Positions 1 to 64,000 of a DNA stretch of 64,000 bases are shown here, one piece after another (position 1 is the first letter of the stretch; each line of letters starts with the position of its first letter). The DNA is from an uncultured delta proteobacterium (GTDB taxonomy: Bacteria; Desulfobacterota; Binatia; UBA9968). The stretch lies in the NCBI GenBank assembly GCA_963847445.1, contig CAWJZV010000046.1, forward strand, positions 224,001 through 288,000, written 5' to 3'. The translations under genes and the position numbers were made by a program. The notes under the pieces are model-generated. The model was not told where the DNA came from, made no database searches, and worked only from the letters and a program-made list of their open reading frames with translations.

Positions 1-222
1 CGAGATCAAACTATCGATCGCCAGCACCATCCTGCGGGCGACTACGGTTCAAGGTTCCCACCTCGGCAGCGTGGAGGAATTGAAGACCGTTGTTGCGCTG
101 GCGCGGGAAGGAAAAATTAAACCGATCCCGATTGAGACGCGGCCGACTGTCGGAAGTGAGTCGAACGTTGGATGAGTTGAAGGCGGGGTACGGTGATCGG
201 CAGAGTCGTGGCAGAGGTTTAA
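1..222 (+). CDS. Zn-dependent alcohol dehydrogenase, C-terminal fragment (5' truncated by window, one indel)
   Basis: Frame 2 reads ...ATTVQGSHLGSVEELKTVVALAREGKIKPIPIETRP, then a shifted frame gives LSEVSRTLDELKAG..VIGRVVAEV*; typical MDR/ADH C-terminus. Confidence 0.75.
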
Positions 223-504
223 TGGTTTCTGAGTGCAGTCATTGCTGGAAATATCGTCTCCAGGCTGCAGGCAGAGTCCGTCATCGTGGGGAGCGGTATC
301 CAGGTTATGGCGATGAGGAATAGACCCCGGTCTTCACTGGAGTCGGCGATGAGGCCGGCTATGACGGAATAGATTGTCAACTTCCAGTAGACAAATTCGA
401 CGAACCCTGAGGCTTGAAATGGACGGGCGATCAATGACGGGCGCGGTCGATCTGCGGATCCTGCATCGTATAATTAGCGCAGTGACTACATTGGGTCGTT
501 AGCA

Positions 505-1729
505 ATGATACCTTCTGACAAAGACAAATCCTGGCGCTACGTCACCCTCGCCGCCGCGGCGATGCTGATGATCACCATGGGGGCGCGCCAGGCGCAGGGG
601 TTGTTTGTCTTTCCCATTAGCGGATCGACCGGGGGTGGTATCGTCGCGATCAGTTTCGCCATGGCGGTGGGGCAGTTCATGTGGGGCGTGGCGCAGCCGG
701 TCGCGGGGGCCGGCGGATCGCTTTGGCTCACCCCGCGTGTTGATTGGCGGCGTGCTGCTGCTTGCTGTCGGCACGGCATTGACGCCGTTTTTCACCAGTA
801 GCGTGGGGCTTGGTGTTTACCATCGGTGTTCTCACAGCGGTCGGATCCGGCGCGGGCAGCTTTTCGGTGATGATCGGCACGGTGGCGCACCGTTTACCGC
901 CGGACAGCGCGGCGACGGCGTCGGGATGATCACCGGCGGCGGTTCGTTCGGCCAATTCGTCTTTGCGCCGATTACCCAGACATTGATTTCGACTCTGGGG
1001 TTGGATGGGTGCGATGTGGTCGCTTGGAGCGCATCGCCTTGTTGGCGTTGCCGCTGGTGCAACCGATCATCGGCCCGGCGACGCCATAGCGGCGCGGTTG
1101 GCGTGCCAGTCGCGATGGCGGCATGATGCGCGAACGCTGCGCAAAGCTTTTGGCAACTCCAGTTATCTGTTGCTGCACGGCAGCTTTCTCACCTGCGGCT
1201 TTCATATCGCTTTTCTGGTCACTCATCTGCCGGGTGAAGTCGATCTCTGTGGTTTGCCGGCATCGGTGGCGAGCTGGTCGCTGGCGATCATCGGCTTGTC
1301 CAATATTGCCGGCAGCTTCGCCGCCGGGTGGATGCTCAATCACTTTCGCGGCAAGTATATTTTGTTCTGGCATGTACGGCTCGCGCACGTTGTTGATTTT
1401 GCTTTATCTCGCCGCGCCCAAAACCGAGTGGACGTTTTATCTGATGGCTGTCGGACTCGGCTTTTCATGGCTGGGAACGGCGCCGCCGACCGCCGGCGTG
1501 GTCGGCAAACTTATTCGGCACGCGTTACCTGGCGACGCTCTATGGCCTGACCATGTTGTCGCATCAGACCGGCGCGTTCTTCGGTGCGTGGCTGGGCGGG
1601 CTTGCGTTCGCGCATTACGGCAATTATTTGTCGATGTGGTATGCCGATGCCTTGTTCGCGGCGGTCGCGGCGCTATTGAATCTACCGATCCGCGAACCGC
1701 GAGTCGAACCCGCCGCGGTGCCGGCATAG
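505..1729 (+). CDS. MFS transporter (frameshifted across ORFs 505-801, 605-1126, 1005-1550, 1123-)
   Basis: Hydrophobic helices; motifs [36 protein letters not shown]. Confidence 0.8.
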
Positions 1730-1758
1730 ATTTAATTCGATCGGGAAGGATTTTTACA

Positions 1759-2076
1759 ATGTCTGAATTTACCAATGTCACGGTCATCAAAAAAGCCAAT
1801 GTTTACTTCGACGGCAAAGTCGTCAGTCGCACGGTGGTCTTTGCCGATGGCTCTAAGAAAACGCTGGGGATCATGCAGCCAGGTGAGTACGAGTTCGGCA
1901 CCGGCGACAAAGAGCTCATGGAAATCATCAGTGGTGAGTTGGATGTCGCTCTCCCCGGCGCCGCCAGCGCCAGGCCGGTGAAAGCGGGAGAGTCTTTCGA
2001 GGTGCCGGCGAATTCTAAATTCCGCATGGTGGTCAAAACGTTGACCGATTATTGCTGCACTTTCATCGCCTCCTAG
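1759..2076 (+). CDS. ppnP: Pyrimidine/purine nucleoside phosphorylase (DUF1255/YaiE)
   Basis: [26 protein letters not shown]...[15 protein letters not shown]...ELMEIISG...FEVPANSKF...DYCC; SD-like GGAAGGA upstream. Confidence 0.9.
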
Positions 2077-2201
2077 CTGTTGGCATTCGCTAGCCCGCTA
2101 TTTCCTAATTCCATTTCGCAAAATTTGCCCCGGGCTGGCACGTCGATGGTGAGCCGTTCTCGCCGCCGGCCTCGACGTTCGGAAAATAGACTCGGACGGC
2201 T

Positions 2202-2238
2202 GCAACCGCGGTTGCCTCTAATTGTAACCTGCGGTTGC
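2202..2238. promoter_or_regulatory. Tandem dyads, putative enhancer (UAS) for the sigma54 promoter at 2315
   Basis: GCAACCGCGGTTGC (2202-2215, perfect palindrome) and GTAACCTGCGGTTGC (2224-2238), about 80-110 bp upstream of the -24/-12 site. Confidence 0.55.
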
Positions 2239-2314
2239 TGTGTGCCGCTCACTTTCGCAGTGAGCATTTTTCGTAATCCCCGTAATATCCTTTACTTACA
2301 TCGGTTTCCGCTGC

Positions 2315-2330
2315 TGGCACTCAGCTTGCT
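2315..2330 (+). promoter_or_regulatory. Sigma54 (-24/-12) promoter
   Basis: TGGCACTCAGCTTGCT matches TGGCAC-N5-TTGCW exactly; 40 bp before the GrpB ORF. Confidence 0.8.
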
Positions 2331-2369
2331 CCTAGGCTTGGGCAAAGTCTTGAAAGCGAGGGTGGTCAA

Positions 2370-3007
2370 TTGCTAGCAGCAAGACAACGATGCGACACTC
2401 CTGCCATAAGAGTTGAGCGCTATGCGGCCAGACCGGCGCGCTACTTTCCCTACGATCCCGAAGCGCCGCAGGTCGCCGCGCGGGTCATCGACGCGATTCT
2501 CGATTGTCGATCGACTCTATATGTCGATCATATTGGCAGCACGGCGGTGCCTGGTTGCGGCGGCAAGGGGATCATCGATTTGTTGGTATCTTATCCCGCG
2601 GGCGCGTTTTTCGTTGCCAGGGATGCACTCGATCAGGTGGGCTTTCAACCGCAGGGCGGCCCTGAGCCATTTCCCGAATCGCGGCCGATGCGTGTCGGGG
2701 CCGCGACCTATCGCGGCAAGGCGTATCTAATTCATGCTCATGTGATCCGCAGCGGCGACCGCGAGGGACAGGACCTCATCGGTTTCGTGATCGCTTGCGT
2801 GCCGATGCCGAGCTAGTGCAAGCCTACCAAGTGGAGAAATTGTCGATTCTCGCCAGCGGCATCACTGTTAGCACGGAGTATTCGAAGGCAAAGAGTGAAT
2901 TCATCCGCGGTGTGCTCGGCGCGGCTCATGGAACCAAGCCAGTTGCATCTTCTCGCACTGGATCGATTGCCTGCTCGCCGGCGTCGCAGATAGTTACCGC
3001 CCGATAA
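2370..3007 (+). CDS. GrpB/UPF0157 nucleotidyltransferase-fold protein (one frameshift near 2795)
   Basis: VDHIGSTAVPGCGGKGIIDLLV...IHAHV...YQVEK...YSKAKSEFIR motifs. Confidence 0.85.
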
Positions 3008-3051
3008 GCCTGCCATTGAGAATCGCACCTGCTCGTGCCTATAGTGACGGT

Positions 3052-4260
3052 ATGCTATTTGCTAAGCTCGGTTTGTCCGACAAGGTTCTCGAAGGGGTTA
3101 AGGCGGCCGGTTACACCGACCCAACACCGATTCAGCTGCGCGCGATTCCGTTAGCGCTTGAAGGCCGCGATCTCATCGGCTCGGCACAGACCGGCACGGG
3201 TAAAACCGCCGCGTTCGCTTTGCCGATCATTTCTCGTCTCGGCCCGCATGGTAAAACCCGTGCCCTGATACTCGAGCCGACACGCGAGTTGGCGGCGCAG
3301 GTTGAAACCGCGTTTCATGATTATTCGCGCTTTACCGACCTGCGCACGGTCGTGTTGTTCGGCGGCACGGGCTACGGCAAGCAAGATCAAGCCTTGCGCC
3401 GCGGTACTGATGTTGTCGTCGCGACGCCGGGCCGGTTGCTCGATCAATTGCAGCGCCAGATGCTGCGCCTGAACGATATCGAATTCCTGGTTCTCGACGA
3501 AGCCGACCGCATGCTCGATATGGGCTTCATGCCCGACGTGCGCAAGATCGTCGACCGCGTGCCCAAGACCCGGCAGACCATGCTATTTTCGGCAACGATT
3601 CCCCCGGAGATCGATGCGCTGGTGCGCTGGGCGATGAAGAATCCCGAAACGATTCAGATCGGCCAGCGCCGTTCGCCCGCCGAAACCATCACCCACGCGC
3701 TTTATCCCGTCGATGTCGGGCAGAAACAAGAGCTGCTGGCGGAGCTGTTGGAGCGCACCGAATACGATCAAGTGTTGATCTTCTGCCGCACCAAGAACGG
3801 CGCCGACCGGGTGGCGCGCCGGCTCACGGAGAAGGGTCACTTGGTCGCGGTGCTGCATTCCAATCGCACCCAGCGCGAGCGCGAGCAGGCGCTCAATGGA
3901 TTCCGCAACGGCCGCTACGAAGTCATGGTCGCCACCGACATCGCCGCCCGCGGCATCGACGTCGAGCAGATCAGCCATGTGATCAATTACGATGTGCCGC
4001 ATCATCCGGAAGATTACGTCCATCGCATCGGCCGCACCGGCCGGGCGCAAAGCGTCGGCGATGCCTTCACCCTGATGACCGCCGAGGATCTCCAGGAAGT
4101 CGCCGCCATCGAGCATTTCATCGGCCAAAAGATTCCTCGGTTAAAAATAGAAAATTTCAACTACGCATTCACCCGTCTGCTCGATCCCAATCCCAAACCG
4201 ACCTTCGGCGCCCGCGCCGGCGCCAAACGTGCCTACGGGCCGGGCCGAGGCCGCTGGTAG
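3052..4260 (+). CDS. DEAD-box RNA helicase (RhlE-like)
   Basis: Q motif PTPIQ, AQTGTGKT, PTRELA, TPGRL, LDEAD, SAT, ARGID, HRIGRTGR. Confidence 0.95.
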   Translation: MLFAKLGLSDKVLEGVKAAGYTDPTPIQLRAIPLALEGRDLIGSAQTGTGKTAAFALPIISRLGPHGKTRALILEPTRELAAQVETAFHDYSRFTDLRTVVLFGGTGYGKQDQALRRGTDVVVATPGRLLDQLQRQMLRLNDIEFLVLDEADRMLDMGFMPDVRKIVDRVPKTRQTMLFSATIPPEIDALVRWAMKNPETIQIGQRRSPAETITHALYPVDVGQKQELLAELLERTEYDQVLIFCRTKNGADRVARRLTEKGHLVAVLHSNRTQREREQALNGFRNGRYEVMVATDIAARGIDVEQISHVINYDVPHHPEDYVHRIGRTGRAQSVGDAFTLMTAEDLQEVAAIEHFIGQKIPRLKIENFNYAFTRLLDPNPKPTFGARAGAKRAYGPGRGRW

Positions 4261-4345
4261 CTCTTCCCATCCGATCCACGACTCGCGTCACTGAGTGGCG
4301 CTTGTTGGTTGTGAGTTTTAAATTACTGTTGACGAAGTAGTCTGC

Positions 4346-4454
4346 ATGCCGGTGAAAACCGGCATTCAGGCGACCGGCAGCATCCGTCATACCGTTGAAG
4401 AACGGTATCCAGGTGGATGTTGGGTCTGGATTCCGGCCTGCGCCGGAATGACGG
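4346..4454. repeat. REP-like palindromic repeat cluster (family A)
   Basis: CCGGTGAAAACCGG, CCGTCATACCGTTGAAGAACGGTATCCAGG and TGGATTCCGGCCTGCGCCGGAATGAC modules, shared with 10008, 15010, 50075 and 55122. Confidence 0.75.
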
Positions 4455-4544
4455 AAATCAGAGCGAACTTCCAGTCAATATATTCAAAATCCCTCGGTTC
4501 TTGCAGCTAAGCGTGTTTAGGCTTAACAATTCCCAACCGCCGCA

Positions 4545-5597
4545 TTATTGAACGAACAATTTCTTGATCTGTTCGGTCACTTCCGCCGGTTGCTTGATGA
4601 TGTCGACGGCGGTTTTCTGCAATTGCTCGCCGCGCAGGGGCGCGATTTCGATGGAAAGCTTTTTCGCTTCAGCGAGTAATTCCGGGTCTTTCGAAGCTCT
4701 TTCGTAGCCGTCGCGCAGGATTTTGACGCGGTCGGCCGGGGTCGCCGGCGGGGCGATCAGCGGCCTTGCCCATTCGCCGCCTTGGAGCATCGCCTCGGCG
4801 ACGCGCCGCTTGGTCGCGGCGGTTTTGTATTCGTCCATCAATTCGTAGATCGTCGGCGCATCGGGGATGCGCGGCGAACGCTTGTGGCCGCTCTGGGCGA
4901 GGAAACGGACGAACTTGGTCTTGAGCCAGCTTAAAAATGGCTCGCGGCCGTAGTACGTGGCGATCGTCAATCCCATGCAGGCGACCTCGCCGCGCTCCAT
5001 GGCCAGGGCGATCTCGCTGCTGCCGGGATAGCCGGTGACATGGCCGACCTTCATGCCGACGGTTTCTTCGAGGATCTTCGACATGACGTAATCCGAACTG
5101 CCGACGCCGGTAGAGCCGCATTTGGGCGGCTCTTTCGAGCGAATGATGTCGGCGACGGATCTGAACGGCGCGTCGGCGCGGGCAAACATGATCATGTCGT
5201 CGTTCTCCAAGGAGCCGATCCACTGAAATTTGGTCAGGTCGAACTTTACTTCCTTCTGGCCGGAGAGCTGGGCCAGATAAAAATTATTGTGCGGCGCCAA
5301 CAAAGTCAGTCCATCCGGTTTGGCCACTCCCCAGACATAATTGGCGGCGGTTACCGAACCGGCGCCGGGCATGTTTTGCACGGCGAAATCGGGATTGCCG
5401 GGGATGTACCTGCCCATGTAGCGGGAAACTAAACGGGCGGCGCGATCGTAGCCGCCACCGGTGCTGAGGCCGACGACGATGCGGATCTGTTTGCCTTTGA
5501 AGAACGACTCCTGGGCGTGCAGGGCTTGTGACGGCCATGCCGCGGCCATCATGAGCATCAGGCCGGCCCAGATCATTTTGTCGCGTTGTATCATCAT
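4545..5597 (-). CDS. Bug/TctC tripartite tricarboxylate transporter substrate-binding protein
   Basis: Signal peptide; FFKGKQIRIVVG..GGGYD, VQNMPGAG, AKPDGLT, GYPGSSEIALAMERGEV. Confidence 0.9.
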   Translation of the reverse strand: MMIQRDKMIWAGLMLMMAAAWPSQALHAQESFFKGKQIRIVVGLSTGGGYDRAARLVSRYMGRYIPGNPDFAVQNMPGAGSVTAANYVWGVAKPDGLTLLAPHNNFYLAQLSGQKEVKFDLTKFQWIGSLENDDMIMFARADAPFRSVADIIRSKEPPKCGSTGVGSSDYVMSKILEETVGMKVGHVTGYPGSSEIALAMERGEVACMGLTIATYYGREPFLSWLKTKFVRFLAQSGHKRSPRIPDAPTIYELMDEYKTAATKRRVAEAMLQGGEWARPLIAPPATPADRVKILRDGYERASKDPELLAEAKKLSIEIAPLRGEQLQKTAVDIIKQPAEVTEQIKKLFVQ

Positions 5598-5773
5598 TTC
5601 TCCTCCGCGTTTTTGACAAGATCTCTCGCGCTGCAAATATAAAGCGTCGGGCGTGCAATGCAACCATGAATTGCAGCTCTGCTTGACAGCGGATTGATCG
5701 CCGGGCGATATTCAGATCACGCTCGATCTTAGCGCCGCAATTTACTCAAGCCAAGCCAGTATGAAAGATTTGA

Positions 5774-6416
5774 ATGTACTTACCCAGTCACTTTGAAGAG
5801 ACTCGCACAGAAGTCTTGCACCAGTTGATGCACGAGCGGCCGCTGGCGACGCTGGTGACATTGGCGGCCGCGGGACTCAACGCCAATCATCTGCCCTTCG
5901 AACTCGACAGCGAGCCGCTGCCCAACGGTACGCTACGCTGTCATGTCGCCCGGGCCAATCCGGTATGGCGCGACTATTCCCGCGACACCGAAGCGTTGGT
6001 GATTTTTCATGGGCCGCAGGTTTACATTTCGCCGTCTTGGTATGAGACCAAGAAACAGAGCGGCGAAGTCGTGCCGACCTATAACTATGCCGTCGTCCAC
6101 GCCTATGGCGCGCTGCGAATAATTGACGACCGCGCGTGGCTGCGCGGCTTGGTGACGCGCTTGACCGAGCGCTTCGAAAGCGCCAGCTCGGCGCCCTGGC
6201 AAGTGAGCGATGCGCCGGAGGATTTTATCGACAAACAGTTGGGCGCCATCGTTGGCATCGAGATCGCGATTACAAAATTAGCCGGCAAATGGAAGGTCAG
6301 CCAAAATCGCCCGGCGCTGGATCGCGCCGGTGTCGTCGAAGCCTTGAGTGAAACCGCCGAGCGCCGACAGTTTGGCCATCGCGCAAATGATTAAAGAACG
6401 TTTCAAGTCGTCGTAA
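5774..6416 (+). CDS. FMN-binding negative transcriptional regulator (PaiB family); indel near 3' end
   Basis: MYLPSHF...HVARANP...GPQVYISPSWY...VPTYNYAVVH...GKWKVSQNR. Confidence 0.9.
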
Positions 6417-6492
6417 CCTCTGACAAACCATGCGAGGCTTTGCAGCGCCGATGGTAGCGCGGTAAAGTCCTGGCAACCAGGTTACAACTTCG

Positions 6493-6870
6493 ATGCTCTC
6501 GGCGGTTTACTTACTCCTTGGCGGAATCCTATTACTTGTCACCTTGGGCCGGGTGGTCGTCCGCGGCGGCGCCAGAGGAACGGACTGGGCGCTCGAAACC
6601 GCGTTTATCCGTCTCGACTTCCCGCCTGAACATAGAGCCGTGGCGCAGCAACTCGCCGCCGGCCTCGCTGAAGTCGTCGGCATGAAGATCAAGCAGTTGA
6701 CGCCGGACCATAATCTCGCCCAAATCGCCGATTGGGCCGATGACCGGATCTACGCCAAGGATCTGATCACGCTGTTCGTCGTCGCCTTTAACGTCCGATG
6801 CGATTCGAACACCACCTTTCGCGCCTTGGTCGAGAAGGTTGCCGAGAAGAAAGCCGACGGATGGCGGTAA
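6493..6870 (+). CDS. Hypothetical membrane-anchored protein
   Basis: N-terminal TM helix, intact 125-aa ORF with coding-like bias. Confidence 0.6.
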   Translation: MLSAVYLLLGGILLLVTLGRVVVRGGARGTDWALETAFIRLDFPPEHRAVAQQLAAGLAEVVGMKIKQLTPDHNLAQIADWADDRIYAKDLITLFVVAFNVRCDSNTTFRALVEKVAEKKADGWR

Positions 6871-7010
6871 GACGGCGGTGTAATGGACTGTTGGGCAAAC
6901 TTTGTCTGTGCCTGAGGCTACGAACGGAGAATCTGACGGTTGGCAGTGATCACTTGCCGGCGACGCGTGCGATGCCATACTGATCATCGACTCCTGAGCA
7001 CTATTTAACC

Positions 7011-7682
7011 ATGATCAAGGCGCTGATCTTCGATTTCGACGGCATCATAATTGATAGCGAAAGTCCGGAACTATTGGCTTGGCAGGAAGTCTTTGCTGCC
7101 CGTGGGCGGGAGCTCGATTTGGACGTCTGGGCCGATCTGGTTGGCCGGCCGCGCAATCACTTCGATCTCTACAGATATTTTCAAGAGCATATCGATCCCG
7201 TCGCCGACATCGATGCGTTGCGCATCGAGCGGCGCGCTCGGGTCATCGCGTTGACGGAGGCGCAACCGGTATTGCCGGGAGTGGAGGATTACTTGCGCGG
7301 CGCTTTCGATCTCGGTTTGAAAATTGGCATGGCGTCCAGTTCTTCGGCGAACCATGTGCGCGGACACTTGCAAAGGCTCGAGCTCCTGCAATACTTTCAC
7401 ACGACCAAATGTTTCGAGGACACCGAAGCGCATAAGCCCGAGCCGGCGCCCTATCGGGCGGTGCTCGACGAGCTCGGCGTCGCTCCTCATGAAGCAGTGG
7501 CGTTCGAGGATTCGCCCAACGGCGTGACCGCAGCGCGGGCGGCTGGCATCTTTTGCGTCGCCGTGCCCAATCCGGTGACCTGTCGCTTGCCGCTCGATCA
7601 TGCCGATCATCGCTTGGCTTCGCTCGCCGATGAAGCGCTCGAACAAGTCCTGATGCGGGCGCTTGCGAAAATTACATCGTGA
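7011..7682 (+). CDS. HAD-IA family hydrolase
   Basis: FDFDG motif I, KPEP, FEDSPNG..A..AG. Confidence 0.92.
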   Translation: MIKALIFDFDGIIIDSESPELLAWQEVFAARGRELDLDVWADLVGRPRNHFDLYRYFQEHIDPVADIDALRIERRARVIALTEAQPVLPGVEDYLRGAFDLGLKIGMASSSSANHVRGHLQRLELLQYFHTTKCFEDTEAHKPEPAPYRAVLDELGVAPHEAVAFEDSPNGVTAARAAGIFCVAVPNPVTCRLPLDHADHRLASLADEALEQVLMRALAKITS

Positions 7683-7819
7683 ACGGCGAAATTTGGCGCA
7701 TGTTACTTTGGCCGGCAACTTCATGCCTTATGGGTACCGTTGGAGTTGCGCCGGCTTCGATCTGGTCGTCGCCGGTTATGTCCAGGGACGATTTGCCAAG
7801 TCATAGAAAAGGAAATGTC

Positions 7820-8815
7820 ATGCTCCACCTGTTCAGCTTCATTGTCGCGATTCTTATCGGTTTTGTTTGGCTCATTGCTCCCGTGGCGGCGCAGTCTTTG
7901 GAGAAACTGCGCTTGGTCTACAGCGCCATCGGCGGATCGCAAGCGTCCTTCTGGGTTCCCTACGAAGCCGGCATCTTCCGCAAGCACGGCCTCGACGTCG
8001 AACTGCTCTATGTCGCTGGCGGCGGGCGCGCGGCGCAAGTGGTGCAGTCGGGCGAGGTGCCCATCGGTGTTTTTACCGGCGGCGCGGTGATCAATTCCAA
8101 CCTCGCCGGCGGCGATCTCGTCGTCATCGCCAGTTCGATGAACGTCATGACGTTCGTTGTCATGGCGCGCCCGGAGATTCGCCGCGTCGAGGATCTCAAG
8201 GGTAAAAAGATCGGTGTGTCGCGCTTCGGCTCAGCCACCGATTTCGGTCTGCGTTACGTCGAAGAGCAGTGGCCGATCAAGCGCCAACGCGATTTTGCCG
8301 TGCTCCAGATGGGCGGCGTCACCGATGTTTACAACGCACTGCGCGCCGGCGTGCTCGACGCCGCGGTGATTAATGCCGAGCTGGCGATTCTCGGCCGCCG
8401 CGAAGGTTTTCGCGAACTCGCCGACATCGCCAAGATGGGCATTAATTTCCCCACGTCCTCGGTGATCACCACCCGTTCGTATATCAAGCGCAACGAAAAC
8501 ACGGTTCGCAAGTTCATCCGCGGCTTCGTCGAGGGCGTGCACTACGGCAAGACCCAGCGCGCGCCGACGATCAAAATCATGATGAAATACCTGCGCAGCA
8601 GCGACGCGGCGATGTTCAACGAGCTCTACGACATGTATATCCTGCAAAATATTCCGCGCATCCCGCGGCCGTCGCCGGAATCACTGAAGACCGTCATCGA
8701 CCAAATGGCCGAAACCGACCCGCGTGTCGCCAATCTGAAACCGGAACAATTCATCGACGGACGGTTTTTCGCGGAACTGGAGAAAGAAGGGTTTATTCAA
8801 AAACTGTGGAAGTGA
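7820..8815 (+). CDS. ABC substrate-binding protein, NMT1/THI5/SsuA-like
   Basis: Signal peptide; GIFRKHGLDVEL, EDLKGKKIGVSRFGS. Confidence 0.88.
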   Translation: MLHLFSFIVAILIGFVWLIAPVAAQSLEKLRLVYSAIGGSQASFWVPYEAGIFRKHGLDVELLYVAGGGRAAQVVQSGEVPIGVFTGGAVINSNLAGGDLVVIASSMNVMTFVVMARPEIRRVEDLKGKKIGVSRFGSATDFGLRYVEEQWPIKRQRDFAVLQMGGVTDVYNALRAGVLDAAVINAELAILGRREGFRELADIAKMGINFPTSSVITTRSYIKRNENTVRKFIRGFVEGVHYGKTQRAPTIKIMMKYLRSSDAAMFNELYDMYILQNIPRIPRPSPESLKTVIDQMAETDPRVANLKPEQFIDGRFFAELEKEGFIQKLWK

Positions 8816-8843
8816 TCGATAACGCTCGAAGGAGACGAAAGTG

Positions 8844-9297
8844 ATGAAATACGCAAGTGTCGTGGTCATACTGCTAATTTTTTGTAGTCCAAACGCAGTC
8901 TGGGGCGCCGACGGACTTATTGCTATTGAAAAGTCCGCACGGCGCGAAGGCGACGATGGATCGGCTGGAAAACATCGTTAAGGAACGCGGACTGATTGTC
9001 TTTAACCGCATCGATCATGCCGCCGGCGCCGCTAAGATCGGCAAGACTCTGCGCACTACGGAGCTTTTGATTTTCGGTAATCCCTCCGGTGGTACGCCGC
9101 TGATGGAATGCGAACAGACCTCTGGCATCGATCTGCCGCTCAAAGCGTTGGTCTGGCAGGATGCGGCGGGTCAGGTATGGCTAGGTTACAACGATCCGGC
9201 GTTCTTGGCTCAGCGCCACGGCGTGGCGAGCTGCCCTGTGGTCGGGAATCTACAAAAAGCGCTCGCCGGCTTCGCCCAGGCGGCGGTTGGGCCGTAA
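8844..9297 (+). CDS. DUF302 family exported protein (indel near 8920)
   Basis: RIDHAAGA...ELLIFGNP.GGTPLM...GIDLPLKALVW. Confidence 0.85.
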
Positions 9298-9356
9298 CTT
9301 GTGGGTTCAGCGATTGAGTGTTGCAACGTAAGTTCAATTCCCAATGCTCGGTGCAA

Positions 9357-9950
9357 ATGAACATGCCAAATAGAAAAATCTGCATCTTTACCGGCTCTCG
9401 CCCTGGGCTTCGTCCGGAGTATGCCGCCGCTGCCAAGCAGCTCGGCCGCGAACTGGTCGAGCGCGGCTACGGCCTTGTCTATGGCGGCGGCAAAGTCGGG
9501 TTGATGACGGTGATCGCCGACACGGTTCTGGAATTGAACGGCCATGTCACCGGTGTGATTCCCAGTTCACTGGTCAGCAAAGAAGTTGCGCACTTGGGCT
9601 TATCGGATTTGCGCGTGGTCGATTCGATGCATGAGCGCAAGGCGCAGATGGCCGAGTTGTCCGACGGTTTTATCGCCATGCCGGGCGGTATCGGCACCAT
9701 GGAAGAGTTGTTCGAGGTTCTCAGTTGGGCGCAGTTGGGGTTGCATGAGAAGCCCTGCGCGTTGTTGAATGTTGCGGGATATTACGATCCGCTCATTCAG
9801 TTTCTCGATCAAGGTGTCGAGCAGGATTTTATTAAGGCGAAGCATCGCGCGTTGTTGATTGTGGAAAGCGATCCTGGCGCGTTGCTTGATCGATTCGCCA
9901 AATTGATTGCCGTTCATCCGGCGAAAACATTTGATGCCAAGGTGACGTAG
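9357..9950 (+). CDS. LOG family (TIGR00730) phosphoribohydrolase
   Basis: LVYGGGKVGLM, MHERK, PGGIGTMEE. Confidence 0.93.
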   Translation: MNMPNRKICIFTGSRPGLRPEYAAAAKQLGRELVERGYGLVYGGGKVGLMTVIADTVLELNGHVTGVIPSSLVSKEVAHLGLSDLRVVDSMHERKAQMAELSDGFIAMPGGIGTMEELFEVLSWAQLGLHEKPCALLNVAGYYDPLIQFLDQGVEQDFIKAKHRALLIVESDPGALLDRFAKLIAVHPAKTFDAKVT

Positions 9951-10007
9951 GTTAAGAATTTTTCGATGATGAGTGTAGTCCGTCAGCTTTAAGCGAATAG
10001 ATAGTTT

Positions 10008-10084
10008 GTCATGCCGGCGCAGGCCGGCATCCAGGTTCGCTTCGAGTTCAAAAGAATGGATTCCGGCCTTCGCCGGAATGACGA
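10008..10084. repeat. REP-like inverted repeat (family A)
   Basis: GTCATGCCGGCGCAGGCCGGCATCCA ... TGGATTCCGGCCTTCGCCGGAATGAC. Confidence 0.8.
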
Positions 10085-10146
10085 AAAGAGGAGTCGGCTT
10101 CGAGTCGACGAACTAAACGACGAGGCGGTAACAAAAAATCGGAAGA

Positions 10147-10462
10147 ATGATGCAACTCTTCCTTTGTCTGGCATTTTTGTTCGGCTTTAGCGGTGATTGG
10201 CTTTTTCCTAGCAATGCGCGTGGGCAATCCGCGGCGTCGTCCGCCGCCTTGATCGAGGGCGCTAAGAAAGAAGGCAGGGTGGTCTTCTACACCCCGCTCA
10301 ACATCAACGACTCCCGGCCGCTGCATTTCCGGACGCGCCGACATCGAGCCGTTGGTGCCCGAGATGCATCATAGCAGACTGAAACTGGCCGCCATCGATC
10401 CGCAGATCGCCGAGGATGTGAATCGCCACGCCAGCGAGTTCCGCGAGTTTTATTCTCGCTAG
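10147..10462 (+). pseudogene. Internally deleted ABC (Fe3+/spermidine-type) substrate-binding protein
   Basis: Signal peptide plus ALIEGAKKEGRVVFYTPLN N-terminus joined directly to a C-terminal-like ISGRADIEPLVPEM...LKLAAIDPQ...EFREFYSR*. Confidence 0.65.
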
Positions 10463-10487
10463 TCCGCATAGCTCGGATTCGAAAATT

Positions 10488-10645
10488 TCTCTCGCAAAGG
10501 CGCAAAGACGCTAAGTTCGGAATAGTTGTCATTTCGACCTTTGGGAGAAATCTTTCTTAGGTCCCTCGCGTTCGCTCGGGATGACGGGCAGCGGCCCGTC
10601 ACCTTGGCGCCCCTTCGACGTTGCTCAGGACATGCTTTGCGAGAG
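10488..10645. repeat. Nested intergenic hairpin repeats
   Basis: CTCGCAAAGGCGCAAAGACGCTAAG...CTTGGCG...CTTTGCGAGA enclosing GTCATTTCGACC...CTCGGGATGAC and CCCTTCGACGTTGCTCAGG modules. Confidence 0.6.
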
Positions 10646-10749
10646 ATACTGCGAAATTTCGCGGCTATTTCCTGCGTAAGCGCTACCTTTTCACCGGCGA
10701 TTTCTGCTATTCAGATTAGATAATCATGGAGAAGGGGCGGCCTAGCGGC

Positions 10750-11253
10750 ATGGACTCGAATGCAAGAACTCTAACCAATCTTGAACGCCGAACTCTAGAA
10801 GCGTTCGCCGAGCGGATTTTTCCCAAGACCGAGAGCCCGGGCGCGATCGAAATCGGCGCGGTGGATTATATCGAGATCGCCTTGGCAGGCGACTATGCGG
10901 CGTTGTTGCCGCTCTATCGCGCCGGTGTGAGAGCGCTCAACCGCCACGCCAAGACGAAGTGCGGTGGACAGTTCGCCCGCCTCGACGGGAAACGGCAGGA
11001 TGAGGTTCTCAAAGACTTCGAATCCGGCGCGATGGCGGGATTCAAAAAGGCCGCGGAGTTTTTCGACATGGTCAAGTATCATGTTTTCGAGGGACTGTTC
11101 TGCGAGCCGCAATATGGCGGCAACAAAAACATGGCCGGTTGGCGGCTAGTGGGATTTCCCGGCCAACAGTGGGGTTACCCAGACCCCTATATCAATAAGC
11201 CCGTCGACATCGAGCCGGTGGCGGTGGATTACACCAAGGCGGAGATGAAATAG
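10750..11253 (+). CDS. Gluconate 2-dehydrogenase subunit 3 family protein
   Basis: RIFP..SPGA, EGLFCEPQYGGNKNMAGWRLVGFPG. Confidence 0.9.
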   Translation: MDSNARTLTNLERRTLEAFAERIFPKTESPGAIEIGAVDYIEIALAGDYAALLPLYRAGVRALNRHAKTKCGGQFARLDGKRQDEVLKDFESGAMAGFKKAAEFFDMVKYHVFEGLFCEPQYGGNKNMAGWRLVGFPGQQWGYPDPYINKPVDIEPVAVDYTKAEMK

Positions 11254-11254
11254 C

Positions 11255-12956
11255 ATGGCGGATTCCATCGCGGATGTTTGTATTGTCGGCGTCGGCGGCA
11301 TGGGCGGCATCATGGCCAAGGAGCTGGCCTCCGCCGGGTTGAAAGTGGTGGGCTTTGAGCGCGGCCCGGCGCCGAAGAAAGAAGACTACGCGCCGCGCGA
11401 CTCGATCCGGTTTCTCATCCGTCCCGAGCAGCTCGAGTGGGTGCGCCATGAGCCGACGACGACGCGGAAACAGGCCGGACAGAAAACCAACTTGCAATAT
11501 CGCACGAGTCCCTTGAACGTGTTGGGCGGCGCTTTGCTGCATTGGACCGGACAGTCGTCGCGCTACATGCCCGGCGACTTCAAGATTTACAGCAATGAAA
11601 TCGCCAGCGGCAACGCCGAGCGCGCCAAGGCGGATCTCACCGGCTACGATATCATCGACTGGCCGCTCAGTTACGACGATCTCGAACCGTATTACGAAAA
11701 GTTCGAGTGGGAGTTCGGCATCTCGGGGCAGGCGGGGCTCAATCCCTTCGCCGGGCCGCGCCAGCGCGGCTTTCCGCTGCCGCCGCTGCGCCATAGCGGT
11801 AAGATGCAATTGTTCGCCGAGGCCTGCAAAAAACTCGGCTATCATCCCTACGACACGGCCGCCGGCATCGCGTCGCAGCCTTACAAGCCGGCGGCGCCTT
11901 TCGACACGCGCATCGATGAGCGGCCGGCCTGCGTTTACTGCGCGCCACTGCAACTTCTATGGCTGCCATGTGCACGCCAAGTCGGCGTCGCTCTACATCA
12001 CGATTCCGGTGGCAGTGAAGACCGGCAACTTCGAGCTCAAGACCAATGCCAAAGTCTGCCGCATCAACAGCGACGCCAGCGGCCAGGTCACCGGCGTGAA
12101 TTACTTCGATGCCGACGGCCGCGCGCACGAGCAGCGCGCGCGAGTGGTGATCTTGAGCGCGTTTATCTTCGAGCATGCGCGTTTGCTGCTATTGTCGAAG
12201 ACCGATTCGGGGAAATTCGCCAAAGGCTTGGCCAACTCCAGCGGTTACGTTGGCCGCAATATTCTTGCTCATGGCGATGTCCGCGCCATGGGCGCCTTCG
12301 ACGATTTTATCATCAACGGTTACATCGGTCCCGGCTCGGCGGCCATGCGCATCGACGATTTCAATGGCAACAATTTTGACCATACCGGCCTGGGTTTTAT
12401 CCGCGGCGGCACCATCGGCACCAGCGGCGACGGCACGCCGGTGACGCGGGTCGATGTCTTGCCGCCGGATGTGCCGACCTGGGGCAGGGAGTTCAAGGAG
12501 TTCTATCAACGCTATTACAACCGGATCATGGATTTGAATATGCAGCCGGAGACTTTGCCGCACAAAGCCAATCGCATCGATCTCGATCCGCGCGCGCGCG
12601 ACCGCTGGGGGCTGCCGCTGCCGCGGGTGACCTTCGATTTCCACCAGAACGAGCATCGGCTGCAAAAGTACATGGCCGGCGTGGGTGATCGAATCATGCG
12701 CGCCACCGGGGCGAGCAAAGTATGGACGGAGGAGAAGGGCCGGCCCAACCGCTGGGCCGGCGGCACGCGCATGGGCGCCAGCCCGAAAAATTCCGTCGTC
12801 AATCACAACTGTCAGACCCACGATATTGCCAATCTCTTCGTGGTCGGCGCCTCGGTGTTTCCAACTATGGCCGGTTATCCGCCGACTGCGACCGTGGCGG
12901 CGTTGAGTTATCGGACCTCGGAGTTTATTTTGCAGCAGAAGGATTGGTTCAAGTAG
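11255..12956 (+). CDS. GMC oxidoreductase, gluconate-2-DH flavoprotein-like (frameshift near 11940)
   Basis: DVCIVGVGGMGG, GGALLHW, DWPLSYDDLEPYY, CVYC..CNFYGC, DRWGLPLPRVTF, NLFVVGASVFP. Confidence 0.9.
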
Positions 12957-12970
12957 AATAGAAGAAAAAA

Positions 12971-13063
12971 TTGGAGTGATGGAGTAATGAACTGGAGAAA
13001 TGGAGTATTGGAGTGGTGGAGTAATGGGTTTTCGCACCCAACACTCCAGTACTCCATCACTCC
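12971..13063. repeat. 8-nt-period GGAGTRnT hairpin repeat
   Basis: TGGAGTGATGGAGTAAT...GGAGTATTGGAGTGGTGGAGTAAT, then the inverted ACTCCAGTACTCCATCACTCC. Confidence 0.75.
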
Positions 13064-13090
13064 GTTCGTCCAATCTCAGCGGGAGGTTTT

Positions 13091-14115
13091 ATGAAACGCA
13101 TCGTTATTTGTTTCGATGGCACTTGGAACAGGCCGGCGGAGGAGTCGCTGCCGAGCGATCAGCAGGTGGAAACCAACGTGCGGCGGTTTTACGAGTCGAT
13201 TCGCCAACAGTCGGCCGATGGCGTGAAACAAGTGAAATGGTACGACGAAGGGGTCGGCACTCAATGGTACGACCGGGTGATCGGCGGCGGCATCGGCGCT
13301 GGGTTGGAGACTGAATATTGTCCAGGGCTATGAGTTCTTGGCCAAGGCGTACGAAGACGGTGACGAGATTTACGTGCTCGGTTTCAGCCGTGGCGCCTAC
13401 ACGGCGCGCAGCCTCGTGGGCATGCTGCGCAACTGCGGTCTGATCCATCCCAAGCATCTCGCACTGCGCGTCGCGATGGCCTACGGCATTTACCGCACGC
13501 GGGACGATAATGCCGATTCGTTCACGGCCAAGCTCTTCCGTTCTTCGTTTTGCCGCGAGGTTAAGATCAAATTCATCGGCGTTTGGGATACCGTCGGCGC
13601 CCTCGGCGTGCCGCTCGACATTCTCAAAGACTGTGAACATGAAGTTCTACGAGTTCCATGACACCAATCTCAGCGGCATCGTCGAAAACGCCTATCATGC
13701 CATGGCAGTCGACGAGCATCGCCAAGACTATGACGTCTGCCGGTGGAGCCCGGTGGAAAAGCCGCAGCAGAATCTTGAGCAGCGCTGGTTCATCGGTGCG
13801 CACTGCGATGTCGGCGGCGGCTACCCGGACCGGCGCTTGTCCGACATGGCGCTGCGCTGGATGCAGGACAAAGCCAGCGCGCTGGGCTTGGCGCTCGACG
13901 CCGTCGCCATTGACGCCAAGAGTTATCTCGGCGAATCCACCGACTCCTACGCCAAGTTTCTCAAAGGCGTCTACGCCAAGCGCAACGCGCGCCACTACCG
14001 TGCCATCGGCGCGTCCAAGTTCGGCAATGAAGTGGTCGACCCGTCGGTGCAGCAGCGTCGAAAGGAGGACCGCGACTATGAGCCGCAAAACGATGAGTTG
14101 CCGAAGCTGGTGTGA
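13091..14115 (+). CDS. DUF2235 (Tle1-like alpha/beta hydrolase); two frameshifts
   Basis: KRIVICFDGTWN, ETNVRR, YDEGVGT, GFSRGAYTARSL, GVWDTVG, HAMAVDEHR, WFIGAHCDVGGGY. Confidence 0.9.
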
Positions 14116-14127
14116 TACACTCTGAGG

Positions 14128-14976
14128 ATGGTTATTGGGGTACGGAAGCTTTTTGTTTGCGTTTCGCTATGTGCGCTCGGCTTGGGCTTGTGGGCGTTTT
14201 GGCTCGAGCCGGCGAGTCTTAATAACGAGGACCATGAACTGACACTGCCGGGATGGCCAAGCAGCTGCGATGGCTTGCGTGTCGCAGTCTTGGCCGATCT
14301 GCATGTAGGCTCGCCGTTCAACGGCATCGATAAGCTGGAGCAAATTGTCGATTTAACGCTTAAGGCCAAGCCCGATCTGATTTTGCTCGCCGGCGACTAC
14401 ATCATTCATGGCGTGGTCGGCGGGAAGTTTGTCGAGCCGGAAACCATCGCCAAGGGACTGCAACGCTTGGCTGCGCCGCTCGGTGTGTTTGCCGTGCTCG
14501 GCAATCATGATCGTTGGCCGGGCGGCGAGGGGATTCGTGCGGCGATGGAGTCCAACGGCATTAAAGTTCTCGACGACGCTTCGATCCCGTTGAAATTGGC
14601 AGAATGCCGGATTTGGCTGGCCGGCTTGAGCGATTTCTGGACCGGTGCGCGCGCATATCAAGCGGCGTTGGCGCCCATCCCACAGGGCGCGCCCGTCATA
14701 GCTTTCACGCACAATCCGGACAGCTTTCCGGTACTGCCGAAACCAGTCAGTCTGACCATTGCCGGGCACACTCATGGCGGCCAGGTTCGCTTGCCGCTGT
14801 TGGGGCGGTTGGTGGTGCCGTCGGACTATGGCGAGCGTTATGCCATCGGCCATGTGGTTGAGAACGGCCGCCATCTGTTCGTCAGTCCGGGACTCGGCAC
14901 AAGTATTTTCCCCGTGCGGTTTTTAGTCCCGCCGGAAGTGTCGGTGCTGACGCTGCGCTCCGACAAGCCCAACTAG
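14128..14976 (+). CDS. Metallophosphoesterase (YkuE/YaeI-like)
   Basis: DLH, GD, GNHD, HNPD, GHTHGGQ, GLGTS motifs; N-terminal TM. Confidence 0.92.
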   Translation: MVIGVRKLFVCVSLCALGLGLWAFWLEPASLNNEDHELTLPGWPSSCDGLRVAVLADLHVGSPFNGIDKLEQIVDLTLKAKPDLILLAGDYIIHGVVGGKFVEPETIAKGLQRLAAPLGVFAVLGNHDRWPGGEGIRAAMESNGIKVLDDASIPLKLAECRIWLAGLSDFWTGARAYQAALAPIPQGAPVIAFTHNPDSFPVLPKPVSLTIAGHTHGGQVRLPLLGRLVVPSDYGERYAIGHVVENGRHLFVSPGLGTSIFPVRFLVPPEVSVLTLRSDKPN

Positions 14977-15009
14977 TGTCGCGCCTGGAACGCGATTTCT
15001 CTTCATCCA

Positions 15010-15140
15010 TTATTCCGGCATAGACCGGAATCCATACCTTATCGTCACCCCGGTGAAAACCGGGGTCCATCCCCATCCCTCAACCTGGATACCGTTTTTC
15101 AACGGTATGACGGACATAATCCGTCACCTGGATTCCCCTA
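15010..15140. repeat. REP-like composite repeat (family A), near-identical core to 50075-50205
   Basis: CCTGGATACCGTTTTTCAACGGTATGACGGAC...TCCGTCACCTGGATTCC shared with 50110-50162. Confidence 0.8.
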
Positions 15141-15327
15141 CCGTTCTCCAACGGTGTGACGGACGCATTGGCACTAGATGCCGGCTGGAGTATATCTTGT
15201 GCGTAGACGAAAGGCCGGCATGACGATAAAGGCGCTTGCGAACATGTGTGCCGTCGCCGCGCTCGACCGTTCGCGTCGGCTGCCGAGTCCCGATATACTC
15301 ATCGCGTTTCCGCCTAGAATCGACCCA

Positions 15328-15990
15328 ATGACAACGCCACTCGATATTCTCGTCACCGGCGGCACCGGCTACATCGGTCAGCATCTTATTCCACTGCTCA
15401 TTGCGCGCGGCCATCGGGTGCGCGTGCTGGCGCGCGATCAGTCGATGAGCCGCGTGCCCAGCGGCGCGGCAGGAGTGAAGGGTGATGCGCTAAGCGCCGA
15501 ATCCGTTGCCAGCGCGCTTCTTCCGGGCGATACCGTGATCCATCTTGTCGGCACGCCCCATCCGAGTCCGAGCAAAGCGGATCAGTTCGAGAAAGTCGAT
15601 CTGGTATCGATCCGTTCGACGGTTAGGGCGGCGCAAAAGGTCGGCATTGCCCATCTGATTTATGTCAGTGTCGCTCAGCCGGCGCCGATCATGCAGGCTT
15701 ATCTCTGGGTGCGCATGTTAGGAGAAACGATGATTCGCGAAGCCGGCCTGACGGCGAGCATCGTCCGGCCTTGGTATGTACTGGGTCCCGGCCACTGGTG
15801 GCCCAAACTGATCCGGCCGCTGTACAAGCTCGCCGACTTGATACCGTCGCTGCGGCCGATGGTCGAGCGCTTGGGGCTTCTAAATATCGAACAGATGGTG
15901 ACCGCGATGGTGTACGCTGTGGAAAATCCGCCGGAGATTGGCCAGCGGCGCATTTACGACGTGCCGGCGATTCGCCGGGCGAAGTTGTAA
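15328..15990 (+). CDS. Atypical SDR / NAD(P)-binding epimerase (NDUFA9-like)
   Basis: ILVTGGTGYIG Rossmann motif; IVRPWYVLGPG. Confidence 0.85.
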   Translation: MTTPLDILVTGGTGYIGQHLIPLLIARGHRVRVLARDQSMSRVPSGAAGVKGDALSAESVASALLPGDTVIHLVGTPHPSPSKADQFEKVDLVSIRSTVRAAQKVGIAHLIYVSVAQPAPIMQAYLWVRMLGETMIREAGLTASIVRPWYVLGPGHWWPKLIRPLYKLADLIPSLRPMVERLGLLNIEQMVTAMVYAVENPPEIGQRRIYDVPAIRRAKL

Positions 15991-16059
15991 AGGTTATGAA
16001 TTTCCTGTCTAAGAATTGGTTTGGTTGGCCCGGTGTTCTCAAGAGACTAGGTCGTATCT

Positions 16060-16140
16060 GTCATTCCGAGGCGACGCCGAGGAATCTCGTCTTCGCAAGG
16101 GGCAGACAAGTCGAGATCCCTCGCTGTGCTCGGGATGACA
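16060..16140. repeat. REP-like inverted repeat
   Basis: TGTCATTCCGAGGCGACGCCGAGGAATCT...GAGATCCCTCGCTGTGCTCGGGATGACA. Confidence 0.7.
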
Positions 16141-16197
16141 GGAAAGGGATGTTTCGATCCATCATTCCAAACTAAGTCCTTGATCAGGATCTACGCC

Positions 16198-16512
16198 GTG
16201 GAAACAAAGAATCTATTGGCCAATCTTACGAGCCCCCAGAGCGGCGAAGAATTTCTGACCCTATTCGACAACGCCAACGTCAAGATCGAGCGCATCGTTT
16301 CTCATGGCCACGCGAGCCCGGCGGGCTTCTGGTACGATCAGGAAGAAGACGAGTGGGTCGCGGTCTTACGCGGCACGGCGACTTTAGAATTCGCCAGCGG
16401 CGAGCAAGTGGATTTGCAAGAGGGCGACTACTTAACGATTCCGCGCCATGTGCAGCATCGCGTCGCGCGCACGAGTGAAGAGACGGTCTGGCTGGCGGTT
16501 CATCTAAGATGA
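16198..16512 (+). CDS. Cupin-domain protein
   Basis: IERIVSHGHASP.GFWYDQEEDEWV...IPRHVQHRV. Confidence 0.88.
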   Translation: METKNLLANLTSPQSGEEFLTLFDNANVKIERIVSHGHASPAGFWYDQEEDEWVAVLRGTATLEFASGEQVDLQEGDYLTIPRHVQHRVARTSEETVWLAVHLR

Positions 16513-16518
16513 ACCGCC

Positions 16519-16612
16519 GTTCAATGTTCAAACGTTCAAAAGTTCAACGTCAGATCACGCAGATCGCGATCCCAGTCCGAAACCTTGAACCGTTGAACCT
16601 TGAACTTTTTAA
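16519..16612. repeat. GTTCAA/TTGAAC short-period hairpin between convergent genes
   Basis: GTTCAAT GTTCAAAC GTTCAAAA GTTCAAC ... TTGAACCG TTGAACC TTGAAC. Confidence 0.75.
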
Positions 16613-16618
16613 CGGTGC

Positions 16619-17872
16619 TTATTGCGGCGCCGGCCTGACCCACGGTTTTTCCAACAGGCTGTAAAAAATCCCCGCAAGAAAAAACATTACGACCAGGCCC
16701 CAAAGCAAAGGCTCATAGGTCTGCCAGCGGTCCCAGATGGCGCCGGCGACCACCGGGCCGGTGACACTGCCCCAGACGTAGAACACGCTCATGTAACCGC
16801 GAATTTTGGCGAAGTGTTTGCGGCCAAAAATATCGCCGACCATGGCCCAAGCAACGGGATAGGTCGACTCGACGGTGGTGAACAGCAGCGTGAAGAGTAA
16901 CAGCGGCGCCATCGACGAGCCGAATATCGGCAGCAGTATGGAGCCGCCGGCGACGAAAAGAATCACCGAGATCATCCGCGGTTTGTTCATCGAGTCGGCG
17001 AGCCAGCCCAACAACACCGTCGACGTAAAGCCGAGAAAGGCAAACGCGCTCAAGAGAAATGTCGCTTGTTGCGGGCTCATGCCTTTCCAGATCATCATCG
17101 GGATGAAGTGGGTGGAGATGGCATGATAGGACGCGTTGCGCACTGCGGCGCCGAAGACCAAGGCCCAGAAGGCAAACGAGCGCATCGCTTGGCGCGGCGT
17201 GATCTCGACCTCGCCGGCGGACTGCGCTGCGTTGGTGCGATCGTGAAACGCTTGTTGGCTTTCGCCGTCCGGCAGCAGTCCCATGCTCTCGGGCGAGCGC
17301 CGGATGGTGAGACAGAGCGGGATGCCAAAAACTAGAAACGATACTCCGGCGAAGGCCGCGCCCCAACGCCAACCCCAGCTGTGCACGATCATGCTCAGGA
17401 TCGGCGCGATCAGCACGCCGCCGAGGCCGTAGGCGGCGCTGTTGATCGTCATGGCGCGGGCGCGCCAACGGATGAACCAAGTGTTGATCAGCGTCATCGG
17501 CGCGTGCATGAAGCCGCCCGAATGGGTGAGCGAGATCAGCACCGTATAAACCAGCACGAAGCTCCAGTAGCTCTCGACTTGCGACAGCAGCAGATAACCG
17601 ATGCCCATGAGCGTGACCGTGGCGATCATCACCGGCCGCGGTCCGTAGCGGTCGAGCAGATGGCCGACGATGGGCCCTTCGATGGCGCCCTCGGCGCGCG
17701 CCAATGAAAACGCGAAGGAAGTTGCCGTGCGGCTGAGATTCAATTCTTGGCTGAGCGGCAGAAAGAACACCGTGAAGCCGTAACTATGCAGTCCGGCGCC
17801 GAGCAACCGCACCGCGGCGGAAGCGCCGACCATATGCCAGCCGTAAAAAAGGCCGGAGAGTTTTTTGAACAT
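16619..17872 (-). CDS. MFS transporter
   Basis: Intact 417 aa, about 12 TMs, FYGW.MV, GHLLDRYGPR, GDIFGRKHFAKIRG. Confidence 0.92.
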   Translation of the reverse strand: MFKKLSGLFYGWHMVGASAAVRLLGAGLHSYGFTVFFLPLSQELNLSRTATSFAFSLARAEGAIEGPIVGHLLDRYGPRPVMIATVTLMGIGYLLLSQVESYWSFVLVYTVLISLTHSGGFMHAPMTLINTWFIRWRARAMTINSAAYGLGGVLIAPILSMIVHSWGWRWGAAFAGVSFLVFGIPLCLTIRRSPESMGLLPDGESQQAFHDRTNAAQSAGEVEITPRQAMRSFAFWALVFGAAVRNASYHAISTHFIPMMIWKGMSPQQATFLLSAFAFLGFTSTVLLGWLADSMNKPRMISVILFVAGGSILLPIFGSSMAPLLLFTLLFTTVESTYPVAWAMVGDIFGRKHFAKIRGYMSVFYVWGSVTGPVVAGAIWDRWQTYEPLLWGLVVMFFLAGIFYSLLEKPWVRPAPQ

Positions 17873-18044
17873 TCGAATGTTACGATGAACCTAGGCGGCG
17901 CGATGAAACGAAAGGCAAATAGTGAAAATGAGAAAGGTAAAATCTGAAACTGGATGATAGGGGACTAAGATTTGCGCAAGCGGCGAAGCTATTCAATGCG
18001 ATCCAATTCTTGCCTTTCAACTTTTCAATTTTACCATTGATTTC

Positions 18045-19131
18045 CTATTCCGCTTCGCCGTTTTCCGCGGCTTTCAGCCGGCGTTGGCGCACGGCGTCGG
18101 CGAAGGTATCGATCAAGGCGCGGCTGTCTTCCCAACCGACGCAGGCGTCGGTGATGCTTTGGCCGTAGATCAGGGTTTTGCCCGGGATGAGATCTTGGCG
18201 GCCGGCTTTGAGGTGGCTTTCGATCATGACGCCGAAGATGCGCGCGTCGCCGGCGGCGACTTGGCCGGCGACGTCTTGGCCGACGCCGACCTGCTTGGCC
18301 GGCTCTTTGCCGCTGTTGCCGTGGCTACAGTCGATCATGATGCGCGCGGCGATGCCGGATTCGGCAAGACTCTTAGCCTGCGGCATCGACGTTGGCGGCG
18401 TCGTAGTTGGGCTGCTTACCGCCGCGTAGGATGATATGGCAGTCTTCATTGCCGAGGGTCGAGACGATGGCGGAATGGCCGTCTTTGGTCACCGACAAAA
18501 AATGATGCGGCGCCTGGGCGGCGCGGATGGCGTCCATGGCGATGCGCACGTTGCCGTCGGTGCCGTTCTTGAAGCCGACCGGACAAGACAGGCCGGAGGC
18601 GAGTTCGCGGTGCACCTGGCTTTCCGTGGTTCTGGCGCCGATGGCGCCCCAGGAGACCAGGTCCGCGGTGTACTGCGGCGAGATCATGTCGAGGAATTCG
18701 CAGCCGGCGGGCATGCCGGAGTCGTTGAGCTCGCGCAGCAGTTGCCGGCCGACGCGCAGTCCATCGTTGATTTGAAAACTGCCGTCGAGATTAGGATCGT
18801 TGATCAAGCCTTTCCAGCCCACCGTGGTACGCGGCTTTTCAAAGTAGACGCGCATGACGATCAACAAATCGGCGGCGCAGCGTTCTTTGACTTCCTTCAA
18901 GCGCGCGGCGTATTCCTTCGCCGCTTTGACATCATGGATCGAGCACGGGCCCATGATGACCAACAAGCGGTCGTCGGCGCCATGCAGAATCCGATGGATG
19001 TCGCGGCGGGCTTCGAACACCGTCTGCGCCGCTTTGTCGCCGATGGGAATGTCAGCCAGCAGGCGGCCTGGCGGTAGTAACTCTTTGATCTCTTTAATTC
19101 TTAGGTCGTCGGTTTGATATTTCATGATCAT
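18045..19131 (-). CDS. aroG: Class I-alpha DAHP synthase (frameshift near 18380)
   Basis: GPCSIHD, MRVYFEKPRTTVGWKGLINDP, IGARTTESQVHRELASG, FKNGTDG, DCSHGNS, YGQSITDAC. Confidence 0.93.
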
Positions 19132-19351
19132 TCGTTTCAGGATTCGATCGAGGTATTATAGACAAAATTCCCCGGAAATCTATCGGAGGAAACGGCGGCT
19201 ATGATACGTTGGCGATCCCGGTGACTCGAGCAAGAGAGACTTCTCAGCTGGCGCTCGATCAACGACAGACTAAGACACGCGTGTCATGCCCGCAACGATT
19301 AGAGAGAATCGTCAGACCAAATCGAACCATCACTAGTCCCGCGGCGCCGGG

Positions 19352-20581
19352 TTACTTTTCGAGGGTTTCGCGCGCCATGACGGCGAGCAGGACGGCGGCC
19401 AGAATCAATAGCGGCGCGTAGGCGAGGAAGGGCACGCCCGGATTGAACTTGTCGACCAGGATAGCCGCCGATCAGCGGCGCGCTGACGCCGCCGATCTCG
19501 GCCAGAGTCCGTCGCAGCGCTTGTAAGCGGCCGCGGGCATGGACCGGCACGACGTCGAAGGTCGAAGTGGCTAGCGAGCCGAGCGATAGCCCGTTGGCGA
19601 TGCCGAGAAACGACAGCAGGACGGCGAGCTGGAAAAAAGTGTCGGCGAAGGGGATCAACAAAAACGCGATAGCAGGTATCCCCGTGCTCGGCACCGTGGC
19701 CCACTTGCGGCCGACTTTGTCGATGACGAAACCGGCGGGCAAGATCATCACGAAGACCGATAAACCGGAGATGGTAAACAGCAGGCCGATGTCCTTGGGC
19801 GTTAAGTGAAGCATCTCGCTGGCGAACACGGGCACGATGCTTTGGGTCGTCACCCGGTGGGCGAAACTGGTGAAGGTGGCGAGCACGAGCACGATGTAGG
19901 TGGCGCGCAGCTCGGGACGAATCTCGTAGAACAGATCTCTGATGCCGCGCAGCCGTTCGGCCGAGAGCTTTGATAGCTCCAGCCCATTGTTGCCGGTCTC
20001 GCTGGGGACTGGCGGGACGGGATGGTGACTGGCTTCAAGCTGCCAACCGATCAGGGTCGATACCCCGGCGCACGCGCGCGTAGGCGAGAAACACCGAGCG
20101 AAAACCGATATGCTCGGTGAGCAAACCGCCGATCAGCGGGCCGAAGGCGAGGCCCAAATAGTTGATGCCGTGAAAGCCGCTCAACACTCGGCCGCGTTGA
20201 TCGGCGCGCACCAGGTCGACGCCGGCGATCTCGCGGGCGATCACCCAAATACTGTCGGCGATGCCGATGAAAAATACCGGCACTAGAATTAAGCGTGAAC
20301 CATGGCATGAACGACGCGAGGATCGCCGACAGGCAAGCCATCAATGGCCCGGCGATCAACGCCGCGCGCGCGCCGAAGCGATCGAGGACAAGGCCGCTGA
20401 TCGGCATGCCGGCAAAGCGACCGACGGAAAGCGCGGTGATCAACTGCGCCGCCGTGCCGGGTGTGATGGCAAAATGTTTGGCCAACACCGGAATCGTCGG
20501 CACCACCATCGCCCACATGCCGGCCATGAGTGTGCTGGTGTAAAGTGTGATCAGGCTGCGAGTCGTCGATGTGAGCGGCAT
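19352..20581 (-). CDS. MFS transporter (several frameshifts)
   Basis: Fragments 20051-20581, 20035-20283 and 19299-19892 with GLVLDRFG and GFVIDKVGRK motif-A copies. Confidence 0.82.
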
Positions 20582-20642
20582 GGGTGTCGTGCGAGGGTGA
20601 CTGCTTTATGCCCAATTGAGGTGCTTGGATAAACATCGATTT

Positions 20643-20722
20643 ACACCACGAACGCACCAAGAGCACGAAGGTTTCGAATGAATTATATGCCGAACTTCGT
20701 GTGCTTCGTGCCTTCGTGGTGA
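20643..20722. repeat. CACGAAG/CTTCGTG hairpin repeat
   Basis: CACCACGAACGCACCAAGAGCACGAAG...CTTCGTGTGCTTCGTGCCTTCGTGGTG; related elements at 52143-52245 and 55036-55322. Confidence 0.7.
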
Positions 20723-20766
20723 AACAATCCGGTGACTGTAATACAACTGTGACACCATCGCAATTT

Positions 20767-22035
20767 TCATCGCAGGCGGCCGGTGGCGCGGGACCAGGAA
20801 TTGGACAGACTGGCGAAGAAAATCCCGGCGCCGGCGAAGACGCCGATCAGCGCCCAGAGCAGCGGCTGGTAGGTTTGCCAGCGATCGAACACGGCGCCGG
20901 CCAACACCGGTCCCAAGACGCCGCCCCAGGTGTAAAACAGTCCCATGTAGCCGCGAATCTTGGCGAAGTGTTTGCGGCCGAATAAATCGCCGGCGATGGC
21001 CCAGCCGACGGTGTAGGTGGCTTCGACGGCGGCGAACAGCATGGTGAAAAGCGCCATGAGCCAGAACGAGCTGGTGTAGATCGGCAACAGCATGGCGAGG
21101 GCGGCGCTGAATAATATCAGCGCGCATAGACCGCGGCTTATGGGCGCGGTCGGCGTACCAACCAAAAATCAGAGTCGACGCCATGCCGAGAAAGGCAAAC
21201 GCGCTCAGCAACCAAGCGCGCTTCCTGCTGGCTCAGTCCTTTCCAGATCATCAGCGGAATGAAATGGACGGACACCGCGTGGTAAGACGCGTTGCGCACG
21301 CCGCTGGCCAGTACCGAGCCCCAGAAGGCGAACGAGCGCAATGCTTGAGCGAGGGTGACTTCCGACTCGGCGCGCGGCGCTTGGCCGGCGCGGTCGTCGC
21401 TTGCCAGCGCGTCCGGCGGCGCGTCGCCGTCGGGCAACAGTCCCATGCTCTCCGGTGAGCGGCGTATGGTCGAGACATATCGGTAGACCGACGACTAGAA
21501 AGGTCATGCCGGCCACCACCGCGCCCCAACGCCAACCCCAGGCTTGAACGACCAGGCTCAAGAGCGGCGCGATCAGCACGCCGCCGAGGCCGAAGGCGGC
21601 GCTGTTCAATGTGATCGCGCGGGCGCGTTGGCGGATGAACCAGGTGTTGATCAGCACCATCGGCGCATGCATGAAGCCGCCGGCATGGACCAGTGAAATG
21701 ATGCCGAGGTAGACGACTAAAAAACTCGCGTAGCTGTCGACCTGGGAGAGGATCAAGTAACCTATTCCCATGAGCAACGCGGCCGTTAGCATGATCGGCT
21801 TGGGACCGTAACGGTCGAGCAGGTGGCCGACGATGGGGCCTTCGATGGCGCCCTCGGCGCGCGCCAGGGAAAAAGCCAGAGACGTCGCTGTGCGATTGAT
21901 GTTCAAGTCTTGGCTTAGCGGCAAAAAGAATACCGTGAAGCCGAAACTATGCAGCCCGGCGCCGAGCACGCGCAGCGCCGAGGCGACGCCGACCATGCGC
22001 CAGCCGTAGTACAGCCCGGAGAGTTTAGCGAGCAA
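20767..22035 (-). CDS. MFS transporter, close paralog of 16619-17872 (frameshifted)
   Basis: Shares LGAGLHS.GFTVFFLPLSQ, FSLARAEGAIEGPIVGHLLDRYGP and FGRKHFAKIRGYM with the other copy. Confidence 0.88.
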
Positions 22036-22179
22036 GAAAATTGTCCTGTCTGGCGAATTGGCACTTCACGAATCACATCTGACTTAGCACGAGGTTGTCT
22101 GCAAAGGAAAGAACCTTACAAGGTTCACCGTTGGAAATCCGACTCTTGCCTTGAACTTTTTAACTTTGAAGCCGCGGAA

Positions 22180-23572
22180 TTAAAATTCCGCGTTGCCCGG
22201 GGTGCGCGGGAAGGGGATGACGTCGCGAATGTTTTTCAGGCCGGTGAGATACATCATCATGCGTTCTAGGCCGAGACCGAAGCCGGCGTGGGGCACCGAG
22301 CCATAACGGCGCAGGTCTAAGTACCACCAGTAGGGTTTGTCGTCCAAGCCGCTGTCGCGCAGACGCTGCAGCAAGATGTCATGACGTTCTTCGCGCTGGC
22401 TGCCGCCAATGATCTCGCCGACCCGCGGCACGAGCACGTCCATGGCGCGGACGGTTTTGTCGTCGTCGTTGACGCGCATGTAAAAGGCTTTGATGGCTTT
22501 CGGATAGTCGGTGACGATCAGCGGTTTCTTGAAAATCTCTTCTGAGAGGAATCTTTCATGCTCGGTTTGCAAGTCGCAGCCCCACTCGACGGGAAACTCC
22601 CAAGTCTTGCCGGACTTTTGCAATTCTGTGACGGCGTCGGTGTAAGTTATGTGACCGAAATCCGATTCCGCGACATGCTCGAGCGTCGCCAGGACCGATT
22701 TCTCGATGAACTGGTTGAAGAATTCCAGATCCTCGCGGCAATGCTCCAGCACATAGCGAATCGTGTATTTCAAGAACTCCTCGGCCAGCCGCATGTTGTC
22801 GTTCGAGCTCGTAAAAGGCCATCTCCGGCTCGACCATCCAGAACTCGGCCAGGTGGCGCGGCGTGTTGCTGTTCTCGGCGCGGAAGGTTGGGCCGAAGGT
22901 GTAGACCTTGGAAAATGCCGCAGCGAAAATTTCCCCTTCGAGCTGGCCGCTGACCGTGAGGAACGCCGGCTTGCCAAAGAAGTCCTTCTGCCAATCTATT
23001 TTGCCGTCTTCGGTGCGCGGCGGCTGTTGCATGTTCAACGTCGACACGCCAAACATCTGGCCGGCGCCTTCGCAATCCGAAGTCGTGACGATCGGCGTGT
23101 GCACGTAGATAAACTCGCGCTCCTGGAAGAACAGATGGATCGCGTGGGTTAAAGCGTTGCGCAGCCGAAATGCCGCTCCGAAGGTATTGCTGCGAACTCT
23201 AAGGTGGGAAATCTCGCGGAGAAACTCGAGGGTGTGGCCCTTTTTCTGCAGCGGATAAGTTTGCGGATCGGCGCCGCCGTAGAGATGAATCGATGCAACT
23301 TTCAACTCCACCGCCTGTCCCTTGGCCGGCGACTCGACCAGTGTTCCCGTCGCCGCCAAACTGCTGCCAGTGGTGATCTGTTTCAACGTATCTTCGGGAA
23401 TCGTTCCAGCGTCGACGACCAGCTGCATGCTTTTGAAGCGCGAGCCGTCGTTGAGTTCGATAAAAGTGACGCCTTTGGAGTCGCGCCGCGAGCGCGCCCA
23501 ACCACGCAGGGTTAACTCCGTGCCGACGGATAACTTGTATGCTTGTTTGACCGAAAAGAATTGTGTTGCCAT
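22180..23572 (-). CDS. asnS: Asparagine--tRNA ligase (frameshift near 22805)
   Basis: [79 protein letters not shown]. Confidence 0.95.
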
Positions 23573-23651
23573 AGGGTCGAAGTATCGGATAACCGCTCGA
23601 GTTGTCAACCATGGAGTCGGCAATGATGGTGGTTCAGTTTCGCAAAAATTT

Positions 23652-23710
23652 GTCGGGGCGGACCTATGTGTCCGCCCGTTCGGAGGACCGACACGCAGGT
23701 CGGCCCCTAC
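23652..23710. repeat. GTAG-type REP doublet
   Basis: GTCGGGGCGGACCTATGTGTCCGCCC ... GACCGACACGCAGGTCGGCCCCTAC. Confidence 0.7.
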
Positions 23711-23917
23711 ATTGAGATGCGACGTTGAAATCAGACTGAATCACAACCGTCGGCACTGATGGCATGGAACGGGGTGCTGAAAAAGCGAATTCCTGCATCG
23801 ACCCTTCGACTTCGCTAAGGCGGGTTAAACGCCGCATGACTGGAACCTTTGTAATCATTGTAAGACTCTAATCGCTACTGGTTTATTCGCCACAGCCAGC
23901 TGCGCCGTGCTTCCGAC

Positions 23918-24055
23918 GTAGGATGGGTGGAGCGTTAGCGATACCCATGATTGCGAACGGTGGGTATCTACGCATTGCGCCTCCGCCCACCCGACAGCTT
24001 CGTTCGAAGTGCATGTTTTTCGATATCCCGCTGCTTGCGGCGGGGTGCTTCATTC
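23918..24055. repeat. Second GTAG-type REP plus IS200/IS605-end-like hairpin
   Basis: GTAGGATGGGTGGAGCGTTAGCGATACCCAT...; ATCCCGCTGCTTGCGGCGGGGTGCTTCATTC at about 24025. Confidence 0.5.
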
Positions 24056-24339
24056 GTTCGTCTTGGGTGCGACTGAGGACGATCGGAAACGAGCCAGTTT
24101 AACCACTGGACAAGAGCGTCAGTTCAAGAACTCGTATGCCTCAAACTTTATCCTTTTGGCTTATCCGTTATCCTTTGTTATTGTCCAAACGCTCCGAGCC
24201 GGGATGTGACAACTTTGGCTCTGCTGGTTTTACCAGCGTAGGTGCGACAAAGACCGGACGGGTTTTGAGCAGTTTCATTTCAGGTGGGCTACGCAAAATT
24301 GGCGTGCGTCTGAAACAACGGCATTGAAACGAAGTTAAG

Positions 24340-27300
24340 ATGGATATTCCATTTTTCGACCATCCGATCTTAAACTCACCCTACGAGTCTCCGCGGCGTC
24401 ATTGGGAACTCGACGATCAAGGTCAGCCGACGCAACAAATCATCGAACATCGCCGCCGCGCACAGTTCATCACCCCGATTCCTAAACCGAAAAAGCGCAA
24501 AGGTTTGGCGAGTCAGCAACAGATTATCTTCGATGAAGGCAAAGGACTCTCTACTCAGAAACAGCAATACGATATCAACGCGATCATTAATCGTGTCCGC
24601 CAAGAGGTTGGCCAATGGAGAAGCTTACCGACGCCGGCGCAGGTCACTCCAGAAACCGCGCGACTATTGGAGCATTGGCGCCATCACAAGTTTAACGATA
24701 TTCGCCCGTTTTTTTGTCAGGTCGAGGCGGTTGAGACAGTTATCTGGCTAACGGAGGTTGCAGCGCATTTTGCCGCAGGCAAAAACATACTGGAGAACCT
24801 TGCTTCAGTGAACCGCGACGCCAACCCCGAACTCCAGCGGCTCGCGCTGAAGCTCGCCACTGGCGCGGGCAAGACTACGGTCATGGCCATGCTCATTGCA
24901 TGGCAGACCATTAACGCGGTTCGCCGGGCTGGCAGTAAAAACTTCACGCGCGGATTTCTCGTGGTCGCGCCCGGTCTTACGATCAAGGATCGCCTGCGGG
25001 TTTTGCAGCCAAACGACCCGGACAGTTACTACAAGGATCGCGAAATAGTTCCCCAAGATCTGCTTGAGGATGTCAGCCGAGCCAAGATCGTCATTACCAA
25101 CTACCATGCGTTCATGCTCCGCGAGCGGGTGGAAATCTCCAAAGGCGGCCGCGCGCTGCTGCAGGGCCGCACGGGTACAGAGATCGAGACCACCGAGACC
25201 GAAGGTCAGATGATCCAACGCGTGATGCCCGAACTTATGGGGATGAAAAATATCCTCATTCTCAACGACGAGGCGCACCACTGCTATCGCGAAAAGCCCG
25301 ACGATAAAGAAGACGAAGATCTGAAAGGCGAGGATCGGAAAGAAGCGGAGAAAAACAACGAGGCCGCGCGCGTCTGGATATCTGGCCTTGAAGCCGTGAA
25401 CCGCAAGCTCGGCATTGCCCGCGTCGTCGATCTGTCCGCCACGCCGTTTTTTCTGAGCGGTTCGGGCTACGCCGAAGGCACTCTGTTCCCGTGGACGATG
25501 AGCGACTTCTCGCTGATGGACGCCATTGAGTGCGGTATCGTCAAACTGCCGCGGGTGCCGGTTGCCGACAATATCCCCGGCAACGAGATGCCGATGTTTC
25601 GCAATCTCTGGGAGCATATTCGCGCCAAGATGCCCAAGAAGGGCCGCGGCAAGGCCGGTGCTCTCGATCCGCGCGATCTGCCGCCGCAACTGCAAACGGC
25701 GCTCGACGCCCTGTACGGCCACTACAAGCAGACCTTTGAGCTGTGGGCCAAGAACAAGATATCCGTTCCGCCCTGCTTCATCGTCGTCTGTAACAACACC
25801 TCGACGTCCAAGCTGGTTTACGACTACATCTCCGGCTTCCAGCGCCAGAACGACGACGGCACCAGCCAATTGGAGATCGGTAAATTCCCACTATTTCAGA
25901 ACCACGACGAGCACGGCAATCCGCTGCCGCGTCCTCGAACGCTGCTGATCGACAGCGAGCAGCTGGAATCCGGCGAATGCGCTGGATGACAACTTTCGCG
26001 CCATGGCCGCCGACGAGATCGAGCGTTTCCGCCGTGAGATTGTCGAACGTACCGGCGACGCCCGCCAGGCCGAAGATCTCACTGACCAGGAACTGTTGCG
26101 CGAGGTGATGAACACCGTCGGCAAAGCCCGGTCAGCTCGGCGGCCGACATTCGCTGTGTGGTCTCCGTCTCGATGCTCACCGAGGGTTGGGATGCCAACA
26201 CCGTGACGCACGTGCTCGGCGTGCGCGCCTTCGGCACTCAGCTTTTGTGCGAGCAGGTGATTGGTCGCGCCTTGCGCCGCCAGTCGTACGACCTCAACGA
26301 GGACAATCTTTTCAATGTGGAATACGCCGACGTGCTCGGCATTCCCTTCGACTTCACCGCCAAGCCGGTGATTGCGCCGCCGCAGCCGCCGCGTGAGACC
26401 ATCCAGGTCAAGGCCGTCCGGCCCGAGCGTGACGCGCTCGAAATCCGTTTCCCTCGCGTAGAAGGCTATCGCGTCGAATTGCCGGAGGAGCGGTTGACGG
26501 CCGAGTTCAACGATGACTCCATGCTGGAGCTGACGCCCGACCTGGTCGGCGCCACCGAGACCCGCAACTCGGGCATCATCGGCGAAGCGCGTGGATCTGA
26601 ATCTTGATCCACACTGGCGACGTGCGGCCCTCGCAGGTGGTTTACGAACTGACCTCGCACTTGGTTCTGCACCAAATGGCGCGACGCCGGCGAAGAACCC
26701 AAACTTCACCTGTTTGGGCAGCTCAAGCGCATCGCGCAAGCAGTGGCTTGATGACTATCTCGTCTGCAAGGGCGGCACCTATCCGGCGCAGCTCAAGTAC
26801 AAGATGCTGGCCGATATGGCCTGCGAACGCATCACCGCCGGCATCACCCGCGCATTCATCGGCCAGCGGCCCATCAAGGCCGTGCTCGATCCCTACAACC
26901 CGACCGGCTCCACCGCGCACGTCCGCTTCAACACCTCGAGAACCGACCGCTGGGAAGACCGACTCACGGCGCTGCCACATCAACTGGGTCATCCTCGACA
27001 GCGATTGGGAAGCCGAGTTCTGCCGCGTGGCCGAATCGCATCCGCGCGTCAGCGCCTACGTCAAGAACCACAACCTCGGCCTCGAAGTGCCGTACCGCTA
27101 TGGCTCGGAGATGCGCAAGTATCTGCCCGACTTCATCGTGCTGGTGGATGACGGCCACGGCGACGATGATCTCTTGCACCTGATCGTCGAGATCAAAGGC
27201 TACCGGCGCGAGGACGCCAAGGAAAAGAAGTCCACCATGGACACCTACTGGGTGCCCGGCGTGAACAATCTGAAGACTTATGGCCGCTGGGCCTTCGCCG

Positions 27301-27393
27301 AGTTCACCGAGGTTTATCAGATCGAGGCCGACTTCAAGGCCAAGGTCGAAAGCGAGTTCAACAAGATGATTGCGAAAGCCGCGCCAGCCATGA
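24340..27393 (+). CDS. Type III-like restriction endonuclease/helicase subunit (BPTD_3080-like); multiple frameshifts
   Basis: PILNSPY..P.RHW, KLATGAGKT (Walker A), NDEAHHCY, DLSATP, SVSMLTEGWD, EQVIGRALRR, C-terminal YLPDFIV...VEIKG PD-(D/E)xK. Confidence 0.92.
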
Positions 27394-28544
27394 CGAAGGC
27401 AGTTTCCCACCCGGATTATCCTGCCTTTCTCGCCGCGCTGAAAGAACGCATCCTTCATGCCCGCACCACCGCCGCCCGCGCGGTCAATCGCGAATTGGTT
27501 TTGTTCTATTGGGACATTGGGCAGGCCATCGTGGAAAAGCAGCAGACTGCTCGGATGGGGCGACTCGGTGATCGAGCGTCTTGCCGCCGATCTTGCGGAC
27601 GCGTTTCCCGACATGCGTGGGTTTTCCGCCGCGCAACATGCGGGACATGAAGCAGTTCTATCTCGCCTACTCCGCCGAATCAATTTGGCGACAGCCTGTT
27701 GCCAAATCTGGTCAAGAGCCGCTCAGCGGAAAGCCCAATTTGGCCACAAGCTGTGGCCAAATTAGACGAGAGATCACACGACCGACTTTCTGCGACAACT
27801 TGTCGCACAAGTTCCGTGGGGCCATCACTGCTCGATATGTTGAACAAGCTCACCGACCCCGCCGCCCGTCTCTATTACCTCCGTGCCACCGCCCAGCTTC
27901 GGCTGGCGCCGCAACGTCCTGCTCAACCAGATCAAGGCCGGCGCCTACGAGCGCGCGGTCAAGGAGAAGAAGACGCACAACTTCGCCACTCGCCCTGCCG
28001 GAGCATTTCGCCGAGCAGGCGGACGAGATGCTGAAGAGCCGCTACAACCTGGAGTTCCTCGGCATCGGCCGCGCCGATCAAGGAGCGCGAACTGGAAGAC
28101 CGGCTGATCGACGCGCCTGCAGCAGTTCATCCTCGAACTCGGCTACGGCTTCTGCTTCGTCGGCCGGCAATACCGGCTCGCCCTCGGGCAGCAAGGAATA
28201 CTTCGTGGACCTGCTGTTCTACCACCGCTTCCTCAAGGCGCTGGTGGCCTTCGATCTCAAGATCGGCTCCTTCGAGCCGGAGCACGCGGGCAAGATGGAT
28301 TTCTACCTGAATCTGCTGAACGAAAAGGAACGCGCCCCGGACGACCAGCCCGTCCATCGGCATCATCCTCTGCGCGGAGAAGGACGACATCGAGGTCGAG
28401 TTCGCCCTCAAGACCAAGACCAATCCCATCGGCGTCGCCGAATACCAGCTCCAGGCCAAGCTGCCCGCCGAGTTCAAGGGCCGCCTGCCCACGGCCAAGC
28501 AGCTTGCCGACGCGGTGCGCGAAGTCCTTCCGCCCGAGAAATAA
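27390..28544 (+). CDS. DUF1016/YhcG PD-(D/E)xK nuclease family protein (frameshifted)
   Basis: AARAVNRELVLFYWDIG, GFS..N...MKQFY, LEFLG, LELGYGFCFVGRQ, VDLLFYHRFLK..VAFDLK.G.FEPEHAGKMDFYL. Confidence 0.88.
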
Positions 28545-28546
28545 TC

Positions 28547-31378
28547 ATGGCCAAGAAATCCATCAGCAAGCACCGCCAAGACCGTCGAGACCCTCACGCA
28601 CGACGAGGCCAAGCGCAAGAACATCCCCACCGCCGAATACCAGTCGGTGATGCAGAAGGAGGAAGCAGAGCCCGATGCACGATGGCCTATGACCGCCGCA
28701 ACCGCGACCTCGATCCCGCAGCTCGTCTGGCGCGGCAAGGATGAGCAGGACTGGAGCGACCTGGTCGTCCACGCGCCGCCGCTCTACATCCAGGAGAAGG
28801 TCCATCCCAAGGTGCTGATCGACGATCTGCTGCGCCAGACCCAGCGAGCAGCGAGGCACGAGGCCGGCGCTGCCAGCCCGATCTCTTCGCCGACTTCAAC
28901 GGCATCCCCAAGGGCGCGGACAAGACCGAGTTCTACCAGCACGACCAGAACTGGTCGAACCGCATGATCCTCGGCGACTCGCTTGCAGGTGATGGCCAGC
29001 CTGGCCGAGCGCGAGGGCCTGCGCGGCAAGGTGCAGTGCATCTACCTCGACCCGCCCTACGGCATCAAGTTCAACAGCAACTTCCAGTGGACCACCACCA
29101 GCCGCGACGTGAAGGACGGCAACGCCGACCACATCACCCGCGAGCCGGAGCAGGTCAAAGCCTTCCGCGACACCTGGCGCGACGGCATCCACAGCTACCT
29201 CACCTACCTGCGCGACCGCCTCACCGTCGCCCGCGATCTGCTCACCGATTCCGGCTCCATCTTCGTGCAGATCGGCGATGAAAATGTCCATCGCGTCCGG
29301 GCGGTGATGGATGAGGTGTTTGGGGACGACAACTTCGTCAGCGCAGATCGCTGTTCGCAAAGACGACAGGGCTCAGACGGCGACTATCTTGCCGTCAGTA
29401 TACTGACTACATTACTCTGGTATGCCAAAGATCGAGCAGAGCCGTAAAGTATCGTCCGCTCTTTCACGAAAGAGCTCTGGCGGCGAAGGTGACGACGCGA
29501 TACCAATGCGCTGTCGAGCTGCCGACGGCGACTCGCGCGACTGACGTCGAAGGATGAGCTGGACGATCCAGCATACTCCCAGACGGAGCAAGCATTTTCG
29601 TTCAGCAATCTGACGTCAGCGTCAGCAGGTATCGACAGACGCACGTCGCGATTCAGTTTCAATGGAAGGCAGATCTTACGTCCCGGCAAGTGCGCATTGG
29701 ACAGACTGACGCGACAGGGATTGGACCGACTTGCGCAAGGCCGATCGCATTCAGTTCCGAGCAGACACGCTTCGATATCGTCGATATCTTGATGACTTTC
29801 CAGTCGACCCATTGACAACATCTGGGCTGACACCGATCGCTGGCAGCTTCGACGGCGACCGAAGATTTACGTTGTTCAGACAGCACCGAAGGTGATTCGA
29901 ACGCTGCATTCTCATGACCACCGACCCCGGCGACCTCGTGCTCGACCCAACCTGCGGTTCCGGCACCACCGCCTACTGTCGCCGAGCAATGGGGCCGCCG
30001 CTGGATCACCATTGACACCTCGCGCGTGGCGCTGGCGCTGGCCCGTGCCCGCATCATGGGCGCGCGATATCCGTATTACCTGCTGGCCGATTCCCGCGAG
30101 GGCCAGATCAAGGAAGCCGAAGTCACCCGCACCGCGCCGAGTTCCCAGCCCGTGCACGGCAACATCCGCCACGGCTTCGTCTACGAGCGCGTGCCGCACA
30201 TCACGCTCAAGTCCATCGCCAACAACGCCGAGATCGATGTCATCTGGGACAAGTGGCAGGCGAAGCTGGAGCCGCTGCGCGAGAAGCTGAACGCCGCGCT
30301 CAAGAAGAGCTGGCAGGAGTGGGAGATTCCGCGCGAGGCCGATGCCAAGTGGCCGGACGCGGCGACAGAAGCTGCACGCCGACTGGTGGCAGGCCCGCAT
30401 CGCCCGCCAGAAGGAGATCGACACCTCCATCGCCGCCAAGGCCGAGTTCGAATACCTCTACGACAAGCCCTACGACGGACAAGAAGAAGGTCCGCGTGGC
30501 CGGCCCCTTCACCGTCGAGAGCCTCAGCCCGCACCGCGTGCTGGGCGTGGATGAGAACGACGAGTTGATCGACCCGCTGAAGGAAGCCGAGCGCCGAGTA
30601 CGGCGCCAAGCAGTCCTTCCCGCAGATGATCCTGGAGAACCTCAAGACCGCCGGCGTGCAGCAGGCGCACAAGGAGGACCGGATCACCTTCACCGCGCTC
30701 ACGCCCTGGCCCGGCGATCTGGTCTGCGCCGAGGGCCGCTACCTGGAAGGGCGAGACGTCGAGAAGCGCGCCGCCATCTTCATCGGCCCCGAGTTCGGCA
30801 CCGTCCAGCGCGCCGACCTGGTGGCCGCCGCCCGCGAGGCGGGCGATGCCGGCTTCGACGTGCTGATCGCCTGCGCCTTCAACTACGAGGCGCACACCAC
30901 CGAGTTCAGCAAGCTCGGCCGCATCCCCGTGCTCAAGGCCCGCATGAACGCCGACCTGCACATGGCCGAGGACCTCAAGAACACCGGCAAGGGCAACCTC
31001 TTCGTCATCTTCGGCGAGCCGGACATCACACTCCTCACCGAGAAGGACGGCAAGCTCCGCGTGAAGGTCAACGGCGTGGACGTGTTCAAGCCGCAGACCG
31101 GCGAAGTCGTCAGCGACGGCGCCGACGGCATCGCCTGCTGGTTCATCGACACCGACTACAACGAAGAGAGCTTCTTCGTCCGCCACGCCTACTTCCTCGG
31201 CGCCAACGACCCCTACAGCGCGCTCAAGACCACGCTCAAAGCCGAGATCGACGCGGAAGCCTGGGCGACGCTCAACAGCGACACCTCGCGGCCGTTCGAC
31301 AAACCGAAGAGCGGCCGCATCGCCGTGAAGGTGATCAACCACCTCGGCGACGAGGTGATGAAGGTGTTCAGGGTATGA
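28547..31378 (+). CDS. Type III-like adenine DNA methyltransferase (Mod); many frameshifts
   Basis: [29 protein letters not shown] (motif IV), DPTCGSGTT (motif I), C-terminal WFIDTDYN...[16 protein letters not shown]. Confidence 0.92.
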
Positions 31379-31700
31379 CCGGAGGCGCGGCAAACTGGGT
31401 GGGGGCTGATCCTGGCGGCAAAGGCAACTCGGCATGCCGTGCTGATAGGCACGAACAACTCGAGACATCGTGTGTGGAATGTACTGACGAGGCGATCGCA
31501 TTTGTCCGCCAAACCCGCGATCGGACGTGGCAGGTGTCGGTGTAGATGCGCCCCTGTGGTATTCATCCGGGCGATCGGGTGACCGGCACAAGACCAATGG
31601 TTAGGAAAGCGTTTCGGCTGTCCGGCGGCGAATGCGGCTGCGCACTCGCTCCGCGGTGCGCACAGTACGGTTATAGGGCGCGGGGGATATGAAGTTAGCG
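31375..31700 (+). pseudogene. DUF429 (RNase H-like nuclease) remnant
   Basis: WVGADPGGKG...GVGVDAPLWYSSGRSGDR motifs across shifted frames; appears truncated by the convergent ORF. Confidence 0.55.
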
Positions 31701-32081
31701 CTTCTTCGGTTTCTTCGAATTCTTCGGCTTCTTGTTCTTGGATTTAGATATCGGCTGCCATTGTTGCTGGAGCAAACTTGCCAGGACCTTAGCGAGGGGA
31801 AACTTTTGTGTGACGGATTGGATAACGTCTTGCAACTGCTTTTCGCTACAAGTAAAGGCACGTTTGCCGTCGGCCACCGGTAGCGCGAGGTCGAGGGCGT
31901 CATAGCCGATCGAGTGCCTGGGAAGGCACTCCTTCAAAAGCCTGAATTCGTCAGTCGGCAAAATGAAAAAGAAGTCGCGCACGCGTTGAGTCATTACAGC
32001 GGCGAGTAGATACCAATTCAGGAGAATAGCAAGTCCCCGCGCTGGGTCTCGCGGCCGAGACGCGGCGACGCTATCCGCCAA
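31695..32081 (-). CDS. Hypothetical protein with Lys-rich tail
   Basis: Open 128-codon frame, lower GC; no recognisable motif. Confidence 0.4.
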   Translation of the reverse strand: MADSVAASRPRDPARGLAILLNWYLLAAVMTQRVRDFFFILPTDEFRLLKECLPRHSIGYDALDLALPVADGKRAFTCSEKQLQDVIQSVTQKFPLAKVLASLLQQQWQPISKSKNKKPKNSKKPKKR

Positions 32082-32118
32082 GCCGTTACCGGAGTGGTGG
32101 GCGCGTGGATGTTTTTCT

Positions 32119-33153
32119 TTAGAATCCGGCGCCTTTGGTGGTCAGTTTCATGCGATAGATATTGGTGTTCGAGGTGATGAACAGCGACGAGCCATCTTCG
32201 CCCCAGGCGAGGTTGCCAGTGGGGACGCCGGTTTCAATGCTGCCGAGATGTTTGCCGTCGGCGGAGATGAGGTGGATGCCGCCGGGGCCGGCGCCGAAGA
32301 TGTTGCCTTCGCGGTCGACTTTCATGCCGTCGGGTACGCCAGATTTGTTCTTTGCCCATGCCGTGCCGTTGAACAGCACTTTGCCGTTCTCAATGTTTCC
32401 GTCCGCTTTAACATCGAAAACCATCCAGACCGCGTTGGCCGGGATCGGCGTTGCTGATGTAGAGCGTCTTTTCATCCGGCGAGAAGGCGATGCCGTTGGG
32501 CGCTTTGAGGTCCTTGGTCGAGCAGCGTGAGCTTGCCGTCTTTGGAAGAGTTGTAGACGCCTTGGAACGGAGTCTCTTTGCGCGGGTCGTCGTAGGATTT
32601 GCGGCAGACCGAAGGGCGGATCGGTGAAGTACAGATCGCCGTTGGATTTGAACACGACATCGTTGGGGCTGTTGATCCGTTTGCCTTCGTAGCGGTCGAC
32701 CAGCGTGGTTTTCTTGCCGGTCTTTTCCAAGCGGCCGATGCGCCGGTCGCCATGTTCCGCCGACACCAGGCGGCCTTCGGGATCGAAGGCGAGGCCGTTG
32801 GATCCCGGCTCCGGCCCGTCGAATGGTCGCGGTGCCGGTGTAGCCGCTCGGCTTGAGAAATACGCTGGTGCCTTTGCCCTCCTGCCATTTGATTATCGAG
32901 TTGGTCGGGATGTCGGAGAAGAGCAGATAGCCTTCCTTGCGGTTCCACACCGGACCTTCGACCCAGTGGCGACCGCTGACGATGCGTTTCAATCGACGTT
33001 GAGCGGCACGAGCTTGTCGAACCTTGGGTCGATACGAATGATGTCGATTTGCTGGATCGGTTTGGCCGGCTGCGGTTGCGCGAGGGCGCTCGATGCGATC
33101 GTTATGGCGGCGGTGGCCAGGGTCCAATGTAATTAATCGTGAATGAGCTTCAT
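32119..33153 (-). CDS. Exported SMP-30/gluconolactonase/LRE family protein (frameshifted)
   Basis: WVEGPVW, LLFSDIP, GSNGL, GKRINSPND, YFTDPPFG, PNGIAFSPDEKTLY, PDGMKVDREGN. Confidence 0.9.
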
Positions 33154-33456
33154 GGCTGCTGTCGCGTAGTGTGATCATCGTGATCTCAGTCGTTAAAGAT
33201 TGTTCGGAGATACTCGCCGCAGGCGCCGCATACGAGCTCGACATTACTCGGGCCGGAGATTTTCCAAGAAGCGCGGCAGGCTTGCCACGAAGTTCGCAGG
33301 TTTCGTGGCCGAAAAGCGGCAGTCATCGGTCGGACCGTCGGTGTTCGCGGTTGTCGCAGTGGGCGTTAGTTAGATCGTCGATCGGGATCTCGCGTTTGTC
33401 GGCGAAGTTTTGCATCGGAGTTCTCTTTTTCGGTTCCATGGTGTTGGGTTTAGGAG

Positions 33457-33485
33457 TTAGATGCACCGGTGTGAGCATAGGTTGC
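33457..33485 (-). promoter_or_regulatory. ECF-type promoter copy 1
   Basis: Minus strand GCAAC-N17-CATCTAA. Confidence 0.75.
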
Positions 33486-33499
33486 GGGCGGTAGTTTAG

Positions 33500-33682
33500 C
33501 TAATCGGCGATTCGCGAGACCATGGCGCCGCAACCAGGGCAGTTGTGATGTTCTTCAATCAAACCGCCGAGCGAGATGTCGACCTTCGCGGCCTCGGGCA
33601 GTTCGGCAGCGTAGATCAGTTTATCGGCGTGGTGATTTATTTCATCGCCGCACTTAGGGCAGACCATCTTATTCTTTGCCAT
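33500..33682 (-). CDS. Small Cys/His zinc-ribbon-like protein
   Basis: CPKC..EINHHA...HHNCPGC; SD GGGAG. Confidence 0.7.
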   Translation of the reverse strand: MAKNKMVCPKCGDEINHHADKLIYAAELPEAAKVDISLGGLIEEHHNCPGCGAMVSRIAD

Positions 33683-33691
33683 TTCTCCCGG

Positions 33692-34264
33692 TTAGCTTTC
33701 CAGGGCGATGTGGTCGCGGCCGTAGCGTAGAGCCTTGGCCATCCAGACGAGTTCGTCTAAAAATTTGTCGGCGCGCTTGATAAACGCCTGATCGAGGAGC
33801 TTGCCCGATTCGTCGAATACGTTGGCGACGTTGCCGAAGTTGACATCCCAAAAAATATTGACCAGGCCGAGCTCGCGAATCACCGGCAGCAGATTCTGAA
33901 TCGCGCGCACGCCGCCGAAAGGCCCCGCGGATACCCCGACGATTCCGGCCGCTTTGTGGATATACTCCTTCAGGCAGCTGTCGAGCACATGTTTGAGCAG
34001 GCCGGGAAAGCTATGATTGTATTCCGGTGTGACGATCACCAGAGCGTCGGCCATGGCCATTTTTTCCGCGAAGACCGGGTCCTTGATACCATCTCCGGCA
34101 TCATCCATCGGCAATGGTATCTGCGAAATATCGATCAACTCCGTGGTAACTCCCTGCCGATTTGCGATCTGCTCCGTCATGAAGCGCGCCGCGTGGGCGC
34201 TTATGCGTCCTTTGCGGGTTGTTCCGAGAATTACCGGTATGCTCAACGGCCGGGTGTTGATCAT
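33692..34264 (-). CDS. NADPH-dependent FMN reductase
   Basis: ILGTTRKGR, IVTPEYNHSFPGLLK, SAGPFGGVRA. Confidence 0.92.
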   Translation of the reverse strand: MINTRPLSIPVILGTTRKGRISAHAARFMTEQIANRQGVTTELIDISQIPLPMDDAGDGIKDPVFAEKMAMADALVIVTPEYNHSFPGLLKHVLDSCLKEYIHKAAGIVGVSAGPFGGVRAIQNLLPVIRELGLVNIFWDVNFGNVANVFDESGKLLDQAFIKRADKFLDELVWMAKALRYGRDHIALES

Positions 34265-35933
34265 CTTACGCTCCTTCGCTGTGCTTGGGAGAGATGGTCA
34301 ACTGCCGCATCAGGCCGAATACCCGGAACATTCAACGCCATGCGATAGAGTGTGTTCTGCGCGGTGATGTAGAGCGTCTTGCCGTCGGCGCCGCCCCAGG
34401 CGAGGTTGTGCGGGTTCTTCGGCGTCTTGATCGTGCCGAGGTGTTTTCGGCGCGAGATCACCCAGATACCGCCGGGGCCGCAGACGTAAAGATTGCCTTG
34501 TGATCGACTTTGATGCCGTCGATGGCGTCTTCGCCGGGCGCCTCGTCATGTCGAAGAAGACTTTGCCGTTGGACAGCGTGCCATCGGCGTCGACTCGGTA
34601 GCGCATGACGACTTTCTTTTCCGGATCCCAGTTGCCGACGTAGAGATATTTCTCGTCCGGCGAGAAGGCGATACCGTTGGGGCCTTTCAGATCGGTGCTG
34701 ATCCAGTTTGAGCTTGCCGTCTTTCAGGCTGAAGACGCCGCTGTAGGGCAACTGTTTGCGCGGGATCGTCGTAGAATTTCGGCAGATCCAAACGGCGGAT
34801 CGGTGAAGAACAGCGCGCCGTCGGAGCGGTAGACGAGATCGTTGGGCCTGTTGAGCCGCTTGCCTTCGTACTGTCGGCGAGAACGGTCACGCGTCCGTCT
34901 TTCTCGATGCGCGCGACACGGTGGTTGCCATGCTCGTTGATCGTCAGCCTTCCTTGCGGGTCGAGGGTTAGGCCGTTGGAGCCGGGCTGAAAATATTCGC
35001 CGATGTCTTTGCCGGAGTAGCCGCTGTTGGTTTTGAAAACCGACAGCTTGCCGTCGCCGCCGTATTTGTAGATCGTATTGGCATTGGGATCGCTGAAGAG
35101 AAAATCGCCGCTCTGGGTCCAGATCGGTCCTTCGGTGAATTGAAAACCTTCGGCGAGCTTAAAAATCTTCGGGTTGAGCGGCACGATGGCATCGATGGCC
35201 GGATCGACGCGCTCGACATTGACGTTGACTTCGTGCGGCGCGACGGCGACCGGTCCAGCCGGGACTTGTGGAATTCCAACCGGCGCATAGCGCATCCAGA
35301 TATAGTTGGTCGGCGGCTGCGATATCGGGCCGTTGGCGCCGAAGATGGCGAGCTGAATGGTCTGCCCCGGCTTGACGCCGCGGCCGATGACCAGACGATT
35401 CTCTGCGTTCCAGCCTTTGATCACCGAGCCGCCGCTCTGGCCGGCGGCGCGCGGCAGTTCGCCGTCGACCCAGACTTCGGCGTAGTCGTCGAGCGAAGTC
35501 GAAAACGACCGTCGAGCCGGTCGGATTGAAGTTGCCGATGCGCTCGGGGACGGTGATCTTGATTCGATACCAATTGAAAGCGAGCTTGCCGTTGGTGCGT
35601 CGCTTATCCAGGCTGGTCGGTTCGATTACTTCCCATTTCGAATCGTCGAATTCGGCACGGCCGGCTTGCGGTGTGATGTCGTAGGTCTTGTTCGGCGTCG
35701 TCGATGGTTGTCCGTCGGCGCCGACGGCTTTGAAATCGACTTCGATAATTTTCGTGTCGCTGTAGCGCCATTGGCCTTTGACGAGTTGGACGCCGCCTTT
35801 GTTCCGAGGTCGACTTTGCGCCTTCGGCGCGCGTTTGGTGGGCTGTTTCGTTGAGGGGATGGCGTGAGACGATTGATTCGGCGCCCAAGTGCAACCACAA
35901 GGGTTGCGGGAATTATACTTGAGTTAGTTTCAT
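34261..35933 (-). CDS. Exported SMP-30/gluconolactonase with extra N-terminal beta-sandwich domain (frameshifted)
   Basis: N-terminal WRYSDTK...FNWYRIKITVP...DDYAEVWVDG...IQLAIFGANGP; C-terminal FTEGPIW, LFSDP, GSNGL, PNGIAFSPDEK, HNLAWG. Confidence 0.85.
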
Positions 35934-35939
35934 TGAACC

Positions 35940-36813
35940 TCAGTTAGCGGCGCGGACTTTGACGACGTAGTAGTTGAGCGGGCCTTTGACTTCCTTGAAC
36001 CAGTGCGGCGTGTTGTGCGGCACGATGATCACGTCGCCTTTGGTGACGTGCGTCTTTTCGCCGCCTTTGACGTTCGCTGCCGCGGATCTCTTCGGTCTCG
36101 ATGTTTTTACCGCCGACAATGGTGCCGCCGGTGACCGAGGTGGCACTTGCCGTCGAGCATGTAGATGATGTCGGTGTCTTTGGCGTGGACTTCGACCACG
36201 CCGGGCTCGTCACGGTGGCTGGCGTGGACTTTATAGTTGGCGATTTCGAGTAGCGGCATGCCCTTCTCAAACGCCTTGTTCACCTGACCCGCGGAGAAGT
36301 AGTTCGACCTTGGGCGCCGCTGCTTTCGCCATCTCAGTGTCTGCGGTGAACGCCAGCACGTCGGCCTTAGCGATGTCTTCGTCTTCCTTCGGCGTGTTGC
36401 CGCTGACGCCGATGGCGCCGATGGTTTTGCCGTCGACGTTCAGCGGCAAGCCGCCTTGCAGTGGCGTTGCGCCGGGTAGCGCCAGAGACGCGATTCGGCC
36501 ATTCTTTATCTGCTCTTCGAAGTCGCGGCTCGGCCGGCGGAAGATCGCCGCCGTGCGCGCCTTGCCGATGCCGACATCGACACTGGCGACCTGGGTGTCG
36601 TCGAGACGTTTGACGATCAGCGGGTATCCGCCCTCGTCGACCACGACGATGACTACCGTGGCATTGCGTTTCTTGGCTTCGATTTCGGCGGCGAGGGACG
36701 ATCTTTTCCGCCGCCGCGAGTGTGAGAATCTTTTTCTCCGAAAGCTGCGCCGAACTCATTGACGGCGCGATCAGCGCGAATAACACAATCAAGATAAATG
36801 CTTTGAGTTGCAT
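35940..36813 (-). CDS. Exported GlcG/HbpS heme-binding domain fused to a C-terminal cupin (frameshifted)
   Basis: Signal peptide; VVDEGG...GKARTAAIFRRP...GAIGVSG; then HASHRDEPGVVEVH...KGDVIIVPHNTPHWF. Confidence 0.8.
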
Positions 36814-36899
36814 CCTATTCTCCTTGATCCGAACCGTTGTGCGTTTGAACCCTTCGATTGACTCAGACCAGGCTCTTGAACCTTTGAACGGTTCGTTGC

Positions 36900-37372
36900 T
36901 TAGCGCAGCGCCGCCGCGCCAGCCATAGCGAGATCTTCATCTTGCTGGGCGCTGGAGGCGCCGCTGACGCCGATGGCGCCGACGATCTGGCCGTCGAACA
37001 TGATCGGCACGCCGCCTTGCAGCGGCGTGAAGTCATGCAGCGAAGTCATGGCGGTGCGTCCTTTGTTGATAATGTCCTCGAAAGCTTTGGTCGGCCGTTT
37101 GAAGATCGCCGCGGTACGCGCCTTGCCGATGGAGATGTTTGCGCCGGCGGCGAAGGTGTTATCCAAACGCTCGGCCGCCATCAAGTTGCCACCATCGTCG
37201 ACCACCGCGATGGCGGCGCCGGAGCGTTTAGTTTGTTCGCTTCGGCGACAGCAGCGCCGATGACTTTCTTGGCGCCTGCTAAATTCAGGCCTGGTTTTGC
37301 CGTGGTCTGCGCTTGTGCGTCAGAAATCATTAGGACGGAAAACAAGGTTACAGGCAGGACTAAAAACTTCAT
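36900..37372 (-). CDS. Exported GlcG/HbpS heme-binding protein (one frameshift)
   Basis: Signal peptide; AIAVVDDGG...ERLD...GKARTAA...GGVPI...GAIGVSGA..AQQD. Confidence 0.88.
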
Positions 37373-37404
37373 GGCGTCTCCTGTCGGTTATATTGGCAAA
37401 AATT

Positions 37405-37439
37405 GCTGGCCGGGCTCTGAAGGGCGAACCCGGCCAGCG
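37405..37439 (-). terminator. Intercistronic hairpin/terminator after the DM13-like gene
   Basis: GCTGGCCGGG / CCCGGCCAGC 10-bp stem followed on the minus strand by AATTTTT. Confidence 0.55.
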
Positions 37440-37456
37440 TCGCATGGAGGACGGCT

Positions 37457-37861
37457 CTACATGACGGGCTTGTCGAAGGCGGCTTCGCCGAGATTACTCT
37501 CGGCCCAAGCACACCAGATCACGACCTTGGCGACTTCCTTGATGTAGTCGGGCAGAGTGATCTTGCGATTCATCTTGTTGTCTTTAATGGCGATTCTCTG
37601 CAGCATGAAGACCGTGCCCTTGGAGTCGACCACCTGCCAGTGCGGATCGGGCGTATCGGGGTTCTTGAAATCGTCAGACAAGGACAGTACAAGCTTGCCA
37701 CCTTCTTTGCTCGACGTAACAAAGCCGGTATTCGCCTTCGCTCCCTTGAATGCGCCGCTCTTCATCATCATCTCAGCGGCGTAGAGCTGGCTGCTACACA
37801 GCAGACCTGCCCCCAAGGCTACCGCTAAGGTTTTGCCGTGTCGTTTAGTTTTATCTTTCAT
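37457..37861 (-). CDS. Exported DM13-like protein
   Basis: Signal peptide, G.F.G...TG, F...DTPDPH, VVIWC...NLGEA; SD AAGGAG. Confidence 0.7.
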   Translation of the reverse strand: MKDKTKRHGKTLAVALGAGLLCSSQLYAAEMMMKSGAFKGAKANTGFVTSSKEGGKLVLSLSDDFKNPDTPDPHWQVVDSKGTVFMLQRIAIKDNKMNRKITLPDYIKEVAKVVIWCAWAESNLGEAAFDKPVM

Positions 37862-37905
37862 CGTACTTTCTCCTTTGTGTTGTGGCTTCATGGCCGATTC
37901 GCCAG

Positions 37906-37934
37906 TTAGATGCAGCGATGGTGAAAAGAGATGC
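37906..37934 (-). promoter_or_regulatory. ECF-type promoter copy 2
   Basis: Minus strand GCATC-N17-CATCTAA. Confidence 0.7.
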
Positions 37935-38047
37935 GCGGTGCGGGGACTGGAATGCAGAATGGAAAATGGCTAACGCAAAATGGCTGTACCCTTACGATGA
38001 CCGTGGGTGCAGCCTTCTGCCTTCCGACTTGTGATTCTGGCTTCTTG

Positions 38048-39013
38048 CTACGTGAATTGCGGCAGGGCGGTCTCGGCCCAGCGCGGTCGGACGCCGGCCA
38101 TGTCGAGGGACGCCATCACGCGTTTGGGTTCGCCGAGGTCGTTCCAGCGCACGCCGGTGACTTTCAGCACCGCCAGCCGCTCGGGCTTTGAGCGCCAGCA
38201 CTTGGTGGGAAAAGTTGACTTCGTGTCAGGCGAGTTGTAGAGCAGCTCGATCGCTTTCGCTTCCGCGGCAGTGCCGAAAAGCGGCGTCAACGCGGCGAAG
38301 GAGCGATAGAGTTCGGGGATCGCGCTCTCGATGATGTCGAGCAACGCTTGCACCGAGGCGACCATGACAAAGCTGTTCCACAGGCAGCCGCGCAGTTGCA
38401 GCACTTGCGCGAGCATGCGGTTGGGTTTTTCCCAGAAACGGCGCACGCCGAAGACTTTGCGCGTGACCGCGAATGGCCTGGCTCGGTTCGATCCAGCCGT
38501 ATTCGACTTCCGGGCTTTCGGGTTCGAGGCCGAGCAGCATGATCAGATCGCGCCGCGCGGCGGCGGTATCGAGCGCGGTGCGGATCTGCGCCATGAACTT
38601 GGCGTCATCGGAGATGTAATGATCGGAAGGGAAGAACGCGACAATGGCGTTGGGATCCCGCGCCGCGATGCGCAGCAGGCTATATAGGATCGCCGGCGCG
38701 GTGCCGCGATTGCTCGGCTGCACGACCAAGTTGGCAGTCGGTTTGTCGTGCAAGATTGGCTCGGTAGAAATTTTCATGGGCGCGATTGACGACATAGAGC
38801 GTGCGCTGCCGGCGCGAGCTCCAAAGGCGGCACGGTCTTGGGTCTCTTCGAGCAGCGTGCCGCGGCCGAGCACCGAGCAGAACTGTTTGGGCCGCTCGTC
38901 GCCGGCGATATGGCGGGTAAGAGATTTAAGCCGGGTGCCGTCGCCGCCGGCCAAGATGACCGCCCATTCGTGGTCCGCGCGTTGCTCGAATGTTTTTGCT
39001 CGTGCTGTTTCAT
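38048..39013 (-). CDS. Mannose-1-phosphate guanylyltransferase-like nucleotidyltransferase (frameshifted)
   Basis: VILAGGDGTRL, RPKQF, QPSNRGTAPA, FPSDH, YGWIEP, RFWEKP, WNSFV, WNDLG. Confidence 0.88.
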
Positions 39014-39125
39014 TTCGCGTCCTCGATCTTTTTAGTTTCGCAGGCCCGTGCAATCGTCCGTCTTTTTTGTGTTTAAGTTGCTGTGCGCTACTTTCGGAAG
39101 GATGCGGCGCGGTGATAGTTGCTGC

Positions 39126-39743
39126 TCAGCTGCCGCCACTGTCACCGCCGCCGCGCCGCGCCGATTCGTCGCGCCGCGCGCGGTCGATTTCTTCGTCGAA
39201 GTCTTTTCCGATGCGTTGGGCTGCTATGCCAAGCTGGTTGTTATCGAGTATGTTGGCCAGAGCTCTTTCGGACGTCGCGACGTATTGTCACGCCGCTATC
39301 CCAAGACAACCCAAAGACCGGGTCTGCCGCGATATACTCGATGGTTTCATGGATGCTCTTGAGGCCGGCTTCGATCTCTTTTCTGCCGCGATCGCGGTCG
39401 CCGCTGCGTAGTAAAGTCAAACCAAGATAGAGATGGGCCAGGGCATCGTCGTGATGGATGCTGACGGCTTTTTCCAGGGTCGTCCGTGCAGCCTTATCAT
39501 TACCGGTTTCGTAGTAGGCTCGGCCTAGATAGGTCAGGACACGTGCCGGGACCCATGTAGGGGTGCGATACTTCGGGTCTGATCGGCGGCGCGCATCAGA
39601 TAGCCGACCGCGTCGTTGGGGCGGCCGGTTTGCAGGGCATTGCGGCCGGCGGTGTACATCGCCGGCGACTGGCACGCTGGCACGCTCGAAAAGTAGATTA
39701 GCGCGGATAAACAGCTCGGAACGAGTAACGTACGAGTCTTCAT
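39126..39743 (-). CDS. TPR-repeat exported/lipoprotein (frameshifted)
   Basis: Hydrophobic leader ending in Cys; TYLGRAYYETG...ARTTLEKA...AHLYLGLTL. Confidence 0.7.
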
Positions 39744-39777
39744 GTGAGACCCTCCTAGGTTCTTGGGCTTCACCTTC

Positions 39778-40567
39778 TTAATCCTTAAGACTGCCGGTTT
39801 GCCGCAGAAGATGCAGCGTTTGGCAGTTGTCGTGATGGAGTTTGGCGCAGGCCACATCGTGAGAGCCGCGGCTCCGTATGTAGACCTCCGCAGCCGCCAG
39901 CATGCCGATCAGCGGTGCTGTGAAGTAAACCCAGAGACCGTCCATGAGTTCGCGACAATTGCCGAAGCCAAAGTAGCGCGCCGGATTCATGCTCATGCCG
40001 GAGATCGGCGCTTCGAATGTAATGTACGCAGCTACCAAGCGCCGGCGCACAGGCCGGTAAATTTATGCAGCTTGGGGTGGTTCGAAACATGCAAGATCAC
40101 GGTCATGAGAACGAAGGTAATGGCGATTTCTGCTGCGAACGCTCCAAGACTACCCAAAGTACCGGGCACAGTGACGACGTAATTGACGGACGCGTGCGCC
40201 GCCCTGGGAGGAGTAGAAAGCCGCGATGATGGCGCCGGTGTGGCCGCCGACAAATTGCGCGGCGATGTACAGGATGGCGTCCCACTTGGCGACCTTGCCG
40301 AGCCGGAAGAAGGTTAGGGTGGTCGACGGGTTGAATGCGCGCCGGATTGTTTGCCCCAGGGTGAATAGATGATCGCGATGGCCGTGCCGCCCATCGCCAA
40401 GCCCATCATGAAGCGGCGTAAGCGTAGAGTTGACGACCGCTTGGTGCACGGGGGACGGCTGGATGCTCGAGCAGGGTGGCGAAGCTGAATGCCGAGATCA
40501 TGAATAGCCCCAGGCAGGCGGCTTCGATCAGGTATTCGGGCCAGTGGTGTTTGAGAGCCAGCGTCAT
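39778..40567 (-). CDS. Aquaporin (MIP family) with Cys/His C-terminal tail (frameshifted)
   Basis: HWPEYLIEA, SGAH.NPS, SGMSMNPAR, WVYFTAPLIGM, CAKLHHDN...RCIFC. Confidence 0.88.
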
Positions 40568-40664
40568 CTCTCATTGGATGACGGCGGCGGAGCGCAAGGG
40601 TGCAGGCGGTTCGTGGCTCGTGCTCGTCGCGGATTCACGAACACGTACGAACCACGTAACTTGA

Positions 40665-41779
40665 TCAATTGAGTTGGATGACGTTCTTGATCCCCGTGGC
40701 TTTGCCGAGCAACAGCTCGCGATGGTCGGTCATGCCAAAACGGCCGGTGATCAACGATCGCACCGCCTCGGGCCAGGCGTCGTTGAAGGTCTGCAGGTCG
40801 CGGATCGCGGTTTCGAAAATGTCGCGGCCGGCGTTGACGGTGCCGAACACCACCTGGTTCTTGAGCACGAGATTGCGCATCATCAGATCGGTGTCGATTT
40901 CCACCGGCCCTTTGCGGCCGGGCACACCGGTGAAGATAAAGATGCCGTTGGTGCCGAGCTATTGCATCATGTCGAAGGCCAGGCGCGACGCGCCGGTGGC
41001 TTCGTAAACCAGGTCGACGTTGCCGATCTCGCGCGGCGAGCTGCTCGAGCGAATGAGTCTGCGCCGAGCGGTACTGGGCGCCGATCATTTCGAGCACGCG
41101 CGGATTTGTCGTTGGGCGCCGGTTCGCGGGCGTAAACGTAGGTGTCGAAGTCGGCATTCACCAGCGCCATCGCGCCGAGCAGGCCGACCGGGCCGGCGCC
41201 GAGCACCACGGCCTTGCGACAATGAGCGCGGGCTTTGCCCGGAACCACCGGGCAGCCCCAGGGCAGCCGTTGCTGGACGTGCCAGACCTGGGCCAGCGCT
41301 TTTTCGGCGATGGTCAGCGGCTCGACCAGCACGGCGACGTCGCGCAGAGCGCGCGGAACGAGGTTCATGTAAACTTCGTCGTCGACGACGAACTGCGTCA
41401 TGAAGCCATGCTGCTCTTTGATGCCGCGCTCGGTGAAGTCGCCGGTGAAGCAAAAGTCCTGGCGGCTCGCGCGGCAGGCCATGCAATGATCGTGGGGGCA
41501 GGGCCGGCGCACCATCGGCACCACCAGATCGCCGACGTTCACCCGCGTGACCTCGGCGCCGACCTCGACGACTTCGCCGAGCGACTCGTGGCCGATCACC
41601 AGATCGGCCATGCCGGCGGGCGGCGTGCCGTACTCGAAGGCGCAGATCTCCCGGTCGGTGCCGCAGACGCCGACTTCGAGCATGCGCAGTTTGACATCGG
41701 TGGGGGAGGACAGCTTGGGTTCGGCGATGTCGATCAGCGAAACCTGTTTGATTGACGGCGTGACGGCGATGGCGCGCAT
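40665..41779 (-). CDS. Zn-dependent glucose 1-dehydrogenase, archaeal/MDR type (frameshifted)
   Basis: GVCGTDREI, GHESLG, VRRPC, ERGI...HGFM, VLVEPL, GAGPVG, VLKNQVVFGTVNA. Confidence 0.88.
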
Positions 41780-41886
41780 GTTATTCTCCTCTGTTGGCGA
41801 ATGACCGGAAAGTTTAGCGGTTATTCAGTTAACCGAAATGGTTGGGTGCAAAGCCGTCGCGATCCGACGGTTTGACCTTCGCTTCG

Positions 41887-41915
41887 TTAGATGAGTGGGG
41901 CGCGCAAAAGGTTGC
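41887..41915 (-). promoter_or_regulatory. ECF-type promoter copy 3
   Basis: Minus strand GCAAC-N17-CATCTAA, upstream of glucose dehydrogenase. Confidence 0.75.
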
Positions 41916-41942
41916 GCCTTCAGCGCCACAGCCAGGAAGTGT

Positions 41943-42209
41943 TTACAGAGAGCGGCGTAACTGCAAATACGGCTGCGGCGGTTTGTTCAGCCGCCCGCGG
42001 AGAAAGCTCCGGGTCATCTCAAGGGTTTTTTTGTAGGTTGCCAAAAACGCGCCGCAGTCTCGGCAAGCGCCGAGGTGTGCTTCGAAGGCACGGCGCTCGG
42101 CTTGGCTCAGATCGTTCGTCAGATAGTCGCTGAGCAGATCGACTTCGTCGCGACAGGTAGAAATGGCGCGGTTAGCGCGGCGATTTTTCCTGGCTGGTTT
42201 GGCAATCAT
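41943..42209 (-). CDS. Soluble zf-HC2 (ZAS) anti-sigma factor no. 2
   Basis: TCRDEVDLLSDYL...FEAHLGACRDC (C-x23-H-x3-C-x2-C). Confidence 0.88.
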   Translation of the reverse strand: MIAKPARKNRRANRAISTCRDEVDLLSDYLTNDLSQAERRAFEAHLGACRDCGAFLATYKKTLEMTRSFLRGRLNKPPQPYLQLRRSL

Positions 42210-42305
42210 GGTTGCATCCTGCGCGGCGAGCGCGCTTCTGTTCCTGGCGAGCCAGGAATGCGTCGCTTCGGATTGGGAAATACTCTGGTGCAGCAAAGGC
42301 CATCA

Positions 42306-42567
42306 CTAGGCCCAAGCCGCGCTGCGACGGCCGAGATTACCGCGCCGCAAGGAGCGAGTCGGTTTGCCGCTGGTTAGACGAACCGGTGCCAACGCGCGCC
42401 CGAATCGAACCCGGTGTGAGAGAAAAAAATATGCGCCAGGCTTTCCATCACCGGGCATCGTCATTGGTCTGGCTGGTGAGTGCCTGCAGGATCTCCAGCA
42501 AACTGGTCTTGATAGTCAGCTTTTTCGATTCGCTGAGTGCATTACCGTTGGCTCGCTCAGTTCTCAT
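42306..42567 (-). CDS. Small hypothetical protein (frameshifted; absent from the ORF track)
   Basis: MRTERANGNALSESKKLTIKTSLLEILQALTSQTNDDA/VMESLAHIF.../RVRFGRALAPVRL...AAWA*; directly behind promoter copy 4. Confidence 0.55.
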
Positions 42568-42589
42568 GTCTGTTGCCCTTTCTATAAGC

Positions 42590-42691
42590 TCAAGACTTAG
42601 ATGCGCCCGGAGCAATAAATGTTACAGCAACGTCATCGTCGGAGTCAGTTATTACGCAGGGGAAAACGGCTTCCCAGCTGTTCATCGTCAT
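42590..42691 (-). CDS. Putative 33-aa small protein
   Basis: GAGGAG SD then MTMNSWEAVFPCVITDSDDDVAVTFIAPGASKS*; lies behind promoter copy 5. Confidence 0.35.
   Translation of the reverse strand: MTMNSWEAVFPCVITDSDDDVAVTFIAPGASKS
42597..42625 (-). promoter_or_regulatory. ECF-type promoter copy 4
   Basis: Minus strand GTAAC-N17-CATCTAA. Confidence 0.72.
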
Positions 42692-42755
42692 TTCTCCTCG
42701 TCTGCATCTTCTACGTCTGAGCTCGACCAATGGATTGGCCGAGAACTTTTGTCGA

Positions 42756-42784
42756 TTAGACGTGTGCGGCGAACTTTTGGTTGC
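42756..42784 (-). promoter_or_regulatory. ECF-type promoter copy 5
   Basis: Minus strand GCAAC-N17-CGTCTAA. Confidence 0.72.
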
Positions 42785-42876
42785 AGGCCATTGGCGGGGC
42801 TTCGCTAAGAGGCGGGCCTGCCGAGTGAAGTAGGATGGGCTGGTTCAGAGGTGACAAGGGGCAGGCGAGGCAGATG

Positions 42877-43188
42877 TTACGCCGCCAGCTGAGTCAAGAG
42901 GCAAAAAACTATCGCGGTGACTCGGCGCAGTTTGCTGCGCAGAAAGCCAAGCACGTTGTCGCGCACCTTGGGCGGAATCTCATCGGCGCCTAATGTCGCG
43001 GTGGTTTGGACCGTCTTCTTGTAGGTTTTCACAAAATTGACGCAGTCCGGACAGCTGCTCAGATGTTGAGTAAACGCTTGTTTCACCGTTGGGCGCAGTT
43101 TGTCGGTTAAGTAATCCAGCAGCAGATCGGCGATCTGTTTACAGGTTTTTGCGGCTAACGGGCGGCGCGTCGTTTTGACTTTGGGCAT
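42877..43188 (-). CDS. zf-HC2 (ZAS) anti-sigma factor no. 1, cognate to the adjacent ECF
   Basis: TCKQIADLLLDYL...FTQHLSSCPDC; immediately downstream of the ECF gene. Confidence 0.9.
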   Translation of the reverse strand: MPKVKTTRRPLAAKTCKQIADLLLDYLTDKLRPTVKQAFTQHLSSCPDCVNFVKTYKKTVQTTATLGADEIPPKVRDNVLGFLRSKLRRVTAIVFCLLTQLAA

Positions 43189-43202
43189 CGATGACTCTTT
43201 CC

Positions 43203-43919
43203 TTACGCTGCGGAGATAGCCGAGTTGGACCGCCAGCTTGCCGCGCAGGAACAGGCGCGCGCGATGCAGCCGAGTTTTGACCGCCGAGACCGTCAAGCCG
43301 GTGGCGGCGGCGATTTCCTTATCGGCCAAGCCTTCGAGATCGCTCAGGACGATGACGTTTTATCGACCGGTTTCAATTGTTCGAGGGCTCTCGCGATCAG
43401 CGCTTGAGTTTCACTCTTGGCGTAGTGTTCGTCGAGGGTATCCGACCAGTCGACCACCGGCCGCGCTGATGGTGGCCGTCGGCTTGAAACTTGGGCAGGA
43501 ATTCCTCGTAGGCGATTTCCTTATTTTTCTTGCTGCGGCGAATGCGACCCAAGCGCGGCGTTGACAGTCAGCCGATAGAGCCAGGTGGAGAATTGCGAAT
43601 GGCCCTGGAACAATGGGCTTTGCGGAAGGCGGTGAGAAAAACATCCTGGATCACTTCTTCGGCGTCGCGGGGCATCGCCTTCAGAATGCGCAACGCGACG
43701 TTGTAGAGTTTGCCGGAATAAAGGTTGAAAGCCTGCTCCAGGGCGGCGTGGTCGCCGGCCTTGAAGCCGGGTCACGAGATTGACTTCGTCCTGGGCCCGA
43801 CCGCGGGGTTTGGGCGCCAGCGAGGGGTTAGCGTTGCGCCGGGCGATCTCGCGAGCCAGCGGCGGTGTCAAACTGCGGCCGCGCGATCGTTCAACCGATT
43901 CGTTGTCCAAAATAATCAT
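43203..43919 (-). CDS. ECF RNA polymerase sigma factor (frameshifted)
   Basis: GDHAALEQ..., AEEVIQDVF, FQGHSQFSTWLYRLTVNAAL (region 2), LSDLEGLADKEIA..TGLTVSAVKTRLHRARLFLR (region 4). Confidence 0.92.
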
Positions 43920-43978
43920 GATCCCCTCCCCATCGAATGACATCATTGTGAAGTTAATAGTTTTTGCGCGTTGCCCGA

Positions 43979-44260
43979 CTAAGCGCCTGTTTCGCTGTCG
44001 GAGCTTCCTAGGAGCATTTCAATAAATGGCGAGCAGTTGACGATGTGGAAAGACCCGCCGCGCAGCTTGGTTAATCTGCGTGCGACTTCGTCGCTCATGT
44101 ACACCACGCCGGTCATATCGAGAATTAAATTTACCGAATCAGCCCGGTCGTGAAGCGACCAGATTTTTTCCAGTTCGGCGTAAGATTGTGAGTCAATATT
44201 GCCATCCAGCCGTATTCGTTTGGTGGTTTCGTTGACGTTTTGTTCGGTGATTCTCAGCAT
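43979..44260 (-). CDS. STAS-like domain protein
   Basis: MLRIT...IRLDGNID...ILDMTGVVYM...IVNCSPFI. Confidence 0.78.
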   Translation of the reverse strand: MLRITEQNVNETTKRIRLDGNIDSQSYAELEKIWSLHDRADSVNLILDMTGVVYMSDEVARRLTKLRGGSFHIVNCSPFIEMLLGSSDSETGA

Positions 44261-44296
44261 GTTTTTCTTCGCCTGACTTGCTTGCCCAAGCTATTT

Positions 44297-44312
44297 AGCA
44301 GATGTCATGCCA
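44297..44312 (-). promoter_or_regulatory. Sigma54 (-24/-12) promoter of the STAS-ECF-anti-sigma operon
   Basis: Minus strand TGGCATGACATCTGCT (GG-N10-GC), 36 bp before the STAS start. Confidence 0.72.
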
Positions 44313-44370
44313 CATCGTAAGCTTTGAAATAAATTAAAGTTTCGCAAAAATAGCCGATGGGGTGCTGTGG

Positions 44371-44406
44371 CATTTCGTTGTGGTATTTCGCGATGGTTGC
44401 GAAATG
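44371..44406. promoter_or_regulatory. Putative bEBP enhancer (FhlA-like UAS)
   Basis: ATTTCGC-N7-GCGAAAT dyad (44385-44405) plus CATTTCG half-site at 44371; AT-rich tract at 44320-44350 between it and the -24/-12 site. Confidence 0.55.
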
Positions 44407-44485
44407 CCGCAAGCAGCTGGTAGAGTTTTCATGCTCCTAACGATCGCGACTGCACGGCATTCGGCAGTCAACAAAGGCATGGTGT

Positions 44486-47198
44486 ATGTCTGATCCGCAA
44501 AACCTTGGTGTTCGAATGACGCCCGCAGATCCTTCAGTAAGCGTCTGCTTCGGTGCCCAGGTGAGCGATATTTCTCCGTCCAGCCATGTCGCTTACTTTT
44601 GGAACGATGAAAAGGAGTTTGCCGATGGCGTGAAGTTTCTCGAGTCCGGACTATCGGCCAGCGATCACTGTGTGATTTTTGGCCACGATGAAGCCAATCA
44701 AATGGTTTGCGACGTGCTTAAGGGACGCGGCTATGACGTCGATGGTTTGCTGGCATCCGGGCGCATCACTATCCTCGGCGGCGGCCACGGAAGCGTCGGA
44801 GATTCTCGCCAAGATCGGCGCGGTGTTTGAAAAATCATTGGCCGCCGGCGCGTCGCTGATTCGACTTTTAGGCAACATCGGTTGGGGCAGAGCCAACTGG
44901 CCGGACGAAAAATCGTTGCTGGCGTTCGAAGCGCAGGTGACCGAAGCGGCGAAACAGTTTCCTTGCGTCGTGGTCTGCATGTACGACGTCGCCGGTTTGC
45001 CAGGATCGATCGTCCACCATGGCGGGATCGGCACTCATCCGCATATCGTCAGCAACGGCCACGCGCAAGCCAACCCGCATTATGTGCCGACCGAGATCTT
45101 CTTGCGCCGCATGGAAACCGTTGCCGGCGCGGTGGCCGAGCGCCGGCGCAACGAAGCAACGCTGCACCATATCACCGAAGGCACGGTGCAGATCGTCGGC
45201 GACGATTTTTTTCGCCAACTGGCGCGCCATCTCGCCGAGGCGCTGCGTGTCCGCTACTGCTTCGTCACCGAATGCACCGACGATTCGCAGACCCGGCTGC
45301 GCGCGCTGGCGTTTTGGGACGGCCATGGGTTTGCGCAAAACGTCGAATATCCGCTGCGCGGCACGCCCTGTGAAAAAGTCATCGAAGGCAATATTTGCTC
45401 CTACCCCGATCGGCTGCAATCAGCTGTTTCCCGAGGACAAGGATCTGGTCACCCTCGGCGCTGAAAGCTACGCCGGCGTGCCGCTGGCCGAACTCGACAG
45501 GGCCGGGTGCTCGGCCATCTGGTGGTGATGGACAACCGCGCGCGCGAGTTTGGCCCGGCGAAAATGAGCTGCGCATATTGCGTATCTTCGCCACCCGCGC
45601 CGGCATCGAACTCGAACGGAGCGCGCCGACGCAGGTACCTCTAACGCCGAATTGACGCGCGCAATAAACAGATCGCGGCGAAACGCGTGGCAATCTGCTC
45701 GAAGTCAACAATGCGATCGTCACCAAACTGACCCGGGATGAGCTTTTCGCGGTGATCTGCTGACTCACTGGCAGCAAGGCGATCTGTTTCGACCGGCTGG
45801 CGCTTTCGCTTTACGATCCGGAGCTCAAAGCCTTGCGGATCGTCACCTACGCCGGCGCCTATCAGCGGGCGGATTACACGCCGATCGGCCGCGTGCTGAA
45901 ACTCGACGACAGCCCGGCGGGGCAGGCGTTTTGCCAGCCAAAAACCGGTCCTGTGCAGCGATCTTGAAATCGAGCGACTGCACCGCTTCCGAGGAACGCG
46001 CTTACGGCCATGGCTTTCGCTCGATGTGTGCTGTTGCCTCTGGTGGTGCATGGCCGATCCATCGGCGCCATTACGGTCGGCAGCCTGACCCGTTCGCAGT
46101 ATTCCGCAGCCGACGCGGAGTTTCTCATGGAGGTGGCCAACCAGATCGCCATCGCCGTCGAGAATATGCAGCTGCACGAAGAGACCGCCAGCGCTGAAAG
46201 CGCGCTTCGAGGCCGAGACGGTTTATCTTGCAGGAAGAAATCAAGACCGAGCATAACTTCGAAGAGATCATCGGCCAGAGCGCGCCGGTGCGCGAGCTCT
46301 TGCGCAAGGTCGAGCAGGTGGCGCCCACCGACGCCACGGTGTTGATTTGCGGCGAGACCGGCACCGGCAAGGAATTGTTGGCGCGCGCGGTGCACGACCG
46401 CAGCAAGCGCAAGGATCGCGCCGTTGGTCAAAGTCAATTGCGGCTCGATCCCGTCGGGTCTGGTGGAAAGCGAGCTGTTCGGCCATGAAAAGGGCGCGTT
46501 TACCGGCGCCACCCAGCGGCGCATCGGCCGCTTCGAACTCGCCCATGGCGGGACGATCTTTCTCGATGAGGTGACCGAGTTGCCGCTCGATACCCAGGTC
46601 AAACTGTTGCGCGTGCTGCAAGAAGGCGAGTTCGAACGAGTCGGCAGCAGCCAGACGATCAAGGTCGACGTGCGCGTGATCGCCGCGACCAATCGCGATC
46701 TCGAAGCAGGTCGTCGGCAACGGCAGTTTTCGCGCCGATTTATTTTATCGTCTTGAATGTTTTTCCGCTGGAAGTGCCGCCGCTGCGCGAGCGCAAGGAC
46801 GATATCCCGTTGTTGGTCAACTTTTTCTTGAGCCGGTTCGGCAAGAAGCTCGGCAAAGAAGTGCGCGGCGTGACGCGGCGCTCGATGGAGAGTCTGGTTC
46901 GCTACAGCTGGCCGGGCAACATTCGCGAGCTGCAAAACGTCATCGAACGCGCGGTGGTGCTGGCCACTGGCCCGGTGGTGCAAGTGGAGAAGCGATGCGG
47001 CCTTGCGGCGAAAACGCCGGCCAGGAGGAACCGCGCCTGCGACTCTGGAGAACAACGAGCGGGCGCATATTCAACGCGCGCTAGCCGAAACCAACTGGGT
47101 GATTCATGGCAAGAAGGGCGCGGCGGAGCTGCTCGGCATCAACCCGAGCACGCTTGCGCTCGCGCATGGAGAAACTAGGGATCAAGAAGCAGGCGTAA
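44486..47198 (+). CDS. Sigma54 enhancer-binding protein, MEDS-GAF-GAF-AAA-HTH (FhlA-like); multiple frameshifts
   Basis: MEDS-like SHVAYFW...FLESGL...IRLLG...FEA...VCMYD...THPH; GAF domains; [53 protein letters not shown]. Confidence 0.92.
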
Positions 47199-47209
47199 CC
47201 TAGCTTGAG

Positions 47210-47332
47210 GTTCAAATCGTTCAAATCGTTCAAGCCGTTCAAATCGCTGATCGCTCAACGATTCGAACGGATCGTAGCGATTGAACGGCTTGAACGTTTT
47301 GAACGACTGGAGCGTTTGAACGACTTGAACGC
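47210..47332. repeat. 9-nt-period GTTCAA/TTGAAC hairpin between convergent genes
   Basis: (GTTCAAATC)x4-like arm followed by an inverted (TTGAAC)x5-like arm. Confidence 0.78.
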
Positions 47333-47919
47333 GCGAAGCATTTTATAACCGGCGCCAGCTTGAAGGCCAAGCGAAAACCCAAAAGCAGCGCGAGTACCGC
47401 GCCATATTGCACCGGGCGGCGGATGTCGGCTTTGACCAGCCAGTAAAAGTGCAGCACGCCGAGAATTGCGATGCCATAAACCAGATAGTGCAGTTGTTGC
47501 CAGCGCTTGCCGAGGCGGCGGATCATGGCGGCGCTCGATGTAACCGCCAGCGGGATCATTAGCACCAGAGCGCTGAAGCCGACGGTGATGTAGGGCCGCT
47601 TGAAAATGTCTTTGGCGATGGCGGCGAAATCGAAGAACAGATCGAGCACCATGTAGGTGGAGAAATGCAGCGCGGCGTAGAAAAACGCGAACAGGCCGAG
47701 CATGCGGCGCAATTTGATCAGTTCGTTCCAGCCGGTGAGCCGGCGCAGCGGCGTGACGGCTAGACTGGCAAGCAAAATAATCAACGACCAGGAACCGGTG
47801 AAGCGGGTGATGTACTCGATCGGGTTGGCGGTCAAATTATCGCTGTAATAGCCGTAGCCGAGTTGGCCGAGCGGAATGAGGCAGACGATGAAGAGCGCGG
47901 GCTTTAGATAGGCAAGCAT
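47239..47919 (-). CDS. msrQ: MsrQ heme-binding membrane subunit
   Basis: ANPIE, TG.W, LAVTPLR, RRMLGLFAFFYA.LH, KRPYITVG, W..LHYLVY, LHFYW.VK. Confidence 0.95.
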   Translation of the reverse strand: MLAYLKPALFIVCLIPLGQLGYGYYSDNLTANPIEYITRFTGSWSLIILLASLAVTPLRRLTGWNELIKLRRMLGLFAFFYAALHFSTYMVLDLFFDFAAIAKDIFKRPYITVGFSALVLMIPLAVTSSAAMIRRLGKRWQQLHYLVYGIAILGVLHFYWLVKADIRRPVQYGAVLALLLGFRLAFKLAPVIKCFARSSRSNAPVVQNVQAVQSLRSVRIVERSAI

Positions 47920-48016
47920 AGGAATTAATAAATTGAGAATGGAAAATTCAAAAAAATAGGATCAGACGACTGGGTTGATCTGTCTGGCATTTTCAATTTT
48001 CACATTTTCCATTATT

Positions 48017-48979
48017 TCAGTAATTTTTCTTAAGATCCATTCCTTTATACAAGCTCGCTACTTGATCGCCGTAACCGTTGAACATCAAGGTCTTGCGCCG
48101 GCGGAATTCGCCGATGCGCCGTTCGGTCGCCTGGGTCCAGCGCGGATGGTCGACTTCGGGATTCACGTTGGAATAAAAGCCATACTCTTGCGGCTGCATC
48201 ATGTTCCACGATGCTGCCGGCTGCTTTTCGACGAAGCGAACTTTGACGATGGACTTGATGCTCTTGAAGCCGTACTTCCACGGCACGACGAGACGGATCG
48301 GCGCGCCGTTCTGTGCCGGCAAGACCTCGCCGTAGAGACCCACCGAGAGAATCGTCAGCGGATGCATCGCTTCATCCATGCGCAACCCTTCGACATAGGG
48401 CCATTCCATGGTCGGCAGCCTTTGGCCAGGAAGCCGCTTGGGATCGTTGAGGGTGACGAATTGGATGAACTTGGCGTTGCTGGTGGGCTCGGCGAGTTTG
48501 ATCAGGGCGCTCAATGGAAAGCCGACCCATGGAATCACCATCGACCACGCTTCAACACAGCGCAGCCGATAAATCCGCTCTTCCAACGGCGCCAGCTTGA
48601 TCAGCTCCTCGATGTCGTAGGTCTTGGCCTTTTTGACTTCGCCTTCCACCGCGACCGACCAAGGACGGGTAATCAGATACTTGGCATTCTCCGCCGGATC
48701 TTCTTTGTCGGGGCCGAGTTCGTAGAAATTATTATAGCTGGTGATCTCCTTCAGCGTGTTGAGCTTTTCGTTGGTGCTGAAATTACTTTTCTTGACGTTG
48801 GCGAGTTTCTCGGCGCCATAGGCGATGCCCGATTCTGTGCCCAGCTCCAAGCCGCCGAGTATCGCGCCGGTGCCGAGCGCCATGGCCGATGCCGAAAGCA
48901 TGAATTGGCGGCGGTTAAGGTAGTGCTCCTTGGGCGTGATCTCCGCTGCTTTGATATCGGCGGGCTTTTTGATCAGCAT
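48017..48979 (-). CDS. msrP: MsrP periplasmic methionine-sulfoxide reductase (Mo, Tat-exported)
   Basis: [12 protein letters not shown] Tat motif, [50 protein letters not shown]. Confidence 0.97.
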
Positions 48980-49008
48980 TGATTCTCCTCTGCGAACCTC
49001 GCGCGCCG

Positions 49009-49530
49009 CTATTCGGCGAGCAGTTGTTTGATCGTCGACTCGGTTTTGCCGTAGGCGCCTTCGCCTATATGGCTGTAGCGGATTGAGCCCTTTTTGTCGA
49101 CCAGCACGATGGTCGGCCAAGCCCAGACGCCGTAGCGTTTCCAAATATCGAAGTTGTTGTCTTGCACCACCGGGAACTTGATGCCGAGTTTCGCCGTCGC
49201 ATCTTTCACTTTGTCGATTGGTTTCTCCCAAGGAAACTCCGGCGAGTGGACGCCGACGATGGTTAATCCGGCTTGCTCGTACTTATCATGCCAACTCCGC
49301 AACTGCGGGATGATGTTTTTGCAATTGATTCAGCCATAGGTCCAGAATTCCACAAGGACGACTCGGCCTTTAAGGCTCGCGATGGTCAGCGGTTTGCTGT
49401 TGATCCAATTATCGCCGGCGATATCCGGCGCCGTCGTGCCGCTGGTGAGCGCCGCGCCGGCGCGCGGCCATGCCAGCCAAATCGCTAGCGCGAGAACCAA
49501 AGCGACTGAATAAGCTGTCAAACGCACCAT
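49009..49530 (-). CDS. Exported thioredoxin-like redoxin (DipZ Trx-domain-like) with in-frame UGA, predicted selenoprotein (U-x-x-C)
   Basis: ORFs 49330-49530 and 49009-49302 are in one frame: VLVEFWTYG[TGA]INCKN...GVHSPEF...VVQDN...WAWPT..LVDK.G.IRY.HIGEG.Y; the TGA sits at the first Cys of CxxC. Confidence 0.88.
49285..49314 (-). promoter_or_regulatory. Candidate bacterial SECIS hairpin
   Basis: ATCAT-C-CCGC-AGTT-GCGG-AGTTGGC-ATGAT starting 15 nt after UGA; apical loop 25 nt from UGA with G as second loop base. Confidence 0.6.
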
Positions 49531-49578
49531 GTACTTTTACCATTTCTCCTCGACCCTAGCGGCATGTCAGCGCATCAA

Positions 49579-49607
49579 TTAGATGCCATCCGCACCGGAG
49601 TGGTTGC
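49579..49607 (-). promoter_or_regulatory. ECF-type promoter copy 6 (redoxin-msrP-msrQ operon)
   Basis: Minus strand GCAAC-N17-CATCTAA. Confidence 0.78.
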
Positions 49608-49683
49608 GAGGTTGGGCAAATTTTCTATTAAACGTCGGTTTGCCGGGCAAAGTTCCCCAGCGGTGACTGACAAAGTGAATTTC

Positions 49684-49720
49684 AAAAAACCCAGCCGGGG
49701 GCTCGTGAGAGCCCCGGCGC
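49684..49720 (-). terminator. Intrinsic terminator
   Basis: GCCGGGGCTC-TCAC-GAGCCCCCGGC then TGGGTTTTTT on the minus strand. Confidence 0.7.
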
Positions 49721-49733
49721 GGTGGGTGGGCGG

Positions 49734-49946
49734 TTAGTGGAGGAGTTGGGAGAGGGGCGCAAAATTTTCTAATTCTTTATCTAAGTCAACCGGTTGGGCA
49801 GTTTTCTTGATCATTTCCATCACCGCGAATCGAGCCAGGTTGTAAGCGTCTTTATCGTTGTCGGAGTATTCGAAAGCGACTTCGCTGGCGGCGGCGATCA
49901 AATCTCCCAAGGTGGTGTCGATCCTGCGGCTATTGGGTTTTTCCAT
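49734..49946 (-). CDS. Small hypothetical protein
   Basis: 70-aa ORF with GAAAGGA SD, its own ECF-type promoter and terminator; IDTTLGDLIAA motif. Confidence 0.7.
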   Translation of the reverse strand: MEKPNSRRIDTTLGDLIAAASEVAFEYSDNDKDAYNLARFAVMEMIKKTAQPVDLDKELENFAPLSQLLH

Positions 49947-49976
49947 GGTCTCGCGGGTCCTTTCTCCCTTGCTTGG

Positions 49977-50004
49977 TTAGACGATTGCGGAGAAAAAAGG
50001 ATGT
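49977..50004 (-). promoter_or_regulatory. ECF-type promoter copy 7
   Basis: Minus strand ACATC-N16-CGTCTAA; the spacer contains a T6 run, so a 1-nt homopolymer error is plausible. Confidence 0.55.
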
Positions 50005-50074
50005 AGTGCGTTGTCAACTTCACTGACCTGCGAAATGGTAGAAATCGCTCGTCTTCATGCGCATTGAAAGTTCG

Positions 50075-50205
50075 TCATGCCGGTGAAAATCATCCAGACC
50101 CATCATCCACCTGGATACCGTTTTTCAACGGTATGACGGACTCTGTCCGTCACCTGGATTCCGGCCCCGGATCGAGTCCGGGGCAGGCTCTGCGCCGGAA
50201 TGACG
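50075..50205. repeat. REP-like composite repeat (family A)
   Basis: Same modules as 4346-4454 and 15010-15140. Confidence 0.8.
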
Positions 50206-50305
50206 GAAGGGCAGTCGGCTGCCGGTCGACAATCTCAGCACCGCTCGGAAAAGCGTCGACGGTTGCTTATTTCGACCAATGAATGCTTCCGGCGGGCGTG
50301 GCAAC

Positions 50306-51067
50306 TTACTGTTCAGGCGGCGGATCGATCTCAGCTTCTTCAACCTTCTTGGCTGGCGCGAGCTGTTGGGCGTTGCGATTTTCACTCTGGCTCAGGTAGC
50401 CGACACTGGCGAGGCGGTTCAATATGATGTTGCGCCGGGCGGCTAGGCCGCGCTCCTTGGAGTTGCGCGGGCTCGGCAGCAGGGCGGCCAAGGTCGCGGC
50501 TTCGACCAGGTCGACGGAACCGGCGGATTTGCCGAAGTAGTGTCGCGCCGCCGCTTCGACGCCGTAAATATTGCGGCCCAATTCGACGACGTTCAAGTAA
50601 ACCTCGAAAATGCGCCGCTTCGACAGGGCGTTTTCCAGCTGATGGGCGATGATGATTTCTTTCAACTTGCGCAGCGGATTTTTCGACGGGCTGAGATAAA
50701 GGTTCTTGGCAAGCTGCATGGTGATGGTGCTGCCGCCTCGGCTAAAGCTCAAGGTCTCAAGATCCTTCTTGAACGCGGCCTTGAGCTCTGTCATGTCAAC
50801 GCCCTTATGGCTGTAGAATCCGGCGTCCTCACTGATCAGGACGGCTTTTTTAATATGCTCTGAGATCGCACCGTAGGACACCCAGATTTGTTGGCGCCGC
50901 CCGCGTGAGTTTTGCTTTTTGTACTCTTGGTCGCGCAAGTCCATGAGCGCAGTGCTATTAGGATTCTTCTGCTTGAGCCGCGAAACGTCGGGCAACGAGA
51001 AGTAAAAATAGTAACCGGCGCTGACCAGGAGGGTCGCGACCAAGGTGCTAAGTAGGACTCTTTTCAT
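50306..51067 (-). CDS. mtgA: Monofunctional peptidoglycan transglycosylase
   Basis: SEDAGFYSHKGVD, RGGSTITMQLAKNLYL, RKLKE, SKRRIFEVYLN. Confidence 0.9.
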   Translation of the reverse strand: MKRVLLSTLVATLLVSAGYYFYFSLPDVSRLKQKNPNSTALMDLRDQEYKKQNSRGRRQQIWVSYGAISEHIKKAVLISEDAGFYSHKGVDMTELKAAFKKDLETLSFSRGGSTITMQLAKNLYLSPSKNPLRKLKEIIIAHQLENALSKRRIFEVYLNVVELGRNIYGVEAAARHYFGKSAGSVDLVEAATLAALLPSPRNSKERGLAARRNIILNRLASVGYLSQSENRNAQQLAPAKKVEEAEIDPPPEQ

Positions 51068-51069
51068 GT

Positions 51070-52104
51070 TCAATAAATAACTTGACGGCTTTGCTGGTCA
51101 TCGATGAGGTGGCATAGCGGTGCAGCTGGGACGGCAGGATCCAACGCCATCCGGGCTGGCAGGCGTTTCGTCAGCGGCCAACGATAGAGTAAGACGGGCG
51201 CATGAATGCGCCGGTTGGTTATGCTATGGCGCAGCTCGCCCAAGCGCTGCGGCCGCGGGCCGGCGACGGCAAGCGGTTTGAGTTCTTTGCGAATCGCCGC
51301 CTCCGGTTTTGCCGTTGGCGCGATCTCGACGCCGGGGAGTTCCCACAGTTTAGCCAGCAAGCCATCGGCTTGACGGCGCCGCAGGAGTATCTTGCCGTGA
51401 TAATTGACGATGGCCAGCGGCCAGGTGACGTCGCGAAAGTTTACTCTTGGCCGCTGCTGTGCAGATTGGCGCTGTCCCAGCCGATCTCGGCTCCGGCAGT
51501 CGGAAGTCACCGGACAGTCGCCGCAGCGCGGCTCTTTCGGCGTACAGAGCGTGGCGCCGAGTTCCATCAAGGCTTGGTTGAGATTTCCCGGTTGCGAGGT
51601 TTGTGCCAGTTTGCCGGCGATCGTGCGCACTGCCGCTTCGCCGTTTGTGCGAAATAGCCGGTTAAACACGCGGCGCACGTTGCCGTCGACGGCGGGATAT
51701 TTTTCGTCGAAGGCGATGCTGAGCAGCGCTCCGGCGGTGTAGGCGCCGATACCGGGGAGGGCGCGCAGCAGTTCATAATCCCGCGGCAGAGTGCCGCCAT
51801 GTTGGGCGACGATCTGGCGCGCGGCTTTGTGTAAATTCTCGGCGCGCCGGTAGTAGCCCAGCCCTGACCACAGGCGCAGCACCCGCGGCAGCGGCGCGCC
51901 GGCAAGCGTTTGCAGGGTCGGAAACGCTGCAACAAAACGCGCGTAGTAGGGCAACACGGTCTTGACTTGGGTTTGCTGCAGCATGGTCTCCGAGATCCAG
52001 ATGGTGTAGGGATCGCGCGAGCGGCGCCAGGGTAAATCGCGCTGGTTGCTTCGATACCAGTTGAGCAGCCGGCGCCGCAGCAGAGAAAGATTTACTTCAG
52101 CCAT
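51070..52104 (-). CDS. mutY: A/G-specific adenine glycosylase
   Basis: RDLPWR, WISETMLQQT, WSGLGYYRRA, LPGIGAYTA, VDGNVRRV, C-x6-C-x2-C-x5-C. Confidence 0.95.
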   Translation of the reverse strand: MAEVNLSLLRRRLLNWYRSNQRDLPWRRSRDPYTIWISETMLQQTQVKTVLPYYARFVAAFPTLQTLAGAPLPRVLRLWSGLGYYRRAENLHKAARQIVAQHGGTLPRDYELLRALPGIGAYTAGALLSIAFDEKYPAVDGNVRRVFNRLFRTNGEAAVRTIAGKLAQTSQPGNLNQALMELGATLCTPKEPRCGDCPVTSDCRSRDRLGQRQSAQQRPRVNFRDVTWPLAIVNYHGKILLRRRQADGLLAKLWELPGVEIAPTAKPEAAIRKELKPLAVAGPRPQRLGELRHSITNRRIHAPVLLYRWPLTKRLPARMALDPAVPAAPLCHLIDDQQSRQVIY

Positions 52105-52340
52105 GAATGCAGTCGGGCGGGTTTTCAGTTATGGTTATTCCGGGTTTCCAGTTAAGAGGATTCACCGCAGAGGAACAGAGCACGCAGAGTTCGGAGAAGT
52201 TCTTGATCAAAATTCTTTTCTCCGCGTCCTCCGCGCCTCGGCGGTGCAAATCCGAACCGTGCTTCACAGGAAAGCCAGAAGCGCCTCAGTTATAAGGCAC
52301 TGTAAATGAAATCAGCTTCGAAGGGAACTCGCTGCGCGCC

Positions 52341-53207
52341 GTGCTGCCAATCATATTCGGGCTGTTAACTTCATTTTGCTTCGCGGTGGCCAGTCTGCTG
52401 GCGCAACGCGGCTACCATATCGGGCCGGCGCCCTGGGGCGCGTGGATCACCATCGCCGCCAACGCCGCGTTTCTCCTGGCCGGCCATTGGCTGATCGAGG
52501 GCGACACTCGAATGTTCATTGCTGACAATTTGATCTTCGTTGCCGTCGGCCTGTTCGTTCCCGGAGTAACCCGGGTGCTGAGCTTTCGCGGCATCCGCAC
52601 CATGGGCAGCTCGATTACCTCCACCATCGTCAATACCACGCCGATGTTTTCCACTGTGTTGGCGATTCTCATCCTTGGCGAGCGGCCGAGCGCGTTGGTC
52701 CTTGGCGGCGTGCTGCTGACGGTCGGCGGGCTGATCACCGTGTCCTGGGGCGGCGAGAAGGTTTCCTACTCGAAGATCGAATTGGTGTTTCCGTTTCTCT
52801 GCGCGTTGTTGTTCTCGATGAAAGATATTTCGGTGCGCTGGGGCTTGGGTGGTGGCGGCGGCCAACCGATCCTCGCCGCGGCCATCGCCGCGCTGACTTC
52901 TACCGTGGAGATTTTCCTGATAACCCGTTACGCCCAGGGCGAAAAGTTCGCGTTGCCGCGCTTGCCGGTGTTGCGCTGGTTTGTCTGGTCGGGGATTTTT
53001 ACCGGCGGCGCTTTTTTATTCATGTATATCGCCTTCAGCCTGGAGCGGGTGTCGATCGTCGCGCCGCTGGTGAACAGCTATACGGTCTTCGTTGCCGTCT
53101 TGACGCCGTTCATGGCGCGCCAGATCGAGCGTCTAACGCCGCACAAATTGGCCGGCGCCGCTTTGGTGGTCGCCGGGATTTTTGCGGTGTCGTTCGGCAA
53201 GGATTAG
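52341..53207 (+). CDS. DMT/EamA transporter
   Basis: Two EamA halves, about 10 TMs, ILGER. Confidence 0.85.
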   Translation: MLPIIFGLLTSFCFAVASLLAQRGYHIGPAPWGAWITIAANAAFLLAGHWLIEGDTRMFIADNLIFVAVGLFVPGVTRVLSFRGIRTMGSSITSTIVNTTPMFSTVLAILILGERPSALVLGGVLLTVGGLITVSWGGEKVSYSKIELVFPFLCALLFSMKDISVRWGLGGGGGQPILAAAIAALTSTVEIFLITRYAQGEKFALPRLPVLRWFVWSGIFTGGAFLFMYIAFSLERVSIVAPLVNSYTVFVAVLTPFMARQIERLTPHKLAGAALVVAGIFAVSFGKD

Positions 53208-53299
53208 CGCGATGCAGATGGGTCGAAGATTGAGTATGGAGGATGGATGATCGCAAGACTCGGACCACGATCCTCGATCCTCAATCATCCATCGTCGAT

Positions 53300-53701
53300 T
53301 TATTTCCCGACACCGCCGACGGTCAAAGACAGGACCGTGTCCTTCTCTTCCTTACTGATGCCGATGAGCAGGGTCTTGCCGTCCTTGCTGTAGGCGAGCA
53401 TGGCGCCGCCGCTGAGTAGTTTCATGTTTTCCTGCCAGCCTCGCGCCGGCAGTTCCTTCTTGTAAAACTCGACGAGCTTGGCGCTTTCCATGTTGCCATG
53501 AAAGCTCGCCTGACCCGCGCCAAATCCTAGGAACGAGACTTCCACCGGCTTTTCCGCGCCCTTCTTCATGGCGCCCGGCACGGGAACGGTCACGCCGCCG
53601 ACGGTTTCGTCGCGTGAGCCGGCGCAGGAGCTGGCGAGTATGAACAGCAAGAGGACGGGCAGTGAAAAACGGCAATTTACGGGATTCAATCTCCAGCGCA
53701 T
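53300..53701 (-). CDS. Hypothetical lipoprotein
   Basis: LASSC lipobox; EFYKKELPARGW motif. Confidence 0.7.
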   Translation of the reverse strand: MRWRLNPVNCRFSLPVLLLFILASSCAGSRDETVGGVTVPVPGAMKKGAEKPVEVSFLGFGAGQASFHGNMESAKLVEFYKKELPARGWQENMKLLSGGAMLAYSKDGKTLLIGISKEEKDTVLSLTVGGVGK

Positions 53702-53742
53702 TTGAACCTCCAGTTAAATTAAAACACCGGCATACCGGCAGC

Positions 53743-54924
53743 TCACGAATTGGCCTCCGGCGCCACCGGCAGGCCGACAAAAAACCACAGGATCAGCAAA
53801 GCAACGCCGACAAATTCCGGCAGCGCCGGCGAGATATGGCTCAGGGCGCCGCCGAGCATGCCGCCGAGGGACGAGCCGATGAAGCCGAAGGAATTATAAA
53901 CCCCGCTCGCCGTGCCGCGGCCACCGGCGGGCACCTGCTGAGTGAGAAACGCCGGCAGCATCGGTTGGTAGATGCTGTAACCGAAGAAATACGCCGCGCC
54001 GCTGACATATAGAAGCAGTTCGTACTGGGCATTGGCGCCGACCAGATAGATCGCGTAGCCCACCGTCGCCGTGAACCAGCCGATCATGATCGGCCGGCGA
54101 AAGTGGCCGGCTTTTTCGGCGCGGCGCATGTAGGGGAAGACCAGCAAGACGCTGGGCAGGAAGATAATCGAATAGACCTGCCAAAGTTTGGCTTTGTCGA
54201 AACCGATTTCGGTCCAGCTCAACGGGTAGGTGAAAAAAAACAGATTCAACGTAAAGGAAAGCACGAAGGTGGCTGTGAATATCGGCCGTAGTTTTTCTTG
54301 GGCGAGAATCGCTTTGAACGTCATCGGCGCTTCGGCGCTGATGACGCGCCGGTCGGGGGGAAATGACGTGGCGGTCAGAATCATGGCGAGAAATCCCAGC
54401 CCCGCCAATAGGTAGAACAAACCGTTAAGGCCGATCTGCGCGGCGAGCAGCGGCCCGGCGAGCAGGCCGATCATGAACGACGCGCCGATGGCGATGCCGG
54501 TGATGGTGTAAGCTTGAGCGCGCACGCTTGGTCGGGTGAGATCGGCGAGCACTGCGAAGGCGACGGCGCCGACCGCGCCGGTGCCCTGGAGAGCGCGCGC
54601 CAGAATGAGACTGTATATATCGGTTGCCAAGGCGCAGCCGATACTGCCGAGGCTAAAAAGCAGCAGACCGACGAGGAGCACGGGTTTGCGTCCCCAACGG
54701 TCGCTCGCCCAACCTAGCGGAATCTGGAAGACACACTGAATCAGCGCGTAAATGCCGAAGGCGACGCCGGCGAGGGCGGCCGATGCGCCGGGGTAGCGCA
54801 CCGCATAGGCACTGAAGATCGGCAGCATGAGAAAGATCCCGAGCAAGCGCAGCGCCGAGATCAAGCTGACGGTAATAACCGGCGCGATCTCTTCGCGGGT
54901 GAAGGAGTGAGCACTGTCAGCCAA
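53743..54924 (-). CDS. MFS transporter (YajR-like)
   Basis: LRLLGIFLMLP, QIPLGWASDRWGRKP, RALQGTGA, RGTASGVY. Confidence 0.9.
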   Translation of the reverse strand: MADSAHSFTREEIAPVITVSLISALRLLGIFLMLPIFSAYAVRYPGASAALAGVAFGIYALIQCVFQIPLGWASDRWGRKPVLLVGLLLFSLGSIGCALATDIYSLILARALQGTGAVGAVAFAVLADLTRPSVRAQAYTITGIAIGASFMIGLLAGPLLAAQIGLNGLFYLLAGLGFLAMILTATSFPPDRRVISAEAPMTFKAILAQEKLRPIFTATFVLSFTLNLFFFTYPLSWTEIGFDKAKLWQVYSIIFLPSVLLVFPYMRRAEKAGHFRRPIMIGWFTATVGYAIYLVGANAQYELLLYVSGAAYFFGYSIYQPMLPAFLTQQVPAGGRGTASGVYNSFGFIGSSLGGMLGGALSHISPALPEFVGVALLILWFFVGLPVAPEANS

Positions 54925-55035
54925 AGTGAAGCGTGGTCTCCGATGCCGTTGGAATAGACCGTTAAATTACATGCTTTGCCGGAAATAGGAAGAGGGCGGT
55001 GCTGCATGGCGGCCCCGTAAGCTGAGGAGATTTTT

Positions 55036-55322
55036 TCACCACGAAGTGTTTCATGATCTTACGCTCGTCGACAGACAATGAAAATGGATGGAATTCCCTT
55101 TCTATGCTATCTGCTCGACTCGTCATTTTCGCGCACGCGGGAATCCAGGTTTAGTCTGCGCCGAATTAGCCTGGATACCCGCTTTCGCGAGTATGACGGA
55201 GCCCCGGAGGCTCTTCGTTGTGCATATCATCCCCTCACATGTATTTTCGAAGGAGGCGCGAAGGACACGAAGGTTCCGAATTTGAGTCTCATCCTTCGTG
55301 ATCTTCGTGGCCTTCGTGGTGA
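55036..55322. repeat. Nested intergenic repeats (CACGAAG family enclosing family A)
   Basis: TTCACCACGAAG...GTCATTTTCGCGCACGCGGGAATCCAG...CTGGATACCCGCTTTCGCGAGTATGAC...CTTCGTGATCTTCGTGGCCTTCGTGGTG. Confidence 0.65.
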
Positions 55323-55394
55323 GCTGTCCTTTTCCAGATCTTCTTCGGTTGCGGCGGCCGCGCTATGCCCTTGGGTTGAATGCAGTCGAGGCCG

Positions 55395-56289
55395 TTACGC
55401 CGGCGCTACCGGAACCGCGCCTCTGGTGGCGGCGCGGCGCGGCGCGTTGGCTAGTTCGACACCTTCGCTGTCGAAGGCTTTCTTCAGACGGCGGCGATAT
55501 TCGCGGCCGATGGTATTTTGCTGCGCGGGTTGGGTTTTGAATCTCGCCTTTGATCGTTACTGCGACCTCGGTGAAGTTGTCGACGCCGTAAACTTCGATG
55601 GGTTCGATCATCGCCCGGCCAAATTCGGATTCTTTGCGCATGTCGTCGGCGACCCGCCGCATGATATCGACGACTCGGTCGGTATCTTCGTTGTAGGACA
55701 CGGTGACGTCGATGACATAAGCCGACCAGTCCATGGTGGCGTTGGCCAGGGTCGTGATCGAGCCGTTGGGAAAGACATGGACGAGTCCCGCTTGATCGCG
55801 CAGCGCCACGGTGCGGAAGGTGACCGATTCAACCACGCCGCCGGTACCGTTGACGATCGCCATATCGCCGACGCGGATCTGATTCTCCAACAACAGAAAA
55901 AATCCGCTGACCAGATCGCGCACCAAATGCTGCGCGCCGAAGCCGACGGCGAGGCCGACGACTCCGGCGCCGGCGAGGATCGGACCGATGTTGACGCCGA
56001 TCTGGCTGAGCGTGATCAACACCACGACAAACCAAAGCAGCCCGCTGCTGATGGTCCAGAGCACGCTCGACAAAGTCTTGATGCGTTTGGCGGCGGCGCC
56101 CGGATAGGTCTCGCCGTAACCCGTGGTGCGGATCAGCAATGCTTCGAATTGGCTTAAGGCGGCGCGCAGTAGTTTGACGAAGACATAGGCGACGGCCACG
56201 ATGACGGCGATCCGGATGATCCCTTGGAGCGCGTTGACCGCGACGGCCATGATCCTTGTGACGAAAGATTCCCAGGCGATTGGCGACAT
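55395..56289 (-). CDS. Small-conductance mechanosensitive channel (MscS/YbiO-like); indel near 55545
   Basis: LAGAGVVGLAVGFGAQ..V.D..SGFF..LENQ.RVGD, G.VE, FPNG. Confidence 0.9.
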
Positions 56290-56453
56290 GTTGGATTCCC
56301 CCTTGAGCGATAGTTCTTGAACTTTTGTCGCAAGAAATCAGCGCAGATACCAGGCCGAGCGGCAAATCGACCGGTGAAAAATTTCTTGACTTGGATTCAG
56401 GCTGGGATAGGTTGTGCGAATCGTCAATTTGGCGGAAGGACGTTCATATCATC

Positions 56454-57456
56454 ATGCGTAGCGAAACTCCCGGCAGCTATGGGGCAACACTGTTGGCACT
56501 CGCGCTGGCGGTGTTGTTTTCAATTCCTTTTGCTGCACATGGGCAATCGGTGCCTGTAGAAAGTCCGCTTGGCCCTTCCGACCAAGGCGGTTTCCTTCTT
56601 GGCGTTTTATATCGCTCATCGCCGGGGCTTTTACAGAGACGAGGGCATCGAGTTCGAGCCGATTGTCATGCAACCGTCGCTAGCGAGCACGGCGGTGCTT
56701 ACCGGCGACTTGGACTACAACGGCGCGGTTACCGGCGTGATCGGCGCGGCGGTGGCGGGCCGGCCGATGAAAGCAGTGTTGTTTACGGTCGCTCGCCCGT
56801 TGCAGTATTTGATGAGCAGGAACGACATCAAAGACGCGCGCGAGCTTAAAGGCAAAAAAATCGCCGGCAGCTCTCCCGGCGGCACGGTGACGTTCCTGAC
56901 CAAACTTGTGTTGAGAAATGTCGGATTGGATTCCGAGCGCGATGTCTTTCTCAATCCCATGGGTGGGACGGGAGCGAGCCGCCTAGCGGCGCTGGAGTCC
57001 GGCGTGGTCGACGCGGTGATCTTGGAGAGCCCGGATAACTTTCTCGCCCAGCGCAAGGGTTTTCGCGAACTGATTTTCTTCGGCGACCAGGTGGAGTTCC
57101 CGCAAAACGGCTTCGGCACCTCCGAGAAGAAGTTGAAGGAAAATCCCGACGAGGTTTTCCGCATGGTGCGCGCAACGCTGCGCGGCCTAGCGTTCAGCTG
57201 GGACAAACGGAATCACGATCAAGTGATCGACATCGTCATGCGCGAGATGAAACCGATCGGCGCATCACTCGCCAATGAATCTCTCGGGCAGGTGATGCGC
57301 GTCATTACCAAGGATGGTTCGGTCAAATCCGAGTCGATCCAAGTGCTCATCGATTTGGTGCGGGAAAACGCCAAGGTCGCGCGCCCGGTCACGGTCAACC
57401 AGGTGGTGGATTTTTCGTTTTTAGAGAAGGCGCAAAAGGAGCTAAAACTGAAATAG
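56454..57456 (+). CDS. ABC substrate-binding protein, NMT1/THI5-like (indel near 56560)
   Basis: Signal peptide; RGFYRDEGIE, ELKGKKIA, RLAALESGVVDA. Confidence 0.85.
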
Positions 57457-57562
57457 ATTGACGAAAGTTGGCTGGAATAGAAAATAGTGACATTGTCGGC
57501 GGTAACGCGGTGAAGATGCGAAGCTGTAATTCACAAACTACCTGAGAGCATCCGACGATACG

Positions 57563-57607
57563 AAAAGGCGCCGTTTGAGGCATGCTGATGTCTCAAGCGG
57601 CGTTTTT
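57563..57607 (+). terminator. Long G-U-rich intrinsic terminator/attenuator upstream of the giant RHS gene
   Basis: AAAGGCGCCGTTTGAGGCAT-GCTG-ATGTCTCAAGCGGCGTTTTT; all four non-Watson-Crick pairs are G-U on the + strand. Confidence 0.75.
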
Positions 57608-57845
57608 GTACGTGCCTACGACTATGAATACCGACATTCTTGTATGCTGGCTCCCTTGACAGATTGCGTATTTTTGATACAAGCCGCGTCGGCGTAATTG
57701 TGCAAAACCTCCGCCGAGAAAGTGTACGAAGCTTTTATAACTGGAATTTGACTCAACGTTACGCGCCACTAAGAGAGGACGAGCATTCGTACGGATATAA
57801 TGGCGGTTTGTTCCGAGTGCGGCACAGGCGCGGTAAGAGGACTGC

Positions 57846-60800
57846 ATGAAAGCATTTAGATTCGCGCTTGTGACTTTCCTGAGCGCAAGCCTGGCTTTCC
57901 CCCCGTACATGGTTCCTGCGCTGTTTGCCCAGATAACGCCGCCGGTGGGCGACGGCCTGTGGGTGGCAAGCGAGGACACCCTCAGCAAATTTGCCACCGA
58001 CGACGGCCGCAAGTTGGCCCAGCCGGCAAACACAAAGAATCGCGTGCGGCTGGCTGTCGATCCCTCGCGGACAACCCTTTGGGCTTATGGCTCAAGCAAA
58101 TTGTTCGCCTACAACGAGGAGGGACAACAGCTGCTGAGCGCGAGCGTGCCCGCGCCCAATAGCAGTTCGCTCAACGATGCGGCGCTGGCGGTCAACTCCA
58201 GCGATGGCACGGTCTGGTTAGCGATCAAGAAAAGCCTGCATCACTTCAGCCTCCAAGGCCAGCGGATCAAGACGGTGCAACTGAGTAACGACGTGGTCGG
58301 CCTATCGTTCGATCCCGTCACGGGAAAGTTGTGGGTCGCGACCAAAAGCGCGGTTCGGCCCTATGATAACCAATCGGTTGCCGGCGCGGCGTTGGCGTTG
58401 GGAAACAATCCGCAAGTTAAAGCGCTCGCCGTTGACCGCGGCAATGGCGCGGTTTGGGTCGGGCTATCGAATAGTTTGCGGCTGTTTTCATCCAACGGCG
58501 CCCAGCTCTACCAGCGCAGCGTCAATGGCATCGCGCATCTGGCTGAGGACGGCGCCCATGGGGTGTGGGCAGCGAAGCAGGACACGCTCCATCGTTACAG
58601 CCCGACGCTGCAACCTTTGCTCACTGTGAACATCGACGATGACGATGACATTGTCGCCCTAGCGGGTGACGCGCTCGATCAGTCGGTTTGGGTCGCCGGC
58701 GAGGAATCGATCGTTCACCTGGCAGCCGATGGCAGGATCTTGCTGCGTATACTGAGCAAGCGCGGGGATCACGATAAGGATCGGGATCACGACGATGACG
58801 ATGACGAACTGGATGACATTAACGACATCGCACTGATGCGCCAGTCGCCAGGAAACCGCGCGCCAGTGGCGGTTAACGATGCGGCGACGACATTGCTCAA
58901 CACGACGCTGCCGATTCAAGTGCTGGCCAACGACAGCGACCCGGACAACGACCCGCTGACGATCACGGCGGTGACGCAGCCCGCCCATGGCACGGTAACC
59001 AACACTAATACCGTCGCCACCTACACGCCGGCGACGGGATATCTCGGCCTCGACTCTTTTACTTACACGATAGCGGACGGCCAGAATCACACGGCGACCG
59101 CAACCGTTAACATCAGCGTCAATCAAGCGCCGGCGATCACCAGCGCCAACGCGGTGACGTTTATCGTTGGGACCGCCGGGACATTCGCGGTGACGACCAC
59201 CGGTTTCCCGGTGCCGACGATCACGCGCAGCGGTGTGGCGCTGCCCAACGGCGTGACATTTGTGAACAACGGCAACGGCACGGGCACGCTAAGCGGCACG
59301 GCCGCGGCCGGCACCAACGGCAGCTATGCGCTTACGTTTACAGCAAGCAACGGGGTGTCGCCCAACGCCAGCCAGATTTTCACGCTGACGGTAAATTCGG
59401 CTGGACCGGTTAACCGTCCGCCGACGATAACCACCACGGCGGCGACAACGGCCACCGTTGGCCAGCTGTATGGCTACGATGTCGATGCCAGCGATCCCGA
59501 CACGGGTGACGTGCTGACTTTCTCGTTGGATACTTTCCCGTCGGGTATGACGATCAATTCATCCACAGGAGTCATCGAGTGGACTCCGAGCGGTACTCAA
59601 CTTGGCGTTAACAATGTCACGGTGCGCGTGCGCGACCTCACCGGACTGTTCGCTACTCAAAGCTTCACCGTGCAGGTCGCCCCGGCCGCCAATGGTACGC
59701 CGTTTTTCACATCGGCGCCGCCAACGACCGCGATCGTCAGCCAGCTTTATAGTTACGATGCCGATGCCAGCGATCCTGAGGGCGAGGCGTTGACTTTTTC
59801 CTTGGACCAAGCTCCGACGGGCATGACGATCGATCCGAACACGGGCTTGATTCAATGGACGCCGGGGCAAAACCAACTTGACGGCAACAGCGTTGTCGTG
59901 CGGGTGCGCGATGTCGGCGGGCGGTTTGCCAACCAGGCCTTTGTCGTGCAGGTCAACGCAACGCCGACGCTCCCGCCGATCATTACCTCGACACCGGTGG
60001 CCGCGGCCGCCGTCGGCAAACCTTACGGTTACAATGTGATCGCCACCGACCCCGACGCTGGCGACACGGTCACCTATTCGCTCAATGGCGCGCCCTTGGG
60101 CATGACGATCAATAGTACGACGGGCGCGATTGCATGGACGCCGGTTATCACCCAAACCGGCGCACAGAATGTAACGGCGATCGCGAGCGACGGTCGGGGC
60201 GGCAGCGCCGCGCAGACTTTCTCGATCAACGTAAGCGCGGCCCAAGGGAATCGTGCGCCTACCGCTCAGGACGACTTGTACGCCGTGCGCCGAGGCGACA
60301 CGCTGACTGTCCCAGCGCCGGGGGTTTTGCAGAATGATGGCGATCCAGATGGGCAGAACTCTCACATCCGAGCTGGTCGCTGGACCGACAAAGGGCGCAT
60401 TCAATTTTGCCGCCGATGGCTCGTTCAACTACACGCCGGCGCCGCCGTTGGCGAATTCCACCGAGCCGCAGCTAAAATTCAGCTACTCCGATGTCAATCC
60501 CGCGATTAGCATCACGCGCACTCAACCGATCGTCATCGACCTGGATAAGGATGGCGTGCCGGAGATCGTGTTCATTAGCCAAGGACCGTTCGGCACCTGT
60601 AAACTGATCGCCCTCCACGGTAACGACGGCTCAGTGGCATTCTCGCTCAATGCGTATCAGCCGGCCGCGTCGCCGCCGATCGTGCTTTGCGATTCTTTTA
60701 CCGAGCTAGCAGCCGGCGATATCGACGGCGACGGCTTCCCCGAGATCATCGCCGTCGATGGTGATGATGGAATCAACGTGCCTGCACCCAATCGTGACAT

Positions 60801-63800
60801 CTTCCGCCGCCAACTGATCGCGCTCAATCACGATGGAACGCACAAGTGGACCAGTGAAGATATTCTCAGCAAAGACGTGTCCGGCGGCCTTGGCCGTATC
60901 ATCAGCACAGGCGGGTTTCGTAAACCCCTTATCGCCGACCTCGATGGCGACGGTACACCTGAGATATTGGTCGGATATAGCGCGCGGGTGGCGACCTCGC
61001 CAGGGGTGGCCGCCGAGGATTTTGTCACTGCTTTCGACAATCAAGGTCGGATTCTCTGGATCGTCCGTGGCAGCGGGTCGAACGAGGGTCTAAGTCCCGC
61101 CACCGGCACGGTGATCGTCCAGGACATCGATCTCGACGGCAGACCGGAAGTCCTGTACAGCGACGACGTTTATGACAATCAGGGCAATCGGCTCTGGAGC
61201 GCAGCGACTTGTCCTACTTGCAGCCCCCGGGTGAAAGACGTCGTCGTCGCCAATCTCGACGACGATCCTTTCGCCGAAGTCGTTTACTTCGATGGCTTCG
61301 GGCAGGTCTACGTATACGAGCACACCGGCGCCCTAAAATGGGGGCCACTCGACGTGGGAACCGCGGACAGCGCGCTGACCGTCGGCGATGTTGATGGCGA
61401 CGGCAAGGCCGAGATCGTCGTCACGTCCGGCACTAACATTGTGGTCATCGCCGGCGACGGCTCTTCGACCCGCTCGATCCCCGTGCCGCTCGCCACCATA
61501 TTTGACGGCAGCCGTAATACGACGATCTTCGACTTGAACGGCGACGGCAAACCGGAACTTATCCACCAGGGCTTGCGCAGTTCGTTCGACACCGCTTCTC
61601 AGACCGGGGGTTTATTCATCTTTGACGGCGCGACCGGTGCTCTCTTGCATTCCATCAGAGCCGTGCGGGGAAGCGGCGATAGCGGCCCTGTGGTCGCGGA
61701 CGTGAACGGCGACGGCAGCGCGGAAATCGTTACGGGCGGCTGGAACGGCTCGCCGTTGCTCCATGTCTTCGAGGGCAAAAATGGGCCCTGGGCCAAAGCG
61801 CGGCCGATCTACAACCAATACAGTTATAACGTTACCAACGTTAACAGTGACGGGACGATTCCGGCGCACCCGGCACCCAACTGGCTGACGCCTGGGTTGA
61901 ACAACTTCCTGGTCAACATGCCGCTGCCGGAGGAACGGACCGCAGACAAGGATCTGTTTACCTACAAAGCCAACGATGGCGCGCTGGACTCCAACACCGC
62001 GACGGCGCGGATCGACATCCTGCCGCCCAATCACGCGCCCAACATTTTGTCGCAGCCGCCTACGGTGGCGTCGCCGACCATCGAGTATTTGTACGCCGTG
62101 CGTGCGTTCGATGCCGATGTGGGTGAAGTTCTTACATTCACATTGCCTCAGGCGCCCACCGGCATGACCATCGATCCTGCCACCGGTTTAGTGCGCTGGA
62201 CGCCGAGCGCAGGACAGATCGGCCGCCATACGGTAGCGTTGAAAGTTACCGATTCACAGGGAGAATTTGCTTATCAGGGATTCGCCATCGAAGTAGTCGG
62301 AGCAGTGATCGTCCCGGCTGTGATTGGACAAACTCAAGCAGCGGCGCAAAGCGCACTGACCGGTGCCGGGCTTACGGCTGGCACGATCGTTACTGCGGCC
62401 AGTAGCACGGTGCCGGCGGGCCAAGTGATCAGCCAGGGGATCGCTGCGGGTACTCAAGTGCCGGCAGGCTCGGCGGTCAGCCTGGTGATCTCCTCGGGAG
62501 CGCAGACAGCCACCGTACCGAACGTAGTCGGACAAACCCAGGCAGCCGCGCAAAGCGCGATCAACGGCGCCGGTTTGAACATCGGCCTGGTAACCACGGC
62601 GCCAAGCACGAGCGTAGCGGCGGGAAATATCATCAGCCAAGATCCCGTCGGCGGCACGCCGGTCCCTCTCGGCTCCGGTGTTAATTTGATCGTTTCCATC
62701 GGCACCATCAATCTCACCGGCTTGAGCTCCATTGTCGTCGAGCCGGCGACGGCGATCATCCTCGTCGGCGAAGAACAGGCGTACAGCGCCACGGGTGTGT
62801 TCAGCGACGGCACGAGCCAAAACTTGACCGGCATCGTCGGCTGGTCCAGCAGCGCGGCCGCAGTCGCGACGATATCGCCGGTCGGCATCGCCAAAGGCCT
62901 TAGCGACGGCAACACGACGATTCAGGCCAGCGCAAACGCGATCACCGGCAGTGCCACGCTCAACGTGCGCGCGCGCATCGCCGATGGCACGCTGCCCAAC
63001 GCGGTAATTGTCGAGCCGGCAAACAATGCCGAGGTCACCAGTCCGGTTGACGTCGTCGGCAACGCCACCGATGCCAATTTTCTAAAATACGTATTGGACT
63101 ACGCAGTGGCCGGAGAAACCAACTTCACGGTTCTGACCGAAAGCGCCGTGCCGGTGACCAACGGCGTCCTGGGTAAGTTCGACCCGACCATGCTGATCAA
63201 CGATCAGTACACATTGCGGCTGACGGTCTTACGATCGCGGCGGCAATACGCAGCAGGCCAGCGTGAACGTGCAAGTGGCGCGGGATATGAAGATCGGACT
63301 GTTTACAATTACTTTCCAGGATCTCAATGTCGCAGTGTCTGGCCTGCCGATCACGGTTAACCGGACTTACGACAGCCGTGACAAGCGTAGCGGAGATTTC
63401 GGCTTTGGCTGGCGCTTGAATTTACAAACGATGCGGATTCGCACCAATCGAGTGTTGGGCACGGGATGGGTGCGCAACCAAGCAGGCGCGGTCATCAATC
63501 TCACACCGACTGACGCTCATAAAGTCAGTGTCACCTTGCCCGACGGCAGAGTCGAAGAGTTCGACATGCAAGTGTCGCCGACTTCAGGGCTGGGCGCCCT
63601 TGATTTCACCAATGTCGTCGGCTTCACGCCGCGCGCTGGGACCGTCGGCAAGCTGGAAGCTCTCGGCTAACAATGGTCTTGTGATCTTGAACGCGGGAGC
63701 GCGCGATGAACTGGTCGATGACGACACTCTCAATACCTACAACCCGCAGCTTTTCCGCTATACGACGGTAGATGGGAACGCAGATCGAGATTCACCGAAC

Positions 63801-64000
63801 GAGGGCGTGAAGAAGGTCACTGATCTCAACGGCAATACTCTGACCTTCGGTCCCAATGGCATCACGCATTCGTCAGGCAAGGGCATAACCTTTACCCGTG
63901 ATCCAGAGGGGCGGATCACGCAGATTACCGATCCTGCGGGCAACATCCGCACCTATGCTTACGATGTTAATGGCGACTTGATCAGCGCTACCGATCAAGT
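57846..64000 (+). CDS. Giant secreted adhesin/RHS protein (propeller, Ig/He_PIG repeats, FG-GAP, PASTA x2, Big_2, YD/RHS); frameshifts near 60360, 63230, 63670; runs off the window
   Basis: Signal peptide; NRAPVAVND, P.GMTI...TG.I.WTP repeats; DLDGDG.PEI repeats; VP.V.GQTQAAAQSA PASTA-like; RTYDSRDKRSGDFGFGW; TDLNGNTLTF and RDPEGRITQITDPAG YD repeats. Confidence 0.9.

Follow-up and report, generated by a model that had tools for sequence, protein, structure and literature searches.

The ECF sigma factor encoded at 43203–43919 probably reads seven promoters in one island, which together would form the core of a three-tiered thiol/oxidative-damage regulon in Candidatus Binatia. In the window (the whole 64-kb stretch of DNA that was analysed), the pattern TTAGAYG-N16/17-GWTRY had exactly seven matches on the plus strand, placing all of the promoters on the minus strand (Table 1). 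Only 0.13 matches were expected from shuffled sequence, and none of 100 shuffles reached seven, so the seven copies listed in an earlier sequence-only reading were fully recovered. The motif consists of a -35 element, G(C/T)A(A/T)C with a T-run behind it, a fixed spacing and a -10 element C(A/G)TCTAA; after each copy, a purine-rich stretch and an ATG follow within ~30–110 nt. That reading had also recognized the form of an ECF promoter, correctly in that the -35, the spacing and the -10 are in line with published ECF consensus elements; the motif resembles promoters such as those of ECF21 (GCAACC/CGTCT) and ECF116 (TGAAAC/CGTCTAAT) in the accessible part of the PMC7826278 supplement. It is very improbable that the motif is a regulator operator or another conserved non-promoter element: no RNA run was found to cover this stretch from which starts could be mapped, but the bipartite structure with a spacing fixed at 16–17 nt and a spacer sequence free to vary, the strict co-orientation with a downstream gene 30–110 nt before its start codon, the lack of dyad symmetry and the agreement with the ECF consensus all argue for promoters.

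Table 1. Features of the island and its flank, in window coordinates
Feature	Coordinates	Strand	Description
SMP-30/gluconolactonase-like gene	32122..33409	-	Frameshifted; Pfam SGL, two pieces
P1	33457..33485	-	ECF-type promoter-like site; matrix score 26.1
P2 unit	33503..37861	-	First part: DM13-like, HbpS-like, HbpS-like fused to cupin; rest: unknown domain + SGL lactonase, FMN reductase, zinc ribbon
P2	37906..37934	-	-35 variant GCATCT; matrix score 30.9, best in genome
P3 unit	38093..41809	-	Zinc-dependent dehydrogenase (Glu_dehyd_C type), MIP channel, TPR protein, NTP_transferase
P3	41887..41915	-	Putative ECF-type promoter; matrix score 28.7
Anti-sigma 2	41946..42209	-	88 aa; anti-sigma 1 paralogue, identical C-x25-H-x3-C-x2-C pattern
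sC	42309..42567	-	Small conserved protein, 75–92 aa in relatives; frameshift-split here
sB remnant	42590..42686	-	~31–33 aa; conserved 55–77-aa protein elsewhere, MNxWEAxFxQSPxN...WxWPKxTWFQ
P4	42597..42625	-	Heads sC + anti-sigma 2; matrix score 20.4
P5	42756..42784	-	Putative ECF-type promoter; matrix score 20.9
Anti-sigma 1	42880..43188	-	103 aa; zf-HC2 with C-x25-H-x3-C-x2-C
ECF sigma factor gene	43203..43919	-	Pfam Sigma70_r2 and r4_2 pieces
STAS-domain protein	43982..44260	-	93 aa; first gene of sigma operon; Pfam STAS E 2.7e-4
Sigma-54 type promoter	44297..44312	-	TGGCAT-N5-CTGCT, ~37 nt upstream of STAS start codon
Sigma-54 enhancer-binding protein	44486..47190	+	MEDS-GAF-AAA+-HTH_8 (Pfam on pieces); divergent from ECF operon
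msrQ-like haem membrane subunit	47239..47919	-	Pfam Ferric_reduct, 64.5 bits
msrP	48017..49144	-	Periplasmic methionine sulfoxide reductase catalytic subunit; Pfam Oxidored_molyb, 104 bits
TlpA/ResA-like periplasmic redoxin	49012..49530	-	Pfam AhpC-TSA/Redoxin
P6	49579..49607	-	Heads redoxin-msrP-msrQ unit; matrix score 23.0
sA	49734..49946	-	70 aa, no known family; 9 orthologues, 62% mean column identity
P7	49977..50004	-	ACATCC-N15-CGTCTAA, spacing 1 nt shorter; matrix score 24.7

The same loose pattern as in the window matched 16 times in the 7.19-Mb genome, with seven matches within the 16.5-kb island and nine elsewhere, versus 26 matches for the reversed pattern, indicating that it is clustered without being enriched genome-wide. 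A two-block weight matrix was trained on 88 distinct sites from relatives only, sites of the source genome being excluded, with its core letters fixed beforehand by the regex that selected the training sites. It gave 13 sites with a score of at least 20 versus 4 in a reversed-sequence control, and all seven island sites (20.4–30.9) were among the 13 best of the 7.19-Mb genome.

The host is an uncultured soil bacterium, and the relatives compared are Candidatus Binatia MAGs; these are kin, so the conservation counts below overstate independence. The interpretation of the seven motifs as ECF-type promoters is well supported, because across relatives the motif keeps its position upstream of orthologous genes while the spacer diverges. 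At P2 the GCATCT variant was retained in 6/6 relatives despite a differing spacer. P3 was kept in 7/9 relatives' loci (missing in two), P4 in 9 of the 10 testable loci, and P6 in 4/5 loci plus L030, L035, L043 and G007. The P5 position was occupied in 8 of 12 loci and missing in 4, and a CRTCTAA site preceded the sA orthologue in all five loci holding sA (P7). P1, by contrast, is backed by almost no conservation: no counterpart was found in the 12 relatives' loci compared, and a second scan of five loci gave one possible counterpart (G013, ~0.5 kb upstream).

In every related locus examined, the motif was present alongside orthologues of the local ECF and its anti-sigma, always on the ECF strand. 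Of 24 genomes of the same genus, 15 contained ECF DNA, versus 0 of 16 from two further families of the order. The split of CRTCTAA between the ECF strand and the opposite one, across the loci of 12 relatives, was 7/0, 8/0, 6/0, 8/0, 4/5, 3/0, 2/0, 3/0, 3/0, 2/0, 2/0 and 2/0. Wherever the ECF had 53–85% identity (19 loci), one or more full motifs lay on its strand, within ~0.6–1.5 kb downstream of the ECF core, and none on the opposite strand; the motif was absent from the three scanned loci whose ECFs share 37–41% identity (L050–L052). Linkage is what suggests that the local ECF, rather than one of the roughly ten other ECF-like sigmas of this genome, reads the sites, since the ECF operon itself has no motif copy that would allow the usual argument from autoregulation. 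The missing copy, the number of other sigma genes and the fact that GCAAC/CGTC-type motifs are common to several ECF groups would fit genuine promoters read by another ECF, with different or fewer targets for the local one. The 19/19 linkage, the absence of the motif beside the three diverged ECFs scanned and the distance of the nearest other ECF-like gene (none within 90 kb of the island) make this unlikely. The earlier claim that the local ECF reads all seven promoters is partly supported, by linkage to ECF orthologues and by position at the same genes.

No ECF-type motif was found in a search upstream of the sigma operon, which is instead headed by a conserved sigma-54 type promoter with a divergent activator gene; this would make the ECF a middle tier rather than the top of the circuit. 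A GG-N10-GC element was present upstream of STAS in all 18 rows (17 distinct loci) with an identified STAS start, and in 9/13 loci this promoter was the sole match to the strict sigma-54 pattern. A divergent GAFTGA gene occurred in 14/14 loci whose upstream DNA extends for 2.4 kb or more, and rpoN is present in the genome. The STAS alignment comprises 18 orthologues, of which the one in G015 scored 25.2 bits versus a Pfam cut-off of 22.6. The activator gene had been omitted from the earlier gene list; it lies inside the island on the plus strand, so that the island is not uniformly co-oriented, although all seven motifs do share one strand.

Relative to G014 and G022, the ECF gene carries about seven single-base indels in 720 bp in a DNA alignment, whereas its orthologues are intact in 12/12 relatives (TIGR02937, 84.7–101.9 bits versus a cut-off of 42.9). 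The activator gene is split across several frames into at least seven pieces; intact orthologues have 699 aa (G015) and 1016 aa (G004). Together with frame switches in the dehydrogenase, MIP, lactonase and HbpS-cupin genes and a deletion truncating sB, these breaks could mean that the circuit is dead in this genome, the ECF, the activator and several targets being true pseudogenes and the promoters relics. We consider this rather unlikely, because breaks also occur in genes expected to be indispensable or located at a distance from the island, namely a class II tRNA synthetase gene (22183–23620), selB (four pieces) and genes on contigs C5, C25 and C18, while full-strength motifs are retained at all seven promoters and both anti-sigmas, msrP and msrQ have intact frames. 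Similar breaks elsewhere in the assembly make assembly error the likelier cause of the ECF-gene indels, even though break density there exceeds that of its neighbours, with no frame switch in msrP, msrQ, mutY or the transglycosylase gene.

Pfam searches showed the earlier gene list to be largely right, with some names to be qualified: DM13 (37460–37861) is a weak match (E 0.02), the name "Glucose DH" goes no further than Pfam, and the "33-aa ORF" is a remnant of sB, the P5–P4 distance being 159 bp here versus 304–686 bp in seven relatives. In the P3 unit the first two genes, for the dehydrogenase and the MIP channel, are frameshifted. The redoxin has an in-frame TGA (49330–49332) at the first position of U-x-x-C; seven distinct loci have TGA at this codon, and one contig of G013 (rows L026 and L032) has TGC (Cys). 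A tRNA-Sec was found along with the pieces of selB. The G015 msrP orthologue scored 493.5 bits on the equivalog NF003767 MsrP of NCBIfam (cut-off 207). Both anti-sigmas have the RsrA-type (ZAS) cysteine pattern, and they cross-hit in tblastn at 31–48% identity. Neither sA nor sC matched a Pfam family; the Atlas cluster of sC is "hypothetical protein", with Candidatus Binatota as its commonest phylum.

The regulon had been described as self-contained, without a full motif copy outside 33–50 kb. We found conserved sites outside: that at C46:217163, 40 kb away, heads a DM13-GMC-glyoxalase unit and was present in 6/6 relatives' loci; C18:131347 lies 21 nt upstream of the ATG of a glutathione reductase (equivalog, 648 bits versus a cut-off of 606); others are at C46:213613 and C5:9549/10938/12126. 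Conserved sites also head an ArsS-type cluster on another contig, which probably belongs to the regulon as well. The circuit is wider than the island and would have a second master switch.

In the circuit that we propose, the divergently encoded enhancer-binding protein, with variable sensors (MEDS/PAS + GAF), would activate the sigma-54 promoter and so drive the STAS-ECF-anti-sigma 1 operon; the features of this first tier are conserved, and its function is predicted from them. In the second tier, deduced like the anti-sigmas' redox response from what is known of the family, the small zinc-finger anti-sigma 1 with its RsrA-type Cys/His pattern would hold the ECF until thiols are oxidized. Free ECF would then transcribe the seleno-redoxin-msrP-msrQ, HbpS/FMN-reductase/lactonase and dehydrogenase-aquaporin units, sA, sB and sC and, beyond the island, the DM13-GMC oxidoreductase unit, glutathione reductase and probably the ArsS-type cluster; conserved promoter positions in this third tier are consistent with recognition by the local ECF. 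As a target, the paralogous anti-sigma 2 would provide delayed negative feedback, and since the sigma operon has no ECF-type promoter of its own, positive autoregulation would not be expected.

Streptomyces SigR/RsrA (ECF12) shares the soluble C-x25-H-x3-C-x2-C anti-sigma and thiol-redox targets with this circuit. The SigR promoter consensus, GGAAT-N18-GTT, is unlike the motif here, SigR is autoregulated whereas the present operon has no ECF-type promoter, and both sigma and anti-sigma fall below the SigR/RsrA family cut-offs (weak match of the anti-sigma to NCBIfam TIGR03988 antisig_RsrA, 29.7 bits versus 62.5). The earlier reading knew of no described system with this gene set; ECF control of methionine sulfoxide repair is, however, already known in other bacteria, according to the accessible portions of PMC2893595 and PMC8315932. 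Neisseria meningitidis sigmaE (NMB2144)/MseR (NMB2145), ECF293 in the 2021 classification, is similar in its small soluble ZAS anti-sigma directly downstream of the ECF, the Cys, His-x3-Cys-x2-Cys of MseR at RsrA spacing, methionine sulfoxide repair as a main target and a -10 of CGTCTAAH (PMC2893595, in part). As far as that portion goes, it differs in its -35 and stated spacing, its autoregulated operon and tiny regulon (msrAB), and in having no sigma-54 promoter, STAS gene or second anti-sigma. Peroxide, diamide and singlet oxygen elicited no response from the Neisseria homologue, whose cysteines are the same, which weighs against the redox response proposed for the anti-sigmas here. ECF293 has three cysteines in sigma-4 (PMC7826278 supplement, in part) versus none in the consensus here.

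ECF16 (Caulobacter SigF/NrsF, Brucella BcrS/AbcS, Bradyrhizobium EcfF/OsrA) likewise drives msrQP-type periplasmic methionine sulfoxide repair and responds to oxidants, with a -35 of (T/C)GTAAC; its -10 is CGAA rather than C(A/G)TCTAA, and in place of zf-HC2 it has a DUF1109 membrane protein with six helices as anti-sigma (PMC8315932, in part). In ECF19 s7/s18, compared by description only, a STAS protein at -1 and a soluble zinc-finger anti-sigma at +1 recall the present operon, but the ECF19 anti-sigmas carry a fused mycothiol maleylpyruvate isomerase N-terminal domain (PMC7826278 supplement, in part). The gene for Pseudomonas syringae HrpL (ECF32) is likewise expressed from a sigma-54 promoter under enhancer-binding proteins (PMC8999054 and PMC5263251, in part); HrpL lacks an anti-sigma and governs type III secretion, whereas the present circuit joins two anti-sigmas and a STAS protein to its sigma-54 tier. 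NCBIfam SigW models gave the ECF 102–130 bits versus cut-offs of 209–243, and RsiW, unlike the anti-sigma here, sits in the membrane and is removed by regulated proteolysis; among solved structures, 5wuq (Bacillus subtilis SigW/RsiW) is the closest in sequence (sigma E 2.2e-28, anti-sigma E 0.13).

A search of the 64-kb window with the pattern TTAGAYG-N16/17-GWTRY, written as its plus-strand form, returned exactly seven matches (P1 to P7), all in one orientation and at the positions proposed in the sequence-only reading, where shuffled sequences gave an expectation of 0.13. On the minus strand, each site consists of G(C/T)A(A/T)C(C/T/A), then a spacer, usually with a T-run at its start, and C(A/G)TCTAA; in every case, a purine-rich stretch and an ATG come within the next ~30-110 nt. 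They share an AAC-core -35, a CGT-core -10, fixed spacing and a co-oriented location upstream of genes, the features expected of ECF-type promoters. Predicted motifs of named ECF groups include GCAACC/CGTCT for ECF21 and TGAAAC/CGTCTAAT for ECF116 (supplement of PMC7826278, in the part available), and CGTCTAAH is the -10 consensus of Neisseria sigmaE (PMC2893595, in excerpt). By its sequence, the putative promoter motif is thus of the standard ECF type.

The window corresponds to C46:224001-288000 of the genome under study (G000; 7.19 Mb, 48 contigs). The loose pattern matched 16 positions in this genome, seven of them within a 16.5-kb stretch, and the reversed pattern matched 26, indicating that the loose pattern is clustered while overall enrichment is absent. 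Over 41 genomes, real and reversed counts were about equal, so that this count is uninformative as an enrichment test. A two-block weight matrix was built from 88 distinct sites taken from the relatives' loci only, with the core letters forced by the regular expression that picked the sites; in this set, -35 position 4 is A or T and -10 position 2 is A (77%) or G (23%). The matrix found 13 sites scoring at least 20 in G000 versus 4 in the reversed sequence, and 17 versus 5 at a score of at least 18. The seven island sites scored 20.4-30.9, and all ten sites that scored at least 18.9 in an 86-kb region around the island lay on the minus strand. Scans of the island for intrinsic terminators and sigma-70 promoters gave results at shuffle level only.

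ECF/anti-sigma DNA was detected in 15 of 24 same-genus genomes and in none of 16 genomes from two other families of the order; records with close orthologues carry titles of Candidatus Binatia or Deltaproteobacteria MAGs. Negative calls by this DNA search are unreliable, because one relative without an ECF match (G007) carries the P7-P6 pair upstream of its redoxin gene. CRTCTAA counts on the ECF strand versus the other strand of 12 loci were 7/0, 8/0, 6/0, 8/0, 4/5, 3/0, 2/0, 3/0, 3/0, 2/0, 2/0 and 2/0. In each of nineteen collection loci with ECFs of 53-85% identity, at least five of which are the same contigs as in the 12-locus count, full motifs (one or more per locus) were confined to the ECF strand; CRTCTAA totalled 71 on this strand and 10 on the opposite one. 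No motif was found in three scanned loci with ECFs of 37-41% identity (L050-L052). When the gene following each site was assigned by tblastn, most island sites had counterparts at the same place in relatives (table); because the relatives are kin, these counts are not independent trials. The positional conservation of the putative promoters is what is expected if they function, and this comparative evidence gives good support to their assignment as ECF promoters. In a Caldilineaceae-titled MAG contig (L049), TGTAACC-N-GCATCTAA lies upstream of an ECF gene of 43% identity, 848 nt from the core; this distant cousin may be autoregulated via the same kind of motif.

Features of the island and related sites elsewhere in the genome (positions in the window, or in contigs C5 to C46 where prefixed; L numbers are extracted loci; counterparts are counts among relatives' loci)
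Feature	Position	Strand	Content or context	Counterparts
mutY and transglycosylase gene			outside the regulon; first in transcription order	
P7	49977	minus	70-aa ORF (sA)	5/5, one with -10 only
P6	49579	minus	redoxin with in-frame TGA, msrP, msrQ	4/5
Redoxin hairpin	49296-49309		CCCGCAGUUGCGG	
Activator gene	44486-47190	plus	MEDS, GAF, Sigma54_activat, AAA lid, HTH_8	
Palindromes	44330-44480	minus	TCGCGAT/ATCGCGA, two, ~50 nt apart	
Sigma-54 promoter	44297-44312	minus	TGGCATGACATCTGCT, between activator and STAS genes	
STAS gene		minus	after msrQ in transcription order	
ECF gene	43203-43919	minus	after STAS gene	
Anti-sigma 1	42880-43188	minus	after ECF gene; 103 aa	
P5	42756	minus	short ORF (sB)	8/12
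P4	42597	minus	small ORF (sC), anti-sigma 2	9/10 testable
sC	42309-42567	minus	frameshifted	
Anti-sigma 2	41946-42209	minus	88 aa	
P3	41887	minus	Glu_dehyd_C-type zinc dehydrogenase, MIP channel, TPR protein, nucleotidyltransferase	7/9
P2	37906	minus	DM13-like protein, HbpS-like, HbpS-like-cupin fusion, unknown domain + SGL lactonase, FMN reductase, zinc ribbon	6/6; unusual -35 GCATCT kept in all six, spacer diverges
P1	33457	minus	SGL lactonase	0/12; one doubtful case among the 5 loci of a separate scan
Class II tRNA synthetase gene	22183-23620		one frame switch	
Second strict sigma-54 match	2315-2330	plus	TGGCACTCAGCTTGCT	
DM13-unit site	C46:217163-217191		upstream of DM13 protein, GMC oxidoreductase, glyoxalase-fold protein	6/6 (before DM13 orthologue)
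Further C46 site	C46:213613			2/2
C18 site	C18:131347-131375 (L127:3347-3375)	minus	GCTACC...ACATCTAA; glutathione-disulfide reductase	
C5 cluster, three sites	C5:9549-12154 (L002:4549-7154)		methyltransferase, ArsS-type radical SAM (seleno)protein, VTT/flavoprotein disulfide reductase	same places in G009:C593
C25 site, left out	C25:81763-81791 (L004:3763-3791)		inside ABC ATPase gene	kept in G008, G010
selB	C14:192903-194790		four pieces	

Pfam searches of all minus-strand open frames bore out most entries of the gene list in the sequence-only reading, the DM13-like protein of the P2 unit being a weak match (E 0.02). 'Glucose dehydrogenase' and 'gluconolactonase' are Pfam-level names, and because the best NCBIfam models score far below their cut-offs, the NAD(P)H generation from glucose proposed earlier stays a conjecture of that reading. 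MsrP was identified firmly (493.5 bits for the G015 orthologue on NF003767, cut-off 207), and its Ferric_reduct haem membrane partner is encoded beside it, giving an MsrPQ pair.

The ECF orthologues scored 84.7-101.9 bits on TIGR02937 (cut-off 42.9) with Pfam Sigma70_r2, Sigma70_r4_2 and Sigma70_ECF; the gene was intact in 12 of 12 relatives, with a mean column identity of 82%. The window copy matched pieces of r2 and r4_2 only and its frame is not intact, with ~7 single-base indels in 720 bp compared with G014 and G022. Frames also switch in the dehydrogenase, MIP, lactonase and HbpS-cupin genes and in the activator gene. These breaks may represent real decay in the strain, a possibility favored by the high indel density within the ECF gene. 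However, a tRNA synthetase gene in the window has a frame switch and selB is fragmented, suggesting that indel errors of one base occur throughout the assembly, and genes on other contigs are broken as well. The broken frames are therefore read as the probable product of an error-prone assembly. Frames of msrP, msrQ, mutY, the transglycosylase gene and both anti-sigma genes were clean.

Both anti-sigmas are intact and are paralogues of each other. Each combines Pfam zf-HC2 with Cys-x25-His-x3-Cys-x2-Cys (C16, H42, C46 and C49 in anti-sigma 1; C19, H45, C49 and C52 in anti-sigma 2), the pattern of RsrA-type ZAS proteins, and the four residues of anti-sigma 1 are invariant across 21 orthologues. 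The same spacing is reported for RsrA and Neisseria MseR in the excerpted text of PMC2893595. The location of anti-sigma 2 behind P4 would create negative feedback, provided that it binds the same sigma, as its paralogy suggests. A complex prediction that combined the core of the ECF with anti-sigma 1 and the STAS protein, made without control runs, gave a score of 0.00, which carries no weight for or against an association.

By sequence, SigW/RsiW is the closest solved pair. The best NCBIfam model for the ECF orthologues, NF008888, gave 142-154 bits, below its cut-off of 204. That ECF sigmas can control the repair of methionine sulfoxide is already known: msrAB genes are under sigmaE/MseR in Neisseria (PMC2893595, in excerpt), and msrPQ-type genes are under the ECF16 sigmas SigF, BcrS and EcfF (PMC8315932, in excerpt). 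Membership in either group was rejected. ECF16 (SigF/NrsF) requires a six-helix DUF1109 anti-sigma at +1, and the +1 gene here encodes a zf-HC2 protein of 93-106 aa in which any hydrophobic tail is short. ECF293, the group of Neisseria sigmaE, has three sigma-4 cysteines in most subgroups according to the available part of the supplement of PMC7826278; the consensus and invariant residues of 12 orthologues contain no sigma-4 cysteine.

The sequence-only reading had overlooked the activator gene, which encodes a sigma-54 enhancer-binding protein and is divergent from the STAS-ECF-anti-sigma 1 operon. It is broken into several frames in the window, whereas G015 (699 aa) and G004 (1016 aa, with a PAS domain) have intact copies. 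A GG-N10-GC sigma-54 promoter lies between the activator and STAS genes, ~37 nt before the STAS ATG. The strict sigma-54 pattern had its sole match on either strand at this place in 9 of 13 related loci. A looser pattern directly upstream of the STAS start was present in 16 of 18 rows, which represent 17 distinct loci since two rows come from one contig, and the other two rows read TGGCGC-N5-TTGCT. All 14 loci with at least 2.4 kb of upstream sequence had a divergent activator gene with GAFTGA, and the genome has one rpoN (212 bits). The element, an adjacent AAA+ GAFTGA activator and rpoN are thus all present, as expected of a sigma-54 promoter with its cognate activator. No ECF-type site scoring at least 6 was found on the ECF strand between msrQ and the STAS gene, so that autoregulation of the sigma operon is not visible. 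The operon is predicted to be under the sigma-54 switch. The two palindromes upstream of the sigma-54 promoter, and similar ATCGCGAT words at this place in three other loci (L031, L033 and L037), may be activator binding sites. The window contains another strict sigma-54 match near its start (table).

The STAS protein is conserved (93 aa). The residue after its conserved V-x-F-M, the presumed position of the SpoIIAA phospho-serine, varies among S, N, H and K in 18 orthologues, so that no serine is conserved there. No HATPase or kinase-type anti-sigma was seen in the annotated loci. Two ECF19 subgroups likewise have a STAS gene at -1 and a soluble zinc-finger anti-sigma (supplement of PMC7826278, in the part available).

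The earlier proposal that the regulon is self-contained was refuted by conserved sites outside the island, on C46, C18 and C5. With a score of 30.8, the site before the DM13 unit on C46, 40 kb from the island, ranks second in the genome. Unrelated genes fill the ~40 kb between this unit and the island (G000:C46:217191-257457, window -6800 to 33457). In G004, the DM13 unit comes immediately after the island, so that the separation suggests a rearrangement or an insertion on the G000 lineage. Glutathione-disulfide reductase (TIGR01424, 648 bits, cut-off 606) has its ATG 21 nt beyond the end of the C18 site, which scored 21.8; in G012, G024 and G016, sites precede a flavoprotein of 31-32% identity. 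In the C5 cluster, DUF547, GT2 and DUF2064 genes come after the VTT-domain/flavoprotein disulfide reductase. The common theme of the regulon is redox and thiol repair. We left out the C25 site (score 20.9), where coding constraint is possible: it lies inside a gene, 260 nt before the cysteine desulfurase gene of a suf-type cluster, and may be an internal promoter or merely conserved coding sequence.

Seven distinct loci have the TGA of the redoxin gene as the U of U-I-N-C, G013 has TGC instead, and the genome encodes tRNA-Sec in addition to the fragmented selB. The identification of the redoxin as a predicted selenoprotein is well supported by these observations. The hairpin 21-34 nt downstream of the TGA is shared by every orthologue, even the Cys form of G013, and also encodes conserved residues, so that SECIS function and coding constraint are indistinguishable here. 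RNA folding after the TGA was no better than in shuffles (z-score 0.57).

The predicted circuit, reconstructed from genome comparison, has three tiers, in which the sigma-54 activator acts on the ECF with its two thiol-type anti-sigmas, and the ECF on a dispersed redox-repair regulon. The ECF sigma HrpL is likewise encoded behind a sigma-54 promoter but has no anti-sigma (PMC8999054, in excerpt). In the available part of an ECF review, transcriptional regulation is listed solely for ECF sigmas without an anti-sigma factor; for ECF biology, the present system would bring sigma-54 transcriptional control and anti-sigma control together. A literature search that covered few subscription journals gave no description of such a system in Binatia.

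We know of no cultured member of Candidatus Binatia, and regulation in this group can therefore be read from genomes only. Here, a whole predicted regulon was reconstructed from sequence, comprising the promoter motif, the sigma, two anti-sigmas, the sigma-54 switch and the targets. The promoters and an intact orthologous sigma are parts that can be used in reporter assays. The targets predict a lineage defence against oxidative damage to the envelope and thiol pool, consisting of MsrPQ and the seleno-redoxin, glutathione reductase, FMN reductase and HbpS-like proteins.

Three small conserved proteins without a known family, sA (70 aa), sB and sC, are encoded behind ECF-type promoters and are added as candidates for follow-up. 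It is conceivable, although we consider it improbable, that the system is a two-key stress circuit undescribed for ECF sigmas, in which the sigma-54 activator, as the first key, sets whether the sigma/anti-sigma pair is produced and a thiol-sensing anti-sigma, as the second, sets sigma release. In this reading, the STAS protein, lacking a conserved phospho-serine and kinase partner, and the lineage-specific sA, sB and sC, the last co-transcribed with anti-sigma 2, would be new kinase-free modulators of zinc-finger anti-sigmas. sB is 55-77 aa long in relatives, with ~31-33 aa remaining in G000; the shortening follows from the spacing of P5 and P4, which is 159 bp here versus 304-686 bp in seven relatives. 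When the profiles of sA and sC were compared, the probability was 25% over 27 columns, which does not establish paralogy. sC has 75-92 aa in relatives and fell in the protein Atlas into 'hypothetical protein' clusters only; its AlphaFold2 model has two helices and a mean pLDDT of 65.8, too weak for a fold search. A C-terminal W-A after a basic tail was present in 9 of 18 aligned sC proteins and in the window copy, and this ending could be a degradation tag.

Follow-up and report, generated by a model that had tools for sequence, protein, structure and literature searches.

A predicted selenocysteine-containing DipZ-type redoxin encoded directly upstream of msrPQ in a Binatia genome

Background

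A bacterial SECIS element is a hairpin located shortly after the UGA codon that is read as selenocysteine (Sec), and its apical loop is conserved. Among the thioredoxin (Trx)-fold reductases, the DipZ domain is fused to a CcdA-type membrane domain, and the msrPQ operon of Escherichia coli is not known to contain a redoxin gene. Excerpts of the E. coli literature describe MsrP as being reduced through MsrQ (PMC8945050) and msrPQ as standing under two-component control (bioRxiv 10.1101/2021.09.09.459708). Trx-fold selenoproteins with a UxxC motif have also been catalogued. The passages of a 2026 review that cover them (PMC13188914) list a 'Redoxin family protein' (PF08534), a 'Prx-like thiol:disulfide oxidoreductase' (PF00578), and a 'Thiol:disulfide interchange protein' (PF13098), and cite Zhang & Gladyshev 2008 (PMC2398784) and Peng et al. 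2016. Sec/Cys interchange dynamics are also described in a part of PMC1794560.

Here we describe a gene of this kind in a stretch of 64,000 nucleotides, hereafter the window, from a Binatia genome. An earlier note, made from the letters of the window alone, had called it a hidden selenoprotein. It is indeed hidden from annotation, where it appears as split open reading frames (ORFs), but UxxC redoxin selenoproteins as such were already in the catalogue. The gene represents a familiar type of selenoprotein in a new context, before msrPQ. No description of a Sec redoxin with msrPQ was found in the literature searched, and selenoproteome supplements may list the family.

Results

Under genetic code table 11, the locus is read as two ORFs, 49530..49330 (66 aa) and 49302..49009 (97 aa), which share one frame. 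When TGA is translated as U, a continuous product of 173 residues is obtained with no frameshift, in which U67 is the sole recoded codon and lies in the motif EFWTYG-U-INCK (Table 1). The claim that the two ORFs are one frame split by a TGA, and not by an indel, is borne out by this translation. The other breaks in the contig had been put down to indels, and this agrees with the frameshift baseline of the assembly, for which ORFs from 160 kb of a relative (G014) were matched to 60 orthologs in the genome under study: 21 of these 60 genes are broken, and the 21,279 residues aligned contain 30 frame changes (0.47 per kb). The redoxin gene itself shows no sign of decay, with only one residue change specific to this genome after U67. 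A six-frame search found no Cys paralogue that could serve as a back-up in this genome (one match in G000). The hydrophobic leader with its AGA-A site, as read by eye from the translation and the alignment, is retained in orthologs and is consistent with the predicted export of the protein. A promoter and terminator scan found no sigma-70-like site upstream of the gene on the minus strand.

Table 1. Features of the redoxin-msrPQ locus in the window
Feature	Position	Strand	Basis
Predicted redoxin selenoprotein gene (exported DipZ/TlpA-type, 173 aa, U67)	49530..49009	minus	translation, Pfam, PDB profile, orthologs
Putative signal peptide or membrane anchor: N-terminal leader (MVR, hydrophobic run, PRAGA-A)	49530..49450	minus	by-eye inference
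UGA predicted to be read as Sec, first residue of the U-I-N-C redox motif	49332..49330	minus	translation, orthologs
Extended hairpin, possible lower stem AUCAU/AUGAU	49314..49285	minus	not conserved outside the genus
SECIS-like apical hairpin (stem CCGC/GCGG; AGUU loop 25 nt past the UGA)	49308..49297	minus	comparison across genes
Redoxin stop codon	49011..49009	minus	
Spacer, 29 nt, GAGGAG before the msrP start codon	49008..48980	minus	sequence
msrP, molybdopterin catalytic subunit, twin-arginine leader	48979..48017	minus	NF003767, 483.8 bits (cut-off 207)
msrQ, heme-binding membrane subunit	47919..47239	minus	NF003831, 198.1 bits (cut-off 130)

The same fragmentation is seen in public records. 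In one public cluster at 90%, a 173-aa 'redoxin domain-containing protein [Candidatus Binatota bacterium]' is grouped with products of 66 aa and 97 aa that come from one contig, and a public Methylomirabilota entry comprises only a 103-aa tail. The named records closest to the redoxin gene are labelled Binatia/Binatota and Methylomirabilota, so the host is probably a member of the Binatota. Because annotation cuts the gene into ORFs of 66 and 97 aa, a lineage of presumably exported selenoproteins has gone unseen in genomes labelled Binatota, Methylomirabilota, and Rokubacteria.

Comparison across genomes bears directly on the nature of the TGA. A six-frame search of 61 genomes of the same order (this genome and 60 relatives) gave 43 matches at E <= 7.9e-49, and 38 of them contain exactly one in-frame TGA. 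The five matches without a TGA come from G003, G013, G033, G019, and G024; the last is a C-terminal piece, and the TGA is present in the N-terminal piece from that genome. The U67 codon was then counted in 40 loci, this one included, leaving out G012:C120, G024, G019, and paralogues at <=46% identity. It is TGA in 37, TGC in two (G003 and G013), and TGT in one (G033); without G005 and G035, two unpublished genomes among the 37, the count is 35 of 38. Orthologs with TGA reach down to 47% identity. In wider lineages (79 loci), TGC (57) and TGT (12) prevail over TGA (10), and the TGA forms occur in records labelled Methylomirabilota, Rokuibacteriota, Binatia, proteobacterial MAG, Caldilineales, and Cellvibrionaceae. 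U67 therefore aligns with TGC or TGT in 3/40 loci at the level of the order and in 69/79 of the wider loci.

The sequence beyond the TGA is also conserved. A 13-sequence alignment has 42 invariant columns, the majority of which fall after U67, and pN/pS downstream of the UGA is 0.10–0.23 in four pairs. These values reflect purifying selection, and we therefore conclude that the region is translated. Homologues that combine the TGA with conserved downstream coding, which the earlier note had named as a check, are plentiful (37/40 loci). It is extremely unlikely that the TGA is a base-calling error for TGC or TGT. The assembly does contain many errors, and the closest relative, G003, has TGC at the U67 codon at 95% identity, but the errors seen are indels rather than substitutions, and the TGA is ancestral, being found in 36 of the 39 other loci. 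The codon that follows it here is also ATC, as in the TGA-bearing genes, unlike the AGC of G003. Judged from these comparisons, the in-frame TGA is a true selenocysteine codon and the family consists of genuine selenoprotein genes.

A hairpin follows the UGA, with the position, AGUU loop, and 25-nt distance given in the earlier note. Numbered from the U of UGA (nt 1), the upper stem pairs nt 25–28 with nt 33–36 around the loop at nt 29–32, and a possible lower stem pairs nt 19–23 with nt 44–48. The upper hairpin is kept in Sec forms, but conservation of the lower stem does not extend beyond the genus; in the correct register of this stem, 50.5% of cells are paired. When folded alone, the hairpin of this genome is no better than shuffled sequence (z 0.45; 139/200 shuffles fold as well), so a single sequence does not prove a SECIS element and the comparison of genes decides. 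This copy is the weakest of the family, with four uninterrupted pairs, because of a G to A change at nt 37 that is specific to this genome.

All 38 distinct Sec-form windows (nt 16–48) form a compact hairpin at the same place, 21–41 nt downstream of the UGA. Their mean fold energy is -10.8 kcal/mol, compared with -6.2 for 70 distinct Cys-form windows (Mann-Whitney P 2e-11, a value that is overstated, as the sequences are related to one another). An uninterrupted stem of >=5 bp was observed in 32/38 Sec forms and in only 3/70 Cys forms, two of which are the recent Sec-to-Cys converts G003 and G013. The hairpin is retained through at least seven different stem sequences among the Sec forms, including CCCGC/GCGGG, TCCCATC/GGTGGGA, TGCCTTG/CAAGGCA, TAATCCCT/AGGGATTG, and ATTCCTTC/GAAGGAAT, with GUU or GGU in the loop, and the peptides encoded by the region vary (PQLRG, PSLVG, PWVKA, PSVKE). 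In fixed-column counts on a 44-sequence alignment, 76.9% of cells are paired in register A, with a covariation score reached by 0/500 shuffles, while covariation in register B of the same alignment was no better than in shuffles. Fixed-column counting blurs the covariation, since pairing follows one of two registers depending on the clade (i+j = 61 or 62), and per-sequence folds and stem runs were used in place of fixed-column pair counts.

The search for Sec machinery gave a mixed result: selA, selB, and selD are present, but tRNA-Sec was found only as fragments in the assembly. The genes selA (569.8 bits), selD (360.3 bits), and selB (in four pieces) are clustered on contig C14, and selD has an in-frame TGA of its own. 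All three genes are intact in the three relatives read (3/3). The copies in this genome carry frameshifts of their own, one in selA, three in selB, and one in selD, making five in ~4.4 kb. This is ~2.4 times the assembly baseline, with a Poisson estimate of P ~0.06 (2.07 expected vs 5 seen), and given so marginal an excess, the frameshifts do not amount to clear decay. Single letters of the assembly are missing at matching positions from the contigs of four public runs.

For tRNA-Sec, matches of 74–78 bits were observed in 5/5 relatives. An Rfam search of the present assembly, which is 91.8% complete with 6.9% contamination, found no intact copy, only tRNA-Ser below the cut-off. A 'tRNA-SeC' reported by ARAGORN on contig C2 was rejected, because its cloverleaf is poor and Rfam gives no match to it at E <= 1. 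The syntenic tRNA-Sec, 95 nt when intact, is split, with its first 23 nt (2 mismatches) at C4:239464-239486 and its last 28 nt at C12:77575-77602. Since this is the only tRNA-Sec locus in the assembly and it is disrupted, decoding of UGA in this genome is uncertain.

It is possible, though somewhat doubtful, that this strain no longer decodes UGA. In that case an integrative element, along with a rearrangement, would have destroyed the tRNA-Sec, translation would stop after 66 residues, and the redoxin gene would be a very recent pseudogene of what is a true selenoprotein gene in relatives. Such a loss would fit several features of the broken locus. Only the 23-nt and 28-nt pieces are present, and both are internal to their contigs. 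A tyrosine integrase (Arm-DNA-bind_2 + Phage_integrase) directly adjoins the 3' fragment, and the 10 kb beyond it are read as an island because they are nearly absent from five same-genus genomes. The DNA past the 5' fragment lies on a contig other than that of tRNA-Sec in G014, which points to either a rearrangement or a chimeric join, and one short-read contig of public run X2 (record 13; 392 nt, 4 differences) spans this 5' junction. The search of sequencing runs returned no run with more than 0.28 of the words, and the contigs of the public runs are mostly from relatives at 95–96% identity; they therefore have little bearing on this strain, the bridging contig apart. The frameshifts in the sel genes and the SECIS stem, which is short by one pair in this genome, would also be in keeping with a loss of decoding.

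Several observations speak against such a loss. At this completeness and level of contamination, an intact tRNA-Sec may have been left out of the assembly, or a chimeric join may be present. The frameshift excess is marginal, and single-base insertions occur everywhere in the assembly. In addition, selD still has its own TGA, and the redoxin gene has neither a frameshift nor more than the one specific residue change after U67, with no Cys paralogue to stand in for it.

The family of the protein was assessed with both domain models and solved structures. The Pfam matches are AhpC-TSA (64 bits), Redoxin (56 bits), and Thioredoxin_8 (52 bits). Among solved structures, the best match to a profile built from 13 orthologs is the C-terminal domain of Mycobacterium tuberculosis DipZ (PDB 2HYX, 5CYY), with E 2.8e-53 and 183.5 bits, followed by ResA/YkuV at 60–80 bits and by peroxiredoxins at 31–35 bits. 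U67 aligns with the first Cys of the DipZ CINC motif. The label of DipZ-type Trx domain proposed in the earlier note is correct, because FWAYSCINC of DipZ aligns with FWTYG-U-INC at this E-value. Among the NCBIfam models, none reaches its cut-off for the redoxin. The nearest selenoprotein model, NF041054 (ResA-like WAxxUGC selenoprotein), scores 34.2 bits vs a cut-off of 300 and was rejected, the motif here being U-I-N-C and not UGC.

The best Pfam match, AhpC-TSA, would also suit a periplasmic Sec peroxidase of the peroxiredoxin kind, which would destroy oxidants instead of reducing proteins. The motif can likewise be read as T-x-x-U, the pattern given for Sec peroxiredoxins in the passages of PMC13188914 on that group. 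We regard this as quite unlikely, since in the search of solved structures DipZ reaches 183 bits and ResA/YkuV 60–80, with peroxiredoxins only at 31–35. Moreover, the resolving Cys stands three residues after U, as in disulfide reductases, and position -3 of M. tuberculosis DipZ is A rather than T.

Directly downstream of the redoxin gene are msrP and msrQ, which are adjacent, on the same strand, and both equivalogs, with spacers of 29 nt (redoxin-msrP) and 97 nt (msrP-msrQ). The N-terminus of MsrP reads NRRQF, of the twin-arginine type, and N23, R24, R25, and F27 are invariant in 11/11 sequences. The description of the redoxin gene as the first of a redoxin-msrP-msrQ cluster with a Tat-type MsrP agrees with this short spacer, with the leader, and with the gene order kept in relatives. 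Directly downstream of the redoxin gene, msrP was observed in 20/20 loci of family f1, three of them cut by contig ends, and in 4/4 loci of family f2; msrQ was seen in 16/20 and 4/4, respectively. The order is msrP-msrQ-redoxin in locus L100, L088 and L089 have a response regulator gene between redoxin and msrP, and a histidine kinase lies beside the redoxin gene in L092.

Other loci link the redoxin to methionine sulfoxide reductases of a different type. In family f3, which bears the TGA, msrPQ was beside the redoxin gene in 0/15 loci, and msrA is a convergent neighbour in 13/15. The f3 loci are not independent, as all lie in one genus, and their MsrA looks cytoplasmic, with no leader seen. 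Five Cys-form loci elsewhere have msrA nearby, and two database proteins (P0089 and P0120) are redoxin-MsrB fusions, 56–59% identical to the redoxin. The present genome also encodes an MsrA with a signal-peptide-like leader, as well as a CcdA (PF02683, 65.4 bits, C9:88182-88832) beside a canonical TlpA-like gene.

Discussion

We consider it probable that the gene encodes one exported DipZ-type Trx-fold disulfide reductase with the motif U67-I-N-C70, that its UGA is recoded via the hairpin, and that the product acts, most likely, as a periplasmic selenol/thiol reductase alongside MsrPQ. In the mechanism that we propose, the attacking Cys of the CxxC motif would be replaced by selenocysteine U67, with C70 as its partner. 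The recoding would rely on SelB, tRNA-Sec, and the in-frame hairpin 21–41 nt downstream of the UGA, with GUU in its apical loop. The redoxin gene is probably co-transcribed with msrP and msrQ, given the 29-nt spacer and the conserved gene order. Electrons for the periplasmic redoxin may come from a CcdA-type membrane protein, the pairing with the CcdA of this genome being putative. The redoxin would then repair oxidised envelope proteins by re-reducing exported thiol-type MsrA/MsrB or oxidised cysteines.

The earlier note had suggested a Sec-thiol arm working alongside MsrPQ or feeding it. The MsrB fusions, the msrA neighbours, and the CcdA elsewhere in the genome favour the first of these, a parallel selenol/thiol arm, and feeding of MsrP is unsupported. 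Judging by genomic context, the redoxin most likely serves thiol-type Msr enzymes or oxidised Cys in parallel to an MsrP that is fed by MsrQ, and electrons are not thought to pass from the redoxin to this Mo enzyme.

A direct partnership with MsrP, in which the redoxin donates electrons or re-reduces an oxidised residue as a thiol/selenol input beside MsrQ, appears unlikely. It could be argued from the immediate and conserved adjacency in 24/24 f1 and f2 loci and the probable co-transcription, L100 having another gene order. However, the same lineage carries the TGA away from msrPQ in 15/15 f3 loci, the family is fused to MsrB and found beside msrA elsewhere, which fits a thiol-Msr client, and MsrP of E. 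coli is reduced via MsrQ according to excerpts of PMC8945050. We hold it to be distinctly unlikely that the Sec redoxin is a dedicated partner of MsrP, providing a second, selenol-based electron input or a rescue after oxidant damage. If this were true, one operon would unite a quinone/heme route and a CcdA-fed selenium route for repairing methionine in the envelope of these soil and sediment bacteria. The parallel arm is the reading that we prefer.

Nothing in established knowledge of selenoproteins or MsrPQ is overturned by this locus. The three links to Msr, namely the msrPQ operon, the msrA neighbour, and the MsrB fusion, make the role of a DipZ-type redoxin in the envelope a testable idea. 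The genus also offers a natural series on the retention and replacement of Sec, comprising TGA forms, two recent Cys converts that still have the hairpin, and one broken tRNA-Sec locus.

Among the described systems, the catalogued UxxC selenoproteins share with this redoxin their Pfam families, a UxxC motif in which Sec takes the attacking position, and Sec/Cys interchange among homologues, as given in the catalogue passages. The comparison with the catalogued 'Redoxin family protein' (representative HEU0032618.1) is by description only, and those passages do not mention msrPQ. With regard to the E. coli MsrPQ system (YedYZ), msrP and msrQ of this locus are clear equivalogs, and the regulator or kinase genes by the redoxin in L088, L089, and L092 recall the two-component control of msrPQ.

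The N-terminal TlpA-like domain of Neisseria PilB/MsrAB (PDB 2H30, 2FY6, 2JZR) offers a functional parallel as an exported Trx-fold domain devoted to the repair of methionine sulfoxide, and the redoxin relatives P0089 and P0120 are likewise fused to MsrB. It is distant in sequence (~37 bits in the redoxin profile search; NF010625 39 bits), and it differs in being Cys-based and fused to MsrA/MsrB, whereas the redoxin gene here stands beside that of the Mo enzyme MsrP. The closest likeness is to the DipZ C-terminal domain, which aligns over profile positions 16–168 and has the WP(T/A) and GEG.Y blocks in common with the redoxin. DipZ differs in having Cys in place of Sec and in its longer PDB chain (352–360 residues), and in contrast to DipZ, the redoxin of this locus stands alone, with a separate CcdA encoded elsewhere in the genome.

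Results and discussion

In two genomes of the same genus, TGC stands in place of TGA in the redoxin gene (loci L024 in G003 and L039 in G013), and the SECIS hairpin is retained despite this replacement, with a stem of 7 bp in L024 and 5 bp in L039. The tRNA-Sec and sel genes are still present in G003. These two forms look like recent Sec-to-Cys conversions, which probably occurred independently of each other.

In the genome that carries the window, selD has an in-frame TGA of its own close to the N-terminus and is therefore itself a selenoprotein gene; it also contains a frameshift ~190 nt ahead of the gene end. The tRNA-Sec was found as two pieces internal to two separate contigs, the 3' piece being adjoined by a tyrosine integrase gene and by a strain-specific stretch in which a DUF6094 methyltransferase/helicase is encoded. 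This arrangement looks like integration of an island into the tRNA-Sec, followed by rearrangement. An ARAGORN tRNA-SeC(tca) call on another contig was rejected as a false positive, because its acceptor stem is mismatched and it had no match in Rfam.

Otherwise conserved genes are broken in frame throughout the assembly; 30 frame changes were counted in 60 genes (0.47 per kb), and single letters of the assembly are missing, at fixed places, from public short-read contigs. Single-base insertion errors are numerous in this assembly.

Positions of the features (C, contigs of the window's own genome; L, extracted loci; numbers alone, window)
Feature	Position	Strand	Remark
tRNA-Sec 5' piece, 23 nt	C4:239464-239486 = L085 9965-9987		outside window
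tRNA-Sec 3' piece, 28 nt	C12:77575-77602 = L086 9976-10003		outside window
Tyrosine integrase	L086:10051-11241	minus	adjoins 3' piece
ARAGORN tRNA-SeC(tca), 82 nt	C2:139122-139203		rejected
selD	C14:194887-195726 = L022 about 4388-5417
Frame breaks	near 11944, 13300-13630, 18377, 35100-35900, 41100, 55540		genes otherwise conserved
ORF of unknown kind, 70 aa	49946..49734	minus	upstream of redoxin gene
Peptidoglycan glycosyltransferase-like ORF	51073..50306	minus	translation judged by eye
A/G-specific adenine glycosylase MutY-like ORF	52104..51070	minus	translation judged by eye
TlpA-like redoxin and CcdA pair	C9, L166:773-2220		overlapping genes
MsrA	C33, L167:1435-2109	minus

Directly upstream of the redoxin gene (49531-52104, minus strand) lies a 203-nt gap, followed by the 70-aa ORF, the putative glycosyltransferase and the putative MutY, these ORFs being labelled by eye.

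Elsewhere in the genome, the sole DsbD_TM match is the CcdA paired with a TlpA-like redoxin, which is canonical (motif FWASWCVPC). The MsrA carries at its N-terminus a hydrophobic leader that closes with ...APGSAQ-T; judged from this sequence, export of the protein is probable. This MsrA is a possible client of the redoxin. In two database proteins of 293-294 aa (P0089 and P0120), a redoxin domain of the window gene's subfamily, which here has the motif WTFGCYNC, is fused to a C-terminal MsrB domain (PF01641).
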